Part shown: positions 1-64,000 of the stretch, one piece after another | How positions within the stretch are numbered: position 1 is the stretch's first letter | Layout: every line of letters starts with the position of its first letter | Assembly (NCBI GenBank): GCA_040377305.1 | Contig: JBEIPA010000002.1 | Span: forward strand, 1 to 64,000 | Source of the DNA: Flavobacteriales bacterium | GTDB lineage: Bacteria > Bacteroidota > Bacteroidia > Palsa-965 | Direction of reading: 5' to 3' | Length of the DNA: 64,000 nucleotides | The notes under the pieces: model-generated | What the model was told of the DNA's origin: nothing | Databases searched by the model: none | The model's input: only the letters and a program-made list of their open reading frames with translations | Position numbers and translations under genes: made by a program

Positions 1-60
1 CCTTCGACTCCGCTCAGTCTAACAAGTCGCACACGACCAGAAGCAATAAAAAAGCAGTGA

Positions 61-306
61 TCAGAGATCCCAGACCGTCTTCCTTCTACTCTTCCACGGC
101 TTGAAATATTCTTTGTGTTCAAGAATGAAAGCCATAAAGAAATAGATGATGATGGGCGAACCAACTGTGAAGAATGAGAGGTAGATAAAATACATACGAA
201 TCGTTGTTGGACGAATCGTGAGTTTTTTACCCCACCAGTCGCAAACTCCGAATGCACGGTTCTCGAACCAGGTTGCGATTTTGTCTACTAGTTTTATTTC
301 TCTCAT
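61..306 (-). CDS. PspC-domain small membrane protein (Bacteroidota type)
   Basis: FGVCDWWGKKLTI..TTIRMYFIYLSFFTVGSPIIIYFFMAF resembles PspC; start taken at the ATG at 306. Confidence 0.75.
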   Translation of the reverse strand: MREIKLVDKIATWFENRAFGVCDWWGKKLTIRPTTIRMYFIYLSFFTVGSPIIIYFFMAFILEHKEYFKPWKSRRKTVWDL

Positions 307-1591
307 GATTGGGTTTCCTTCTACTAAAATAGGCAAAATCGTTTTCGCACACGACATTGTTTTCATCATTTGATCCACGTTGGGGTGTTAAAAGTTCCAA
401 CAGCCCCTGACTTTGCAGGGCGTTCGTCGGTTTTCGGCCCGACTTGCGAATGGCTGCGTTGTTCTCGGGATCAATCTTACGCAGCAACTCCACTGCACTG
501 TCTTTCAGGTTTTCATCGTCGCGCTGTACCCCGAGAAAGTAGCGGATCATGGCCACTGCGTTGATGAGAATGGAATCAATTGCCTCCTCACCCATCTGCT
601 TTACATTCTTGCCCGACGGAACACCGAATCTAAAGTGTTCATCCCAATATTCCGACGCATGAACATCGAGGATGCTTCTTAATTCTTCCAACGCAATTTC
701 CGGATTCATGCATCGCACATACAAGTGTTCTTCGCGGTGCAGCAAAGATGCCAGCTGACTGATGCGTATCGTTGGAAAATTCGAAGGACGCATGCGCATG
801 AACTTCCAGGCTTGTTCGAACATGGGTTCGAGTGAATACTTATACCTGAAGTTCGTATAACGATACAACAGATCTGCCGCATAACCGTCTGTTGGAATTG
901 CCGGCAACAAGGCGGACTGTCCGAATAGAATTGATTCCAAATCCATCAGGTTGTTTCGTTGGCGACGGATAATTGTTCCGGGAACCCGATGAGCGAGCTG
1001 CTGAAACGGTTCCGAGTTTGTTCGCATTCCGAATCGTCTGAACAGGTGTCGCTGAAAAAGCGTTTCCATGTCGCCGTTAAGATGGACCAGCTCCGTTTGG
1101 AATTCGATGGCGCGCCGATACATGCGCTGCACACCAAATGATTCCAGGGATTGGAGCGTACCGAGAGTCTTCAACGTTTTTAACTCCTTCACTTTTCTCA
1201 CACCTACTTTAGTCAATTCCTTCACCTCCTCCAACAACACAGTACGCAGCAGCTCATCGGTAAGCACCAATACCGGAATCACATTTCCATGATCGTCGAA
1301 GATTTTGCAATCGTGCACACAAACCACGTGCAAGATGACATTACTGAACGCTTTGTCGGTAGTGTGCCCGTGTTTCAGCCAGTCGGAAGCGCGTACGTGC
1401 ATTTCGATGTTGCCACTCCACGTTTGTCCATCCAGCTCAATCCGTGCATCAAAGAAATCCGGTCCGCTGTCGCGATTCAAAACTCCGGGCGAGATAATCC
1501 GGAGTTCCTTACCATCTACTGTCTGCAGAGCGCGTTCTGCAAACGGATGCTTTTCCCACAGCTGAAATATTTGCTCTTCTCTTTCGATCAT
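227..1591 (-). CDS. DUF2851 family protein
   Basis: PG.LN.DSGPDFFDARI, WSGNIEMH..ASDW.KHGH, NVILHVV and WKFMRMRPSNFPTIRISQLA motifs; TATGTTTG box 4 nt before the ATG at 1591. Confidence 0.85.
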   Translation of the reverse strand: MIEREEQIFQLWEKHPFAERALQTVDGKELRIISPGVLNRDSGPDFFDARIELDGQTWSGNIEMHVRASDWLKHGHTTDKAFSNVILHVVCVHDCKIFDDHGNVIPVLVLTDELLRTVLLEEVKELTKVGVRKVKELKTLKTLGTLQSLESFGVQRMYRRAIEFQTELVHLNGDMETLFQRHLFRRFGMRTNSEPFQQLAHRVPGTIIRRQRNNLMDLESILFGQSALLPAIPTDGYAADLLYRYTNFRYKYSLEPMFEQAWKFMRMRPSNFPTIRISQLASLLHREEHLYVRCMNPEIALEELRSILDVHASEYWDEHFRFGVPSGKNVKQMGEEAIDSILINAVAMIRYFLGVQRDDENLKDSAVELLRKIDPENNAAIRKSGRKPTNALQSQGLLELLTPQRGSNDENNVVCENDFAYFSRRKPNHERNKTSRQNRNLVREPCIRSLRLVG

Positions 1592-1632
1592 GCAGCAAAC
1601 ATAAAACAGCGGGATAGCCGTTTGCAACTTTT

Positions 1633-1781
1633 AAACGTTTGTATTCGAATACAAACGTTTGTTGTCGGCTAGGCGTTTACAAACGTTTAGATGAAACGGG
1701 AGCAAACATTTTGTAACTCGCGCGTGCGCGTAACCCTGCAAGAGTTAAACGCTTGCGGGGTTACGTGCGCACGCGCGAGTT
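1633..1781. repeat. Intergenic palindromes: 28-bp perfect palindrome (1633-1660) and GC-rich hairpin (1715-1781)
   Basis: AAACGTTTGTATTC|GAATACAAACGTTT; AACTCGCGCGTGCGC...GCGCACGCGCGAGTT. Confidence 0.8.
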
Positions 1782-1830
1782 GACTCCAATTGCAGAGTTG
1801 ACTCCATCAAAATCGGCGGAACTTACTAAT

Positions 1831-2811
1831 CTACGTTTTCAGCTTACGCTTCTCCTGCCGGGATACTTTCTTCACAAAATCCTGATCCTTATTCTGCGCA
1901 GGGGATTTCTTCATCCGGAAAATAGCTTTGAAAGGATACGCCATTTGTCCTGACCACGAATCCGGAACATCATTATCAGGAATACCGAGAACAGGTTCCT
2001 TGTCTTGCGGATTGTAGAATTTGCCGAATAGTAAATCCCAAATCACCAGCGAAGACGCATAGTTTACGCCGTACTTCCCGGGAATATTTCTCGAGTGATG
2101 CCAGTAGTGCGTTTCCGGTGTGATGAAAATGTATTTGAAGAATCCCCAGTTGAGCTTGATGTTGCAGTGCGACAAAAATGTAAGTGTGTAAGCGATCCAG
2201 ACATACCAGATGATGTAGTTGCCGTCTTCTGCAACGCGGAATCCTAAAATTGTAAACGGAATCCAGAACGCTGGCTTCAGCAGCAAATACTCTCCGAAGT
2301 GAAAATGTCGGGTCGATGCAAAGCCCAATGTTTCCTGTGCATGGTGAATCTTGTGAAACTGCCAGAAGAAATTACTGCGGTGCAAAAGCAAATGTGCGAC
2401 CCATTGTAGAAAATCAATCGCGATGAAGAACACAACAAATCGTGCCCATAGCGGAAGTGCGTCGTGTAAATTGAACAACGGCGTCTCAATTCCTACTGCA
2501 TGCATCGCGCGCAGGGTGACAAACTCGAATGCAGTTGCGATAGCATACAACCCGATCACCTGAATGACATAGTCCATGAAAATCACATACCAGATGTCGG
2601 TCCAGAAACCTTTTCGACTCGTCAACGGATAATTCATTCGTTTCGGTGCGAGATACTCGAACGTAAATGTTCCAACGTAAACGACCAACAGGAAGATGAG
2701 CGGATATTGAATGCTCGGACTGCTAAACGAGTCTTTCGTGTAATTCCAATACTCCGAAAATGAATTACCTACTGCATCTGTGAATGCAAGTGTGTCGCTT
2801 GGGGTGGACAT
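1831..2811 (-). CDS. Sterol desaturase / fatty acid hydroxylase family membrane protein
   Basis: His boxes HLLLH, HKIHH, HCN, HYWHH; TM segments; start ATG 2811 follows TAAATTTG. Confidence 0.9.
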   Translation of the reverse strand: MSTPSDTLAFTDAVGNSFSEYWNYTKDSFSSPSIQYPLIFLLVVYVGTFTFEYLAPKRMNYPLTSRKGFWTDIWYVIFMDYVIQVIGLYAIATAFEFVTLRAMHAVGIETPLFNLHDALPLWARFVVFFIAIDFLQWVAHLLLHRSNFFWQFHKIHHAQETLGFASTRHFHFGEYLLLKPAFWIPFTILGFRVAEDGNYIIWYVWIAYTLTFLSHCNIKLNWGFFKYIFITPETHYWHHSRNIPGKYGVNYASSLVIWDLLFGKFYNPQDKEPVLGIPDNDVPDSWSGQMAYPFKAIFRMKKSPAQNKDQDFVKKVSRQEKRKLKT

Positions 2812-2885
2812 ACTCAAATTTACAAAAACACATCGAAACATTTGTTCGATTTCGCGTATGTTTGATTCAATTTACCACTGATTCG

Positions 2886-4247
2886 ATGGACCCTATTACG
2901 CTGCTTGTGATTTACATCCTTCTCGCGATTTTCATTGCGTGGATCTGGGTGGACTATTTCCGTCTGATCGATGTTTTCGAGAAGGAGAACCTGTTGAGAG
3001 TGGGTGTTACCTTTCTGTTAGGTGCGGGCTCAACACTGCTTGTTTTAGGCTTACACGAAATCTGGCCTGAACCTTTGTGGTTGTCGATGGACGGCACATT
3101 CGTCAACGATTTTCTCTATTGCACGTTTGGAATCGGGCTTGTGGAGGAAACAGCGAAAGCCATTCCTGTTCTGATTTCCTTTTGGCTGTTCCGCAAGCAC
3201 ATCAATGAGCCGGTTGATTATATCGCGACGTTCAGTATTGCTGCACTCGGTTTTGCTGCAGCGGAAAATGTTATTTACTTCTCTGAATACGGCGCTGGAA
3301 TAATCAGCTCGAGAGCAATCTTGTCGAACGTTGGACACATGATGTTTGCCTCACTCACTGCATACGGCGTAGTACTGGTGAAATTCAGAAACCTTCGTCC
3401 CGGATTCATCATCGTACCTCTACTCCTGCTTGCTGCTTCCGTCTTCCACGGCATTTACGATTTTGGTTTGATGTACGTTAATGCAGGATGGACCGGAACG
3501 CTGGTGACTATCCTATTCTTCTTCCTTGGTGTGTCCGCGTTTGCAACAATCCTGAACAACGCATTGAACATTTCTCCGTTCTTCACTTACAAACACGTAG
3601 TGCATTCGTCCAAGGTTGCAAAGCGAATGATTCTAAACTATGTAATCCTGTTTTCCGTTCAATGCATAGTTGTTCTCGCACTCACCGATTTCGGAACTGT
3701 GCTTGGATTAATCTTCGGTTCTGTCTGGACGATTCTTCCAATAGTTCTGATCACCGTTCTTCGTCTCAGTCGCTTCAAACTCATCCAGGGACGATGGAAC
3801 CTGGTAAAACCAGAACTTCCGTTTGGCATTTCATTCAGGAAGCCCGATAATCAGCCCGGATTTTTCATTGGTGTGAAAGGTAATCCGTACAGCGACTATC
3901 ACATGACGCAGCATTACGAGTCGTACTTGTTTCTCTGTCCGGTTGCAATCAATTCACACTACCTGCGCCAGCCACGCACGGCCTACATTTTCAGGAAGCT
4001 GTACATCAACGGAGACATCGCTCATTATGCCGCGCGTGTTTATGTAGATGATGCAATGCAGGAAACACAAACGGTGCTACTGCAATTACACCGAAGAAGT
4101 GCAGGCTTGTGGAACAATCGCCCATTGGTAGCGGTATTTCATGCGGAAAATTGTCACGAGCTCGACACAACAAATGCTCCCGTGAATGTGGCCTTCATTG
4201 AATGGGCGACGATTCAACCCGCTCCACAGCCAATAGTGCCGAACTAA
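2886..4247 (+). CDS. PrsW family intramembrane metalloprotease with C-terminal extension
   Basis: EETAK, GFAAAEN, GHMMF and FHGIYD motifs; many TM helices. Confidence 0.85.
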   Translation: MDPITLLVIYILLAIFIAWIWVDYFRLIDVFEKENLLRVGVTFLLGAGSTLLVLGLHEIWPEPLWLSMDGTFVNDFLYCTFGIGLVEETAKAIPVLISFWLFRKHINEPVDYIATFSIAALGFAAAENVIYFSEYGAGIISSRAILSNVGHMMFASLTAYGVVLVKFRNLRPGFIIVPLLLLAASVFHGIYDFGLMYVNAGWTGTLVTILFFFLGVSAFATILNNALNISPFFTYKHVVHSSKVAKRMILNYVILFSVQCIVVLALTDFGTVLGLIFGSVWTILPIVLITVLRLSRFKLIQGRWNLVKPELPFGISFRKPDNQPGFFIGVKGNPYSDYHMTQHYESYLFLCPVAINSHYLRQPRTAYIFRKLYINGDIAHYAARVYVDDAMQETQTVLLQLHRRSAGLWNNRPLVAVFHAENCHELDTTNAPVNVAFIEWATIQPAPQPIVPN

Positions 4248-4426
4248 ACGGCTATTAATTTCTGCAAGGCTTCTTCTACTGCTTCCGGAAGTTGACCAAT
4301 TCCCTTATCGGAAATCAAAACGTAATCCGGATTCGGTCTGTACTTCATCACATCCTTTGTGCGATCGTTGCAGAGAAATATTCCAATGATGGCTTGCTTA
4401 TCGATGTGCCGCTGAGAAATATCAGT
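4244..4426 (-). pseudogene. Orphan 3' fragment (60 codons plus stop) of the 158-aa gene at 23581-24057
   Basis: Translates as TDISQRHIDKQAIIGIFLCNDRTKDVMKYRPNPDYVLISDKGIGQLPEAVEEALQKLIAV*; 37/60 identical by hand alignment to the C-terminus encoded at 23581-23763; 5' part missing. Confidence 0.9.
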
Positions 4427-4868
4427 ATAGAGAGCAATGTAGAGTGTATCGCTCTTATTACTTCCTAAAGCAGAATTCGGACGTAACCTGTCTATTTCTC
4501 CGGACTTTCTAATTGCCGCGCGTTGCCCAGAACAAAATTGATGCTAAAAATGTACGCATCAGGCAAAAAAACGAATAATTGGATATAAAATGAATTTCAC
4601 GTTAAATTTTCATATACACCAATGCGATATCTGCTATACACGGATAAAATTATTGAACATATCCGCAACAAGCTATGATATTTACTATGAATCACGATAA
4701 ATAATATATACTATTGCTTTATGACATTTAATCCATAGATCGTATATTATACAATTCATGTATGGTGTCTCTTCCTGTTGTTGTAATTTGTAAATCAGGC
4801 CTTCTATTCAGAGGATCATAGGCAAATTACTGGTGCTGATTGGAGTAACTTTTCAACGCAGTAATAGT

Positions 4869-6074
4869 ATGCCTACAAAAATTCTGGTTTGGAATATTCA
4901 GAATTTTACGATCAATAAAATTGATCCGAATTTCGTGAATCATATAGTTGTTCCATCCGTGCATGGTGGATTTAGCTTCCAAACAGTTCAGTTATCGACC
5001 ATGAAGCTGGACTATATTTTGAATAATGTAATAGTAACTGATCCGGATATTTTTAGTGTTATCGAAGTGATTAGTGGGCGTGGGCCTAAAGGAAGTCTTG
5101 TGTCGAGTAAAGGTGCGCAAGGAGTGTTAGCGTTATTGAACAGTCTTCGTAAACTGAATACGAATTGGTGTTTGGTTCCACCACTCAAGCTAACGGATAA
5201 AATACAATTGTCTGAAGCAGATGATGGTCATATTGAATTGTTATCTGACGGAACTTATACAGAAGCGATTGGTGTTTTTTATCGAAAAGACCGGCTGGAT
5301 TTTGTTGGTCCGTATGTCTGGCCGGCGGCGGGCAGCAATGATAATCCGAATAAAATTGCAGACCCTCGTGATGGTACTGTGGCTGGCCCTTATCCGGATG
5401 TTTGGAGTAATTGCCTGCCTCCGGGAAATTATAATGCCGGTCAATATGAGTTTTATACAGAGGACGATCAGGAACTATTATTTCCTGCTGAAGGAAGTCG
5501 GCGACCTTTCCTTACGCAGTTTGTAGAAAGGGGTGGAAATCAGCGCACCATTTCGCTCGCATCGGTGCATTATCCTCCCAATCAATCCAGCGCCATTACT
5601 GCCTGGGCACGAACGATACGCTATTTCATCGACGACTACCCTCTGGGTGATAAGGAGGTGGTGTGTATTGCCGGAGATTTTAATATTAATTATCGTGGAG
5701 AGGATTATGTGCCGACCGATTTTTACTCGACCTACTATAATTTTCATACACTGATCAATGGAAAAAAATACTTCCCGACCATCTATCAACGTAATGCTAA
5801 TGCAACACCCTGGATATATGTTAAGAATCAAGGGCTGGATAATGCTACGGTACGTTATGGGCCTCAGGCACTAGAATTCAATCCGACCTTTGAATTTATG
5901 GATCGTGTTGAAGCGGGAAATCATCCGTCATTACTTTATAACGATCTCAATGTTATCCGCGCACTCCCCACGGTGGATGAACAAAATGAATTATTCCGAC
6001 AACCCAATAATTTCATGAAACTCGGCCCGGTTCCCGGCACGAGTGATCATATAGGTATGTTCTACACTATATAA
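4869..6074 (+). CDS. EEP (DNase I-like endonuclease/exonuclease/phosphatase) superfamily protein, paralog 1
   Basis: Ordered motifs WNIQN, DIFSVIE, SVHYP, GDFN, GLDN, SDH; no signal peptide. Confidence 0.85.
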   Translation: MPTKILVWNIQNFTINKIDPNFVNHIVVPSVHGGFSFQTVQLSTMKLDYILNNVIVTDPDIFSVIEVISGRGPKGSLVSSKGAQGVLALLNSLRKLNTNWCLVPPLKLTDKIQLSEADDGHIELLSDGTYTEAIGVFYRKDRLDFVGPYVWPAAGSNDNPNKIADPRDGTVAGPYPDVWSNCLPPGNYNAGQYEFYTEDDQELLFPAEGSRRPFLTQFVERGGNQRTISLASVHYPPNQSSAITAWARTIRYFIDDYPLGDKEVVCIAGDFNINYRGEDYVPTDFYSTYYNFHTLINGKKYFPTIYQRNANATPWIYVKNQGLDNATVRYGPQALEFNPTFEFMDRVEAGNHPSLLYNDLNVIRALPTVDEQNELFRQPNNFMKLGPVPGTSDHIGMFYTI

Positions 6075-6085
6075 GCTGAAGCAGA

Positions 6086-7309
6086 ATGTCAACAAAAATT
6101 CTTTGCTGGAATATTCAGAATTTCACGATCAATAAAATCGATTTTTCATCGGATAATAATGAATTGATCAAGATACCGACCACGGGCGAATCGTACATGT
6201 TCACCGGCAGTATTACAATAAAAAATAATTACATCCTGAATAATGTTGAAACAAGCGATCCGGATATTTTCATTGTCATCGAAGTCATCAGTGGTCGAGG
6301 TTCCAAAGGAAGTCTCGTGTCATCGAAAGGCGCTCAGGGTGCATTAACCTTGCTGGACCGCTTACGTGTAATCAATAACAACTGGTGCCTGGTACCTCCG
6401 CAAAAATTAACCAATGAAGTACAGCTTTCTGATGCCGATGGCGACGAGAATGCGGTAACCCTATTGAGTGAAGGCGGCTATACCGAAGCGATTGCCGTTT
6501 ATTACAGAAAAGACAAACTGGATTTTATTGGTCCTTTTGTTTGGCCGGATACCGCTGATAGTCCCGCTAAAACTGCCGTTGCCCCGGGAGCTGGTGTTAC
6601 ACCCGGCGCGTATCCTGATATCTTCAGTAATTGTTTGCCCGCTGGAAATTATTTTGCGGGACAAACTGTTTTTAAAACAACCGCCGATGTACCCAAAGAA
6701 ATTTACTTTCCGGCCGAAACAAGTCGCCGTCCTTTTCTCACCTGTTTCACTGAGAAAGCAGGATTGCAACGAAAATTAAGTATTGCGTCGGTACATTATC
6801 CGCCGCAAGCTCCGAATGCTAAAACAGCACTTGTACAGACCCTGAAGTACTTCACCGAGTGCTACGTCATGATTCCGAATGAGGTAAATATCATTATCGG
6901 TGATTTTAACGTGGACTATAATAATGACAACCTGAACATTTTTGGTACCGCTAAGGTGCTTTTCAATTACTATCCACTTTTTACGGATAGAAATCAGACC
7001 ACCGGAACGATCTATTACAATAAAAGATACGCTACTTATAAAAAGTATATCAAAAGTTCGGGTTTGGATAATGCGCTCCTGCGTTATGGTTCGCAAGGGG
7101 CGTATGGCATGGCACCTGTAGGTCTTGTGCTCGATCGTGTAAACGTATCCGCCTTGGGACAACTCAGTCAGATGTACAATTCGTATGCACAAATTGGTAC
7201 GCTGCCCCAGCTTCAGCAAGATGAAGTTTTTTTAAAACCATTTAACTATCCGGGATTAGGGCCTGCTCCGGGAACGAGTGATCACTTAGCTATATACGTT
7301 GAACTTTAA
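6086..7309 (+). CDS. EEP superfamily protein, paralog 2
   Basis: WNIQN, DIFIVIE, SVHYP, GDFN, GLDN, SDH; shares blocks such as EVISGRG.KGSLVSSKGAQG with paralog 1. Confidence 0.85.
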   Translation: MSTKILCWNIQNFTINKIDFSSDNNELIKIPTTGESYMFTGSITIKNNYILNNVETSDPDIFIVIEVISGRGSKGSLVSSKGAQGALTLLDRLRVINNNWCLVPPQKLTNEVQLSDADGDENAVTLLSEGGYTEAIAVYYRKDKLDFIGPFVWPDTADSPAKTAVAPGAGVTPGAYPDIFSNCLPAGNYFAGQTVFKTTADVPKEIYFPAETSRRPFLTCFTEKAGLQRKLSIASVHYPPQAPNAKTALVQTLKYFTECYVMIPNEVNIIIGDFNVDYNNDNLNIFGTAKVLFNYYPLFTDRNQTTGTIYYNKRYATYKKYIKSSGLDNALLRYGSQGAYGMAPVGLVLDRVNVSALGQLSQMYNSYAQIGTLPQLQQDEVFLKPFNYPGLGPAPGTSDHLAIYVEL

Positions 7310-7321
7310 CTGAAAAGGGCG

Positions 7322-7639
7322 ATGCCAACGAAAATACTCTGCCGGAACATCCAGAATTTCACGTATAACAAGATTGATCCTGCTACGTCAGAAATCAGCG
7401 TTGTGCAAACGGTGCCAACTTCGTTACCGGCAGTCGGTACGGGCACAGCAGCTGCGCCGATCAACCGTGTTAATGTATCGGCGTTGGGACAGGCTTCACT
7501 CATGTATAATTCACCTGCACAAATCGCGATGCTTCCTCCGTGCGAACAGGATGATGCGTTTCGCCAACCTTTCAATTTCGGAAAACTGGGGCCGGTGCCG
7601 GGAACCAGTGATCACATGGCCATTTATTTAGAATTGTGA
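7322..7639 (+). pseudogene. Mini-EEP: third paralog with an in-frame internal deletion (may still be translated)
   Basis: N-terminus MPTKILCRNIQNFTYNKID fused to C-terminus RVNVSALGQ...LGPVPGTSDHMAIYLEL; about 300 aa of the core absent. Confidence 0.75.
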
Positions 7640-7771
7640 AACAAGTATATGAAACTGCAATACATACTTCAGACAATATGGAATTTGATTCTGAAATCAT
7701 GAAATTGGTTTTTTGGAGGAAGAAAAAAAAGAACACCGGCAATTGTTACTAATGAATTAACGACGATAACC

Positions 7772-10700
7772 ATGAGTTTACAATCCATCGCAACAACATT
7801 AAACGGTCAGGCCACATCAACCGGTACGGTTACAATTAACGATGCGTTGCTGGCAACGGGTAATACTGCTTTTGCAACACTGGTGAGTACTCAGTTGCTG
7901 CGCCCGGCCGGTAATATCATGCTGAATGCATCATCCGTTCCGATTCCGCCAACATCAGCAAGCAGTTTTAGTTTTAACTGCACAATGCCCACTGCTGCAG
8001 CGAATAGTTTTCTGAACCTGAATGCGAATACCGCAACGGCAACCATTTCGCTGGTTGGTACTGTATATCAATTGCAGTTGTCGATACAACTCACATCAGG
8101 AGCAACACCCAACTGGGTGATGAGTACCAGTTTCAGTGATATGCTTGGATGGCCTTTCGATTCATTGCCGGTGACCAGTCCTCAATTTCTTTTTATTTAT
8201 GGAACAGTAAGTTTACCAGCGGGAACAGCAGAAGGCTTAAACTATTCGGCCACACCGTCACTTACAGGCATGCTCGCACCAGCTGCTGTATTTCTGACCT
8301 TATTTGGATACACCAGTCCGCCAATGACTGCTTTGACAGGATCGATATCACAAACAGCAAACGGAACTGCTTTTTTATTGCGCAGTTCGTTTACCTCGGT
8401 TACGAATCTTGATCTGGTAGCATTGACGATCAATAACCTTAACGTAAGTGCCATTTTTGGTTATACCACACCACCTTCCGGGAGCGGATTGCAACCCGAA
8501 GGTTGGGGACAAATTGTTTTAATGGCCGAAACAACATTGTCTGGTGCAAGCGATCCGATTGATGTATCCTTAGTATTACCCTATACCAATTCATCACCAT
8601 TTCTTTCGTTGGTGATTGCACCACCGCCGGGTTCATTAGCAACGAGTTTGAACAACCTGGGAGAATGGATGGCTGGCGATACATGGGATAGTTTTTTTAC
8701 GGGAACACCGGCAAGTGTATTGCTCCCATTTCTAACCACATTCGGATTACGTTCTTATACGCTTACGTTCGGATTATCAGGAACATCATTTTTACCTACA
8801 TCTGTAATGAGCTCCACTTTAAGTGTGGGAACATTAACGCCTTGGGACATCAATCCGCCCAATCTCATCATGCAGGAATTTTTTGTGACCTGGCAATTGA
8901 TCGATCCGTTTGGTGCCGCATTCAGTGCCATTTCGATTAACGGCGAACTGGATATGTTTAATGGTGGTGCCAATGAAGTAAAATTTACCGGTTCAATTCT
9001 ACTTCCGGAATTACAGCTCTCCCTGGCATTAGCTTCCGAAAAACAGATGACAGCGGCAGATTGGCTGACCACTATTGTTGTTGCTTTTGGCGGATCAACA
9101 CCTCCCACTTATATTCTCGATGCGTTAAGTGGTTTCAGTCTGGAAACCATCGTCTTCAGCATGGATGTGCCGAATGAAGATTTTACATATCAGATGGCGG
9201 GTGGATTTTTAGTAGGTGATAATAATGTTGATTTCAGTTTATACGTGCATATCAATATTAAAACCACATTTACATACGATCTGAAAACCGAATTTAATTT
9301 CGCCAGCGTAGCTGTAATGGGCGAAATAAAAAATGACAGCAGTACTAATAATCAAACGGTAATCACCGGAACCTGGCGCGATGCGACGAACCCTCTTCAA
9401 TTAAATAATATTGCTATATCCTTAGGTTTTGGTGATCTGGGTATTCCGCCCGCATTGGACATGGCCCTGAAATTTGTCGGGCTGACCTATAATCTTGATA
9501 CATCCACATTCATTATCGGAGCGGAGTCGTTGAACTATGGCAATGCCGATCTGGTTGTTTTTAAACCGGCTGGTGCTCCGAAATTTATTTTCTTCGGCGG
9601 CCTCGTTGTTGACAAGCCGATTGATCTTACCAATTTGCCTTTAGTGGGTCAGGCCCTGGCGAAATTGCAAACCGTCGAAATCCGCGACCTGCAAATCCAG
9701 ATTACATCTGATGTAATTACGCCCGCACAAGCAACAACATTGAACGCGCTGATTACTGCACTCGACCCTTCATTGCCGGTTATTCCTGCTCAGGGTATGG
9801 CGTCGACGGTCAACATCTCGATGAATTTTGATATTGCCGGATTCATCATTCCGATCGGAACCGGTCTCGGCGGGCAAAGCGCTTCAGCGGGCATGCCTCC
9901 GAATAAAAGTTCTGTGCAAGGAACTCCTTCAGGAAATACAAACGCACCTGTTCCTTCAAGTCCCGGATCGCAGTCCGACGGTACATCCTGGTTCAATTTA
10001 CAGAAGGCCGTTGGTCCGGTCATGTTTCGCCGCATCGGTATCCGATATAAAGATTCTGTCTTGTGGTTTGTTCTCGATGCCTCCTTCAGTGCCGGCGGTC
10101 TCACAATCGATTTACTCGGTGCAGGAATCGGTTCACCTCTTACCACATTCGAACCGCAGTTCACCGTTGATGGATTAGGTCTTGATTTTTCAGAACCCGG
10201 ATTCGAACTCGGTGGTACATTCATGAAAGTTCCGCCATCAGCCGGTGTTGATTGGGAATACGCCGGTGGAGCCGTAATCAAAGCCGGTAATTTTGCGATC
10301 TCTGCTTACGGAAGTTATGCGAGCATGGACGGCACACCATCCATGTTTGTATTTGGGCAGGTAACCGGAACGTTCGGTGGACCACCAGTGTTTTTTGTAA
10401 CTGGTTTCGCAGGTGGATTTGGTTACAATTCAAGTTTACGTTTGCCGGCTGTAAATGAAATTTATCAATTCCCTTTAGTTGGCGGCGCACAAAATCCTGC
10501 CGTAATCGGAGGTAGTTCACCGAAACCTGCAGAAGTGCTCGCAATCCTGCTTGGGCTTAACGGCGGCACAGCATGGGTTACACACGAGATTGGTCAATAC
10601 TGGTTTGCAGCCGGAATTCAATTTACAACGTATTCAATTGTCAATACGAATGCATTGCTCGTTATCGAATTTGGCAAGCGTTTGCAATTCGCATTACTCG

Positions 10701-12115
10701 GTTTATCCCGCGCCCGCTTCCCGATGGCTGGTCCGGTAACGTACGCATTTGTTGAATTGCAGATTGAAGTATTGGTTGATCCTTCTGTCGGTGTATTTGC
10801 ACTCTCAGCCATGCTAAGTCCAAATTCATACGTACTTGATCCTTCCTGCAAATTAACAGGAGGTTTTGCATTTTATTATTGGTTTGATCCCAATCTGCAC
10901 GCCGGTGATTTTGTAATTACGATCGGTGGCTATCATCCGAATTTTAATCCGCCGAGTTGGTATCCATCTGTGCCACGCGTAGGTTTCAGTTGGTCGCTTG
11001 ATTCAACAATCAGTATTACAGGTGGTGCATATTTTGCGATGACCCCTTCGGCTGCAATGGCTGGCGGATCGCTGAGTGCAACGTATCAAAGCGGCAATCT
11101 CAGAGCATGGTTTACTGCATGGGCGGATATGTTGATCTACTGGAATCCGTTTCAGTTTGATATTTACATTGGAATTTCAGTCGGTGCATCTTATACCATT
11201 GATTGGGGATTCACAACATCCACACTCGAAGTGGAAATGGGAGCCAGCTTACATCTTTGGGGACCTCCAACCGGTGGTACTGTAACTGTGCATTGGTGGG
11301 TAATTTCATTTACAATCGATTTCGGTCAACCACAACCTACTCCGGTTGCGGATCTTACCTGGACCGAATTTCAGGCACAATTACCGGCCAATAACAGTAT
11401 CGTGAAAATTGTTCCGGACAATGGTCTGGCTCCAAACGGTGCAACGGATCTGAACAGTGGAACCAATTGGGTTGCGCGTCCTTCCGGCTTTTCATTTACC
11501 ACTTCATCAGCGATTCCAAGTTCGTCCTTATTACTTGGCAGCAGCAATAAAGTAATTGCAACGGGAACTAACATCAATATTCGTCCGATGCAGGTTACCA
11601 ATCTCACATCGACGCAGCAAATTATTATTAAACGCGATGGTACTGAAATTAATTACACAACTGAAAATTGGACGGTAACACAACGCCAACAAAATATTGC
11701 GAAGGCGATGTGGGGCACCGGTCCGCAAAATCAAATGGATCCGGGCGATGATCAATTGGTCGATAATCAGTTGATGGGTTTTGCAGTACAAAGTCCTACA
11801 CCATCGCAAGGAAATAGTCCGGGTGAAATCAACGTAGCAGTTAATTTGCCTTACAACCTGCTTTCTCCTGTGGGTGTGTTGGCCATACAACCGGGTACGT
11901 CTCCGCAAGGGCCCATTGCGCAAAATTCGACGCAAACCATTCAACTGATTGAAACTGAAATTTCCGATTTAACCTATGCATCTGCACGTACCACCATGTA
12001 TAATGCGTTGATCGCAATCGGTGTCGATCCGCTTACAAATGGAGACATGACTGTATTTGCAGCAACAGCAGGATCATTATTTGCTGATGAACCTTTATTG
12101 ATTCCAGCTTCCTGA
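7772..12115 (+). CDS. Large beta-rich protein with C-terminal DUF6603-like domain
   Basis: GPVMFRRIG, GGPPVFFVTGFAGGFGYN, CKLTGGFAFYYWF, HAGDFVITIGGYHP and YPSVPRVG motifs recalled for DUF6603; Pro/Ser/Gly linker near aa 700-740. Confidence 0.75.
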   Translation: MSLQSIATTLNGQATSTGTVTINDALLATGNTAFATLVSTQLLRPAGNIMLNASSVPIPPTSASSFSFNCTMPTAAANSFLNLNANTATATISLVGTVYQLQLSIQLTSGATPNWVMSTSFSDMLGWPFDSLPVTSPQFLFIYGTVSLPAGTAEGLNYSATPSLTGMLAPAAVFLTLFGYTSPPMTALTGSISQTANGTAFLLRSSFTSVTNLDLVALTINNLNVSAIFGYTTPPSGSGLQPEGWGQIVLMAETTLSGASDPIDVSLVLPYTNSSPFLSLVIAPPPGSLATSLNNLGEWMAGDTWDSFFTGTPASVLLPFLTTFGLRSYTLTFGLSGTSFLPTSVMSSTLSVGTLTPWDINPPNLIMQEFFVTWQLIDPFGAAFSAISINGELDMFNGGANEVKFTGSILLPELQLSLALASEKQMTAADWLTTIVVAFGGSTPPTYILDALSGFSLETIVFSMDVPNEDFTYQMAGGFLVGDNNVDFSLYVHINIKTTFTYDLKTEFNFASVAVMGEIKNDSSTNNQTVITGTWRDATNPLQLNNIAISLGFGDLGIPPALDMALKFVGLTYNLDTSTFIIGAESLNYGNADLVVFKPAGAPKFIFFGGLVVDKPIDLTNLPLVGQALAKLQTVEIRDLQIQITSDVITPAQATTLNALITALDPSLPVIPAQGMASTVNISMNFDIAGFIIPIGTGLGGQSASAGMPPNKSSVQGTPSGNTNAPVPSSPGSQSDGTSWFNLQKAVGPVMFRRIGIRYKDSVLWFVLDASFSAGGLTIDLLGAGIGSPLTTFEPQFTVDGLGLDFSEPGFELGGTFMKVPPSAGVDWEYAGGAVIKAGNFAISAYGSYASMDGTPSMFVFGQVTGTFGGPPVFFVTGFAGGFGYNSSLRLPAVNEIYQFPLVGGAQNPAVIGGSSPKPAEVLAILLGLNGGTAWVTHEIGQYWFAAGIQFTTYSIVNTNALLVIEFGKRLQFALLGLSRARFPMAGPVTYAFVELQIEVLVDPSVGVFALSAMLSPNSYVLDPSCKLTGGFAFYYWFDPNLHAGDFVITIGGYHPNFNPPSWYPSVPRVGFSWSLDSTISITGGAYFAMTPSAAMAGGSLSATYQSGNLRAWFTAWADMLIYWNPFQFDIYIGISVGASYTIDWGFTTSTLEVEMGASLHLWGPPTGGTVTVHWWVISFTIDFGQPQPTPVADLTWTEFQAQLPANNSIVKIVPDNGLAPNGATDLNSGTNWVARPSGFSFTTSSAIPSSSLLLGSSNKVIATGTNINIRPMQVTNLTSTQQIIIKRDGTEINYTTENWTVTQRQQNIAKAMWGTGPQNQMDPGDDQLVDNQLMGFAVQSPTPSQGNSPGEINVAVNLPYNLLSPVGVLAIQPGTSPQGPIAQNSTQTIQLIETEISDLTYASARTTMYNALIAIGVDPLTNGDMTVFAATAGSLFADEPLLIPAS

Positions 12116-12178
12116 TGATGCATGGAAATACGATGATGCAATCAATCAAACAATCGCACAGTTCTGAAAAATAAAAAT

Positions 12179-14503
12179 ATGAGCAACTATCCAACTACCA
12201 ATTTATCTCCGGGCGACATGCAATTGTATGATAATTCGTTGCCCGGACTCGTTGCAGGTTCGTATGAGATCAGTGTTACTCAGGATTTGCCCAATACCAG
12301 TACTCAGAATTACAGCACAACCATTCCGCAAAATTTTGATGTAAACGGTCCGCAATTTTCAATTGATACCAATGAAATACACGCGCTATTTCCGGCTGAT
12401 CAGTCGAATGGTGATTTTTCGTTGAACATACCGTATGTTACTTTGGAAACGCCAACGCTTCCATGGGAACGGCTTGTTGATACCGGTCAGCCAAATACAA
12501 TTCCCTGGATGGCGTTAATTATTTTGTCGGGAGATGAAGTGGTGCTGAATCCAACAACGGGATCACCGTTGATACAAAGCACCGTTACAACTTATCTGAC
12601 ACCCGATCCGAACGGAAAAATTCTGAAGCCAGCCATTGCTCTGAACACTGTTTCAACGGCGGTGCAGCAAAGTCAGATGAACAGTATTGTATTGCCCCTT
12701 AATTTATTTACGCTTGTCAGTCCGCGTTTGCAGGATTTGGCAACCTTGGCACATGTGCGCGAAATCAACCCCGGTTCACAGGTTGTTTCCGGATCATCGG
12801 ATGACGGTTGGTTCGGAGAGTTAATTGCAAATCGTTTTCCCATTTCCAATAATCCGAATGATAGTTCAGGCATGAAAAATTATGCACTGATTGTTTCTCT
12901 CGAAGGGTTTTCTCAATACTTAGTCGACGCTCCGGCATGGCCTGTTGGTGCCGAAGCTATTCAGCTCACTGTGCTTTCGTCCTGGTCATTTATCAGCGCG
13001 GTACAACCCGGACAAACGTTCAGTGAATTAGCTGAAAACCTCAGCTGTCAGGCAGTAGCGTCGAATGGTGCCAATACATTACTGCGCATTCCGGTTACGA
13101 ACACCAGTTCACCCGCTGCATCGCGAGTGATGGAAGGATACACCGCATTAAGCTACCATACTTTGCCCGGTGATGAATCGTTTTCCTGGTACCGCGGACC
13201 ACTTACACCGGTGCCTGCGCAAGCCTTGCCCGCACTCAGTTCCGGTCAGCATTATATCAACCCTTCGCAGTTATTAATCTATGATCAGGCTAATGCGGTA
13301 TTTGATACGAGTTATGCTGCGGCCTGGAACATCGGACGGTTAACTGCCCTGGCCGATCCTGCTTTTGTAGATACGCTTCAGTTGGTGCGGCGGCGAATGA
13401 GTTCACAATCTGTTAAGGTAATGCAACGCTCCAAACTTTCGCATCTCTCAGGAATAACCGATCTGAAAACACTTGCATCTCATGGCATCACGCGAAAAAC
13501 ATTTGCGGATAAAATGACAGCCGGTTTAGGAACGGACGTGAATGCGTTATACAAACAAGCTCCTTCCAATGCACCAACAAAAGTTCAATCAAAAACAAAA
13601 ACAAATTTTTTGTATCCGACAGAAACTGTTCCAGTATCTGCAGCAGCCGAAAGAAAATGGTTTTTGAAAAAAGCGGAAGTTGGTCAGTTCCTGATTGAAG
13701 ACAGTTCGGATGATATGGACACTCTAAGCACCTGGCTTAGTCAATTGGTTTTGCTTACGAATATTCCGTTCAATCATTTGGTTGCTGATCAGCGTATGTT
13801 GCCGCAGGAGTCAGCTCGTTTTTTTTACGTCGATCCGAATTGGTTGAGAGCCTTGTTTGATGGTGCAGTGAGCTTAGGCATTAATGCTTCACATGATCAG
13901 CAGATTCATGAAATCATGACACCCGCTCTTTGGAAAAGTTCAGTTACAAAAGCATCAGCGATTCGTCCCGCATTATTGCAGCAGGATGCACCGGCAATTC
14001 CACCGATGTCACCGTTACCCGCAGCAGGTATGCTGATTCGTTCAGCACTAATTTCTGCGTGGCCGGGATTACAGGTGAATGCAAGTGCAAATTCAGGTAC
14101 AGTGAACATCATGCGCATGGTTCATCTTTCACCAACGGTGTTGTTCGTATTGTGGGATAGCATACCCACCAAAGTTACGATCAGTCAACCGCAACAAGGA
14201 TTTAGCTATGGTGTTGCTGATAACTGGACCTTGCCTTTACGAAGTCTTGCCGCAAGTAATCTGGGTGCAACTACCGGAACTAATTTTCCATCTACAGGTG
14301 ATCTTACTCAATTCATGCGAAAAGACACTGCAGGTAATAATTCATATGTCCTCAATATTATGGCACCAGGCACAAATGGTGTGGGTTATCTGAACCCGGA
14401 ATTAGCAGTTGCTTTGAAGACCGGAACAATATTAACTCCCTCACAATATGCAATTGAACTGATTCAATCACCAGAGGAAATAAGTTTCAATCCTCCTGTT
14501 TAA
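12179..14503 (+). CDS. Hypothetical protein (774 aa), putative partner of the DUF6603-like protein
   Basis: Long ORF in the operon; motif-like blocks LPWER, LAHVRE, LIVSLEG, SWYRGPLTP, SYAAAWNIGR, RFFYVDPNW, LIRSALISAWPGL. Confidence 0.8.
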   Translation: MSNYPTTNLSPGDMQLYDNSLPGLVAGSYEISVTQDLPNTSTQNYSTTIPQNFDVNGPQFSIDTNEIHALFPADQSNGDFSLNIPYVTLETPTLPWERLVDTGQPNTIPWMALIILSGDEVVLNPTTGSPLIQSTVTTYLTPDPNGKILKPAIALNTVSTAVQQSQMNSIVLPLNLFTLVSPRLQDLATLAHVREINPGSQVVSGSSDDGWFGELIANRFPISNNPNDSSGMKNYALIVSLEGFSQYLVDAPAWPVGAEAIQLTVLSSWSFISAVQPGQTFSELAENLSCQAVASNGANTLLRIPVTNTSSPAASRVMEGYTALSYHTLPGDESFSWYRGPLTPVPAQALPALSSGQHYINPSQLLIYDQANAVFDTSYAAAWNIGRLTALADPAFVDTLQLVRRRMSSQSVKVMQRSKLSHLSGITDLKTLASHGITRKTFADKMTAGLGTDVNALYKQAPSNAPTKVQSKTKTNFLYPTETVPVSAAAERKWFLKKAEVGQFLIEDSSDDMDTLSTWLSQLVLLTNIPFNHLVADQRMLPQESARFFYVDPNWLRALFDGAVSLGINASHDQQIHEIMTPALWKSSVTKASAIRPALLQQDAPAIPPMSPLPAAGMLIRSALISAWPGLQVNASANSGTVNIMRMVHLSPTVLFVLWDSIPTKVTISQPQQGFSYGVADNWTLPLRSLAASNLGATTGTNFPSTGDLTQFMRKDTAGNNSYVLNIMAPGTNGVGYLNPELAVALKTGTILTPSQYAIELIQSPEEISFNPPV

Positions 14504-14523
14504 ACGAATTTAAAAAATAGAAT

Positions 14524-17500
14524 ATGGCTACTAATAATCCTCTGTTCGTTCCTGTAGTGGTTGATGCATTTATGATCAATCAGAATGTGCTGAACAATAT
14601 AAACAGCAATACACAGCGTTGGCAATATATGTATAGTCAGTTGCCCGGTTTCAAAACGCCACAACCGGTTCCATTTCAGTCTAATGCAAACCTTTCATCA
14701 ACCGGTGTGATCCTGCACTGGAAGCTTCCGCAGATCATGCGCAGTGGTAATCAAAATGCAAAAACAGGTGCCATGGATTATCCGCTTGTACCTAATCGCT
14801 GGCTGGTGATTCGTTACAGTGGTCCGGCCACTGCACGGCAGGCTGTGGCCTGGGTTGTGCAGAGTGATGCGCTGGGAAACAGTACGCCCATCACGGGTGG
14901 TGCACCATACATACAACCGGGTTCAACGTTACAGGCAACGCATATCGGTCAGGTTGTGAGTTTAAGTAATTGGAATGAACCGAACCCGCAACTTTTTCTA
15001 ACTGCAATAGCACCGGGCAATAATATGTTTGCGTCGTATCAACCGTATTGCCAAAGTGTTTTTTCTATTTATGATCCGTTAACCGGAATTGACGCGCAGG
15101 ATAATCTGAGTTACATGGTTGCCGGTTGGTACTCTGACAGCAATGAAGATATCACTGGATCATGGCAAACGAACAATATCAGTTTCGATGCTTTTTTAGA
15201 ACAGGCAGGATGGCAGATTGCCAATCAGCAGGGCGACACAGCAACGTACGCTATTTACCACAGCATGGTCTGGGGTCTGCAGTGGAATATGAATGGTGCT
15301 GCTCCGAACAACTCACCCTCATCAGCCGATCTGAAAGTTGCAGTTGGAAATACAACTGTAGATGCACTTACTGCCATGATCAAGGCGCAGGCCGCTGCAG
15401 CAAAATCAGAAGTCAATGCCGAACTATTGGAAGCATTGCAATATGGATTAATCAATCAATTTGATCAGCAGGATCCTGAATTTGAATTGAAACAATCCAT
15501 TGAACAGGCGTGGTTCGGGCAACAGAGTGGCGGTTACAGCTGGGAAATCGTAGATGTTCCCGTTGATCCGACTACAGGTGATCCACCACCGCCGGTAAGT
15601 GAACAGGAATTAGCTAAGGAGGAAGTCTGGCTTGCCACACTCAATCAAAATCAAATTACCTATGATCAGAACGTTGCACAACTGGCGCAACTGCAATGGA
15701 ATTTATATCAAACCTGGTGGAAGTATAATTACTATCTGCAAAACCCAAGTGCAAGCGGATGGCCGCAGGGAACGACACAGCAACAATTTGAAGATGCATT
15801 GAATCCCGCGCTCACAACAAGTCTCGTGTATCAGGTCAATTCGTTGCAAGACGTAATTGAACAAATGGCGTCATCAAATGAAGTACCGGTTGGCGTAACA
15901 CAGGATATTTTACAAGCACAGATTGATGCGTATGCTACAACACAACAATTGCCGGCCACAAGACAATTGAAACAATTTGCCAACCGGCCATTTTCCAAAG
16001 CCAATGATCCTGTGGTATTGGTGCAAGGACTTGGTGTGGATGATCAGCTTTCACCTTCCATGCCGTTGGTATGTCGTTTTATGAGCAGTCTTGTAACCGG
16101 TTTTAATTATAACAGTGCACCGATTACGGTATCGCAAGTGGCGTCGGTAATTCCTACACCGGCAAATATGGCGGCGGTTCCTTCGCAAATGATCAATCTG
16201 ATGCAGGAATTTTTTATGCTCGATCCCTTCAATGCGACTATGATTGCTCAGGCTGCATTGGAAAGTACGGATCCCACAGTGATTCAGAATGTAGCTACTG
16301 CAATGACCGGTGGAAAAAATGTAATTGGTGTTGCACCTGATCTGAATCTGAATACATGGACGCAACCCTGGTCGCCATTGGTGATGATGTGGGACATCGC
16401 GTATTATCCGATTCCGCATGATAACTCCGGCACGAATCTGTGGTCCTTTGACGGCAATGATTACACCTGGAACGGAAATAATATGCCGAATCCGGTTCCG
16501 CAGCCGTTGGAATTTATGGGGTCCATTTTTATGACACCGCAGGCAAGCTTCAATTTTCGTGCGCAGATGGAAAAATATATTTATGATAATCCGGATGCAA
16601 CGAATGTTATTGCGTTGAACGATTTTATTGAAAGCACAGATGGTTGGGATTTTCTTTCGCAATCTTTTGCGGGACTTACACAAAATCTGAACCTGCGCGA
16701 TCCGATGCCGAATATGTCGCCATCATTTGAAACAACGATTTATTATCCGAACACCACCTTAACCGATCTCGTTGGCAATAACGCAACATATGTTCCGCTA
16801 CCCGGCCCCATGCAGCCACAGGCTTTTACTCCTTGGCCGCCAACTAATTTTCAGCCTTGGCGCGCGGGTCAGTTTTATGTCAAACAATTAGTGATTGCCG
16901 ATCGTTTTGGTCAGCTCTGTGAAATTGTAACCAATCAGACACAAACGCAATTCGCTCCATACCTTGCCGATTCAGTTACACCGCAGTTTCCGGTTATACC
17001 GCAGGAATCGTATCGCTTCGTTCAGTTGCCGCCACGTTTGTTACAACCGGCACGTCTCAATCTTGATTTCGTTTCTGCCGCAAATGATAATCAACCGATC
17101 GGTACGAATCCGGGAACCAATCCGGTTTGCGCCTGGTTATTGCACAATTTTCTGGACGAAAGTATTGTTACGTATGACAATGGCGGAAACATTCTTGGGG
17201 CCGTTTGGATAACTACCAACGTACAAGCGCAACAGGTTGTTTCCTGGGTGCAGGCACCGGAAAGCAATTATCCGAGCATTGCTTCTTTATTGGATAATCC
17301 GGATCTGGCACATCTCGGTCAAATGCTGACTTCGATTCAAACGCTTGGCCCTGCTGCATTTTATAGTTTTTTAGAAACACTTGATGATGCCGTTTGGACG
17401 ATTGACAGTAATGCAACAACCAGCGATCAGGGAATGATTTTGCTGGCCGGAAAACCGGTTGCGCTGGTACGCATGAGTCTGAATTTCGATCTGAATGGTC

Positions 17501-18153
17501 AGCCTTTGACGGACCCGAGCTGGCGTTTCACTTTTGCGCCCTCTCCAAATCCGATGACGGGCTATGATTTTAATATCCGTCTGGGTGAAGCAGGACGACA
17601 ACAGGATGGATTGATTGGCTATTTCGTCGGTTCAAATTATGATCAACTCTATACACCACATGTGCCCGAGAATGTTCCCGATCCGAATTACGTGCTCGAT
17701 GTAGCAACAGGCGATTCTGTAAGCCTCAGCTTTACTACAGGGTCGATCGCATACTTAAGTGTGTTGATGGATCCGCGTTCAGTAGTACATGCCACGACAG
17801 GAATTTTACCGATCATCAGTATTGGCATTCCACAAGGTTTCGTAGCCGCTGCTTTTGCCAATATGGAAATCACATTTAATATCGGACCGCTGATGACAGA
17901 CACGGTACAACAGAAAGACGAAAATAATGTCAATGAAACACCGGCATTCACGATGCCGATACCATCACTGAGAAACGGAACCTGGGATTGGCAACAGTAT
18001 GATTTTGATTATACAAAGCAACCACCAGCCGATGGTAAATGGAATACGTATCCGATTGCACCGGTTAATCCGAACGCTAATTTCAATGCGATCAATCCGG
18101 TAATCCGTGAAGGTTTGCTCCGATTGACAGGAGCTGAAAGCGGAGGAATTTAA
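14524..18153 (+). CDS. Hypothetical protein (1209 aa), putative partner of the DUF6603-like protein
   Basis: Long ORF in the operon; GVILHWKLP, VPNRWLVIR, LSYMVAGWY, QPWSPL, DRFGQ, QLPPRLLQPARL, DGLIGYF, VHATTGILP; helical Gln-rich segment. Confidence 0.8.
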   Translation: MATNNPLFVPVVVDAFMINQNVLNNINSNTQRWQYMYSQLPGFKTPQPVPFQSNANLSSTGVILHWKLPQIMRSGNQNAKTGAMDYPLVPNRWLVIRYSGPATARQAVAWVVQSDALGNSTPITGGAPYIQPGSTLQATHIGQVVSLSNWNEPNPQLFLTAIAPGNNMFASYQPYCQSVFSIYDPLTGIDAQDNLSYMVAGWYSDSNEDITGSWQTNNISFDAFLEQAGWQIANQQGDTATYAIYHSMVWGLQWNMNGAAPNNSPSSADLKVAVGNTTVDALTAMIKAQAAAAKSEVNAELLEALQYGLINQFDQQDPEFELKQSIEQAWFGQQSGGYSWEIVDVPVDPTTGDPPPPVSEQELAKEEVWLATLNQNQITYDQNVAQLAQLQWNLYQTWWKYNYYLQNPSASGWPQGTTQQQFEDALNPALTTSLVYQVNSLQDVIEQMASSNEVPVGVTQDILQAQIDAYATTQQLPATRQLKQFANRPFSKANDPVVLVQGLGVDDQLSPSMPLVCRFMSSLVTGFNYNSAPITVSQVASVIPTPANMAAVPSQMINLMQEFFMLDPFNATMIAQAALESTDPTVIQNVATAMTGGKNVIGVAPDLNLNTWTQPWSPLVMMWDIAYYPIPHDNSGTNLWSFDGNDYTWNGNNMPNPVPQPLEFMGSIFMTPQASFNFRAQMEKYIYDNPDATNVIALNDFIESTDGWDFLSQSFAGLTQNLNLRDPMPNMSPSFETTIYYPNTTLTDLVGNNATYVPLPGPMQPQAFTPWPPTNFQPWRAGQFYVKQLVIADRFGQLCEIVTNQTQTQFAPYLADSVTPQFPVIPQESYRFVQLPPRLLQPARLNLDFVSAANDNQPIGTNPGTNPVCAWLLHNFLDESIVTYDNGGNILGAVWITTNVQAQQVVSWVQAPESNYPSIASLLDNPDLAHLGQMLTSIQTLGPAAFYSFLETLDDAVWTIDSNATTSDQGMILLAGKPVALVRMSLNFDLNGQPLTDPSWRFTFAPSPNPMTGYDFNIRLGEAGRQQDGLIGYFVGSNYDQLYTPHVPENVPDPNYVLDVATGDSVSLSFTTGSIAYLSVLMDPRSVVHATTGILPIISIGIPQGFVAAAFANMEITFNIGPLMTDTVQQKDENNVNETPAFTMPIPSLRNGTWDWQQYDFDYTKQPPADGKWNTYPIAPVNPNANFNAINPVIREGLLRLTGAESGGI

Positions 18154-18298
18154 ATCTAACCGCTAAGGATTATTTAACCGGATCAGTCCGCAATCCTGCC
18201 TGTTGCTGATTTACACGAATAGTAGTAATACAGGTTGCAGGTTTAGGTGAGCAATGACCGAATAAAAATTAAACCCATAATCAATAAAAACGATCATC

Positions 18299-19972
18299 AT
18301 GAGTTACCAACCAGTTACATCCAACACATTACTCACATACGCATTGAATACATTACCCGATCCTCTTCAGGTATCGCCCGCTTCAGGTAACACGGTTTAT
18401 GCAGCACTAACTTTTGTGGTGTCCAATAACACCAATCCGGCAACAGTTGTCAATGTTTCGAAAATTCAATTCGCTATTCCTGTTGGTGGAACGGGTGCGC
18501 AGTCACTCGCGTCAAGCGCAGTCGGCATACTGGGCAGCGCAAGTCCTTCCGCAGATTGGAATTTTGCGGTTGATCAGTCAACCGGAATTTGTACAGCAAC
18601 CACAACATCCGGTAATCCGATACCGGTAACAACCAATGGCATCATCTTTCAGGTGTATAATATTGCTGTGGTGAAAGAAACAGGAACGGTTGCAATTACA
18701 GTAACCGAAACAGCATCAACAGATTCGCTTCCATCGCAGGCACGATTGGCAACATTTAATGTCGCGAAATTTCCGTACGGTTTTTTCTTTACCAATTTCA
18801 CGCCAAATGTGCCAATGGTACAGGATCAAGGCACGGTAACACTTACGTGGGAAGGATCCGATCAGGCCGGTTATACGATGTTCTGGAATGATCAATCACA
18901 GAATGTTACCAATGTGCGTAGCTGGACTTCACCTGCACTCACCACCGATACAACATTTCTCTTACGTGCAGCGGTTGTATCATTGGGACAAACCGTTACA
19001 GCTGATTTAACCACTACAGTTGTTGTAGCCAATCCCGAATTGCAAGGCAGTTCATTGAATGTAAGCGGAACAAGTGTGTTGAATGGCAATACAACTATTG
19101 GCAGCAATTCATCTACTGCTGTGCTGGTAAAAGGAGCTGCTAATTTTTCGGCGCCGGCGGTGTTTGCAGGCGCAACATTGAACGGAACAACAACAGCGAC
19201 GAATCTTACAGTGAACCAGAATCTCACTGCATCCGGAATCGTGAATATGAACAACGCGACCTTGAGTGGAAACCTTACTGCAGGTTCGGCAACTGTGAAT
19301 GGTTCTCTAACTGCCGCATCACTGAATGTTTCAGGTGCAACTACATTCGGAACAATCGGCGCAAGTACGGTTAATACAACCAATGCAACGGTGAGTGGTA
19401 ACATGGCAGTAACCGGAACGGCCGGTATTATTGGTCCGAATATTCAGGTCCTGATTGGTAACCTTGGAAGTTCGGTAACCTATACTGCAAACACTGATCT
19501 TATGGTAACGGCCAATATAAGTTCATCAGTTAGCGGTCAGGATAAAAAAAGTTATGGTTGGGCAACGATCAGCACAGGTGGCAGAAGTGTAAACTGTTCC
19601 GGTGGAAATGTTTCAGGACCGGGAAAGAAGACCTATGGAACAAGCGGTGCCGCAACCGCTTTTGTGAGGAAAGGGACTCAGTTCACCATCACCGCTTCCA
19701 ACGATAAAGACAATGATCATACAATATGGCGCGACTTTTATGTTTGGTCACTCGGTAATGCCGGTTCACTTGCTGCTCTGGCAACTGAAGTAGCAACAAG
19801 GCAACTCAGTGAAGAAGAGATTGCGCAACATGAACAGCAAACCGGCCTGTCATCTCCCGGTCTGCAGATTGATGTGAATCAGTTGGCGGAGCAATTGCTG
19901 GAGTGTTTTCAAAAAAATGACAAAACCAAACTTACCGGATTATTGCGGGAGATGTTGCGTCTGAATGAATGA
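18299..19972 (+). CDS. Tail-fibre-like protein 1 (shared adaptor, beta-repeat shaft, variable tip)
   Basis: N-terminal ~245 aa homologous to the next two genes; L.V.G.T repeats; distinct C-terminus. Confidence 0.7.
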   Translation: MSYQPVTSNTLLTYALNTLPDPLQVSPASGNTVYAALTFVVSNNTNPATVVNVSKIQFAIPVGGTGAQSLASSAVGILGSASPSADWNFAVDQSTGICTATTTSGNPIPVTTNGIIFQVYNIAVVKETGTVAITVTETASTDSLPSQARLATFNVAKFPYGFFFTNFTPNVPMVQDQGTVTLTWEGSDQAGYTMFWNDQSQNVTNVRSWTSPALTTDTTFLLRAAVVSLGQTVTADLTTTVVVANPELQGSSLNVSGTSVLNGNTTIGSNSSTAVLVKGAANFSAPAVFAGATLNGTTTATNLTVNQNLTASGIVNMNNATLSGNLTAGSATVNGSLTAASLNVSGATTFGTIGASTVNTTNATVSGNMAVTGTAGIIGPNIQVLIGNLGSSVTYTANTDLMVTANISSSVSGQDKKSYGWATISTGGRSVNCSGGNVSGPGKKTYGTSGAATAFVRKGTQFTITASNDKDNDHTIWRDFYVWSLGNAGSLAALATEVATRQLSEEEIAQHEQQTGLSSPGLQIDVNQLAEQLLECFQKNDKTKLTGLLREMLRLNE

Positions 19973-20011
19973 TATAATTCTCCAATAAATTACACAAACA
20001 CCCTACACGCC

Positions 20012-21673
20012 ATGAGTTACTCACCGGTTTCTTCCAACACTTTATTAGCTTACGCACTTGACGTTCTTCCTGATCCGTTACAAGTTTCGCCCCCAATAGG
20101 GAATACCGTTTACGCCGCACTAACGTTTTCCATTTCCAATAATTCAACTACTGCTGTTTCTTTATCGAAACTGCAGTTTCAGTTGCCGATCGGGACATTA
20201 GCACAGGATCTTACAGCGAGTTCAACAGGTGTAATTTGTTCGGCAAGTCCCGACGGAGTCTGGGACATAAGTATTGATGCGAACGGATTATGTACCGCAA
20301 CACCTTCATCGGGAGTGCCGGTTGTTGTTACCACAGAAGGCATCATCATGCAATTGTATAATATCGCCGTGAACCAGCAAACAGGTACGATAAGTATAAG
20401 TGTAAATGAAACAGCCGGTAATTCAGGAAGTACTCCAACAGTACAATCTGCAAGTTTTAATGTGGCCAAATTTCCGTACGGATTTTATTTTACAAATTTT
20501 ACAGCCAATGCCACGCAGGTAGCCGATCAGGGAACAGTTATTTTAACCTGGGAAGGGAGTGATTATAAAACATCGTATTCGATTACAGCAGGTGGATCAG
20601 CTCCGGTTGATGTAACAAATGTGCGGACATGGACTTCTCCGGCTTTGACGAATGATACAACATTTATACTTACCGCGAGTGCTACTTCATTTGGAGAAAC
20701 TGTTACAACTACTTTGTCAACAACCGTTATTGTTTCAAATCCGGAACTGTCAGTGGAATCACTTGTTGTAAGCGGTAATAGCAGCTTACAGGGGCCGTTA
20801 AGTGTAACAGGAACAACCACTATTAACAATACATTATCTGTTGCCGGAGCAACCAACATTTCCAATTCGCTCAGTGTAAGCGGTGCAAGTACACTTGCGT
20901 CATTAACTGTGAATCAGGAATTGACTGCAGGTGCAGGTATTACTACCAGTCAACTGACTGCAACTGATTTAAACATCAATGGAGGTGGTTTTTTTACTTC
21001 GGGATACTCCACACCTCCACCTGCTACAACATACGGACTATGGATCAACTATAATCCTGAAGATGGATCTGGCTATATTTCATCATCTGCTGACCCAGGA
21101 CTTTTCGGAGGGCAGACTATGCTTGTGCTACAGCCAAACGGGAGTGCGGTTATTAGTGGTGTGTGGATACAGGGGACGAGCATTGATGGTGTCACCGATG
21201 AGAATGGCAATGCTACTCCTATTATTCTAAATAGCGTAATGGATCAATCTGGTAATTATGGGGATGTTTGGTCTTATGGCTACACAACAATAAACAACTC
21301 AATGTATGTTGCCGGCACACTTACATCGGGTTCATCCGGAACCATGTCGGTTCCTGCTGATGCAGCGTTGATGGAAGAGGTATCTGCTTATCAGGATGGT
21401 TTGGAGCAGGTGCTTAAACTTAATCCTGTAAAATTCCGATACAGCGAAACATCCGGTTACGACAGGCAGAAGGAGCATGTCGGACTTATCGCTCAGGATG
21501 CACATGCAATCGCTCCATATCTTTTTCATACATCAAGAAAAGGAAAATCCAAAGAAGAAATTCTGCATCACGATGCCGGTGCAATGACCTATATGCTGGT
21601 GAATGCTGTAAAAGAACTAAAAGCCGAAATCGATGCATTACGTGATGAATTGAAATTGATGAAAGAAAAGTAA
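20012..21673 (+). CDS. Tail-fibre-like protein 2 with C-terminal Peptidase_S74-like intramolecular chaperone
   Basis: LEQVLKLNPVKFRY...GLIAQD...LVNAVKELKAEIDAL is the endosialidase-chaperone pattern; shared N-terminus. Confidence 0.8.
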   Translation: MSYSPVSSNTLLAYALDVLPDPLQVSPPIGNTVYAALTFSISNNSTTAVSLSKLQFQLPIGTLAQDLTASSTGVICSASPDGVWDISIDANGLCTATPSSGVPVVVTTEGIIMQLYNIAVNQQTGTISISVNETAGNSGSTPTVQSASFNVAKFPYGFYFTNFTANATQVADQGTVILTWEGSDYKTSYSITAGGSAPVDVTNVRTWTSPALTNDTTFILTASATSFGETVTTTLSTTVIVSNPELSVESLVVSGNSSLQGPLSVTGTTTINNTLSVAGATNISNSLSVSGASTLASLTVNQELTAGAGITTSQLTATDLNINGGGFFTSGYSTPPPATTYGLWINYNPEDGSGYISSSADPGLFGGQTMLVLQPNGSAVISGVWIQGTSIDGVTDENGNATPIILNSVMDQSGNYGDVWSYGYTTINNSMYVAGTLTSGSSGTMSVPADAALMEEVSAYQDGLEQVLKLNPVKFRYSETSGYDRQKEHVGLIAQDAHAIAPYLFHTSRKGKSKEEILHHDAGAMTYMLVNAVKELKAEIDALRDELKLMKEK

Positions 21674-21776
21674 GCGGAAGAATTGTTGGCGACCCAATTC
21701 AGTTTTCTATTCATTTTTTACGAAAGAACTGTTACACGAATTCTCTAATCAATTTAATTTATAACACCTACACACC

Positions 21777-23417
21777 ATGAGTTACACACCCGTTTCTTCC
21801 AACACATTTTTAGCGTACGCGCTCGACATTCTTCCTGATCCGTTGCAGGCTTCGCCAACAACTGGAAATACAGTTTACGCTGCTTTAACATTTTCCATTT
21901 CCAATAATTCAACCACTGCTGTTTCTTTATCGAAACTGCAGTTTCAGTTGCCCATTGGAACATTAGCGCAAGACCTTACGGCGAGTTCAACCGCAATTAT
22001 TTGTTCGGCCAGTCCGGCAGCTGCCTGGGATATCAGTATCGATGCAAATGGATTATGCACCGCTACACCATCATCAGGCACGCCTATTTCAGTTACCACA
22101 GATGGCATCATCATGCAAGTGTATAATGTTGCAGTGAATCAGCAGACAGGAACCGTAAGCATTACTGTAACTGAAACAGCGAGCAATTCGGGTGGTGCAC
22201 CAACGAATCAGTTGGCGACTTTCAATGTTGCTAAATTTCCTTACGGGTTTTACTTTACCAATTTTGCAGCCAACGCAGCACAAGTGGCTGATCTGGGAAC
22301 AGTAACACTAACGTGGCAGGGAAGCGATATGGCCGCATACACGTTAATGTACGCCGGTACTTCTGTTGACGTTACAAATGACCGCACATGGACCTCGCCA
22401 CCTTTATCGAATGATACCACATTTATTCTGACGGCATCAGTTGTATCGCTGGGTACCACAGTCACGTCTACCTTGTCAACAACTGTTATTGTTTCCAACC
22501 CGGATGTTACGGCCACATCACTTGCCGTGAGTGGTAATACCAGTTTGCAGGGAACGTTGGGTGTTAATGGAGCTGTGAATGCAAATAATGTGCTAACTGT
22601 TGGTGGTGCAACTACACTCAACAGCACATTAAGTGTAACCGGTGCCAGCACGCTCTCGTCGGTTACTGTAAACGGTGCTTTAAATGCGAGTGGTGGAATA
22701 ACTACTTCGCAATTAATATCAAGCGGAGCTACTGTGAATGGTAACGCTAGCATCGCTGGAACACTGAGCCTCACGAGCCTTCAGGCAATTGGTACGCCTC
22801 AGTTAATCTATTCGGGAAATACTGCTTACGGGAATTCGTTTACGGCACCTACCGATGGTTTTGCCTGTGGCTATGTAACCGGACCTACACCAAACAATAC
22901 ATTGGCTTTGGTTTATCTGTGGGCATCAAGCAATGGCGCCAGTACAAGTGCGTCGGGTGGAAATAGCTGTGTGGCTTTTAGCTGGGATGGAAGCAGCGGA
23001 ACATCCTGGATGAACAATGTTTCCGGAAGTTTTTGTCTACCTGTTGCTAAGGGCAATTCATTTACCGTCAGCGGAGGTTATCCCAGTAATAATGCTGTAA
23101 ATCCAAATTATAGTTTGTACTGGATTCCAATTGGATCGGGAACTGTATCGTTAGCAGCGCCCTTAGCAACATTAGAACACAAAATTCCTGAAGTTCCTGA
23201 ATTTAGTTTTATCACCAATAAAAATAAGTACACCCATGAGCCCGCAGTCAATGGTTTGATGAATGTGCTGTCAGAAATTTTTGGCGATAAACTTTCAGCG
23301 GATTTAAAGGTTAAGCTTCACGACGCTGTGAAGGAATTGGTTTATAATGAAGGAAAAGAAACGATTAGTGGAACGATGGGTGCTGCCGATAAACCTTCGC
23401 CGAAAAAGAAAAAGTAA
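21777..23417 (+). CDS. Tail-fibre-like protein 3
   Basis: N-terminal ~310 aa highly similar to fibre 2 at protein and DNA level; tip FTAPTDG...LPVAKG...YWIPIG. Confidence 0.7.
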   Translation: MSYTPVSSNTFLAYALDILPDPLQASPTTGNTVYAALTFSISNNSTTAVSLSKLQFQLPIGTLAQDLTASSTAIICSASPAAAWDISIDANGLCTATPSSGTPISVTTDGIIMQVYNVAVNQQTGTVSITVTETASNSGGAPTNQLATFNVAKFPYGFYFTNFAANAAQVADLGTVTLTWQGSDMAAYTLMYAGTSVDVTNDRTWTSPPLSNDTTFILTASVVSLGTTVTSTLSTTVIVSNPDVTATSLAVSGNTSLQGTLGVNGAVNANNVLTVGGATTLNSTLSVTGASTLSSVTVNGALNASGGITTSQLISSGATVNGNASIAGTLSLTSLQAIGTPQLIYSGNTAYGNSFTAPTDGFACGYVTGPTPNNTLALVYLWASSNGASTSASGGNSCVAFSWDGSSGTSWMNNVSGSFCLPVAKGNSFTVSGGYPSNNAVNPNYSLYWIPIGSGTVSLAAPLATLEHKIPEVPEFSFITNKNKYTHEPAVNGLMNVLSEIFGDKLSADLKVKLHDAVKELVYNEGKETISGTMGAADKPSPKKKK

Positions 23418-23431
23418 AAATGATTTATCCT

Positions 23432-23466
23432 GGTAGTGCAGGCATTCATACCTGCACTACCTTTTA
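23432..23466 (+). terminator. Intrinsic terminator closing the island operon
   Basis: GGTAGTGCAGG-N8-CCTGCACTACC followed by TTTTA. Confidence 0.75.
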
Positions 23467-23580
23467 TGAATAAATCGATAGGTGGCCAGTAATCCGGAAG
23501 AATATGATTTAATCAAACTCATATAGAAAAGGATTCTCTTTCTATACAGTGGATGTCGCTATTTATAGTGGAAACGGCCA

Positions 23581-24057
23581 CTACGCATTAATGAGTTTCT
23601 TAAGCTCCAGCTCAACCTGTTCCGGAAATTGCGCAACTCCTTTTTCTGTGACGAGTAAATAATCGGGATTAGGACGATACTTCCCCACGTCGGTTTTAAA
23701 TTCATTGCACAGAAATATTCCGATGATGTCTTCTTTATCGACATGCTCCTGAGAAACATCAGTTGCCGCCGGTGATCTTCTGTCGATGATAAACACAAAT
23801 CCATTCGGTTGTTCTTCGGCGCGGGCAATTACCTGCGGATCGTTCACCATGATGTCGCGTACGAGCGCATGCATGTGAACGAGAAAATCTTTGTTGTAAG
23901 AAATGTTTCCCGGTACAACACCGATCTCGGGTTCATTCAGTTGTCCGATAAACAACTCACTCCTTGATTGAACACTTTTCAATTCTTCCTTCGTGAAAGG
24001 AGAAATCAAGTGAATTTCATTCGGACCATTTTGTAGGAGAAGGACGTTGCAGTTCAT
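23581..24057 (-). CDS. Hypothetical protein (158 aa); target gene of the island insertion
   Basis: Intact ORF; its last 183 nt have a diverged copy at 4244-4426. Confidence 0.8.
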   Translation of the reverse strand: MNCNVLLLQNGPNEIHLISPFTKEELKSVQSRSELFIGQLNEPEIGVVPGNISYNKDFLVHMHALVRDIMVNDPQVIARAEEQPNGFVFIIDRRSPAATDVSQEHVDKEDIIGIFLCNEFKTDVGKYRPNPDYLLVTEKGVAQFPEQVELELKKLINA

Positions 24058-24087
24058 AGATGGAATGCAAAGGTCTGAAAAAAGAAT

Positions 24088-24963
24088 TTATGCCGGACAA
24101 TACCATTTCTCTTCCCTCACGCGTACATATTCCTTACCATCCCATTCGTAGAATCCATACTTGTAAGTGGTGTCAAACGTTCGGATATCCGGCATTCCAT
24201 TGTGCTCTGTTTCGAGAAAATCAATTTGTGCAGCATCCGGAAATTCACAGAGGAACACTGCTTCACCATATGTATTCCTGGTAAAAAAGTATTTCCCGCC
24301 GATGCCTTCTCCAGTTACGATTATCGGCATTGAATCTTTGCCCAGATTGAGATAACTGATTGTGAGCTCAATCGGACCATATCCTTCCATTTCGCTAACG
24401 AGATCATGAATCCTGAAGTAATCAGACTGCGGAGTAAACAACGACATTTCTACAAATTTGCTTCCGTCGAACCGATACGCCCAATGGTCCATATCCCATT
24501 TGTCGCAAATAATGAAATCAAGCAGTCCGTTATGCGAAATCGGCAAGATGGTGTCGACAGCACCGCACTGATCAAACATCTTCACCCAATGTCCGGTCGA
24601 TTCTGAATACCGCGCTACCACGAGTTGGGCACCACAGGAACCCTTTGTATTGCCGGCGCAGGTTTCTATAAGAACAGTCTCATCTGTCACAGGCCATGCG
24701 TTGAGCCAAAATATTCGGGTGTTCGAACTGTCGGGCTCTGTATGAGACATTGAAGAATCAACTTCGAGAATATCCTCCAACATCCGCATCGTTGCTTTAT
24801 CGAACCGCCCCGGCATTGCGAATACCTGTCGCTGATAAGAGAACGCAACTTTCGTAATGGTGTCGTGCATTTCTGTAATTTCCGGCTTTTCAAAATACAC
24901 GTACGGACGAATCCACATCGTCGTAAGCAATACACCTGCAAGAAAAGCCAGAAAGAGTTTCAC
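24088..24963 (-). CDS. Exported or membrane-anchored hypothetical protein with duplicated HNG..D...(F/W)DG..(F/Y) module
   Basis: Hydrophobic N-terminus; internal repeat; C-terminus similar to 25957-26577. Confidence 0.7.
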   Translation of the reverse strand: MKLFLAFLAGVLLTTMWIRPYVYFEKPEITEMHDTITKVAFSYQRQVFAMPGRFDKATMRMLEDILEVDSSMSHTEPDSSNTRIFWLNAWPVTDETVLIETCAGNTKGSCGAQLVVARYSESTGHWVKMFDQCGAVDTILPISHNGLLDFIICDKWDMDHWAYRFDGSKFVEMSLFTPQSDYFRIHDLVSEMEGYGPIELTISYLNLGKDSMPIIVTGEGIGGKYFFTRNTYGEAVFLCEFPDAAQIDFLETEHNGMPDIRTFDTTYKYGFYEWDGKEYVRVREEKWYCPA

Positions 24964-25044
24964 ATTGCAATACTATTCTTCCTGCTGATGATAACCCCGT
25001 GTGATTGAACAACTGCAACTACAAGTGAATAACTGTACGATTTC

Positions 25045-25749
25045 TTAATCGCGTCGTGAACCAACGAAACGCATAATGAAGTAAAACAACGTGGCGAGCG
25101 ATGCCAATGCTGCAACCACATAAGTCGATGCGGCCCACTTCAACGCGTCTTTCGCGGCATTGTGTTCTCGTCCACCGCGCATCATTCCGGTCTGATCGAG
25201 CCATGCTAATGCACGACGGCTTGCATCAAATTCCACAGGCAGTGTGATCAATGAGAACAAGGTAATTGCACCCTGCAGAACGATCACCACAATCAAAGCT
25301 TGATTGTACAGATGAAAACTGAACGCCAGGAATGCCATTGCAATCAAAACGAAATTCATCAGCATTGAACTTACGTTTACTACAGGAACCAGTTTCGAAC
25401 GCAGGCCGAGCCATGTATAAGCCGTAGCGTGTTGTACGGCGTGACCAACTTCGTGAGAGGCCACCGCTGCAGCAGAAACGTTTGTTCCCTCGTAAACATC
25501 GGTGGAAAGATTCACCGTTTTGTTGCGTGGATCGTAGTGATCAGTTAAGCGTCCTTCAACGGACATTACTTTCACATCAAAGATTCCATGATCGCGCAAC
25601 ATTTTCTCGGCGAATTCCTTTCCGCTCATGCGCGATGGAGTTGGAATCTGCGAGTACAGCGCAAATTTATTCTTGAGCCTCGCGCTTACACCCATTCCAA
25701 TGAGCATAAACACGATGGTGAGCACCAATAAAATCGGGTCGAATAACAT
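25045..25749 (-). CDS. Putative neutral zinc metallopeptidase (YugP / Zn_peptidase_2 family)
   Basis: LTDHYDP, AASHEVGHAVQH-type HExxH, TLPVEFDASRRA, AASTYV. Confidence 0.9.
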   Translation of the reverse strand: MLFDPILLVLTIVFMLIGMGVSARLKNKFALYSQIPTPSRMSGKEFAEKMLRDHGIFDVKVMSVEGRLTDHYDPRNKTVNLSTDVYEGTNVSAAAVASHEVGHAVQHATAYTWLGLRSKLVPVVNVSSMLMNFVLIAMAFLAFSFHLYNQALIVVIVLQGAITLFSLITLPVEFDASRRALAWLDQTGMMRGGREHNAAKDALKWAASTYVVAALASLATLFYFIMRFVGSRRD

Positions 25750-25956
25750 ATTAATCTCGCTGCCGGATATAGTTGTTCGGTCAGCTACGTTATTCGCTCA
25801 AAGCACATACCATTGCGCAAGCACTGCCAGTATCGCAGAACACCGCGTTTCCCAATGAAATGTTGACAGTTAATAAGTGTGAAAGTGGAAATTTTGTCTA
25901 CAATAAACACACATGTGAATGCGCTGATTTGCAGATATGCCGATTTGCAGATTGAA

Positions 25957-26577
25957 TTAAGCAGGACAGTTCCAGCGCTCTTCGCGATCGAGTTTGTAGC
26001 TATTTCCGTTCCAAACGAAGAAGCTCACCGACATGTCGAAGTTGGTTGCGCAAACATCAGGCATTCCATTGTGCGATTCGCCTGTGAATTTTACCTGTAC
26101 TGCGCGCTCGAAGAAATTCATGAAACGCATTTCTGATTCTGAGCGACGATCGATCAGATAGATTCCGATCATTTCGTTCTGTGCAAGAATCATTTCTGTA
26201 CCATTAGAAGCACTGAAATATTCCATTTGCATCCAGCTCAGATCCGGATTGTTAGATGGACTCTCGCTCAGAATAATATTGCTTACGAGCAACGTATCCT
26301 TCAGATATTTCGACTGAGAAATATGATTGCTATCTGAGGGTTCCTTCGAATTCGTAATCACGCACTGCTTGTCATTGCAACGAACAGTGGTGGGTTGCTG
26401 CTCCTGTTGCTTCACAGAAACCGGCTCATAAAATGCAGTATTGATGACAGGAGAAACCCGAACATAACCCGCTACTCCACCCTTTTGCTCTTGATCATTT
26501 AGCCAGAATGTGCCGAGCATTAGACCCACTGTTGTGAAAAACAGAATTGCGATGGAAATAATCAAGGGCCTGTTCAT
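25957..26577 (-). CDS. Membrane-anchored hypothetical protein, paralog of 24088-24963
   Basis: N-terminal TM; ends HNGMPDV...WNGNSY..REERWNCPA. Confidence 0.7.
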   Translation of the reverse strand: MNRPLIISIAILFFTTVGLMLGTFWLNDQEQKGGVAGYVRVSPVINTAFYEPVSVKQQEQQPTTVRCNDKQCVITNSKEPSDSNHISQSKYLKDTLLVSNIILSESPSNNPDLSWMQMEYFSASNGTEMILAQNEMIGIYLIDRRSESEMRFMNFFERAVQVKFTGESHNGMPDVCATNFDMSVSFFVWNGNSYKLDREERWNCPA

Positions 26578-26728
26578 GGTATTAAAGTTAGTGCGGTTTA
26601 GCTTCGGTGCCGGCGCTTTTTAACATCTGTTGGATATTCTGTACAACTGTACCCTTCAAACGATCAAAATTTCGCAGGTCTGTTCCTATGTATAACGCAG
26701 AAAGTGTTAAAAAGTGACATCAGAAACG

Positions 26729-27415
26729 TTAAAAACTTGGGCAGCCTATAGACCGGAATGGTCTGCTTGGCTTTCCGAACAAGCGGCGATTCATTTCAAT
26801 TGCGATAACGTTTCCGGCTGCACTCACATAATCCGTGATTACTTCATCCCTATAACCTTTTGATGTTACGACAATTGTGAATGGCTGTTTCGGGTAGGCC
26901 ACCGGCACATGCAATTCAAATTTTCCGCTATACGATTTCGCTGTAGCAATCACGTTGCCCGAAGAGTCGCGGGCTTCAACTGTCGAACGATAAACCGTTT
27001 TTCCTTCAGACTTAATTTCTCCTCGCACAAGAAGCACTACTGAATCAGAAATAGTATTCGTGTTCTGAACGACATCCGTTTGCTTCTGCGCTTTGAGATC
27101 GCTTTTCGAAAACCAAAGGGCCACGGCAGCGAACACTGAAACTTTAAGTACCGTCGACCATCTCTTGCGTGAAGGAGCGAGTTGTTCGTTGTCGAACATC
27201 CCGCACACTTTTCCGTTATGCGATTCTATAACGCCAATGATTTGTTGATTCGACATCGCTGTAAAATCGTGCACAACATGCTTACAGGAATCACAGAATT
27301 TTCCTCCATGAACGGAAGTCATTTCGTCGTAATTCTCACTACATGGTTTGCGAATAAAGATGCCCGCCTGAATGACGTAGTCGGGCAGGGGCTGCGGGGC
27401 GGGGGCTGTCTTCAT
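26729..27415 (-). CDS. Hypothetical protein with N-terminal Cys cluster and carboxypeptidase-regulatory-like beta domain
   Basis: PCSENYDEM...FCDSCKHVVHDFTAMS...VCG, then a hydrophobic segment and VRGEIK...GKFEL...GYRD. Confidence 0.65.
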   Translation of the reverse strand: MKTAPAPQPLPDYVIQAGIFIRKPCSENYDEMTSVHGGKFCDSCKHVVHDFTAMSNQQIIGVIESHNGKVCGMFDNEQLAPSRKRWSTVLKVSVFAAVALWFSKSDLKAQKQTDVVQNTNTISDSVVLLVRGEIKSEGKTVYRSTVEARDSSGNVIATAKSYSGKFELHVPVAYPKQPFTIVVTSKGYRDEVITDYVSAAGNVIAIEMNRRLFGKPSRPFRSIGCPSF

Positions 27416-27498
27416 GGTAGACAGACGGGTGAAAAAGATAATGGTTGCCTCCTTAGAGATGGGTGTTGGGAGATCGGAGACGGGAGAAAAAACGAAAT

Positions 27499-27529
27499 AA
27501 AAAAGGACTTGAGAATATCTCAAGTCCTT
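27499..27529 (-). terminator. icd terminator, nested in a 20-bp inverted repeat (27465-27484 / 27563-27582)
   Basis: AAGGACTTGAGA-ATA-TCTCAAGTCCTT with T run on the minus strand; flanks GTTGGGAGATCGGAGACGGG / CCCGTCTCCGATCTCCCAAC. Confidence 0.75.
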
Positions 27530-27589
27530 CCTAAATCATATTGTCTTTGACGGATCATTACACCCGTCTCCGATCTCCCAACTCCGATC

Positions 27590-28834
27590 TTACGAAAGCT
27601 TCGCTTTCAGATTCGTATCTAACGCATTCAAAAAATCCTCCGTGTTCAGATAATGTTCACCCAAAGTCACTTTGCTTCCGTGAATACATACTGCGAGATC
27701 TTTCGTCATTTTTCCGCTCTCTACAGTTTCAACGCAGACTTGTTCGAGTGCCTGTGCGAACTTGATCAGTTCCTGGTTGTTGTCGAGTTTACCGCGGAAT
27801 TCCAATCCACGTGTCCATGCGAAAATTGACGCAATCGGATTCGTAGAAGTTGGCTTTCCTTTCTGGTGATCGCGATAGTGACGCGTTACCGTTCCGTGAG
27901 CCGCTTCTGCTTCCATGATTTTTCCGTCAGGAGTAGTCAGCACAGATGTCATCAGTCCAAGTGAACCGAAACCTTGTGCAACTGTATCCGACTGAACATC
28001 TCCGTCGTAGTTTTTGCAAGCCCAAACGAATTCACCGTGCCACTTCAATGCTGAAGCAACCATGTCGTCGATGAGACGGTGTTCGTACACCATGTTCGGA
28101 TTTGTTTTCTTCGCTTCTTCGAACTGTGCTTTGAATTCGTTGTTATAGATCTCTTCGAAAATATCTTTGAAGCGACCGTCATACTTTTTCAGGATGGTAT
28201 TCTTCGTAGAAAGATACAATGGCCATTTCTTCGACAACGCCATGCGGAAACAAGACTGTGCAAATCCGCGGATAGAAGATTCTGTGTTGTACATCGACAT
28301 TGCAACTCCAGGACCCTGGAAATTGTAAACGTCAAACGACTGCACTTCTGAACCGTCTTCCGGTGTGAAAGTCATTGTGAGCTTTCCTTTTCCTTTCACA
28401 ACCATATCCGTTGCGCGGTACTGATCACCAAATGCGTGACGACCAACAATGATTGGTGCAGTCCAGTTCGGAACCAAACGCGGAACGTTTTTACAAACGA
28501 TAGGCTCACGGAAAACTGTTCCGTCGAGGATATTACGGATAGTGCCGTTTGGCGACTTCCACATTTGTTTCAGGTTGAATTCTTTTACGCGCTCTTCATC
28601 AGGAGTGATGGTTGCGCACTTGATACCAACCTGGTATTTCTTAATTGCTTCTGCAGAATCGATCGTTACCTGATCGTTCGTAGCATCACGGTGCTCGATA
28701 CCGAGATCGTAATACTTGATGTCGATTTCGAGGTAAGGAAGAATCAGTTTGTCTTTGATGAATTTCCAGATGATGCGTGTCATCTCATCGCCATCAAGCT
28801 CAACAACGGGGTTGGCAACTTTAATTTTGTTCAT
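27590..28834 (-). CDS. icd: NADP-dependent isocitrate dehydrogenase
   Basis: [42 protein letters not shown]. Confidence 0.97.
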
Positions 28835-28897
28835 AGTGTATCGTGCGAATTGTGTGTGATTTTTTTTCGGATTCCAATATTACGAAAAACAATCGCC

Positions 28898-29102
28898 ATT
28901 GTGCGACCCCTACGGGGTCGAGAGTAGAAAAAAGATGCGGGGACTGTGTGTTATTAGGAATATGCGACTCCTCTGGAGTCGTGTTGCTTTTTCCAGCCGT
29001 TACAATTCAATAGAGAAACCAACACGATCCCATCGGGATCGCATATTCCTATCTGCAAAGCAGCGTCCCCCAACAAAAACGACCCCGTAGGGGTCGCACA
29101 AT
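28898..29102. repeat. REPIN/MITE-like nested inverted-repeat element, family A copy 1
   Basis: Perfect 23-bp terminal IR ATTGTGCGACCCCTACGGGGTCG; inner IR TAGGAATATGCGA / TCGCATATTCCTA. Confidence 0.8.
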
Positions 29103-30913
29103 TAGTAGTCGAGATCCAGATCAAACGTCTGTCTCAACTTATTCAACGCCGGATTCAACTCCGCCAACCGCTTGAATTTGTCCTGAGTCGTGTAAATTTT
29201 TGCTTCACCGGCTTCTTTACTGAGGACAATATCCAGCGTGAAAACGTTATTCCGCAACTTTCTGCGAAGGAAATCCATCAGATTCGTCTTATCGGCAAGC
29301 AAACGTTCTTCCGCAGTAGCGTTGAGGACAGTGAACGTGACACGATTCTCTTCTGCAAGCACAGGTTTATTCATAGTGTAAGCCGAATGATCAGTCATTC
29401 TGCCCAATGAACCGAGTTGTGTTGCGTATTCCGTCCAATATTCTTCCAAGGCAACCTGTGAGATCTTGTCGGTATACTTTACGCCAACCGTATGTGCAGC
29501 TGTTTGCTGTCCTTGTTCGGCCGACTGCTTCTTCTCTCCGCTTACTATTCCGCTCAGTCCGGACGACTTCACGAAAACTTTCTTCACGGGTTGTGCTGGT
29601 GCAACCACGGTATTTGTTGCCGCGGTTAAAGTTGCTGTCGCGGTTGCGTGTTCAATAGCTTTCGCCGGAATATTCGGTTTTGCTTCAGGAACTGCGGTAA
29701 CAGGAATCTGAATCTGTACACCCGCTTTCTTACCGAAACCAGCTGCACCGATCATGTCGATCTCTGCGTCTAGGCTATTGAACTTTTTTTTTTCGTCGGA
29801 AGGATCTCCGTTAAGCGCGCAAAGCTGCATGAGTGCAAATTCTACCAGCAACCGTGGATTGCGTGCCGATTTGTAGCCAATATCGCAGCGATTGATAACA
29901 CCCAATCCGCGCAGCAACATCTGGGAGTCGCAACGGGAAGATTGTTCCTTGAATTTCTCACGAATTTTTTGTCCGGCCTCAAGCAAAGCGAGCGTCGCAG
30001 CATCTTTACACACAAGCAGATTGCGGAAATGCTCAGCCAATCCGGCAACGAAATTGTGTCCGTCGAATCCGTTGTTCAGGATTTCGTTGTACGCAAGCAG
30101 GGTTCCCGGAATTTCGTTTTTCAACAGGTGATCCGTCACGCGGAAATAATAATCGTAATCAAGAATATTGAGGTTTTCGATTACCGATTTATACGTAAGA
30201 TTATTTCCTGCGAATGACACGACCTGATCGAAAATGGAACAGGCATCACGCAAAGCACCATCGGCCTTTTGCGCAATAACATGCAAAGCATCGGGCTCGG
30301 CCGTTACACCTTCATTTCCGGCAATATATTCAAGATGCTTTGCCATGTCTTCAACCTGAATTCTGTTGAAGTTAAAAATCTGACATCGCGATAAAATCGT
30401 TGGAAGAATTTTGTGGCGCTCTGTTGTTGCGAGAATGAAAATCGCGTAACGTGGCGGTTCCTCAAGTGTCTTCAGAAATGCATTGAATGCGGCAGCAGAG
30501 AGCATGTGAACCTCATCGATTACATACACCTTCTTCGCATTCGCATTGTGTTCGATGAGCTGTGGTGGTATACGAACTGTATCAACCAGATTGCGGATAT
30601 CATCCACCGAATTGTTTGATGCAGCATCGAGCTCAGAAATGTCAATTGCTTGTCCCGAATTAAATGAACGGCACGATTCGCATTCGTTGCATGCTTCAAC
30701 ATCTGCTGTGAGATTCACACAGTTGATTGTCTTCGCAAGAATTCGTGCGCAAGTTGTTTTTCCGACACCACGTGGCCCGCAAAACAAGAATGCCTGCGCG
30801 AGGTGATTATTCTTGATTGCGTTCTGAAGCGTAGTGGTAATAGAAGTTTGTCCCACCACCGATTTAAAAGTGGCCGGTCGATACTTACGTGCGGAAACAA
30901 TGAAATTCTCCAT
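29102..30913 (-). CDS. dnaX: DNA polymerase III subunits gamma/tau
   Basis: MENFIVSARKYRP, GPRGVGKTT, Zn-binding Cys, IDEVHML, SRC. Confidence 0.97.
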   Translation of the reverse strand: MENFIVSARKYRPATFKSVVGQTSITTTLQNAIKNNHLAQAFLFCGPRGVGKTTCARILAKTINCVNLTADVEACNECESCRSFNSGQAIDISELDAASNNSVDDIRNLVDTVRIPPQLIEHNANAKKVYVIDEVHMLSAAAFNAFLKTLEEPPRYAIFILATTERHKILPTILSRCQIFNFNRIQVEDMAKHLEYIAGNEGVTAEPDALHVIAQKADGALRDACSIFDQVVSFAGNNLTYKSVIENLNILDYDYYFRVTDHLLKNEIPGTLLAYNEILNNGFDGHNFVAGLAEHFRNLLVCKDAATLALLEAGQKIREKFKEQSSRCDSQMLLRGLGVINRCDIGYKSARNPRLLVEFALMQLCALNGDPSDEKKKFNSLDAEIDMIGAAGFGKKAGVQIQIPVTAVPEAKPNIPAKAIEHATATATLTAATNTVVAPAQPVKKVFVKSSGLSGIVSGEKKQSAEQGQQTAAHTVGVKYTDKISQVALEEYWTEYATQLGSLGRMTDHSAYTMNKPVLAEENRVTFTVLNATAEERLLADKTNLMDFLRRKLRNNVFTLDIVLSKEAGEAKIYTTQDKFKRLAELNPALNKLRQTFDLDLDY

Positions 30914-31210
30914 CGGGACGCTAAGATACCAAGCGATCGCAGAAATCAACCCGAAAATGCAGGATTGAATTCTGAACTTTTATCAACAGTCGTTCGATGT
31001 GCCAATTTGCAGATATGCCGATATGCCGATTGAATGTGCTAATGTGCTAATAAAGAGCGGAGAAATTCGATTGAAGTGCGCCGGCATTCAGGAAATTCTA
31101 GCTGTATTTTAACCAAAACGCGACATCATTTAGCACATTAGCATATTATCATATTAACACATTAACGGTTTTCTTACCTTTAGGAAGTAATACACCAAAT
31201 CAACACACAA

Positions 31211-33289
31211 ATGAAAAAATTATTTACTCTTTCTGCTGTTGTTTGCCTCGCCCTCGGAGCAAATGCGCAGACCACATTCAGCGATAACTTTGAAGGTTAT
31301 ACGCTTAATCAGTACGTTGGACCACAAGCACCGGAATGGACAGTTTGGAGCGGAGCCGGCGGAGAAGGTACAACGGAAGATGCGTATGTAGTAAACACGC
31401 AGGCTTCTTCGGGTACTCAATCACTTCGCTTTGCAGGTACAACTGCAGCGGGCGGTCCACAAGACGTTGTAGCCTACTTCGGTGGTCAACACAATACCGG
31501 AACATTCATGTACGAGCAGGACATGTTTATTGAATCCGGAAAAGGTGGATACTTTAACTTCCAGGCGAACACGGTGATCGGACAAGTTTGGGCGTTGGAA
31601 GTTTACTTCAACCAAGCCGGAAACTTCCAGATGTCGAACACAAGCGGAACTTTCCTGACAGGAACTTTCCCAACAGCGACATGGTTTACACTTACGTTCG
31701 ACATTGATCTGAACCAAAACGTTTGGGATGTACAAGTGAACAACGTTTCTGTTGGTTCATTCTCGAACACGGTTAACCAGATCGCTTCGATCGACATTTT
31801 CCCGGTGAATGCTGCTCAACCATTGGGTGGTAACAATCAGTCTGGTTTCTGGATTGATGATGTTAGCTGGGCACACACTCCATACGTTCTGCCAACAGTA
31901 AATGCTGGTGTAACTGCTATCGGTTGTATGAATCCTGCGACTCGCACTCCTGGAAATATTACAGGTATCGTTGGGCAAACGCGTCCGATGTCTGCAACTA
32001 TCCGTAACCTCGGTGTAAACGCTATCACTTCGTTCGACGTGGCACTTAGCTTTAACGCCGTTCTACAGAACCAAAGTGTGTCGAGCGTGAATATTCCTTC
32101 ACTTGGAGTTTACCACGTTACTTTCAACGTTCCAGTTACTTTGATCGCTGGTGTTAACACGGCAATCGTAACAGTTTCAAACGTGAACGGCGCAGGTCTT
32201 GACGGAGATATTAATGATGATGCAAACACTGCAACCGGCAACATTACTACAGTTCCTGCTCCAGGAAAAGTTGTAGTTGGTGAAGAAGGAACTGGAACAT
32301 GGTGCCAGTGGTGTCCACGCGGTGCTGTCTTTATGGATTACATGGCAGAAAGCTATGATGGATTCTGGGCAGGCGTTGCAGTTCACAATGGTGATCCGAT
32401 GGTGAATTCTGCTTATGATGCAGGTGTTGGTGCTTTGATCGCAGGTTACCCAAGCGGACTTGTTGATCGCGGACCGGAAGCTGATCCTTCTGATTTCGAA
32501 AACGAATTTCTTGCAAACGTTGTTATTGCTCCTCATGCAACTATCGTAACCGGTGCAGAATTCAACACTGCAGGTGATTCATTGCACGTTTCAGTTACTT
32601 ACACATTCACGCAGGCTGCAACTTCATCTTACAAAGCGCTTTGTATTCTTACTGAAGATTCAGTAACAGGTACAAGCGGTTACGCACAATCAAATGCATA
32701 CGCTAACAATGCTGCTGGTCCAATGGGCGGTTTCGAATCACTTCCTTCAAGTGTTCCTGCTGCACAGATGAACTACAACCACGTTGCGCGCGGAATTGCT
32801 CCGAGCTTCGGCGGCGGAACAGGATTTGCAAGTACAGTTCCTGTTGCAACTGTTGTAACGTTCAACTTCTCATTCCCGATTTCTGCAGCATGGGACACTT
32901 CACTTTTCCATGTTGTTGGTGTGCTTGTAAATCCAAACGGAACGTTTAACAACGCCGGCACGTCATCAATTCAGGAAGCACTCGCTAACGGATTCGTTAC
33001 AGGTGTTGAAGATTTCGGTGCACAGGTCCCAGGACAACCGGATGATCTGAAAGTTTACCCGAATCCATCAACTGGATTGTCTTTCGTAGAGTTGAACCTT
33101 GAGACTGCTCAGGAAGTAACAATGACAGTTCGCGATATCACAGGTAAAGTAGTTGCAACACGTAACTATGGCACAATGATGGGCGCAAACATTCTTCCGA
33201 TCAATACTGCTGAATTCGCAAAAGGTATGTACACAGTTGAAGTTATGACTGGAGAGACCATGAGCCGTTCACAGATGATCGTCGAGTAA
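31211..33289 (+). CDS. Omp28-related thioredoxin-fold protein with T9SS C-terminal domain
   Basis: Signal peptide; EEGTGTWCQWCPRG; YNHVAR; C-terminal KVYPNP...GMYTV. Confidence 0.85.
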   Translation: MKKLFTLSAVVCLALGANAQTTFSDNFEGYTLNQYVGPQAPEWTVWSGAGGEGTTEDAYVVNTQASSGTQSLRFAGTTAAGGPQDVVAYFGGQHNTGTFMYEQDMFIESGKGGYFNFQANTVIGQVWALEVYFNQAGNFQMSNTSGTFLTGTFPTATWFTLTFDIDLNQNVWDVQVNNVSVGSFSNTVNQIASIDIFPVNAAQPLGGNNQSGFWIDDVSWAHTPYVLPTVNAGVTAIGCMNPATRTPGNITGIVGQTRPMSATIRNLGVNAITSFDVALSFNAVLQNQSVSSVNIPSLGVYHVTFNVPVTLIAGVNTAIVTVSNVNGAGLDGDINDDANTATGNITTVPAPGKVVVGEEGTGTWCQWCPRGAVFMDYMAESYDGFWAGVAVHNGDPMVNSAYDAGVGALIAGYPSGLVDRGPEADPSDFENEFLANVVIAPHATIVTGAEFNTAGDSLHVSVTYTFTQAATSSYKALCILTEDSVTGTSGYAQSNAYANNAAGPMGGFESLPSSVPAAQMNYNHVARGIAPSFGGGTGFASTVPVATVVTFNFSFPISAAWDTSLFHVVGVLVNPNGTFNNAGTSSIQEALANGFVTGVEDFGAQVPGQPDDLKVYPNPSTGLSFVELNLETAQEVTMTVRDITGKVVATRNYGTMMGANILPINTAEFAKGMYTVEVMTGETMSRSQMIVE

Positions 33290-33345
33290 GTAGAAAGTAA
33301 GCCGTAGGGCAGTTGGCAGTCGCCGAAGCCTGAACAAATAAAAGG

Positions 33346-33389
33346 AACCCGGTCTCGTCAAGCGTTTGACGGGACCGGGTTTTCTTTTT
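33346..33389 (+). terminator. Intrinsic terminator after the Omp28-like gene
   Basis: AACCCGGTCTCGTCAA-GCGT-TTGACGGGACCGGGTT followed by a T-rich run. Confidence 0.75.
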
Positions 33390-33533
33390 GTTCCGCCGGC
33401 TGAAGCCGAACGGTTATCGTGTTGAATCATGTCGTATGAAGTGGTTGAGAAAAAATGGCGTCGCCATTTTTTCTCAACCACCATTAACATATATGACCTA
33501 CACCGATAACCGTGCGGCTTCAGCCCACGGAAC
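33390..33533. repeat. REP-doublet-like element, family B copy 1, with central 20-bp perfect hairpin
   Basis: GGCTGAAGCCGAACGGTTATCG ... CGATAACCGTGCGGCTTCAGCC; GTGGTTGAGAAAAAATGGCG-T-CGCCATTTTTTCTCAACCAC. Confidence 0.75.
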
Positions 33534-33580
33534 CACATAAATACTGCCTACCGCCCTACTGCTTACTGCCTACTCTTTAG

Positions 33581-33588
33581 TAACTTTG
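33581..33588 (+). promoter_or_regulatory. Bacteroidota -7 promoter box for purB
   Basis: TAACTTTG matches TAnnTTTG, 16 nt before the ATG. Confidence 0.55.
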
Positions 33589-33604
33589 ACGTTTAGTACT
33601 CTCT

Positions 33605-34942
33605 ATGACATCTCCGCTTAATTCGATTTCTCCGGTAGACGGCCGCTATTCCAAGCAAACCGAAAGTCTCCAACAGTATTTTTCAGAAAGTGCGCTGATA
33701 AAATATCGTCTGCTCATTGAAGCCGAATATTTTATTGCATTGAGTTCGGTTGTGCCGCAACTGAAAGATGTTGCATCGAGCAAACACGATGAAATCCGCG
33801 ACAAGGTGTATCGCAATTTTACCGAAGCGAATGCACTCGAAGTGAAAGAGACAGAGAAGACCACCAATCACGATGTGAAAGCGGTTGAGTACTTCGTGAA
33901 AGCGCGTCTGGCTGAAATCGGATTGGAGAAGCATCTTGAGTTCGTTCACTTCGGATTGACTTCGCAAGACATCAACAACACAGCAACACCACTGTTGATT
34001 AAGGACGCACACGAAAAAGTGTTGCTTCCTGCGATCAACGGAATTCTCGATACACTTTCAAAACTGGCGAACGACTGGAAGGACATTCCTATGCTCGCAC
34101 ACACGCACGGGCAACCGGCCTCTCCTACCCGTCTCGGAAAAGAGATTGAAGTGTTTGTTTCGCGTTTGAAAGAACAACTGCGTTTGCTTTCCATGGTTCC
34201 TTTTAGCGGGAAGTTTGGTGGAGCAACCGGTAACTTCAATGCACACCATGTTGCGTATCCGAATCACGACTGGAAAAAATTCGGTGATGAATTTGTGAAG
34301 TCTCTTGGACTGGTTCGTTCACATCCAACAACACAGATTGAACATTACGATAATCTCGCTGCGTACTTCGACGGTCTGAAACGTATCAACACAATTCTTC
34401 TTGACTTGTGTCGCGATATGTGGACATACATTTCCATGAACTACTTCCGTCAGAAAACAAAAGCGGGAGAAATCGGTTCATCGGCCATGCCACACAAAGT
34501 GAATCCGATTGATTTCGAAAACGCGGAAGGCAATCTCGGACTGGCGAATGCAATTTTCGAACACCTCAGTGCAAAACTTCCGATCTCCCGTTTGCAGCGC
34601 GATCTGACTGACTCAACAGTACTTCGCAACGTTGGTGTTCCGATTGCACACACATTGATCTCTTTGAACTCAGTTGCAAAAGGTTTGAGCAAACTTCTTC
34701 TGAATGAAGATGCGCTGAAAGCCGATCTCGAAGCAAACTGGGCAGTTGTTGCTGAAGCAATTCAGACCATTCTTCGTCGCGAAGGATATCCGAAGCCGTA
34801 TGAAGCGCTGAAAGATCTGACGCGTGGGAATAATTCTATCACGAAAGAATCGATTGCGACTTTCATTGAGGGATTGAATGTATCTGCAGAAGTCAAAGCA
34901 GAACTGAAGAAAATTTCACCTTCAAGTTTTACGGGGATTTAA
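33605..34942 (+). CDS. purB: Adenylosuccinate lyase
   Basis: ISPVDGRY, TNHDVKAVEY, HFGLTSQD, GSSAMPHKVNPIDFEN. Confidence 0.97.
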   Translation: MTSPLNSISPVDGRYSKQTESLQQYFSESALIKYRLLIEAEYFIALSSVVPQLKDVASSKHDEIRDKVYRNFTEANALEVKETEKTTNHDVKAVEYFVKARLAEIGLEKHLEFVHFGLTSQDINNTATPLLIKDAHEKVLLPAINGILDTLSKLANDWKDIPMLAHTHGQPASPTRLGKEIEVFVSRLKEQLRLLSMVPFSGKFGGATGNFNAHHVAYPNHDWKKFGDEFVKSLGLVRSHPTTQIEHYDNLAAYFDGLKRINTILLDLCRDMWTYISMNYFRQKTKAGEIGSSAMPHKVNPIDFENAEGNLGLANAIFEHLSAKLPISRLQRDLTDSTVLRNVGVPIAHTLISLNSVAKGLSKLLLNEDALKADLEANWAVVAEAIQTILRREGYPKPYEALKDLTRGNNSITKESIATFIEGLNVSAEVKAELKKISPSSFTGI

Positions 34943-34963
34943 TTACCTCATTAATGTAACGGC

Positions 34964-37864
34964 ATGTCTACCCCCGCATCCGTACTGAATAGAACCGGAT
35001 GTCGTTGGTTGCAACGATTGCTGTTCCTATTAATTACTTTGAGTTGCGTTCATGCGCACGCCCAAACCCAACCTTCCTATTTCTTCCTCGGTGCAAAAGA
35101 ATTCGACGGCGTTCAGATTTACGATATTATTCAGGATAATGATCTGAACTATTGGATTGCTTCCGACAACGGACTTTACAAATACGATAGTTATTCGTTC
35201 GCGAAAGTGGAATGCGAAGGTGCACAGTCGCTTGCTGTGTTTGGTTTTGTAAAAAGTCTCACCGGTGAAATTTATTGTTACAATCTGAATAACCAGATTC
35301 TGCAGATCAAGCGCGACAAGTGTGCGGTGTTCTATAGTCTCAAACCCGAAGAACGTGCGTCGGACACTTATCTTTCCATTACTCCTGAAAATGAATTGCT
35401 GGTTTTTACCCGAACAATTCTACTCTTCACCAACGCTGGAACTCCGGTGAACATACCCAAACCCCGCTTATCCTACTATGGCTTTCCGTTTCAGACCTCA
35501 TCGGGTAAAACGATCAGTCACCTGGCCGATTCTGATTCGCTATTGATTTATGAAAACCGGCAAATACGTTATGTGAAAATGAATACAGGGCCTGACCAGA
35601 TTGACGGCGTCCTGAAATTTTTCACATTGAACAATAAGACGTTTGCAATTTCCACATCAGACAAAAACATCTACGCGTTTGATGAGCGTGATTACTCTGC
35701 TGTGATGGCACCATCAACAGACCTCGATAAGACCAAAGAGCCATTCCGGATATACAATGTGAATAGCACAGCCTGGGTTGCAGGTATAATTTCAGGAGTT
35801 CGCGTATTGTCTGATCAGGGACAACTTGAACTGTCTGACATGTACTATTCGCAGTATCTCATATCGGATGTATTCCAGGATGCGGAAGGGAATCTGTTGC
35901 TCAGCACATTCAATCATGGAATTCTGGTGGTGCCCGATATTAACGTTCCGGATGTTTTGAATATTGCCGGTGGTCACTCCATCATGAGTATACAGAGCGA
36001 TACTAAAATCGGAATGCTGATGGGGACGCTCACCGGAAAACTACTTGCCTACAAAGATGGAGTGTACACCACGCTGTCCGATTCCGGTGTAAGACCACTG
36101 CAATCGATTTTCAGTTGGCCCCAATTTCCATTCGTGATCTTTGACGATGGAGGAATAAAAGCGATGAACAAAGAAACCGGCACAATAACCCGTGTAGGAA
36201 TAGGTTCACTGAAGGATGCTTTGTGCATCAATGACTCCACCGTATATCTGGCGCTGAATATCGGACTGGCACACGTTACGTGGAACGGAGGAAATTCTTT
36301 CCATGCAGCTATCGTCCCTGACGTCCGGTTAAGATGCTATGCACTGGCGTACGCTCCCTCTGAAAATCTAATCTACGTTTCCACGTCAGATGGAGTGAAG
36401 ATGTTTGAACCGGGCGGTACCGTAGTGCCCTTGTTGCAAAACGGTTCTGCAGTATTTGCAAATGATATTACCTACGCAGATGGAGTAACTTATCTTGCCG
36501 GCAAGAACGGAATTCTGAAATGCGCTAACGGAAAAATTATCGGAACAATTTTGCCGATGATTCAGGATAAACCCGTTGAAATTCTGAAGTTCGAAGTACA
36601 GAATTCAATCATCAGCGCGATTACCGCCACTGGGTTTGCGCGATTCGACACCGAAGGTCATCTACTGATGCAACTGAACACGAAGCAAGGATTCTCCACG
36701 AATCGTATTTACAAATTCGATATTTCCGGCGATGAAATCTGGATCTGTCATTCACAGGGAGTGCAGAAACTAAGTGCTGAAATACTAAGCATTCCGGTAA
36801 CAAAACCGCTGATGCGCATTAGCGCTCTGAACGTAAATGATCAATCGGGTTCATTACTGAACGCCGGTGTATTTACCAGCGAAGAAAGAAAGTTCCGTTT
36901 CACCTTGTCTTCACCTACATTGCGTAATAAGGAAAACATCCGTTATCACTACCAACTGTCGGGATATGACGAAGCCTGGTTTATTTCCAACTACACCGAC
37001 AACCAGATTGTCTACAACGCATTGGCGCCAGGCGATTATGTTTTTACGGTTAAAGCAGAGAACTCCGGTGTGTTCAGTGATCCTGTTTCTTATTCGTTCA
37101 CAATTTCGGCCCCATTCTATTCCCGCTGGTGGTTCAGTGTGCTCATTGGTGTACTGTTGTTGCTGATCATCACTTTTGTTTACAGGTACAGACTTCAGCT
37201 TCAGGAGAAAAAAGCGAAGCTCGAAAACGAATTGCATGCATCCCGACTCACGGCGATTCAGTCGCAAATGAATCCGCACTTTATTTTTAACTCGCTGAAT
37301 TCTATCCAGGATCTTGTATTGAAAGGCGATGTGGACAATTCGTATACGTTCATTACCAAATTCTCCAATCTGGTTCGACGTACGCTTCACTATTCCGACA
37401 AAGACTTCGTTGAATTCAGTCAGGAAATAAAACTACTGGAGTTGTACCTCGCGCTTGAGAAATTGCGCTTTCGTGATGACTTCGAGTTCATTCTCGATAC
37501 GGAGGGAATTGATGACATCATGATTCCCCCAATGCTCATTCAGCCTTTCATCGAAAATTCCTTGCTGCACGGATTATTACACAAGGAAGGAAAGAAGAGG
37601 ATTACAATTACTTTTCGCCTGCTCGATAATCTCATTTGCACGGTGGAAGATAATGGTGTGGGTCGGGAGAAAGCGAAAGAAATCAAAAGCCGTCAACGTG
37701 CAGAACATGAGTCTTTCGCGGGTCAGGCAATTAAAAAGCGCTTTTCAATATTGAGCCGTCTGTTTCAGAGTGAATTGGGTTATACGTATGAAGACATGTA
37801 CGACGGAAAGCAAGCAATTGGCACCCGAGTGAAACTTACAATTCCGGTCAAACGAAACTTCTAG
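34964..37864 (+). CDS. LytS-type sensor histidine kinase with beta-propeller and Y_Y_Y periplasmic region
   Basis: YHYQLSGYD..W, TM helix, AIQSQMNPHFIFNSLNSI, QPFIENSLLHG, EDNGVG. Confidence 0.92.
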   Translation: MSTPASVLNRTGCRWLQRLLFLLITLSCVHAHAQTQPSYFFLGAKEFDGVQIYDIIQDNDLNYWIASDNGLYKYDSYSFAKVECEGAQSLAVFGFVKSLTGEIYCYNLNNQILQIKRDKCAVFYSLKPEERASDTYLSITPENELLVFTRTILLFTNAGTPVNIPKPRLSYYGFPFQTSSGKTISHLADSDSLLIYENRQIRYVKMNTGPDQIDGVLKFFTLNNKTFAISTSDKNIYAFDERDYSAVMAPSTDLDKTKEPFRIYNVNSTAWVAGIISGVRVLSDQGQLELSDMYYSQYLISDVFQDAEGNLLLSTFNHGILVVPDINVPDVLNIAGGHSIMSIQSDTKIGMLMGTLTGKLLAYKDGVYTTLSDSGVRPLQSIFSWPQFPFVIFDDGGIKAMNKETGTITRVGIGSLKDALCINDSTVYLALNIGLAHVTWNGGNSFHAAIVPDVRLRCYALAYAPSENLIYVSTSDGVKMFEPGGTVVPLLQNGSAVFANDITYADGVTYLAGKNGILKCANGKIIGTILPMIQDKPVEILKFEVQNSIISAITATGFARFDTEGHLLMQLNTKQGFSTNRIYKFDISGDEIWICHSQGVQKLSAEILSIPVTKPLMRISALNVNDQSGSLLNAGVFTSEERKFRFTLSSPTLRNKENIRYHYQLSGYDEAWFISNYTDNQIVYNALAPGDYVFTVKAENSGVFSDPVSYSFTISAPFYSRWWFSVLIGVLLLLIITFVYRYRLQLQEKKAKLENELHASRLTAIQSQMNPHFIFNSLNSIQDLVLKGDVDNSYTFITKFSNLVRRTLHYSDKDFVEFSQEIKLLELYLALEKLRFRDDFEFILDTEGIDDIMIPPMLIQPFIENSLLHGLLHKEGKKRITITFRLLDNLICTVEDNGVGREKAKEIKSRQRAEHESFAGQAIKKRFSILSRLFQSELGYTYEDMYDGKQAIGTRVKLTIPVKRNF

Positions 37865-37937
37865 TCCGTTCCTGAAGAAAATCGGGCGATTACAAAGAAA
37901 CAACACGACTGCAAAAGGCAACAGGTAAACTTGCACG

Positions 37938-38681
37938 ATGGAAAGAATCCGGGCCATAATAGTAGATGATGAAGAAAGCGCGCGCGACGTGCTTGAAAAT
38001 CTGCTGCGTCGTTTTTGTCCGGAGGTTGAAGTGCTCACGAAGCTTTCAAACATCCCACATGCCGTTGAAGCGTGTAATCAGTTGAAACCCGATCTGGTTT
38101 TTCTTGACATAGAAATGCCAAACTATGCAGGCTTCGAAATCGTGAAGTTTTTCGAGACTATTCCGTTCGAGATCATATTCGTTACAGCGTACGATAAATA
38201 TGCACTTCGCGCTTTTGAAATTTCCGCAATTGATTATTTGCTGAAGCCAGTTGACATAGATCGCCTTAAAGAAGCTGTATCGCGTGTGAAAAAGCAATCG
38301 GATCTCAAGCATCATTCCGATCGTCTCTCCTTATTAGGAACCACGCTTCAGTCGAAGGAAGTGAAAAGCATCATGGTCACTGACAAAGGATACCAGCAAA
38401 TTGTTCCTGTTGATTCCATCATCGCCATTGAGGCTGAAGAATCGTATTGCACCATTCACACGACAGACCGAAAATATACCGTCAGCAAAAACCTGAAGCA
38501 CTTCGAAACAGTTTTTGCAGATAGTCCACTATTCTTCCGCGTACACAAATCGTGGATCATTTCGAAGAAGCATATTCTGAATTATTCGAAATCGGATTTG
38601 TTGATCAATCTCTCCAATGGCTTGACCGCGCGCCTTTCCAAATACAAAAAGGCGGAGTTTGAAGAGATTCTTACCTCGTGA
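37938..38681 (+). CDS. LytTR family response regulator
   Basis: IVDDE, FLDIEMP, DYLLKP, FFRVHKSWI. Confidence 0.95.
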   Translation: MERIRAIIVDDEESARDVLENLLRRFCPEVEVLTKLSNIPHAVEACNQLKPDLVFLDIEMPNYAGFEIVKFFETIPFEIIFVTAYDKYALRAFEISAIDYLLKPVDIDRLKEAVSRVKKQSDLKHHSDRLSLLGTTLQSKEVKSIMVTDKGYQQIVPVDSIIAIEAEESYCTIHTTDRKYTVSKNLKHFETVFADSPLFFRVHKSWIISKKHILNYSKSDLLINLSNGLTARLSKYKKAEFEEILTS

Positions 38682-38772
38682 ACTTACCGTCCCGTTGAGG
38701 CAATTACAGACTAGCCGTAACTGTTTGTTTTGCAACAAGAATTCCTTCTGCGCATCAAAGCAAAAGTCATTG

Positions 38773-38878
38773 CGTTTATATGCAGTGGAATCTTAAGGCC
38801 ATTCAACATTCCGCCAGCTTCGGAATTCCACTGCATATAAACGAAATCCGTAACCACGTGGTTTCGTGGTTACGGATT
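38773..38878. terminator. Two tandem hairpins between convergent genes
   Basis: 19-bp IR 38773-38791/38825-38843 and 14-bp IR 38845-38858/38865-38878. Confidence 0.55.
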
Positions 38879-38975
38879 CAAACAATTCACTGCTGGTAGA
38901 TTTATTTACCGGGAGCACTTTCAGCCATACTTTGCTTAGCTGCTAATGTTGCTCCAGATCTGCTCAAAGAAAAGA

Positions 38976-39680
38976 TTACGGACGGGTTCCTAAGGCAACC
39001 GCTCCTGATCCCATGCCGCCAAATGTTGCAGCACCAACAGCAGCACCCACCGGTCCGCCTGCTACAGCTCCAGCTATTCCGCCTGCGATTCCAAATCCGA
39101 TATCAGCGCAAACGATTGCCACAACGCGTAAACACCTCTTTCTGGCTGAGATCGGTCCTGGAGGAGTTACAGGTTCCTTTATCTCCCAGTACGCGGCACT
39201 GTGGCGTGCAATAGATCCTGCTCCAGAAAGAATAACAAATTCGGTTTCACTTAGTTTTCCGATTTTATTCTGCCAACTCACTAAAGCCTGTTTTATTTCC
39301 TTCACCGATAAACGGCCCTTTTGAATTAAACGCAGTTGTTTAAAAAGCTCAGCCAGCTTTTGATTCGCTTTTTCTGATAAAGCCGGATTTTTCTTCCATG
39401 TAAATGAGACGTTTTTTGGGTCGTAGTTTGCCTCCTTCGCCTCCTGGACTATTGCTTCATACTTTTTACGGGGAATTTTTCCGAAAGCGTTTTCGGGCAA
39501 AGACAGAAAGTACTTCTCACCAAGTGCGACTATCTTTTTGACACTCATTTTTGGGGATCTGCCGGGAAGCTTCTGAACAATGAAGTTTATCACTTCGTTG
39601 TGATAGTAACCAACCAATTCAGTTTTGCCGAAATCATATTCAGCTGCAAGGTTTGCAATTTCTAGTTGTTCTGGGTTCAT
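38976..39680 (-). CDS. Hypothetical protein with C-terminal glycine-zipper hydrophobic segment
   Basis: Ends ADIGFGIAGGIAGAVAGGPVGAAVGAATFGGMGSGAVALG; no signal peptide. Confidence 0.7.
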   Translation of the reverse strand: MNPEQLEIANLAAEYDFGKTELVGYYHNEVINFIVQKLPGRSPKMSVKKIVALGEKYFLSLPENAFGKIPRKKYEAIVQEAKEANYDPKNVSFTWKKNPALSEKANQKLAELFKQLRLIQKGRLSVKEIKQALVSWQNKIGKLSETEFVILSGAGSIARHSAAYWEIKEPVTPPGPISARKRCLRVVAIVCADIGFGIAGGIAGAVAGGPVGAAVGAATFGGMGSGAVALGTRP

Positions 39681-39863
39681 CTTTTTGTTTTTTTGTCAAG
39701 ATTACCAATTTTATTGAATAATTAATTTATAATTCATTAACAGTCCATTTTTATTCATGAATGGACATTATAATCCTTTCAAATGATTTGAGTTTATTTA
39801 AAAAGTGTAGTTCGTCCGTTGGAACCGACGCCCTCGCGAAGAATCCAAGGTGCGCTTCCTTCC

Positions 39864-39897
39864 TGTCCGTTCCTGAAGCTGTTGGGCTGTTCGTGAG
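39864..39897 (+). promoter_or_regulatory. Putative LytTR operator (20-bp-period direct repeat)
   Basis: TGTCCGTTCCTGAAGCTGTTGGGCTGTTCGTGAG; near-consensus -7 box TATACTTG at 39928. Confidence 0.65.
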
Positions 39898-39973
39898 TTT
39901 CTGAATATTCCTCCGTTCGATGTGCTGTATACTTGACCAGAATTTCAAAAACAACACCCTTAAACTTTAGTCC

Positions 39974-40888
39974 ATGAAAAAAATCATGCTTGCCGCTCTC
40001 TTTAGTGTTTCATTGAATGTGATGAACGCCCAAATCGATATGATCACATCACTGAAAGCTATGGATGGTGTTGTGTACACTGAGTACTATGCTGTGACTA
40101 TCGCTGAGCCTGGAAAAAACACGATCAGCGGGAAACGCTACGTTTCGACGGTTAGCCCGGTGAAGAATCGCTTTGGGCATATCGTCGGCTTCGATGCCCT
40201 GAGCAAGGAGAATCCAGCTGAAAAGGATATTCTTTACAACTACATGTACAATATCTTCGACCACTATACACATCCATCCTACTCCACCGGTTCTGCAAGT
40301 ACAGCACAGGTAATTATCAACGGATGCATTTTTGAACTGGAATATTTCGAAAGCACCACCCAGTTTGGAATTGATAAGATATGGATTCCTTCTGTTCCGA
40401 AAGACAAGGCAGCTGATCCCGTTTTCAAAGGATCCAAAATGGCTGATATGAAATCGATTGATCTCATGAAGCTTGTCAAAGACTATTTCGTGGAAATGAA
40501 AAAGATTCAGGATGCTAATCCTTACAATGCAACCATGCAGGAGCAGGCGAACACGATGAAGTTCATTGTTGATTCAACACAACTGACTTACGACAATGCC
40601 AATGCTGCTTACTGGAATTCTCCGGAAGGACAGGCTAAACTGAATCAATTGCGCAAGCCAAAAGTTACGTTGGTGAATGACACGCAAAGCGATGTACTCA
40701 TGTGTTATGGACAAGGTGTTTCAACCGTCCTCAAGCCGGGAGAGAAAAAAGAATTCAGCTGCGATAACGGTAAAATATTTAAAGGAAAACATCGTGAGAA
40801 TTCAGAACAGTTGGACAGTACCGGAGAAGTGCTGCTCAATCTTGATGGAAATAATTGCGGACGAGAAATAAAAGCTTCGACCCTTTAG
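39974..40888 (+). CDS. Secreted hypothetical protein
   Basis: Signal peptide MKKIMLAALFSVSLNVMNA|Q. Confidence 0.8.
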   Translation: MKKIMLAALFSVSLNVMNAQIDMITSLKAMDGVVYTEYYAVTIAEPGKNTISGKRYVSTVSPVKNRFGHIVGFDALSKENPAEKDILYNYMYNIFDHYTHPSYSTGSASTAQVIINGCIFELEYFESTTQFGIDKIWIPSVPKDKAADPVFKGSKMADMKSIDLMKLVKDYFVEMKKIQDANPYNATMQEQANTMKFIVDSTQLTYDNANAAYWNSPEGQAKLNQLRKPKVTLVNDTQSDVLMCYGQGVSTVLKPGEKKEFSCDNGKIFKGKHRENSEQLDSTGEVLLNLDGNNCGREIKASTL

Positions 40889-40902
40889 TTCAAAATAATT
40901 AC

Positions 40903-40944
40903 AAAAAAGACAGCACTTGCTTAGACGCAGGTGCTGTCTTTTTT
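40903..40944 (+). terminator. Bidirectional intrinsic terminator
   Basis: AAAAAAGACAGCACTTGC / GCAGGTGCTGTCTTTTTT. Confidence 0.75.
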
Positions 40945-40953
40945 GTGCTGTAT

Positions 40954-40987
40954 TGTCCGTTGCTGAAGCCGTTTGGCTGTTGGTGAA
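40954..40987 (+). promoter_or_regulatory. Putative LytTR operator
   Basis: TGTCCGTTGCTGAAGCCGTTTGGCTGTTGGTGAA; TACGTTTG at 41017. Confidence 0.65.
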
Positions 40988-41069
40988 CTCTATTTTTTCC
41001 CGAGTTGGGGTCGGTGTACGTTTGTGGTAATTGAAATTGCCACTAATTCCCTTACACAAATTACGCAGT

Positions 41070-44000
41070 ATGAAAACCAGTCACTTATTTCTCGCCTTCT
41101 TCCTAATCTTCGGAATTCAATCAGGTTTCGCGCAAGCACCAAATTATGTTTGGGCAAAACGAATCGGTGGAACTGACATCGAAACAGGAAGGTCCATCGC
41201 CGTCGATGCAGCTGGAAATTCATATACCACTGGACAGTTTCGCGGGACCGTTGACTTTGACCCGGGCCCGGGAACCGCACTGGTTACAACTCTTGGTGTT
41301 GAGGATATTTTCATCACCAAACTGGACAATGCCGGAAACTATGTGTGGAACAGAAGAATTGGTAGTGCCACCTCGGAATACAGCTACTCAATCGCACTCG
41401 ATCCATCCGGAAATATTTACATAACTGGGCAATTCGCCGGCTCGGTAGATTTCGATCCAGGCGCAGGAGTTGCCACTTTAACTTCATTGGGCTCCTGGGA
41501 CGCATATGTTCTCAAACTTGACGTTTCCGGAAATTTCGTTTGGGCAAGACGATTTGGATCAACCTTAGCTGACATTGGACGTACCGTTACTGCAGATGCT
41601 GCTGGAAATGTTTACACAACCGGAACATACACAGGCACTGTAGATTTTGATCCGGGTGCGGGAACGAGCAATCTCGTAGCAGTTGGTGGTCTAGATGTTT
41701 TTATTTCCAAACTAGACGCAGCAGGGAATTTCGTTTGGGCACAATCAGTTGGTGGTACCGGAGCTGAAGAAGGTCGTGGCCTCATCGTTGATGGCACAGG
41801 CAATGTGTTCCTTTGTGGATACTTCGCTGCCACTGCGGATTTCGATCCAGGTGCGGGGACATTCAATTTAACTTCAGCAGGGTCTAACGACATATATCTG
41901 GTGAAATTAAATTCGGCCGGTACTTTTGTATGGGCTGTGAGCATGGGTGGCACACTTAGTGATGCGGCCGTGTCCATCGCACTCGATGCAGTAGGTAATA
42001 TTCAGATGGGCGGCAGTTTTAATGGCACTGCAGACTTTGATCCGGGTGTTGGAGTCAACAACTTGACTTCCGCCGGTGCTGCCGATATGTTTGTTTTAAA
42101 ATTAAACGCCACCGGATCTTTAATCTGGGTGACGCGAACAGGTGGAACAGGTGATGATAATGCCAATCAGATTGTTCTCGACCCTTTAGACAATGTATAT
42201 ATCGGTGGAGGCTTCAATGCTACGGTAGATTTTGACCCGGGTGCAGGAACTGTCAATCTGGTGTCATCCGGTGGCTTTGATATTTCAATTGCCAAACTGG
42301 ATGCATCCGGAAATTACCTATGGGCAGTTCGTATGGGCGGGATATCAAACGAGGCGGCATATTCAATTGCTTATCATTCCTCCGGCACAATTTACTCCAC
42401 AGGTGCTTTCGATGACGTGGTCGACTTCAATCCTGGTGCAGGCGTAGCAAACTTAACTTCAGCTGGTGCTCAAGAAGTGTTTGTTCAAAAGCTTTGTCAA
42501 CTTGCACCACAACCCGGCGTGATAAGCGGACCTTCACCTATCTGTTCCGGTACAACGAATACGTATAGCATTACACCTGTACCTACTGCGACTACTTATA
42601 CTTGGAGCACACCTGCTGGATGGACAGGTACCTCAACAACAAATAGTATTTCAACTACCGCAAGTTTAACGAGTGGAAATGTATCTGTGGTTGCAAACAA
42701 TGCGTGCGGTGCGTCAGTAGTACGTACGTTAAGCGTCACAGTAACTCCTACTCCTACATTTCCTACAGTAATAACCGGCAACACAAATGTCTGTCCCGGC
42801 TCAACAAACATATATACTATCGGATTCGTTAATGGTGCAACACTTTACACATGGACTTATCCTGTGGGCTGGACAGGTCCTGCAACTTCGACGATTCCAA
42901 GTGTGTCTACAACTGCTGGTCCTAACAGCGGTACAATTTCGGTGACTGCAAGTAACTCGTGCGGGTCTGCTGGTCCGCGAACACTCGTGGTAACGGTTAC
43001 TGCAGGACCAACATCTACCGTTTCTTCGCAAACCAATATTTCCTGTAACGGCGGTACAAACGGTGCTGCAACAGTGCTTGCTTCCGGAGGAACATCACCA
43101 TATACTTATGTATGGGCTCCATCAGGCGGAACTGCGGCCACGGCTACAGGTTTAGCTGCGAACACATACACGTGTACAATCACAGATGCAGCCGGCTGCA
43201 CGCGCGCACAAACGGTTACCATCACGCAACCGTCTGCGCTCGCTTCATCCATTTCCTCGCAAACAAATGTTTCCTGTAACGGAGGCGCGAACGGAGCCGC
43301 AACGGTTTCAGTGAGCGGAGGATCTCCTTTGTACACGTATTCATGGGCACCGAGTGGTGGAACAGCTGCAACTACAACAGGAAGATCAGCAGGAACATAT
43401 ACGTGTACAATTACAGATGCAAACGGGTGTACGCGCACACAAACAGTTTCATTAACACAACCCACCGCAATCACTTCTTCAGTTTCATCACAAACAGGTG
43501 CTTCATGCAATGGCGGATCTAATGGAACTGCTACAGTGCTCGCAGGTGGTGGAATCTCTCCTTACACCTATTCCTGGGCGCCAAGCGGCGGAACTGCAGC
43601 AACAGCAACAGGACTTAGCGCAATTACTTACACCTGTACGATTACAGATGCGAACTCATGTACACGTACACAAACAGTTACGATCACACAGCCTACTGCA
43701 ATCACTTCATCCGTTTCTGCACAAACAAATGTGTTGTGTAACGGAGCAAGCACAGGAGCTGCAACAGTTGCTGTTTCAGGCGGAACACCAGGATACACTT
43801 ACTCATGGGCTCCTTCTGGCGGAACTGCTGCAACAACTACAGCACGACCAGCTGGAATCTATACTTGTACAATAACCGATGCAAGCGGCTGCACACGAAC
43901 GCAAACTGTAAACATCACACAACCAACTGCAATCACTTCTTCGATTTCTGCTTCGACCAACGTGACTTGCAATGGAGGAAACAACGGAACTGCAACTGTT

Positions 44001-46175
44001 CTTGCTGGTGGCGGAACTCCAGGTTATACTTACCTCTGGGCTCCGAGCGGAGGAACAACTGCAACTGCAACCGGATTGTCTGCACTGGTGACTTACACGT
44101 GCACAATTACAGATGCAAACGGATGTACTCGCACACAAACAGTAACGTTAACACAACCTGCGGGAATGTCGTCGTCTGTCGCATCACAAGTAAATGTGTC
44201 GTGCAACGGTGGCGCTAATGGTTCTGCAACAATTACGGTAAGCGGTGGAACTGGTCCTTACACGTATGCTTGGTTACCATCTGGCGGAACAACTGCTTCC
44301 ATCACCGGAAGAACTGCAGGTGTTTATACTTGTACAATCACAGATGCTGGTGGATGTACACGCACACAAACAGTTAACATCGCACAACCTTCCGCTATCA
44401 CTTCTGCGGTTTCATCGCAAACCAACGTTTCGTGTAACGGCGGAAACAACGGCGCAGCTACAATTTCTGTTTCAGGTGGAACTCCGGGATACACTTACTT
44501 GTGGGCTCCTTCCGGCGGAACAACAGCATCAATTACCGGAAGAACATTCGGAACGTATACCTGCACAATCACGGATGCAAACGGATGCACAAGCACACAA
44601 ACCGTAAACATCACACAACCTACTGTGCTTACCGCAGCGATTGCTTCTCAGACTGATGTTTCCTGTAATGGAGGAAGTAATGGTGACATCACTGTTACTG
44701 CATCAGGTGGCACTTCAGGTTACACGTACTTATGGTCACCAAGCGGAGGAACAGCTGCAACTGCAACAGGTTTAACTGCGACGACATACTCCTGTCTGAT
44801 TACTGACGCAAACGGATGTTCAACGACACAAACGGCAACGCTCACACAACCGTCTGCAATCAACGCCACCGTTTCTGCACAAACCGATGTAACGTGCAAC
44901 GGAGGAAGCGATGGTTCTGCAACAATGAACGCAACCGGAGGAGTTGGAGGATTCACATTTGCATGGACTCCAACAGGTGGTAATACTGCAACGGCAACTG
45001 GATTGTCGGCACTTATAACATACACCTGCACAATCACGGATGCAAACGGATGTTCAATTGCACAAACTGTTACGATCACAGAACCGAACGCAATTGCCTC
45101 TTCTGTTTCTTCGCAGACAGATCTCACGTGCAACGGTTCTAACGACGGAGCTGCAACGATTACAGCATCAGGTGGAACAGGCTTACTCAGCTATGACTGG
45201 ACTCCGGGAAATCCAACAGGCGATGGAACTGTTAGCGTTACTGGCTTGTCGGCACAAACATGGACGTGCACAATCACAGACGCAAACATGTGTATGCATA
45301 CGCAGGTAGTTACTATCACAGAACCAACCGCTGTAACAACATCTGTGACTTCACAAACTGATCCAACCTGTAATGCAGGCAACGATGGAACTGCTGACAT
45401 TGCTGCTACAGGTGGCGTAGGAAACTTCACATATCTCTGGTCACCTTCGGGTGGAACTGCCGCAACTGCAACAGGACTTGCTGCAGGATCATATACTTGT
45501 CTTGTTACAGATGCAAACGGATGCGCAGCTTCAGAAATTATCACACTTAGTGAGCCTGCCGCAATCACGTCTTCGCAAACTGTAACACTTTGTGCGGGAC
45601 AAACGCTTACAGTTGGTGCATCGACTTACACGGTAACCGGAATTTACAATGAAACACTTACTGCGCTGAACGGTTGCGATAGCACAGTAACAACTGACCT
45701 CACTATTAACGCTTCAATTGATGTGTCCACAACTGTAGTCGGAAACACTGCAACTGCAAACCAGAATGGTGCAACTTACCAGTGGATCGATTGTCTCAAC
45801 AGCAATGCACCACTTGCAGGAGAAACGAATCAGTCATTGACACCGGCAGTGAGTGGAGACTATGCAGTAATTGTAACAGTTGGTTCATGTAGCGACACCA
45901 GTGCGTGCACGAATGTCATCACCGGAATAGATGCGCTTGAAGTAAATAACTTTAGCGTGTATCCGAATCCAACAAACGGAGTCGTTACAATTCAGCTGAA
46001 TACATTCTCACCGAATGCACAGATCGAAGTATTCAACGCACTTGGTCAGATGGTAATCACCGCGAAGCCTACGAACACAGTTACAACGGTTGAACTTCCT
46101 GAAGACAACGGAATCTATCTCGTGCGAGTAACGATCAATGGAATGAGCACAACGCAGAAAGTGATTAAAGAGTAA
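41070..46175 (+). CDS. Large T9SS-secreted surface protein: SBBP-type beta-propeller, PKD-like domains, 11 SprB repeats, CTD
   Basis: Signal peptide; repeated D..GN.Y.TG.F.GTVDFDPG; eleven C.G..(N/D/T)G...GG..Y.W....YTCTITDA.GC units; SVYPNP...GIYLV. Confidence 0.9.
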   Translation: MKTSHLFLAFFLIFGIQSGFAQAPNYVWAKRIGGTDIETGRSIAVDAAGNSYTTGQFRGTVDFDPGPGTALVTTLGVEDIFITKLDNAGNYVWNRRIGSATSEYSYSIALDPSGNIYITGQFAGSVDFDPGAGVATLTSLGSWDAYVLKLDVSGNFVWARRFGSTLADIGRTVTADAAGNVYTTGTYTGTVDFDPGAGTSNLVAVGGLDVFISKLDAAGNFVWAQSVGGTGAEEGRGLIVDGTGNVFLCGYFAATADFDPGAGTFNLTSAGSNDIYLVKLNSAGTFVWAVSMGGTLSDAAVSIALDAVGNIQMGGSFNGTADFDPGVGVNNLTSAGAADMFVLKLNATGSLIWVTRTGGTGDDNANQIVLDPLDNVYIGGGFNATVDFDPGAGTVNLVSSGGFDISIAKLDASGNYLWAVRMGGISNEAAYSIAYHSSGTIYSTGAFDDVVDFNPGAGVANLTSAGAQEVFVQKLCQLAPQPGVISGPSPICSGTTNTYSITPVPTATTYTWSTPAGWTGTSTTNSISTTASLTSGNVSVVANNACGASVVRTLSVTVTPTPTFPTVITGNTNVCPGSTNIYTIGFVNGATLYTWTYPVGWTGPATSTIPSVSTTAGPNSGTISVTASNSCGSAGPRTLVVTVTAGPTSTVSSQTNISCNGGTNGAATVLASGGTSPYTYVWAPSGGTAATATGLAANTYTCTITDAAGCTRAQTVTITQPSALASSISSQTNVSCNGGANGAATVSVSGGSPLYTYSWAPSGGTAATTTGRSAGTYTCTITDANGCTRTQTVSLTQPTAITSSVSSQTGASCNGGSNGTATVLAGGGISPYTYSWAPSGGTAATATGLSAITYTCTITDANSCTRTQTVTITQPTAITSSVSAQTNVLCNGASTGAATVAVSGGTPGYTYSWAPSGGTAATTTARPAGIYTCTITDASGCTRTQTVNITQPTAITSSISASTNVTCNGGNNGTATVLAGGGTPGYTYLWAPSGGTTATATGLSALVTYTCTITDANGCTRTQTVTLTQPAGMSSSVASQVNVSCNGGANGSATITVSGGTGPYTYAWLPSGGTTASITGRTAGVYTCTITDAGGCTRTQTVNIAQPSAITSAVSSQTNVSCNGGNNGAATISVSGGTPGYTYLWAPSGGTTASITGRTFGTYTCTITDANGCTSTQTVNITQPTVLTAAIASQTDVSCNGGSNGDITVTASGGTSGYTYLWSPSGGTAATATGLTATTYSCLITDANGCSTTQTATLTQPSAINATVSAQTDVTCNGGSDGSATMNATGGVGGFTFAWTPTGGNTATATGLSALITYTCTITDANGCSIAQTVTITEPNAIASSVSSQTDLTCNGSNDGAATITASGGTGLLSYDWTPGNPTGDGTVSVTGLSAQTWTCTITDANMCMHTQVVTITEPTAVTTSVTSQTDPTCNAGNDGTADIAATGGVGNFTYLWSPSGGTAATATGLAAGSYTCLVTDANGCAASEIITLSEPAAITSSQTVTLCAGQTLTVGASTYTVTGIYNETLTALNGCDSTVTTDLTINASIDVSTTVVGNTATANQNGATYQWIDCLNSNAPLAGETNQSLTPAVSGDYAVIVTVGSCSDTSACTNVITGIDALEVNNFSVYPNPTNGVVTIQLNTFSPNAQIEVFNALGQMVITAKPTNTVTTVELPEDNGIYLVRVTINGMSTTQKVIKE
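43015..45560 (+). repeat. Coding tandem repeat, ~231-bp unit x11 (SprB repeats)
   Basis: e.g. TCCTGTAAC at 43041 and 43272; in-frame ~77-aa period. Confidence 0.85.
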
Positions 46176-46204
46176 TCTCAACAAATCCGCATAGCCCGTA
46201 TGAG

Positions 46205-46235
46205 AAGGGAAGATCGAAAGGTCTTCCCTTTTTTT
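46205..46235 (+). terminator. GAAA-loop intrinsic terminator
   Basis: AAGGGAAGATC-GAAA-GGTCTTCCCTT plus T run. Confidence 0.8.
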
Positions 46236-46275
46236 GTCCGTTCCTGAACGAAATCGGCTGTTCCTGAACGAAATC
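46235..46275 (+). promoter_or_regulatory. Putative LytTR operator
   Basis: Perfect direct repeat GTTCCTGAACGAAATC at 46240 and 46260; TAAGTTTG at 46298. Confidence 0.7.
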
Positions 46276-46328
46276 TACCCATTGCCTGAGCTCTGACTAA
46301 GTTTGAAGAAGCAATAATCCATCTCAGC

Positions 46329-48701
46329 ATGAAAAAGATTCTACTATTCACCACAATGTTGTTTAGCTCTGCCATTGCGAACGCGCAAACATTCGGCTGG
46401 GCAGGAAGTCTAGGTAGCGGAAGCAACGAAGAAGGACGTGGTGTTGCCGTTGACGCCAGCGGAAATGTTTACTCAGTTGGTTATTTTACTGGTTCAGGCG
46501 ACTTTGATCCGGGTCCGGGTGTTACGACTCTAACGTCTGGTGGTTCTAACGACGTTTATGTTTCAAAACTGGATGCGTCAGGGAATTTTGTGTGGGCAAT
46601 ACGAATGGGAGGCACCGGGCCTCAAACCGGAGTTGCCATTGCTTTGGATAATTCAGGCAACGTTTACATCACCGGAAACTTCAATAACACAATTGACATG
46701 GATCCGGGTGCAGGTGTTGTAAATATTACTTCACTGGGAGCACAGGATATTTTCATTGGTAAATATGATCCGTCGGGAAACCATGTTTGGTCGAAGCGCT
46801 TTGGAAGTGCATTTCATGAGGCGGCGGCCAATATCACTGTTGACGCTTCGGGCAATGTCCTGACCTGCGGTTTGTTTACCGGAACCACAGATTTTGACCC
46901 GGGCGCTGGTACAGTCAATCTTACTGCAAGTACAGTAAGTGATGGGTACATTTCCAAATTGGATGCGAATGGTAACTATGTTTGGGCAAAACAAATTGGA
47001 TTGAGCGGATCGAATACTCCTACTTCAATAAAGTGTGATGGCTCTGGAAATATTTACCTCACCGGTGGATATGAGAGCACCACCGACTTTGATCCGGGCG
47101 CAGGATCGTATCCAATAACTTCTGCCGGATCAGTGGATATATTTTTTCTGAAGCTGGATACCAATGGCGACTTCAGCTGGGCTGGAAGCATGGGCGGAAC
47201 TTCGTATGACCTCGGACGTTCCCTTGCGATTGATGCAGGCGGCAATGTCGTAATGACCGGCGAATTTCAAGGAACTGCAGATCTAGATCCCACCGTTGGA
47301 GTCTACAATCTAACTTCCTTCGCGATCAAGGACATTTTCATTGCAAAATTTAATCCTGCTACGGCTACCTTCATATGGTCGGTAATGGTTGGCGAGACCT
47401 ATAATGACATTGGCTATAGCATCGCTACAGATGCCAGCAATAATATTTATCTGACTGGTGATTTTACCGGTACAGTTGATTTTGATCCAGGTGCAGGAAG
47501 CGTTTTACTTACATCTGACGGCAACCAAAAAGATTGTTTTATCCTCAAGCTCGATGCCTCCGGAAATTATATGTGGGCTGGCAAATTCGGTTCTTCATTC
47601 TTAGCTGATGCTGCCTATTCCATTTATGTAGACGCTTCCACAAATATTTACACCACAGGATCTTATCAGGACGTGGTTGATTTTGACCCGGGAGTTGGTA
47701 CAAACATTCTCACTTCGGGCGGTCAGGTAGACGTATACGTTCTGAAGTTAGAACAATGCGTTGCACCAGTAGCACCTATGAATACAACACCTGCAGCATC
47801 ATTAACTGTGTGCGGACCCGGTTCCACTACACTCACAGCAAGTGGCTCCGGCACCTTGGGTTGGTATTCTGCTTCTACAGGAGGAACCTATCTGGGTGGA
47901 GGCACAAGTTTCACAACTCCTGTTCTAAGCAATGACACGGTTTACTATGTACAAGACAGCACGTGTGTTGACGGACCACGCACAGCAGTTACTGTTACGT
48001 TCAATCCGGCAATGAGCACCTCTGTTTCTTCCCAAACGAATGTTACGTGCTTTGGAGGAATTGATGGCAACGCAGGAGTAAGCGTGAGTGGCGGAACACC
48101 AAACTACTCGTATCTATGGACACCGTCCGGTGGAACGCAACCTGTAGAATTTAACATGAGTGCAGGAACATACACCTGCACAGTTACCGATGCTGCAGGT
48201 TGTACCACTGCGCAAATTGTTACGATCACAGAGCCAGGTGCAATTGACGTTACGACAACACTGAACGGCAACATGCTTTCTGCAAATCAGAATGGCGCAA
48301 CGTATCAGTGGATCGATTGTCTCAACGGTAACGCACCAGTTGCAGGAGAAACCAATCAGACCTTTACTCCACAAGCGAACGGAGACTATGCAGTAATTGT
48401 AACTGTTGGTCCGTGCAGCGATACCAGTGCTTGCACAAATGTGATCACAGGAATCGACGCGCATGATAACGTTGCATTCAACCTGTATCCGAATCCGACA
48501 AACGGAATCGTTACCATTCAGCTGAACACATTCTCACCGAATGCACAGATCGAAGTATTCAATGCACTTGGTCAGATGGTAATCACTGCGAAACCAACAA
48601 ACACAGTTACTACAGTTGAACTTCCTAAAGAAAATGGAATCTATCTCGTGCGTATAACATGTGATGGAGTGAGCAGCACAACGCGTGTGGTGAAAGAATA
48701 G
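46329..48701 (+). CDS. T9SS-secreted SBBP-propeller protein, short paralog (Ig-like domain, one SprB repeat, CTD)
   Basis: Same propeller repeats; C-terminal ~140 aa closely similar to the upstream gene. Confidence 0.9.
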   Translation: MKKILLFTTMLFSSAIANAQTFGWAGSLGSGSNEEGRGVAVDASGNVYSVGYFTGSGDFDPGPGVTTLTSGGSNDVYVSKLDASGNFVWAIRMGGTGPQTGVAIALDNSGNVYITGNFNNTIDMDPGAGVVNITSLGAQDIFIGKYDPSGNHVWSKRFGSAFHEAAANITVDASGNVLTCGLFTGTTDFDPGAGTVNLTASTVSDGYISKLDANGNYVWAKQIGLSGSNTPTSIKCDGSGNIYLTGGYESTTDFDPGAGSYPITSAGSVDIFFLKLDTNGDFSWAGSMGGTSYDLGRSLAIDAGGNVVMTGEFQGTADLDPTVGVYNLTSFAIKDIFIAKFNPATATFIWSVMVGETYNDIGYSIATDASNNIYLTGDFTGTVDFDPGAGSVLLTSDGNQKDCFILKLDASGNYMWAGKFGSSFLADAAYSIYVDASTNIYTTGSYQDVVDFDPGVGTNILTSGGQVDVYVLKLEQCVAPVAPMNTTPAASLTVCGPGSTTLTASGSGTLGWYSASTGGTYLGGGTSFTTPVLSNDTVYYVQDSTCVDGPRTAVTVTFNPAMSTSVSSQTNVTCFGGIDGNAGVSVSGGTPNYSYLWTPSGGTQPVEFNMSAGTYTCTVTDAAGCTTAQIVTITEPGAIDVTTTLNGNMLSANQNGATYQWIDCLNGNAPVAGETNQTFTPQANGDYAVIVTVGPCSDTSACTNVITGIDAHDNVAFNLYPNPTNGIVTIQLNTFSPNAQIEVFNALGQMVITAKPTNTVTTVELPKENGIYLVRITCDGVSSTTRVVKE

Positions 48702-48726
48702 TTTCTAAACAGATATTCCCCCTCTG

Positions 48727-48759
48727 AAAGGAAAGATCGAAAGGTCTTTCCTTTTTTTG
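48727..48759 (+). terminator. GAAA-loop intrinsic terminator; 27 bp repeated directly at 51519-51545
   Basis: AAAGGAAAGATC-GAAA-GGTCTTTCCTTT plus T run. Confidence 0.8.
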
Positions 48760-48783
48760 CTAAGTGCAACCGTAACTTATCAT

Positions 48784-49434
48784 TTAACGTTTCTTCTTCT
48801 TCAACGGCTTAAAATACGGTCGTGATTTTACCGTTACAGGGGCACTCGCAATGTAATTTGTCCCGGTACTTCCTGTCACAATTGATAGCTCTGCATATGT
48901 TGTGGTACCAGACGACACGGAATTACCATATCCATAAACCACAGAATAAGATTCTGATCTCTTTGTAGGAGGATATTTTTCAGTCGCTAAACTTTCCGTT
49001 CGCAACTTCGCGTAAGCTGCCTTAAAATCTTCAAAAAAATCTTCAAGTACAAACTGAGTCTTTCCATCAATCACATCTAAGTGCTTAGGAGAAGAATCCG
49101 GATGACAACAACGTGAAGTTAGTAAGACGGAATCGCCCGTTCGGTACTGATGAAGTAATGGTCCCCGCAGTTGCTCAAATATCCATTGTGCATTCTTCTG
49201 ATACCACTCATTTTCAAACAATGTTTTAAGCGAACGTTCAAATCTATTTTTTGATTCTCCGTACTTGTTATGCGGTGAGGAATCTGAGAATGAACCTAAA
49301 TACTCAATTCCTGTACAAATTGCCATGAATGCTTGAAAGTCAATTTTTGAATCAATTAATGATTGAACCAACGATACAATCACCTCGCCGTGTCCGATAG
49401 CATTAGTCTCGTACTTAATCACCAATTTGTTCAT
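48784..49434 (-). CDS. Putative HEPN-like protein
   Basis: Helical N-terminal part with GIEYLG and an Rx4H motif (LRGPLLH). Confidence 0.5.
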   Translation of the reverse strand: MNKLVIKYETNAIGHGEVIVSLVQSLIDSKIDFQAFMAICTGIEYLGSFSDSSPHNKYGESKNRFERSLKTLFENEWYQKNAQWIFEQLRGPLLHQYRTGDSVLLTSRCCHPDSSPKHLDVIDGKTQFVLEDFFEDFKAAYAKLRTESLATEKYPPTKRSESYSVVYGYGNSVSSGTTTYAELSIVTGSTGTNYIASAPVTVKSRPYFKPLKKKKR

Positions 49435-49485
49435 GAATTCGAATATTCTCAAGAAAATAAATATAGTTGCGGTCTATTAATGAGG

Positions 49486-50229
49486 TTACACCAGCTTATT
49501 GTCGAGCGCATATTTTTTCCCGAGAGGAGTGATCCAGATTGCCTCCGAAACTCCAGTAAAACTAATCAGCTTTTCTGATTTCGCTTGATCAAGCGCCACA
49601 TCTATCATCGTTCGAGACATCCCTGGAATCATAGAACGAACCTCACTGTACACAACAAACTCTCGCTGACCATGTTCAAAAATTTGAATCATCACTCGCA
49701 TAACCTCCATCAATGTATCGTGCTGCGGCGTTTTACTTCCTACTGCAACTGGTGAGAATGGCTTGTAACCTATTTCTGGCTTTTTAAACAATGGGGCATC
49801 ATGTATTTTCCTCAACAGTTCATCTGACGCATATTCATAATCATCATCCTTTGAATAATTTATGTACAGTTTAGATTTCAAAAATGTCGGAACTTCAGTT
49901 GTACCACTTTGACGTATAACAGGAATAATTTTACTCTCACTAATACTCTTCATTAGACTTGAAGTAATTATCATCTTTTCATACCCAACGCCACCACTAC
50001 CAGCATTCGCTTTCTCAACATACTTACTCGTACATATCATCAATATATAGTCTGCCTTGGCAAGATTGCTTTCCATAAAATGAGGGACGTCATCACCTGC
50101 GGTTAAATCCCACTGATCCAAAGTTGCATCAACTCCGTTCTGTCTTAAGCGGGTTGCCAATTCTAGAACCCACTTTTTATGATCAAGTGAATCGTGCGAA
50201 TAAGAAACAAATACTTTGGGGATTTTCAT
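49486..50229 (-). CDS. TIR/SEFIR domain protein with putative C-terminal winged helix
   Basis: PKVFVSYSHD, LRQNGVDATLDQWD, GGVGYE, IIPVIR; C-terminal ITPLGKKY. Confidence 0.85.
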   Translation of the reverse strand: MKIPKVFVSYSHDSLDHKKWVLELATRLRQNGVDATLDQWDLTAGDDVPHFMESNLAKADYILMICTSKYVEKANAGSGGVGYEKMIITSSLMKSISESKIIPVIRQSGTTEVPTFLKSKLYINYSKDDDYEYASDELLRKIHDAPLFKKPEIGYKPFSPVAVGSKTPQHDTLMEVMRVMIQIFEHGQREFVVYSEVRSMIPGMSRTMIDVALDQAKSEKLISFTGVSEAIWITPLGKKYALDNKLV

Positions 50230-50281
50230 ATTGGATAAATATATTCTAACACGAAATAATTTGACGACAGTCAAAAACGAG

Positions 50282-50641
50282 TTATTGCGGCAAAGATGTC
50301 TTCCATGTATTTATCTCAAACAGAACTGCACAATCACCTACCTCGTTCCACATAGTTTTTTGCTTACCCCAGAAGTAAAAGTGATTAGTCGTTCCGTCTG
50401 CATTCTTGCTCTCAGTATTAGTTCCCGTGCCGGAATATATAATAACATGATCGCCAGACTTAACCTTCTTTGGTTTGAACCAAAATGCATCTTTCTGAGA
50501 ATTGGAAATCGTCGAAGCGCTAGAATAAACTGTGTCAAAAATTATGTAGTAGACAAGATCAGCGTCCTCAAGAACCCTTAAGTGCAGTCGCTCCTTGCTA
50601 GCTACCCCACGATCAGCAATTTGTATGATATCTAATTTCAT
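50282..50641 (-). CDS. Lamin-tail-domain-like small beta protein
   Basis: VKSGDHVIIYSGTG...FYFWG....WNEVGDCAVL. Confidence 0.6.
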   Translation of the reverse strand: MKLDIIQIADRGVASKERLHLRVLEDADLVYYIIFDTVYSSASTISNSQKDAFWFKPKKVKSGDHVIIYSGTGTNTESKNADGTTNHFYFWGKQKTMWNEVGDCAVLFEINTWKTSLPQ

Positions 50642-51102
50642 TTTTTGACCGCTCTCCCAATTGAGGCACTAATTGTTAATACTAATCCAATTATGAGACA
50701 TAAGATACCATGAATACTATTGGCGTCCCAAAAATAAGGTGCTAGCCCGAATATTGCTCCCCCCAACCCAACACCCACGCCGAACAGAATTTCCATTGCC
50801 CTGTCAGCTTTCAACTTTTCACCCAAAACTGACGCCTTTTTATCGGCTTCATGAAAACTAGTCACATAGCTTTTTAAGTTTTCCTTTTCATTTTCAGCTT
50901 CCTCGAGCATCTCTAACAACATTTTCTGAGTGCCCGTTTGAGAAAGTTCCTCGTCGGTAAGTTGTCTGCGAACATTACTGAGTGCCTGTCTTCTACCAGA
51001 AGCAGGAGCACTAATTTGTTCAGCTGATGCAAGAGTTTCCTTGCCTGAACTAAGATCTGGTGAAATAGGAGGCTCTTCGGGATTAGTGTCGTTCTTGGAC
51101 AT
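50638..51102 (-). CDS. Coiled-coil protein with two C-terminal TM helices
   Basis: Heptad-like acidic segment, then two hydrophobic Gly-rich helices; ATGA overlap with the next gene. Confidence 0.75.
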   Translation of the reverse strand: MSKNDTNPEEPPISPDLSSGKETLASAEQISAPASGRRQALSNVRRQLTDEELSQTGTQKMLLEMLEEAENEKENLKSYVTSFHEADKKASVLGEKLKADRAMEILFGVGVGLGGAIFGLAPYFWDANSIHGILCLIIGLVLTISASIGRAVKK

Positions 51103-51289
51103 AGTTGACGATAATTCACACCTAAATGTAATAAAGGCATGGAACTATAAGTAAAGATAGAAATCTGACCTAAACAACCAATTCACTTACCGTCCACACT
51201 CAAAATCTTAACAGACCTTTCCTTCGAATTCTTTAACATTCTACTACTTGAATTCAGATAGCCAAGACAATTGTTCCTTTTGATGGAAT

Positions 51290-51492
51290 ATGTTCATCTC
51301 CGGCTTCTCCATCGTTCGCAATGCCATCAAATACGATTACCCGATCGAGGAAGCCATTCGTTCTATACTTCCGGTGTGCGATGAGCTTGTGATTGTTGCG
51401 CAGAAATCTTAAAGACAATGTGCGAAAGATTGTTCATTCCGCGGACCACGTAAAATGAGGAGCTAGTCTTGATTGAAGATGACTCATTGCGA
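51290..51492 (+). pseudogene. Degenerate copy of the 5' end of the glycosyltransferase at 52759
   Basis: MFISGFSIVRNAIKYDYPIEEAIRSILPVCDELVIVAQKS* (stop 51410-51412); similarity decays to about 51492. Confidence 0.9.
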
Positions 51493-51552
51493 GTCACAAT
51501 AAACCTTCGCTACGTTGGAAGATCGAAAGGTCTTTCCTTTTTTTGTTGTAAA

Positions 51553-52707
51553 TCATCGTTCACTCGGATTCTTAATATCATTCTCCTTCGCCGGATCTTT
51601 CACAAAAGGAAATACAAACTGTTTCGCAAATCCTTTTGGAAATTTCACATCACCTAAGCCAGTGCTTTCCGGCCATGTGTCTTTCATCGGATAATAGGTT
51701 CCGAAGATCATATCGATGAATGGAAAATGAATCGCGAAATTTTTGTCGTACGCTTTCGGATCAGCAGAGTGATGCCAGTGGTGATATTGAGGTGTCACAA
51801 AAACATACTTGAGAAATCCGAAGTTGATTCGTGTGTTTGAATGAGCAAGGACCGCCTGAATCGCTACGATCACAATGTATGTATTGAACACGGCCGGACT
51901 GAATCCGCAGATGTACAACGGAAGAAACGAAACAGCTCGCACCGCTATCATGTCGATAAAATGTGTTCGTGATCCGGCAAGCCAATCGAGGTCCTTTGTG
52001 GAATGGTGTACCGAATGAAATCTCCACAGGAAGGGAATTTTATGAAAGAAGAAATGTCCGGTCCACTGAAACAGATCAGAAACAAGCAGCGCCAGAAATA
52101 ATTGCGGCACAAACCAAATTCCTTGCACCCACGACTGAAATCCGCTCAAACCAACGCCGGAGAAAAGTGCAACAGCAGGTAATTGCACAACCACTCCTGT
52201 TACCTGAATCAACAGGTGACTGATCACGAAATACATCAGGTCTGTTCTCCACTCTGCATGGAACTTGGATTGATCGAGTCGCTTGGGCAAGAACAACTCA
52301 ATCGGAATAAAGATGAATGCAGAAATCAGAATGTCTAAAAGCAACCAGTCCAGTCCAAGTGTAAATGCTTTTGACTCCACACCATCGTGATCGGGTAGTC
52401 CAGAACCAAGCAGAATTGTTCCACCAATGATGAGCACTGCGATAAAACCCATTCTGGTTTTCTTACTCAGCATAAAACTAGTGATGGCGAAAAGGAAGGA
52501 CAGTGCAAGTACACCAAGCAAGCTCCATTTGATGAGATTAGGTTTGTACAGTTTGCGGAAATCTGCCGTAGTGAGGTACTCCGGAAAGTATGCGCACACC
52601 GTAATACCGAAGCACACAATTGCCAAAAATATTGCGAGGTAACCAGAGATTTTTCCTTCGCCGATTTTCAGGCGGGACGGTTTGTTTTCCTTATTAATAT
52701 GATCCAT
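51553..52707 (-). CDS. Sterol desaturase family protein with extra N-terminal TM region
   Basis: HFFFH, HSVHH, HSN, HHWHH boxes. Confidence 0.9.
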   Translation of the reverse strand: MDHINKENKPSRLKIGEGKISGYLAIFLAIVCFGITVCAYFPEYLTTADFRKLYKPNLIKWSLLGVLALSFLFAITSFMLSKKTRMGFIAVLIIGGTILLGSGLPDHDGVESKAFTLGLDWLLLDILISAFIFIPIELFLPKRLDQSKFHAEWRTDLMYFVISHLLIQVTGVVVQLPAVALFSGVGLSGFQSWVQGIWFVPQLFLALLVSDLFQWTGHFFFHKIPFLWRFHSVHHSTKDLDWLAGSRTHFIDMIAVRAVSFLPLYICGFSPAVFNTYIVIVAIQAVLAHSNTRINFGFLKYVFVTPQYHHWHHSADPKAYDKNFAIHFPFIDMIFGTYYPMKDTWPESTGLGDVKFPKGFAKQFVFPFVKDPAKENDIKNPSER

Positions 52708-52758
52708 CGACTCAAATATAACAGGTAAGTTGCCTTTTGAGTACTTTTATCCGGACCT

Positions 52759-53631
52759 ATGTTCATCTCCGGCTTCTCCATTGTCCGCAATGCCATCAAA
52801 TACGATTATCCGATCGTGGAAGCCATTCGTTCTATACTTCCGCTGTGCGATGAATTCGTGATTGCTGTTGGAAAATCGGACGACGATACATTGAAGATGA
52901 TCAAGAAACTGGACGAGCCGAAAATCAGAATCATTGAAACAGTGTGGGACGATTCATTGCGCGAAGGAGGAAAAGTACTCGCCGATGAAACCAACAAAGC
53001 CTACGATGCAATTTCTGAGAAAGCAGATTGGTGCTTTTACATCCAGGGCGATGAAGTGATTCACGAGAAATTTCTGCCGGCGATTAAAGCAGGAATGCAG
53101 CAGTGGAAAGACGACAAGAATGTGGAAGGTTTACTTTTCGATTACACGCACTTCTACGGTTCGTACGATTACGTGGGTGATTCCCGAAAATGGTATCGCA
53201 AAGAAATTCGCATTGTGCGCAAGAACAAAACCATTCGATCCTACAAAGACGCGCAGGGGTTTCGTCACAATGATAATTCCAAGCTGAAAGTAAAAGCAAT
53301 CGATGCGAGTGTGTATCACTACGGCTGGGTAAAACCACCGGAAGCGCAACAAGCGAAACAACAATCGTTTCACAAAATGTGGCACGATGATCAATGGATG
53401 AAACAAAATGTTCCGGCTGTTGAGAAATTCGATTATTCGCAGATTGATTCACTGGCGAAATTCACAGGCACGCACCCGCTCGTCATGCATGATCGGATTC
53501 AGAGAATGAACTGGAAGTTTGCATTTGATCCGACGAGAAAGAAGTGGGGAATGAAGATGCGTCTGCTTATGTTCGTTGAGAAAACGACTGGAGTGCGCAT
53601 CGGTGAGTACAAAAACTACGAACTATTGTAA
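52759..53631 (+). CDS. Glycosyltransferase family 2 protein
   Basis: SIVRNA, S.D.T, YIQGDE (DxD-like), VYHYGW. Confidence 0.85.
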   Translation: MFISGFSIVRNAIKYDYPIVEAIRSILPLCDEFVIAVGKSDDDTLKMIKKLDEPKIRIIETVWDDSLREGGKVLADETNKAYDAISEKADWCFYIQGDEVIHEKFLPAIKAGMQQWKDDKNVEGLLFDYTHFYGSYDYVGDSRKWYRKEIRIVRKNKTIRSYKDAQGFRHNDNSKLKVKAIDASVYHYGWVKPPEAQQAKQQSFHKMWHDDQWMKQNVPAVEKFDYSQIDSLAKFTGTHPLVMHDRIQRMNWKFAFDPTRKKWGMKMRLLMFVEKTTGVRIGEYKNYELL

Positions 53632-53633
53632 GT

Positions 53634-53794
53634 CTGCGACGCTTTACACGGAGGAACGGCGTAACAGCGAAACGGGGTTTTATAGTGTTTCCCACGAGAA
53701 ACGGAGGATCGCAAGGCGATTAGTACGCAGTGCCTCGTGGGCTTAAATTGTAGCTGTTCTCCGTTTCGTTGTGCCGCCGTGTAAAGCGCCGCAG
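53634..53794. repeat. Nested inverted-repeat element between convergent genes
   Basis: CTGCGACGCTTTACACGG / CCGTGTAAAGCGCCGCAG; inner CGAAACGG/CCGTTTCG and CCCACGAG/CTCGTGGG. Confidence 0.65.
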
Positions 53795-53802
53795 GCATCC
53801 AA

Positions 53803-54306
53803 CTATTTTTCGAGTTCCCGCAAGTAAGCGATCAAATCCGTTCTCGGCATCTTCCCCTCAAAACCAACCTGCCTGAACATCGTAATAAGTTGCCCACGAT
53901 GAAACGTGCTGTGATTCATCAGATGCATTGTAATGTTTCCAACAGATTCTTTGTACTCCGTTCCATCCATCGCTTTAAACGTGATGATTTCGCTCCAGTA
54001 AGATTCCGGCCTTCCATCAAAATGCTCTGCATATGTAATCGACGTATTCATCAACGCAGGAATTGCTTCTTCCGGTTTCATATTCTTGCTGGGCCAATCC
54101 GTTGGAGAAACTCCTTGCAATCGCGAAAGCCAGACATATTGCCCATCCGCAAGATGAAAAATAGTTTTGCGTATGCTATTAAAACTGCTGATGATTTCTT
54201 TGTCAAGAAGTTTCTCATCCTTGTCAATTAGAAAATCGGCAATGCCCTTGTTTGCCCACACGTTGTAGTTGACGTAACGCGAGAGATTTTCAGAATGTTC
54301 ACTCAT
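53803..54306 (-). CDS. DinB/YfiT family protein
   Basis: YNVWAN, SIRKTIFH, HLMNHSTFHRGQL. Confidence 0.9.
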   Translation of the reverse strand: MSEHSENLSRYVNYNVWANKGIADFLIDKDEKLLDKEIISSFNSIRKTIFHLADGQYVWLSRLQGVSPTDWPSKNMKPEEAIPALMNTSITYAEHFDGRPESYWSEIITFKAMDGTEYKESVGNITMHLMNHSTFHRGQLITMFRQVGFEGKMPRTDLIAYLRELEK

Positions 54307-54347
54307 AGCATTTGAGAATTATGAATTGCTAATTACGAATCAAACAT

Positions 54348-55070
54348 CTACTCCCATCCTGAAGCAAGCACATCAACCAAATGCATCACCTGCATGGGCT
54401 TGTTCTGCTTTTTCATATAACCTTCGAGATGAAGAAGACAAGACGAATCTGTCGACACCAAAAAGTCAGCACCCGTTTCTTCGGCATGCTTTAGTTTTTC
54501 CTCTGCCATACCCACTGCAATAGCTTCATGTTTTACGGCGAAACTACCACCGAAGCCACAACAAACATCGGAGTGACTCATCTCGCGAACTTCCAATCCC
54601 CGAACTTTGGAAAGCAGCAAGCGCGGCTCTCTGTGGATACCATACTCACGCAAACCGCCGCATGAATCGTGAAAGGTTGCAACACCATCGAGCTTAGCAC
54701 CGAGATCAGTAATCTTCAGAATATTCACGAGGAAATCAGAAAACTCAAAGATGTTCTTCTGCACCATACGACACTGATTGTGCAGAACAGAATTCTGAAA
54801 AACCTCTCCGTAGTAATTTCTCACAAATCCAGTACACGATGCTGATGGCGACACGATGTAACGATCAGCCTGAAATTCTTTAATGAACTTCTCTCCTACT
54901 TCCTTCGTGTGATCCCAATATCCCGCATTAAATGCAGGCTGACCACAGCACGTTTGATCAGGATTGTAGTTTACTCCACAACCAACGCGCTCCAATACCT
55001 TGACCATGTTCATCGCGGCGTTCGGATAAAATTGGTCTACAAAACAGGGTATAAATAAATCTACGATCAT
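54348..55070 (-). CDS. CCG-domain Fe-S oxidoreductase subunit (LutA/YkgE-like)
   Basis: LFIPCFVDQ, QTCCGQP, HDSC, VCCGFGG. Confidence 0.9.
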   Translation of the reverse strand: MIVDLFIPCFVDQFYPNAAMNMVKVLERVGCGVNYNPDQTCCGQPAFNAGYWDHTKEVGEKFIKEFQADRYIVSPSASCTGFVRNYYGEVFQNSVLHNQCRMVQKNIFEFSDFLVNILKITDLGAKLDGVATFHDSCGGLREYGIHREPRLLLSKVRGLEVREMSHSDVCCGFGGSFAVKHEAIAVGMAEEKLKHAEETGADFLVSTDSSCLLHLEGYMKKQNKPMQVMHLVDVLASGWE

Positions 55071-55077
55071 CGGACAA

Positions 55078-56397
55078 TTACTTCACAGTTTCAGTTTTCG
55101 GAACACGCAATAACAATAAGAATCCAAGAATAAAGAATCCAACCAACGCAAGTACCGATGTGCGGATGTCTGCAATTCCTTCAATCAATCCAAATGAGAA
55201 TGTTCCCAGAGCGAGACCGATTTTTTCACTCACATCGAAGAAGCTGAAGTAGGATGCGTGATCTTCCGTCTCCGGCAACATCTTTGAATAGGTAGAACGC
55301 GCCATCGCCTGAATTCCTCCCATAACTATTCCTACACAAGCCGCCGCAATGTAGAATTGCCATGGCAGATAAACGAAGAAGTAAACGCCGGCGCAAACGA
55401 AAATCCAGAATACAATTGCTATAGCCAACGTCTTCAGGTTTCCGATTTTCTTCGACACTTTCGAGAAAATAAATGCTCCTGCAATTCCCAAAAACTGAAT
55501 CAACAGAATGCTGATGATCAAATCCTGCGTCTTGATTCCACGCACTTCTTTGTTAGCGAAGGCAACTGCCATGATCATCACAGTTTGTACCGCCATGTTG
55601 AACATGAAATAGCTCGCAAGATAACGCCGAAGCTGCAAACGCGTTTTTATATCTGCCCAAACCTTCCCCAGTTCACGATAACCTTGTTTTACTATACTGC
55701 CCGAAACTTTCTTATCGTAGACATTATTGGGAAGTCGTCTGAAAGTAAACATCGCGAAAATGATCCACCACGCACCGACCATGGGAAATGCCCAATGAAT
55801 ATCCTCAATAATGTGTGTGAACTGAGTCAAAACAAGAATAACAATCAGAAGCAGTGCGCTTCCGAAGTAACCCATAGAAAAGCCACGTGCACTGATCCTG
55901 TCATGATCGGCGGGCTCTGCAATTTCCGGCAAGTATGCATTGTAGTAAACAAGACTTCCCCAATAACCTATGCTCGCAAAGAATAGCGGAATGATTGTTA
56001 TACCCAGATGAATTGGCTCGAATCCGTTCTCTGACTTTATTGGATTGAAAAAGAAGAGCAACATACTGGAAATTGCCCCGAGAAAGCAGAAGAACTGCAG
56101 GAAGCGTTTCTTATTGCCCGTTGCATCAGCAATTCCGGATAAGATGGGAGCCACAATTGCAACAACAACGTATGACAACGAAACGAGGTACGCGTAAAAT
56201 TCCGTGTTCTTGAAATGCATTCCGCAAAACGAAATCGTGTCATAGATCGTTTCACCGGATACAGTATCCTTAAAACTGGTTTTTGCTTCGTAAAGAATCG
56301 GAAATATCGCTGAAGAAATTACCAGCGGGTAAACCGAATTCGCCCAGTCGTAAAACGTCCAGGCACGAATAATTTTAGGATCGCCTTTTTGGATCAT
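55078..56397 (-). CDS. MFS transporter (UMF1/ATG22-like)
   Basis: AWTFYDWANS, YNAYLPEIA, ISARGFSMGY; ~12 TM. Confidence 0.9.
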   Translation of the reverse strand: MIQKGDPKIIRAWTFYDWANSVYPLVISSAIFPILYEAKTSFKDTVSGETIYDTISFCGMHFKNTEFYAYLVSLSYVVVAIVAPILSGIADATGNKKRFLQFFCFLGAISSMLLFFFNPIKSENGFEPIHLGITIIPLFFASIGYWGSLVYYNAYLPEIAEPADHDRISARGFSMGYFGSALLLIVILVLTQFTHIIEDIHWAFPMVGAWWIIFAMFTFRRLPNNVYDKKVSGSIVKQGYRELGKVWADIKTRLQLRRYLASYFMFNMAVQTVMIMAVAFANKEVRGIKTQDLIISILLIQFLGIAGAFIFSKVSKKIGNLKTLAIAIVFWIFVCAGVYFFVYLPWQFYIAAACVGIVMGGIQAMARSTYSKMLPETEDHASYFSFFDVSEKIGLALGTFSFGLIEGIADIRTSVLALVGFFILGFLLLLRVPKTETVK

Positions 56398-56490
56398 ACT
56401 TGTCAAAAGTAGAAAAAGGCATTGAGGCATTGGGGCAATACAGCATTGGGTTACTAACACTGTTCAAACACGACACCCCTGATTGCGGTA

Positions 56491-56611
56491 TTCCGTGGGA
56501 TAAACCCCACGGTTATCACTTGTCTTTTTTAGGAAGAAGTGCACGGGCGAAGCCCGTGGATATCCATTCTATGATTAGACAAGTGATAACCGTGGACTTC
56601 AGTCCACCGAA
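56491..56611. repeat. REP-doublet-like element, family B copy 2
   Basis: CCACGGTTATCACTTGTCT / AGACAAGTGATAACCGTGG; central CACGGGCGAAGCCCGTG. Confidence 0.75.
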
Positions 56612-56632
56612 CGAACACTGAAACGTTATTAC

Positions 56633-58039
56633 TCATTCCGTTTCCCCGTAAAACTCCTTATTGAAGTTAATCAGATGCACCTTTCCGGTCGTCCGGGTCA
56701 AAGCCGTATACAACCACCGGAAAAACTCTGTTCCGATCATTTCTTCGGTGATATATCCCTGCTCCACAAACACAGATTTCCATTGTCCACCTTGCGCTTT
56801 GTGACAGGTAACTGCGTAAGCGAACTTGACCTGCAACGCGTTAAAAAACGGATCTTCCTTCATCTTGCGATAGATTGCTCCTTTCGATCCGGCATCGGCG
56901 TAATCTTCCTGGACGCTCACGAACAATTGCTGCTGTTGCGCAGGAGATAATGCAGGAGTTTCAGAAGTGAGTGTATCCAGTACAATTCTCGCATCAAATT
57001 CGGCTTCGTCGGGATAATCCATCAAGCGAATCGTAACGTCTGCGAAACGTAAGCCATGTACGGAGTAATATTTTCTGATCGAAAGAATCTCCGCGGTATC
57101 TCCGTTCGCAATAAATCCGGCACGCGACTCTTTTGGCAACCAATAATAATTGTTCTTCACAATCATGATGTGATCGCCAATGGAAATTTCATCTTCCTGC
57201 CAACGGATGCGCGCCCGAATTTGCTGGTTGTAAAGATTCGCACGCTTGTTCGAACGACAAATAACAATCGTTTCATCCGCTCCGTGTTGGCGATAAGCAT
57301 CTTCGAGTGCATCAATGAGTTCCATTCCGCCGAGTCGAATGATATCCTCGTAACCATCTAACTCAAAGCCGGGAAACTGATTGGTCTCTTCTGCAATGGC
57401 GAGACGAAGTTTGGTCGCATTAAACAACACGCCGGAATCTACTTCTTGCCGCAATACTTCTTTCATCTCCACCATGCCAACCGGAACATGAAACAATTTC
57501 TTCACGTACGCAGGATCAAGCGCGGGAGAATAACTGATTCCCACCGGAGGAAGCTGGGCAGTATCGCCAACGAGCATGAGCTTGCAGTTTTCTCCTGTAT
57601 TGACAAAAGTGAATAAATCTTCAAGCAAACTTGGTCCGCCTTTATCAGGAGATGATTCGCCGATCATGGATGCTTCGTCTACAATGAACACAGTGTCGAT
57701 CGCAGAATTGTGTTTGAGACTTACGAAACCTTCTTCTCCCGTTGCTGCACGATAAATCATCCGGTGAATCGTAAACGCAGAACGACCGGAGTAAGTCGAA
57801 ATCACTTTTGCCGCGCGCCCGGTTGGAGCCAGCAAGGTGCTTTTCATTTTGAACGAAGGCAATGCGTTTACCAATGCGCTCAGCAATGTCGTTTTTCCTG
57901 TTCCGGCATATCCACGCAATATGAAAATCGTTCGCGGATCAGGATGCTGCAGAAAACGCACGATGTTGTGAATCGCTTCGGATTGTCCCGCGGTCGGTTG
58001 AAATTTCAGGTGACGCAATATGAGATCGGCGTGATTCAC
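56633..58039 (-). CDS. ATP-dependent RecD-like DNA helicase
   Basis: GYAGTGKTT, APTGRAA, VDEASM, GDTAQLPPV, YAVTCHKAQG, YTALTR; GTG start at 58039 is inferred. Confidence 0.9.
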   Translation of the reverse strand: MNHADLILRHLKFQPTAGQSEAIHNIVRFLQHPDPRTIFILRGYAGTGKTTLLSALVNALPSFKMKSTLLAPTGRAAKVISTYSGRSAFTIHRMIYRAATGEEGFVSLKHNSAIDTVFIVDEASMIGESSPDKGGPSLLEDLFTFVNTGENCKLMLVGDTAQLPPVGISYSPALDPAYVKKLFHVPVGMVEMKEVLRQEVDSGVLFNATKLRLAIAEETNQFPGFELDGYEDIIRLGGMELIDALEDAYRQHGADETIVICRSNKRANLYNQQIRARIRWQEDEISIGDHIMIVKNNYYWLPKESRAGFIANGDTAEILSIRKYYSVHGLRFADVTIRLMDYPDEAEFDARIVLDTLTSETPALSPAQQQQLFVSVQEDYADAGSKGAIYRKMKEDPFFNALQVKFAYAVTCHKAQGGQWKSVFVEQGYITEEMIGTEFFRWLYTALTRTTGKVHLINFNKEFYGETE

Positions 58040-58089
58040 GGTGCGAAGGTAATTTGCTATTGTGCCAATGTGTTGATGTGTCAATAACT

Positions 58090-58242
58090 ATTCGACCCCT
58101 TCAGGGTCGGGGTTGTGTCGGGGGATTTTTTCTAGGAATATGCGACTCCTACGGAGTCATTTTATGAGAACCGACCTCAGAGATGTCGCATATTCCTAGA
58201 AAAAATCCCTGCGTATTTACCCCGATCCTGAAGGGGTCGAAT
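58090..58242. repeat. REPIN/MITE-like element, family A copy 2
   Basis: ATTCGACCCCTTCAGG / CCTGAAGGGGTCGAAT; inner 25-bp IR GGGATTTTTTCTAGGAATATGCGAC. Confidence 0.8.
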
Positions 58243-58301
58243 GTCAACCATCAACAAATTGGCACATTTCCACATTGGCACATTGCGTACATTTGCGGGA
58301 G

Positions 58302-59174
58302 ATGACTGCCACGTCAAAGCTTCCAGGCTTACAACTTTCCTTCCGCGACTCGGCTTTCGATCCGAACGCGGCAGAACGCTATTGCCTTGTGCTGCAGGTC
58401 GACCGTGAACGCCTGACGCTTACCGTGCTGGACAATCTCACGAACGATTTTCTCGCTTTCGAATCCTGGTTTTTCAAGAAAGCTGTGACCGATTCACAGA
58501 TGGCTGATCAAATCGAACGATTGATTACCGATCACGAATGGCTGAGCAACGGATTCAAACGAGCAGATGCAATTGTGACCTCAGAAAAGTTCACATTCAT
58601 TCCTGCTGCATTATTCGACAGTGGTGCGGCGAGAGAATATCTTTCGTTCAATGCTCCTGTCGATTCGAAAGATGTTGTGAACAACGACGTTCTTCGTCAC
58701 GCTGATGCAAGAAACGTTTATGCATTCGACGGCAAGCTGGAAAAAGTGTTGCTCAAAATATCACCTGCAATTCGCATTCGTCATCACTTGAGTCCACTCA
58801 CGGAAAAAGTTTTGGCTTCTTCGAAAAACCAGAACGAGAAACGCGTCCACGCGCACATCCGTCAGGGACAGTTCGACGTAGTTGCTTCTGAAAACGGAAA
58901 GCTTCTCCTTGCGAATGTATACACCTATCAATCGCCGGAAGATTTCATTTACTTCCTCTTGTTTGCTGCAGAGCAACTGAAACTGAATCCTGAAAAATTC
59001 GAATTGGAAATCTCAGGTGAAGTAGAAGAAAAATCGGCCATCACCGCTATAGCAAACAAGTACATACGCCATGTGAAATTCGCAGAGCGCCAAAGTGGTC
59101 GTTACTCGGAAGGATTCAATCAGTTTCCGAAACATCACCACTACAATCTTTTCGCATTACACTTCTGGTCATGA
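58302..59174 (+). CDS. DUF3822 family protein
   Basis: FTFIPAALF, LLLANVY, EDFIYFLLFAAEQL; position between the RecD-like helicase and rsmD. Confidence 0.8.
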   Translation: MTATSKLPGLQLSFRDSAFDPNAAERYCLVLQVDRERLTLTVLDNLTNDFLAFESWFFKKAVTDSQMADQIERLITDHEWLSNGFKRADAIVTSEKFTFIPAALFDSGAAREYLSFNAPVDSKDVVNNDVLRHADARNVYAFDGKLEKVLLKISPAIRIRHHLSPLTEKVLASSKNQNEKRVHAHIRQGQFDVVASENGKLLLANVYTYQSPEDFIYFLLFAAEQLKLNPEKFELEISGEVEEKSAITAIANKYIRHVKFAERQSGRYSEGFNQFPKHHHYNLFALHFWS

Positions 59175-59737
59175 TGATTCGCATTATTGCCGGCTCTGAA
59201 AAGGGACGGAAAATTGCAGCTCCCAAAAATCTTCCGGTTCGTCCAACGACAGATTTCGCGAAAGAAGCTTTGTTCAATATTCTCCGCAACAAATTCGACT
59301 TCGAAAACATGACGGTTCTCGATCTATTCTGCGGAACCGGAAATATCAGTTACGAATTTGCATCACGCGGTTGTCCTGATATTACTTGTGTTGATATTGA
59401 CTCCGGTTGCATTCAGTTCGTGAAACAAACACAAAAGCAATTTGGGTTCGACGCCATCAAAGCTTCCAACTACGACGTGTTCAAGTTCGTGAAGAAGCAA
59501 ACCAAACAGTGGGATTTAGTTTTTGCCGATCCTCCGTTCACGCACAAACAAATCACAGAAATTCCCGGTGTCGTTTTCGAACACAATCTCGTAAAGCCCG
59601 GCGGATGGCTCATCGTTGAAACACCACCGCGCACGCATTTTCCTCCGGGATTACCGTTGCTCGAATTAAGAAGCTACGGCAAGGTCAACTTCGCCATCTT
59701 CGAACCTCAGGCACCATTTGAAGATTCGAAAATTTGA
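59171..59737 (+). CDS. rsmD: 16S rRNA (guanine966-N2)-methyltransferase
   Basis: RIIAG..KGR, RPTTDFAKEALFN, LDLFCGTG, FADPPF. Confidence 0.93.
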   Translation: MMIRIIAGSEKGRKIAAPKNLPVRPTTDFAKEALFNILRNKFDFENMTVLDLFCGTGNISYEFASRGCPDITCVDIDSGCIQFVKQTQKQFGFDAIKASNYDVFKFVKKQTKQWDLVFADPPFTHKQITEIPGVVFEHNLVKPGGWLIVETPPRTHFPPGLPLLELRSYGKVNFAIFEPQAPFEDSKI

Positions 59738-59850
59738 AGATTCGAAATCACATGGGTGCTTGCAGCTAGCAATAAACGAATTTTCAAATCTTCAAATTTT
59801 CGAATTCCCGGCGCTGTCTGAGGTGTGGTTTATTTTCGGAACTTTACAAT

Positions 59851-60315
59851 ATGACGAGAATCGCTGTATTCCCCGGTTCATTTGACCCTTTCACACGCGG
59901 ACACGAATCAATCGTCCGACGCGTGCTTCCGCTTTTCGACAAAGTAATTGTTGCCATTGGCGTAAACAGCCACAAGCAATATTATTTTTCGCTCGAGAAA
60001 AGAAAAGAAATGATCGCACATACTTTCAGGGACCTTTCCAACGTTGAAATAGATTCGTTCAGCGGGTTGACGATTGATTACTGTCACAACCAAGGCGCGA
60101 AATTCATTGTGCGTGGACTTCGTACGACTACCGATCTCGAGTTCGAAAAAGCCATTGCACAGATGAACAAAGTAATGGCCGACGATATAGAAACGCTGTT
60201 TATTTTGCCAACGCCAGAACTTTCCGCAATAAATTCAACAATTATCCGTGATATAGTACGTAATGGCGGAGATGCATCGCGTTTTGTTCCGGACGGAATT
60301 AATTTAAAAGTGTAA
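59851..60315 (+). CDS. coaD: Pantetheine-phosphate adenylyltransferase
   Basis: AVFPGSFDPFTRGH, IVRGLR, DLEFE. Confidence 0.97.
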   Translation: MTRIAVFPGSFDPFTRGHESIVRRVLPLFDKVIVAIGVNSHKQYYFSLEKRKEMIAHTFRDLSNVEIDSFSGLTIDYCHNQGAKFIVRGLRTTTDLEFEKAIAQMNKVMADDIETLFILPTPELSAINSTIIRDIVRNGGDASRFVPDGINLKV

Positions 60316-60343
60316 CGCGGCACGTCTTTTGGGTTATACACAC

Positions 60344-61777
60344 ATGCAAAGGCTGTCAATTGTCCTCTTTCTATTTGCGATTTCTTTCTCTGTAAAAGCA
60401 GCGGAATGGACTGTGCATGGTCGCGCAGGAGTTGGTCCGGGAAATATAATTTCTGTTTACGCGTATGAAGACTACATCACGTATGTAGAAAAGAAGCTGG
60501 GTGAAACTATCACTGGCGACAGCGGCAAATTTTCAATCACCATAGATGTAGAGAAGATTTCCTGGGTTTTTCTGAAATGCGAAAATCTTTATGGATTTGT
60601 GTTCGCAACGCCGGGAAAGAAAACGGAAGTGTTTTTTCCGGCACGAGATCGTGAGTTTCAGATAAGCGCTGATGCACAATACGAAGTTCCGGTGACAATG
60701 TGGACATCTGACTCGACGGATATGAATTTTCTCGCAGCGGATTACAACGATAAGTTTAATTTCTTCTGGGGCGATTCCACCAGCAACAGATACATGGAAT
60801 TTGTGGCGGGGCAATCGGCAGAAGTACTCGACACGTTTCACAACCAGATGAACCGTGAATATCGCTGGGTAAAGAATCCGTACTTCCATACATGGCTTGA
60901 ATATGGTTTTGCTTCAATGGAGAATGCAACATTCCAGAGTGAGCGAAGAACTGCTCAGCGTTATCTTGTTGGGAAGGAAATCCGTTACGACAATCACGAG
61001 TACATGAACTTCTTCAACAACTTCTTTGAAGGATACGTGTATCGCTGGTCAATGAAGAAACAAGGCGAACGGATTTACAGCGCCATTAATATCAAAGTGA
61101 GTTACGATAGTGCAATGGCCGCTATGAGAAATCTTCCGTATCTGCAAAATGATACATTGCGTGAACTCGTATTGCTGAAAGGGTTGATGGAGTTATACTA
61201 CAACATGTCGTATGATCCGCGTAACGTCATTGCAGTTGCACAGCAGGTGGGTATTGCAAGTCCAATTCGGGAACATCGTGAAATTGCGCGCAACATCGTT
61301 CAGTTGTTTTCTAAATTGCGCGTGGGTACTATGGCAACTCACTTCACCGGAATCAACACGAAGGGTGAGAAAATTGATCCGCTCGAATTGTATAAAGGCA
61401 AATACATCTATATTTTCTTCTTCGCTACCTGGAATTCGAATTCACTGAACGAATTACGTTACATGAGCGAACTACAGAAGAAGTACGGAAAAGATATTCA
61501 GTTCGTGAGCATATCCATGGATGAGGATACTGCGGCCTGGAAGAAATTCATGAAAGCCAATCCGAAATACAATTGGCTCAATCTCCACTACGATTTCGAC
61601 AGCCGTATCAAAGCCGACTATAATCTCTTTGGTTATCCGATCGGCTACATCATCAATCCGGAAGGAAAGTTCTATACTTCACCTGCAGATAAGCCCTCTG
61701 GCGATCTGGAGTATGTATTGTATAGGATCGCTAACCCAAAGAAGCCTCCGCTGCTGCGACCGGAGGATGATCACTAG
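60344..61777 (+). CDS. Exported TlpA-like thioredoxin-fold protein lacking CxxC
   Basis: Signal peptide; KGKYIYIFFFATWNSNS, FVSISMD, YPIGYIINPEGK. Confidence 0.8.
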   Translation: MQRLSIVLFLFAISFSVKAAEWTVHGRAGVGPGNIISVYAYEDYITYVEKKLGETITGDSGKFSITIDVEKISWVFLKCENLYGFVFATPGKKTEVFFPARDREFQISADAQYEVPVTMWTSDSTDMNFLAADYNDKFNFFWGDSTSNRYMEFVAGQSAEVLDTFHNQMNREYRWVKNPYFHTWLEYGFASMENATFQSERRTAQRYLVGKEIRYDNHEYMNFFNNFFEGYVYRWSMKKQGERIYSAINIKVSYDSAMAAMRNLPYLQNDTLRELVLLKGLMELYYNMSYDPRNVIAVAQQVGIASPIREHREIARNIVQLFSKLRVGTMATHFTGINTKGEKIDPLELYKGKYIYIFFFATWNSNSLNELRYMSELQKKYGKDIQFVSISMDEDTAAWKKFMKANPKYNWLNLHYDFDSRIKADYNLFGYPIGYIINPEGKFYTSPADKPSGDLEYVLYRIANPKKPPLLRPEDDH

Positions 61778-61894
61778 CAGATTCTATTTCATCAGCATAT
61801 CAACTAATCAGCATATCAGCTAATCGACCAGCTGACTTTGTGCTACGTGAAAGATATGCTGATTTGCAAATATGCCGATTTGCAGATGGACGAA

Positions 61895-62515
61895 CTAGCG
61901 TAACTCGGAAACCACTTCAACTACCGAATGAAAAGTATCCTTCAACGCCTCAATCACACCCGCCTCATTTCTCCACTCACATTTTGAAATTCCTTCTTCA
62001 GTTTGCGGAACGAGTTTTTTAGAATCACTCGTTTTCATTTCATACCAATGCGTCTTCTTCAATATGATTTTCTCACCTTCCTTGTAGGTATGATAGGTTG
62101 GTGAAAGTGTCCGCGTAATCTTCAATCCGGAAACACCACACTCCTCTTCCACTTCACGCAATGCAGCTTTCTCTGGCGTTTCACCTTTATCGATTTTCCC
62201 TTTCGGCAAATCCCATTTTCCCCTGCGATGAATCATCAGCAACTTTCCTTCTGAATTTTTAACAGCACCGCCAGCTGCCTCAATCACCTTCGTAAGTGTT
62301 TCAATTTTATGCAACACACGCGAAGGATCGTTGTGCAGAATAATCACATGTGGAAAGAATTTCTCCTCTGAATGCGCGAGATCAATCATTACCGAAAGTG
62401 TAGCCGCAGAGTCGTAATTCACAACCAAAGTGCCTGGAATATTTGCATCCGCGCCCGCATCACTCACAATAGAGAAGGGACGGTTATTGATGAAAATCTT
62501 GTAACTTTGAGGCAT
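61895..62515 (-). CDS. NUDIX hydrolase
   Basis: WDLPKGKIDKGETPEKAALREVEEECG Nudix box. Confidence 0.93.
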   Translation of the reverse strand: MPQSYKIFINNRPFSIVSDAGADANIPGTLVVNYDSAATLSVMIDLAHSEEKFFPHVIILHNDPSRVLHKIETLTKVIEAAGGAVKNSEGKLLMIHRRGKWDLPKGKIDKGETPEKAALREVEEECGVSGLKITRTLSPTYHTYKEGEKIILKKTHWYEMKTSDSKKLVPQTEEGISKCEWRNEAGVIEALKDTFHSVVEVVSELR

Positions 62516-63157
62516 ATGCTTAATAACGCAGTGACGGCTGCGAAAGTTGCAGAATTTCTTCTTCAGATCAAAGCCGTTCGATTACAACCAACAGAACCTT
62601 TTACTTGGGCATCCGGATGGAAGTCGCCAATTTACTGCGACAACCGTAAAACCTTGTCTCACCCGCGTATCCGCACCTTTATTCGTCAGAAATTTGTCGA
62701 AGCGATCAATGCATCCTTCCCCAAACCTGATTTAATCGCAGGCGTTGCAACCGGAGCTATCGCTCAAGGTGTGCTCGTTGCCGAAGAAATGGGACTGCCT
62801 TTCGTTTATGTGCGTCCTGAACCGAAGAAACACGGTCTCGGGAACCTGATTGAAGGTGAAGTAACCAAAGGTCAGTCGGTTGTTGTGGTTGAGGATCTCA
62901 TCTCTACCGGCGGAAGCAGCCTCAAAGCAGTGGAAGCATTGCGTGAAGCAGGTTGCCACGTAAAGGGAATGGCCGCAATTTTCACCTACGGCTTCGCGAA
63001 TGCAGAAGAGAACTTTCGTGCTGCAAATGTTCAGCTCACCACACTGTGCGATTACAGCTCACTCATTCGGCAGGCAATGAAAGATAATCTCGTTGCTGAA
63101 AGCGAACTGGGACAACTCGAGGCCTGGAGAAAAGATCCTTCAACCTGGGGAAAGTAA
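62516..63157 (+). CDS. pyrE: Orotate phosphoribosyltransferase
   Basis: FTWASGWKSPIYCDNR, VVVEDLISTGGS. Confidence 0.96.
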   Translation: MLNNAVTAAKVAEFLLQIKAVRLQPTEPFTWASGWKSPIYCDNRKTLSHPRIRTFIRQKFVEAINASFPKPDLIAGVATGAIAQGVLVAEEMGLPFVYVRPEPKKHGLGNLIEGEVTKGQSVVVVEDLISTGGSSLKAVEALREAGCHVKGMAAIFTYGFANAEENFRAANVQLTTLCDYSSLIRQAMKDNLVAESELGQLEAWRKDPSTWGK

Positions 63158-63232
63158 AATTTAATACTTGAGATTTAGGATTTCAGATTTCAGTCTGCAA
63201 ATCACAAATGTCAAATCAAAATCACAATTGAA

Positions 63233-63634
63233 ATGACGCGTATTGAAACCGAAAAAGTAAATTGTCCTCAGCCTGCTGAGAAACTATATACATTCCTGAC
63301 CGACTTCAAGAATTTCCAGTCGTTGATGCCTCCACAGGTTTCAAATTGGCAATCCACAGAAGACACCTGCTCGTTCACCATTAACAACATGGCGACAGTA
63401 GGAATGAAAATTGAATCCAAAACTCCGCACAACAAAATTCACATCATCAGCGACGGAGGAAAAGTTCCTTTCACCTTTACGCTCGATGTTCTGATCACTT
63501 CTGTTGATGCAAACAACTCCATCGGGCAACTCGTGTTCGATGCTGATATTCCGATTTTCTTGCGTCCAATGGTAACCGGACCGCTGACGAACTTCTTCAA
63601 TTTGTTGGCGAAGAAGATGGCGGATATTAAATAG
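63233..63634 (+). CDS. SRPBCC/START-fold protein
   Basis: LYTFLTDFKNFQSLMP and C-terminal helix; located directly downstream of pyrE. Confidence 0.75.
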   Translation: MTRIETEKVNCPQPAEKLYTFLTDFKNFQSLMPPQVSNWQSTEDTCSFTINNMATVGMKIESKTPHNKIHIISDGGKVPFTFTLDVLITSVDANNSIGQLVFDADIPIFLRPMVTGPLTNFFNLLAKKMADIK

Positions 63635-63730
63635 CTTTCGACCACCGCTGTTTACGTCACTACAACCACACGTTACATCCTTCTTGCCGTACTGTTTTTT
63701 TCGAGTAACTTGTTTACCAAAACAGTTCTG

Positions 63731-64000
63731 ATGCGCGCCTCTTATTTATTGACCATAGTGCTGATCAATGCACTGGCCCAGGTTTCACTTGCACAAACAA
63801 ACGTATCGCTATACAGTGCGAATTATACAGGTATCTGTTCAATAGAAGACGTAGCGAGCGATTTACAAGGTGGCAATGTTTACAGTGGATCAACTTACAC
63901 CGCATCATTTTATGAACTTTTTGTAATGCGCGTTAACAGCAACGGGCAGGTTCTGTGGACAATGCGATACCCTGATACTCTTTCTATCCAAAGTTCGTCG
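63731..64000 (+). CDS. Secreted beta-propeller-like protein (partial, runs off the window)
   Basis: Open frame MRASYLLTIVLINALAQVSLAQ...FVMRVNSNGQVLWT to the window end. Confidence 0.6.
   Translation, partial: MRASYLLTIVLINALAQVSLAQTNVSLYSANYTGICSIEDVASDLQGGNVYSGSTYTASFYELFVMRVNSNGQVLWTMRYPDTLSIQSSS

Follow-up and report, generated by a model that had tools for sequence, protein, structure and literature searches.

We propose that a 19-kb block of uncharacterised giant-protein genes, which lies inside a conserved gene for a 158-amino-acid protein in an uncultured Bacteroidota bacterium, was inserted by the cell's own homologous recombination, without an integrase. To one side of the block the gene survives as an intact hybrid; to the other there is a decaying leftover 3' end. 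Its cargo is a horizontally acquired DUF6603 cassette. Homologous recombination is our best explanation (we put its probability at a little under 60%), and the locus is a well-documented new case of a known process.

The locus and its duplicated gene end

The window (the whole stretch of DNA that was analysed, 64,000 nt) contains these features at the edges of the block:

2784..4247, plus strand: gene for a prsW-family intramembrane protease (PF13367), which forms the left flank and is convergent with the orphan; its start codon is uncertain
4244..4426, minus strand: orphan 3' end of the 158-aa gene, covering codons 99-158 and lacking a start codon at the 5' end
4397..4411, minus strand: putative switch zone of the orphan, codons 104-108; donor-type before, host-clade type after
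4412..4426, minus strand: 15-mer, orphan copy (codons 99-103, TD[I/V]SQ); 14/15 shared with 23749-23763; donor-lineage signature and start of the duplicated segment
4427..4832, no strand: left edge of the block, which is AT-rich and non-coding and lies upstream of the operon
23432..23461, plus strand: terminator-like hairpin (consensus match only) at the boundary between the operon and the convergent 158-aa gene
23581..24057, minus strand: intact chimeric 158-aa gene, no named family; apparently host-clade in its 5' part and donor-type from about codon 82-90 to the stop
23749..23763, minus strand: 15-mer, second copy, codons 99-103 of the intact gene
23788..23814, minus strand: putative switch zone of the intact gene, codons 82-90 (conserved EQPNGFVFI), which would be the true right edge of the donor-type tract
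24088..24963, minus strand: 291-aa gene, the right flank; also upstream of the intact gene in L028, a relative with an empty site

The first-pass annotation had reported two homologous gene ends of 183 nt each, at 4244-4426 and 23581-23763 on the minus strand. This duplication is real: the two ends are identical at 37 of 58 amino acids and at 121 of 183 nucleotides (72% across the best 144 nt), and blastn of the duplicated end against the genome gives E about 1e-13. The abrupt end of the similarity upstream of 4426 and the overlap between the stop codons of the orphan (4244-4246) and of prsW (4245-4247), both noted in that annotation, were also confirmed. The intact target and the displaced 3' fragment flank the cargo in direct orientation. 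The duplicated 183-bp piece is a partial segment with an abrupt, arbitrary start at codon 99, and no recombinase accompanies it. There is no tRNA in the window, Rfam had no matches across 3500-25000, and PADLOC had no matches.

The 158-aa gene is present as a single copy in 20 of the 26 other genomes of the genus, and none of these 20 has a second fragment of it. The protein's structural model has a pLDDT of 92 and no Foldseek match at E of 0.001 or better, and its relatives in the Atlas are in unnamed clusters only. We considered whether it might be an ADP-ribosyltransferase and dropped this idea (weak rows, E of 1.8 or worse).

Empty sites in relatives

Two relatives have the 158-aa gene next to prsW without the block. 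In G015, the intact gene is convergent with prsW and the stop codons overlap; L028 has the full gene order of the window (291-aa gene, 158-aa gene, prsW, and hydroxylase). These are the empty sites that the first-pass annotation had suggested looking for, and they bear out its claim that the block was inserted as a unit. Two full tandem paralogs, the arrangement that would have made the fragment a decayed paralog, were not found in any of the 20 other genus genomes that carry the gene.

The 291-aa gene is at this place only in the window and in L028. The prsW gene is nearer to G015 (67% identity) than to L028 (62%), with 59 versus 38 informative sites, and it is nearer to G015 along most of its length, including beside the orphan. 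The prsW identities are all deep (62-67%), and their relationships are nearly star-like. A donor locus, with the cassette adjoining the 158-aa gene, was found neither among the 17 GTDB loci (0/17, with flanks of up to 10 kb) nor in L028. A metagenome scan with a single protein gave one locus from 132 stretches.

The two gene ends differ in ancestry

Separate trees for the parts of the gene, another check suggested at first pass, rejected a sister relation of the two gene ends (AU p 0.003). The placement of the current end outside the host clade was borderline (AU p 0.05), and most branches of the trees were weak. (The host and donor groups were named after the first trees had been inspected.) Over codons 1-98, the seven nearest homologs have 88-94% identity; beyond that, each of them resembles the orphan (66-76%) more than it does the current end (55-69%). 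P0003, P0009, and P0002 have the closest 5' parts. From codon 109 on, the orphan is host-type at 7 informative sites, which is independent of the choice of groups. The intact gene is donor-type at codons 91, 97, and 98, all of which are upstream of the 15-mer; P0007, a host-clade protein, has two of these three donor-type residues. Two other homologs, P0004 and P0199, are mosaics of both allele types. The orphan also has five residues that are absent from all 95 homolog rows, and two of these are at invariant columns (D110 and T122).

Judging from these residues and trees, the intact gene is a chimera whose 3' end has a different ancestry, which agrees with the earlier claim that it carries a foreign 3' allele. 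The same comparisons support viewing the orphan as a displaced and decaying end, not a whole tandem paralog. The orphan is probably the original host end, as had been proposed, because it groups with the relatives that are closest to the gene's 5' part. This part of the proposal is less than certain because prsW is closer to the G015 type, which weakens the host and donor labels.

The 15-mer and the putative switch zones

The 15-mer CTGAGAAA(T/C)ATCAGT occurs just twice in the 5.2-Mb genome, at the two edges of the block, and had been read as a single att-like recombination point. The evidence leans against that reading: donor-type sequence in the intact gene appears to begin already 25-50 nt ahead of the 15-mer on the upstream side, and the 15-mer at the start of the orphan is donor-type, not host-type. 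The putative switch zones of the two copies differ, being at codons 82-90 in the intact gene (as judged from three residues) and at codons 104-108 in the orphan. The crossover probably did not take place at the 15-bp core.

The 15-mer is conspicuous only because it lies in a variable linker; windows that start at codons 110-113 likewise attain 14/15 identity. In this hypervariable linker, 4 of the 5 residues are common to just 44 of 1225 pairs of homologs, and L028 matches the 15-mer at 3 of 15 nucleotides. Among the 50 rows with five residues at this position, TD[VI][SA]Q is found only in the intact gene, the orphan, P0004, and P0008; it is also found in P0199. The 15-mer contains a perfect 4-bp inverted repeat around 6 bp (CTGA-N6-TCAG), as do 2.6% of random 15-mers.

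The cargo

The cassette contains two EEP-type enzymes, three giant proteins, and three fibre-like proteins:

4833..6074, plus strand: EEP-type (endonuclease/exonuclease/phosphatase-like) enzyme 1; its PF03372 match (E 0.003) is below the cut-off, but the GDFN and SDH motifs are retained
6086..7309, plus strand: EEP-type enzyme 2, 50% identical to enzyme 1
7322..7639, plus strand: third EEP copy with an internal deletion, the N-terminal ~20 aa being fused to the C-terminal part
7772..12115, plus strand: 1447-aa DUF6603 protein (PF20248, E 2e-155)
12179..14503, plus strand: 774-aa conserved companion; confident model, no clear structural match
14524..18153, plus strand: 1209-aa conserved companion, no named family
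18299..19972, plus strand: fibre-like protein 1, with the shared N-terminal domain and a variable tip
20012..21673, plus strand: fibre-like protein 2, with a C-terminal peptidase S74 chaperone domain (PF13884) and PHROG tail-fibre matches
21777..23417, plus strand: fibre-like protein 3, whose first 300 nt are 84% identical to those of protein 2

The DUF6603 gene and the two companion families are in the same order in G008, G016, G026, G295, G392, and G439; in G143 they are rearranged. As in other DUF6603 cassettes, the DUF6603 gene is followed by the same two companions, with an enzyme gene in front and variable-tip proteins behind; the copy in the window differs by its expanded arrays of enzymes and fibres. 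Across these cassettes, the leading enzyme is exchangeable (EEP-type, metallo-beta-lactamase-fold, or DUF4135), and the trailing tips vary as well (S74, Collar, Kelch, or Fib_succ_major). DUF6603 was not mentioned in the literature that we searched.

The 774-aa protein has no sequence match in PDB and no relatives in viral contigs. Its model, searched whole (so that matches to single domains may be missed), had no Foldseek match in PDB or BFVD; the best VIA hit was to Ig-like domains, with Z of 4.8. No sheath, tube, or baseplate families were found in the cargo by Pfam, NCBIfam, or PHROGs, and one of the three large proteins was folded.

Recombinases, excision, and similar loci

As the first-pass annotation had stated, the block encodes no recombinase: none of its genes belong to such families by Pfam, NCBIfam, or PHROGs. 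The genome encodes seven tyrosine recombinases (PF00589), four of which we judged not to be Xer-like from their size and context, and one serine recombinase (PF07508), all on other contigs. No arm-type repeat family was found at either edge of the block, where there are just one and two short two-copy families; arms may have decayed. Contigs from X1, which may be the source sample, span both junctions at even depth. X2, from a second study, contains the block: of 41 contigs, 28 match at 99% or more, and there is coverage in 28 of 30 bins. X3 and X4 contain next to none of the flank's words. The X1 and X2 contigs, which drop rare variants, include no excision or empty-site joints. A scan for attP with the 15-mer gave at least 120 loci, and among the matches listed none encode proteins of the window. 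Genes for ComEC, DprA, and ComM are present, as they are in 8-10 of 14 control genomes, so competence is not thereby shown.

Two other loci in this genome, C22 and C6, have the same layout as the 19-kb block (gene, cargo, orphan end) and no listed recombinase; at both, too, the direct duplicate is a partial target segment that starts abruptly. At C22, which has a phnP-like gene and is empty in relatives, a host segment was self-duplicated: the repeat is 189 nt at 96% identity, which may understate the likeness of the copies (X1 collapses the repeat into one 146-bp contig), plus a diverged tip, with about 4.5 kb of cargo. At C6, the repeat is 207 nt at 89% identity and the cargo is 14.7 kb. In X2, there was no coverage of the C22 cargo (4.6 kb), thin coverage of both flanks, and no joining contig; we did not count this.

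Mechanism and alternatives

Insertion-duplication by host recombination in two steps is the likely route. In the first step, in a lineage with the TDVSQ linker, the incoming DNA, with the cassette and a 3' piece of the gene from codon 99, would have been end-joined. Its entry by a single crossover would duplicate the gene's end and keep the gene whole, and the 15-mer would be merely the first letters of the duplicated piece. In the second step, the filled locus, bracketed by two pieces of one gene, would have moved into the present lineage by one crossover within the gene (codons 82-90) and another within the orphan (codons 104-108). The host would have lost about 15 codons (about 91-105), and its 3' end would have been left beside prsW. 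The gene's "repair" would need no special machinery, as insertions that leave the gene whole may simply be those that persist.

The homologous anchor that homology-facilitated illegitimate recombination (HFIR) has at one end is present, with the switch in the conserved codons 82-90. The other end begins with gene-homologous, donor-type sequence, where host codons of about 91-105 would have been lost. The differing switch zones fit single-crossover insertion-duplication only with a second transfer or an earlier conversion. Several observations count against our explanation. The upstream switch rests on three residues, two of which are shared by P0007, and the alleles are only 66% identical at the DNA level, partly from decay since the insertion. 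DNA identity of 66% is low for RecA-type crossovers. The GTDB loci and L028 yielded no donor locus, the AU test on the current end was borderline amid mostly weak branches, the affinity of prsW to G015 weakens the host and donor labels, and the 15-mer has its inverted repeat.

An intact target, cargo, and a displaced 3' fragment are also the classic signature of site-specific integration (PMC4383910; icd/icdC, PMC13626634). By that route, a tyrosine integrase of the e14/icd type would have recombined a circular element with a replacement 3' end at the 15-bp core and would later have been lost, or it would have acted in trans; the upstream donor-type residues would reflect a separate conversion. 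The symmetry within the core and the recombinases encoded elsewhere in the genome fit this route. However, there is no recombinase in the block and no match to PF00589 or PF07508 on its contig, the proposed core falls in the linker that varies most, the switch zones of the two copies are not the same, and arm-like repeat families are absent from both edges. Nor do the 20 other genus genomes with the gene show a second fragment, and the 158-aa gene has no relatives in viral contigs. We consider site-specific integration to be unlikely. The first-pass annotation had left a choice between mobilisation in trans and by homology; homology-driven recombination fits better, and an integrase in trans fits less well.

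If the polarity were reversed, then the cassette would have entered a lineage like G015 and P0008, whose own gene end was duplicated in the process, and L028-type DNA would later have replaced both flanks (the 291-aa gene plus codons 1-85 on one side, codons 106-158 of the orphan on the other). In that case the native end would be that of the intact gene, and the mechanism would still be host recombination. This would account for the affinity of prsW to G015 and for the 291-aa gene being shared with L028 only; P0004 and P0199 imply that patches move in both directions, and C22 shows that a host segment can be self-duplicated. But two separate patches of the same ancestry would have to flank a 19-kb block, with a dead fragment receiving one of them, where our explanation needs one donor tract, and the prsW identities are all deep and nearly star-like. 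We view the reversed polarity as rather improbable. As for a duplication of the whole gene, with the cassette between the copies and the 5' part of one copy lost, the orphan is decaying and such a loss would leave no trace. But two copies were found in none of the relatives, a sister relation of the ends is rejected, and the relatives of the 5' part match the orphan and not the current end. The decayed paralog is largely refuted, and we give it very little weight.

Comparison to known systems

Insertion by host recombination has experimental precedent. In E. coli with one-sided homology, as reported in PMC3240628, 56 of 60 recombinants carried a duplication (109-950 bp in the 14 that were sequenced), which was ascribed to re-circularisation and a single crossover. 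The locus shares with insertion-duplication and HFIR, as described in PMC3240628 and PMC2884548, the one homologous anchor, the lack of a recombinase, and the abrupt, arbitrary start of the duplicate, whose 183 bp are within the experimental range. It differs in that the cargo is 19 kb instead of about 1-2 kb, the alleles are diverged, and a single crossover does not account for two offset switch zones.

With e14 in icd and its icdC (PMC13626634) and the tDNA islands of Islander (PMC4383910), as these sources describe them, the locus shares an intact target, cargo, a displaced 3' fragment in the same orientation, and a chimeric gene; unlike them, it lacks an integrase, its junctions do not seem to share a crossover point, the target is not used repeatedly, and no excision was observed. 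T6SS, Rhs, and CDI loci undergo C-terminal displacement and have orphan 3' modules, and HFIR was proposed for them (PMC5361080). There too, in that account, an incoming module replaces the gene's 3' part and the old end is shifted downstream, but the target here, instead of being a polymorphic toxin, is a conserved single-copy gene, and an unrelated operon makes up the cargo. In the literature that we searched, nothing matched restored protein-coding insertion targets, and the matches for C-terminal displacement with housekeeping genes were, by title, all toxin or secretion systems.

Implications

The locus is a well-resolved natural record of a large gene gain, probably without a mobile element's enzyme; one can see the empty sites, the two parental types of allele, and the two putative switch zones. 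By design, such gains escape island finders that look for both an integrase and a tRNA target, as described in PMC4383910. The system carried as cargo consists of several proteins and is widespread but unstudied. Solved structures offer no clear match to its 774-aa subunit, and the borders of the copy in this genome delimit a complete unit that could be expressed. If the two-step reading is true, then gene-bracketed cassettes spread across species by host recombination alone. More tentatively, and we would not bet on it, such cassettes may home into the empty alleles of other species by two crossovers, without an integrase, endonuclease, or transposase. The locus would then record how a 19-kb operon homed from one lineage into another, the operon encoding an undescribed protein machine that bears fibres and has new folds, and this route may be a main way in which genes are gained in this genus.

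A duplicated gene end at both edges of the cassette

The 19-kb DUF6603 cassette, hereafter the block, lies between an orphan 3' end and an intact gene for a 158-aa protein:

2784-4247, + strand: prsW-like gene, left flank
4244-4426, - strand: orphan 3' end, corresponding to codons 99-158
4412-4426 and 23749-23763: shared 15-mer
23581-24057, - strand: intact 158-aa gene
24088-24963, - strand: 291-aa gene, right flank

The first-pass annotation had reported two 183-nt segments (4244-4426 and 23581-23763) that encode homologous C-termini, with a similarity that ends abruptly upstream of 4426 and an orphan stop codon that overlaps the stop of the prsW-like gene. These observations are confirmed (37 of 58 residues and 121 of 183 bases are identical between the orphan and the intact gene); its interpretation, that the block arrived as a unit with a foreign 3' end, is partly supported. 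The orphan lacks a start codon at its 5' end, and the 15-mer occurs twice in the whole genome, at the block's two ends. Contigs from one sequencing run, possibly the source sample, span both junctions at a depth of about 15, and the block is also present in a run from another study (28 of 41 contigs at 99% identity or above; 28 of 30 bins covered). An assembly artefact is unlikely to be the source of this layout.

The target gene and its empty sites

The 158-aa gene has no family in Pfam, NCBIfam, PHROG, or PADLOC, and a structural search with its confident predicted model (pLDDT 92) gave no match. Of the 26 other genus genomes, 20 have it as a single copy, and it is absent from 34 genomes outside the genus. 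Its neighborhood is conserved: icd, the 158-aa gene, a fatty-acid hydroxylase gene, prsW, and DUF2851. The proposed check for an empty site in relatives turned up two. At one (genome G015), the stops overlap as they do in the window, and the other (locus L028) has the window's complete gene order. (The genome G012 is counted in several of our tallies, but it is never the sole basis of a claim.)

The orphan is decaying, because five of its residues are found in no homolog, and two of these are at columns that are invariant in an alignment of 54 sequences. It is very improbable that the orphan is a decayed paralog: relatives do not carry two full tandem paralogs, and this is the only genome with two matches to the 158-aa gene, as it also is in a search of 35 genomes with the orphan as the query.

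Ancestry of the two ends

We aligned the gene and the orphan with 95 homolog rows (a few are one protein from two sources). Seven rows stand closest to the gene over codons 1-98 (88-94%), and all seven resemble the orphan (66-76%) more than the gene's current end (55-69%). This current end is nearest to the homologs P0008 (86%) and G015 (79%), which in their 5' parts resemble the gene at only about 70%. Host-clade proteins top the results if the orphan is used as a search query.

We also typed each site by comparing seven "host" rows to six "donor-like" rows. Up to codon 81, all 24 informative sites of the intact gene are host-type, and donor-type calls follow at codons 91, 97, and 98 and at nine sites beyond 104; the row groups were picked on the gene's 5' part and current end, so these two counts are partly built in, but the calls at 91-98 go against the host-group choice. 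In the orphan, codon 105 is donor-type and seven sites from codon 109 onward are host-type, and these calls are independent of the group choice. Trees are consistent with this typing, but their support is weak. An AU test rejected a sister relationship between the two ends (p = 0.003) and was borderline for the current end being inside the host clade (p = 0.05). Two homologs of the 158-aa gene, P0004 and P0199, seem to begin as host-type at the N terminus and to turn donor-type further on, which suggests that this gene is a repeated recombination junction.

Host recombination with the polarity reversed seems quite unlikely to us. The window's prsW is more similar to that of G015 than to that of L028 (67% versus 62%; 59 versus 38 informative sites), also beside the orphan, and these identities run against the host and donor labels. 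In the empty sites, prsW adjoins either allele type. The reading in which the orphan is native is the simpler one.

How the block may have entered

The 15-mer is codons 99-103, the most variable linker (4 of 5 residues are common to 44 of 1225 pairs). Among 50 rows, the motif TD[VI][SA]Q is limited to the gene, the orphan, P0004, and P0008, and P0199 has it too; L028 agrees with the orphan at 3 of the 15 bases. Thus, the 15-mer is a donor-lineage signature at both block ends, and one switch would be in codons 82-90 (nt 23788-23814), the other in codons 104-108 (nt 4397-4411). A single crossover at one core does not by itself yield switches at these positions.

If the 15-mer were instead an att site, then an integrase could have inserted the block, as in the precedent of e14/icdC (PMC13626634). 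The 15-mer does show CTGA-N6-TCAG symmetry, as do 2.6% of random 15-mers. However, arm repeats were not seen at the block's edges, the block has no match to a recombinase family, PF00589 and PF07508 have no match anywhere on this contig, and no other genome uses the 15-mer site. We consider integrase-mediated insertion unlikely.

We propose, with a probability of roughly 0.57, that the block was inserted by host recombination and that the orphan is the native end. In E. coli with one-sided homology, 56 recombinants out of 60 carried a partial duplicate of the target, 109-950 bp long in the 14 that were sequenced; the study ascribes the duplications to trimming, re-circularization, and a single crossover, with the other 4 recombinants being true HFIR (PMC3240628). 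Such a process would explain why the duplicate begins abruptly at codon 99, without requiring a special site. DNA would have re-circularized and entered by a single crossover, which would give a partial duplicate of the gene's end starting at codon 99. Because this predicts one switch position in both copies, we add a second step, in which the filled locus was probably transferred by two crossovers, one in each gene piece. HFIR-type displacement was proposed for T6SS arrays (PMC5361080). This genome contains ComEC, DprA, and ComM, which are common genes.

The same layout at two other loci

We screened this genome (G000) in two ways, with the last 70 residues of each of 4255 predicted ORFs and with every direct repeat of 50-900 bp whose copies are 1.5-80 kb apart. 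This gave 110 matches outside ORFs, and 14 ORF/non-ORF pairs among 142 repeat pairs. The layout of gene, cargo, and orphan is clear at three loci (this one, C22, and C6), and our examination covered these three.

Other loci with a gene, cargo, and orphan end
G000:C22:19634-25262 (L066): phnP-like hydrolase gene, 1490-aa T9SS-sorted gene, orphan 3' end
G000:C6:61351-76767 (L067): 154-aa gene, 14.7 kb cargo, 207-nt orphan end at 89%

Neither the ORF lists for C22 and C6 nor Pfam searches of 13 of their proteins included a recombinase. The C22 orphan has 189 nt at 96%, a one-base frameshift, and then about 23 diverged codons; the duplicated segment is near-identical host sequence with a diverged tip. 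C22 is empty in relatives (0 of 24 loci have the T9SS gene within 1.5 kb). The cargo of C6 includes four TIR-domain genes, an exonuclease, and a two-component pair; a single contig of G015 has three fragments of C6's 154-aa gene.

Other features of the window

At 24088-26577, the 291-aa gene and a 206-aa gene flank a zinc-peptidase gene. The two are distantly related paralogs, at 33% over the C-terminal 92 aa. Members of the 291-aa family occur in only 3 of the 26 other genus genomes, so these genes may be separate small gains. A low-GC patch (48784-51102; 38-40%), which contains a TIR/SEFIR gene alongside unknown genes, is possibly a small defense insert.

The DUF6603 cassette

The block is compositionally foreign. 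Its GC3 is 0.34-0.43, versus 0.47-0.54 in the flanks, and its tetranucleotide distance from the genome mean is as large in only 2 of 246 windows of 19 kb (including windows that overlap the block, whose low-complexity proteins contribute to the distance). DUF6603 has matches in 11 of the 26 other genus genomes, and the cassettes that we fetched stand in other gene contexts. Copies of the 774-aa protein within the genus are split in two genes and about 29% identical. Among 205 homologs from the database, the top ones reach 62% (unnamed) and 45-51% (Chitinophagaceae names). More distant homologs are in Actinomycetota and other phyla, and 8 of 401 genomes from the phylum have the protein. To judge from its homologs' distribution, which supports this, it was probably gained horizontally.

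The 774-aa model is confident (pLDDT 93), but a PDB sequence search and structure searches gave no clear match for this protein. The leading enzyme and the trailing tips differ from cassette to cassette. Our working guess is that the cargo might be a particle or surface complex with fiber-like arms for binding that carries or delivers an exchangeable enzyme. Two related cassettes have a lysozyme gene directly or shortly upstream (L029:13261-14217, GH25, in G008; L059:13820-14485, GH108, in G392), which hints at release by lysis; the window's block has none. A third endonuclease/exonuclease/phosphatase-like copy (7322-7639) has its catalytic middle deleted, and together with three fiber paralogs it shows repeated duplication within the cassette.

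This genome has a second DUF6603 cassette of another type (G000:C56:38164-53952, L026; proteins of 889, 1139, 1031, 1636, and 594 aa). Its first gene has a weak match to peptidase M64, and by tblastn its companions match neither the 774-aa nor the 1209-aa protein of the window. The G016 cassette (L031:4980-11978) adjoins a gene set with PAPS reductase and AAA matches, which we take to be Dnd-like, and the G026 cassette (L038:11345-15591) is near mnmE and a restriction-modification gene, so both are in variable regions.

The term DUF6603 is absent from the literature that we searched. This locus is a well-resolved further case of a known type of recombination event, and its cargo is an unstudied cassette.
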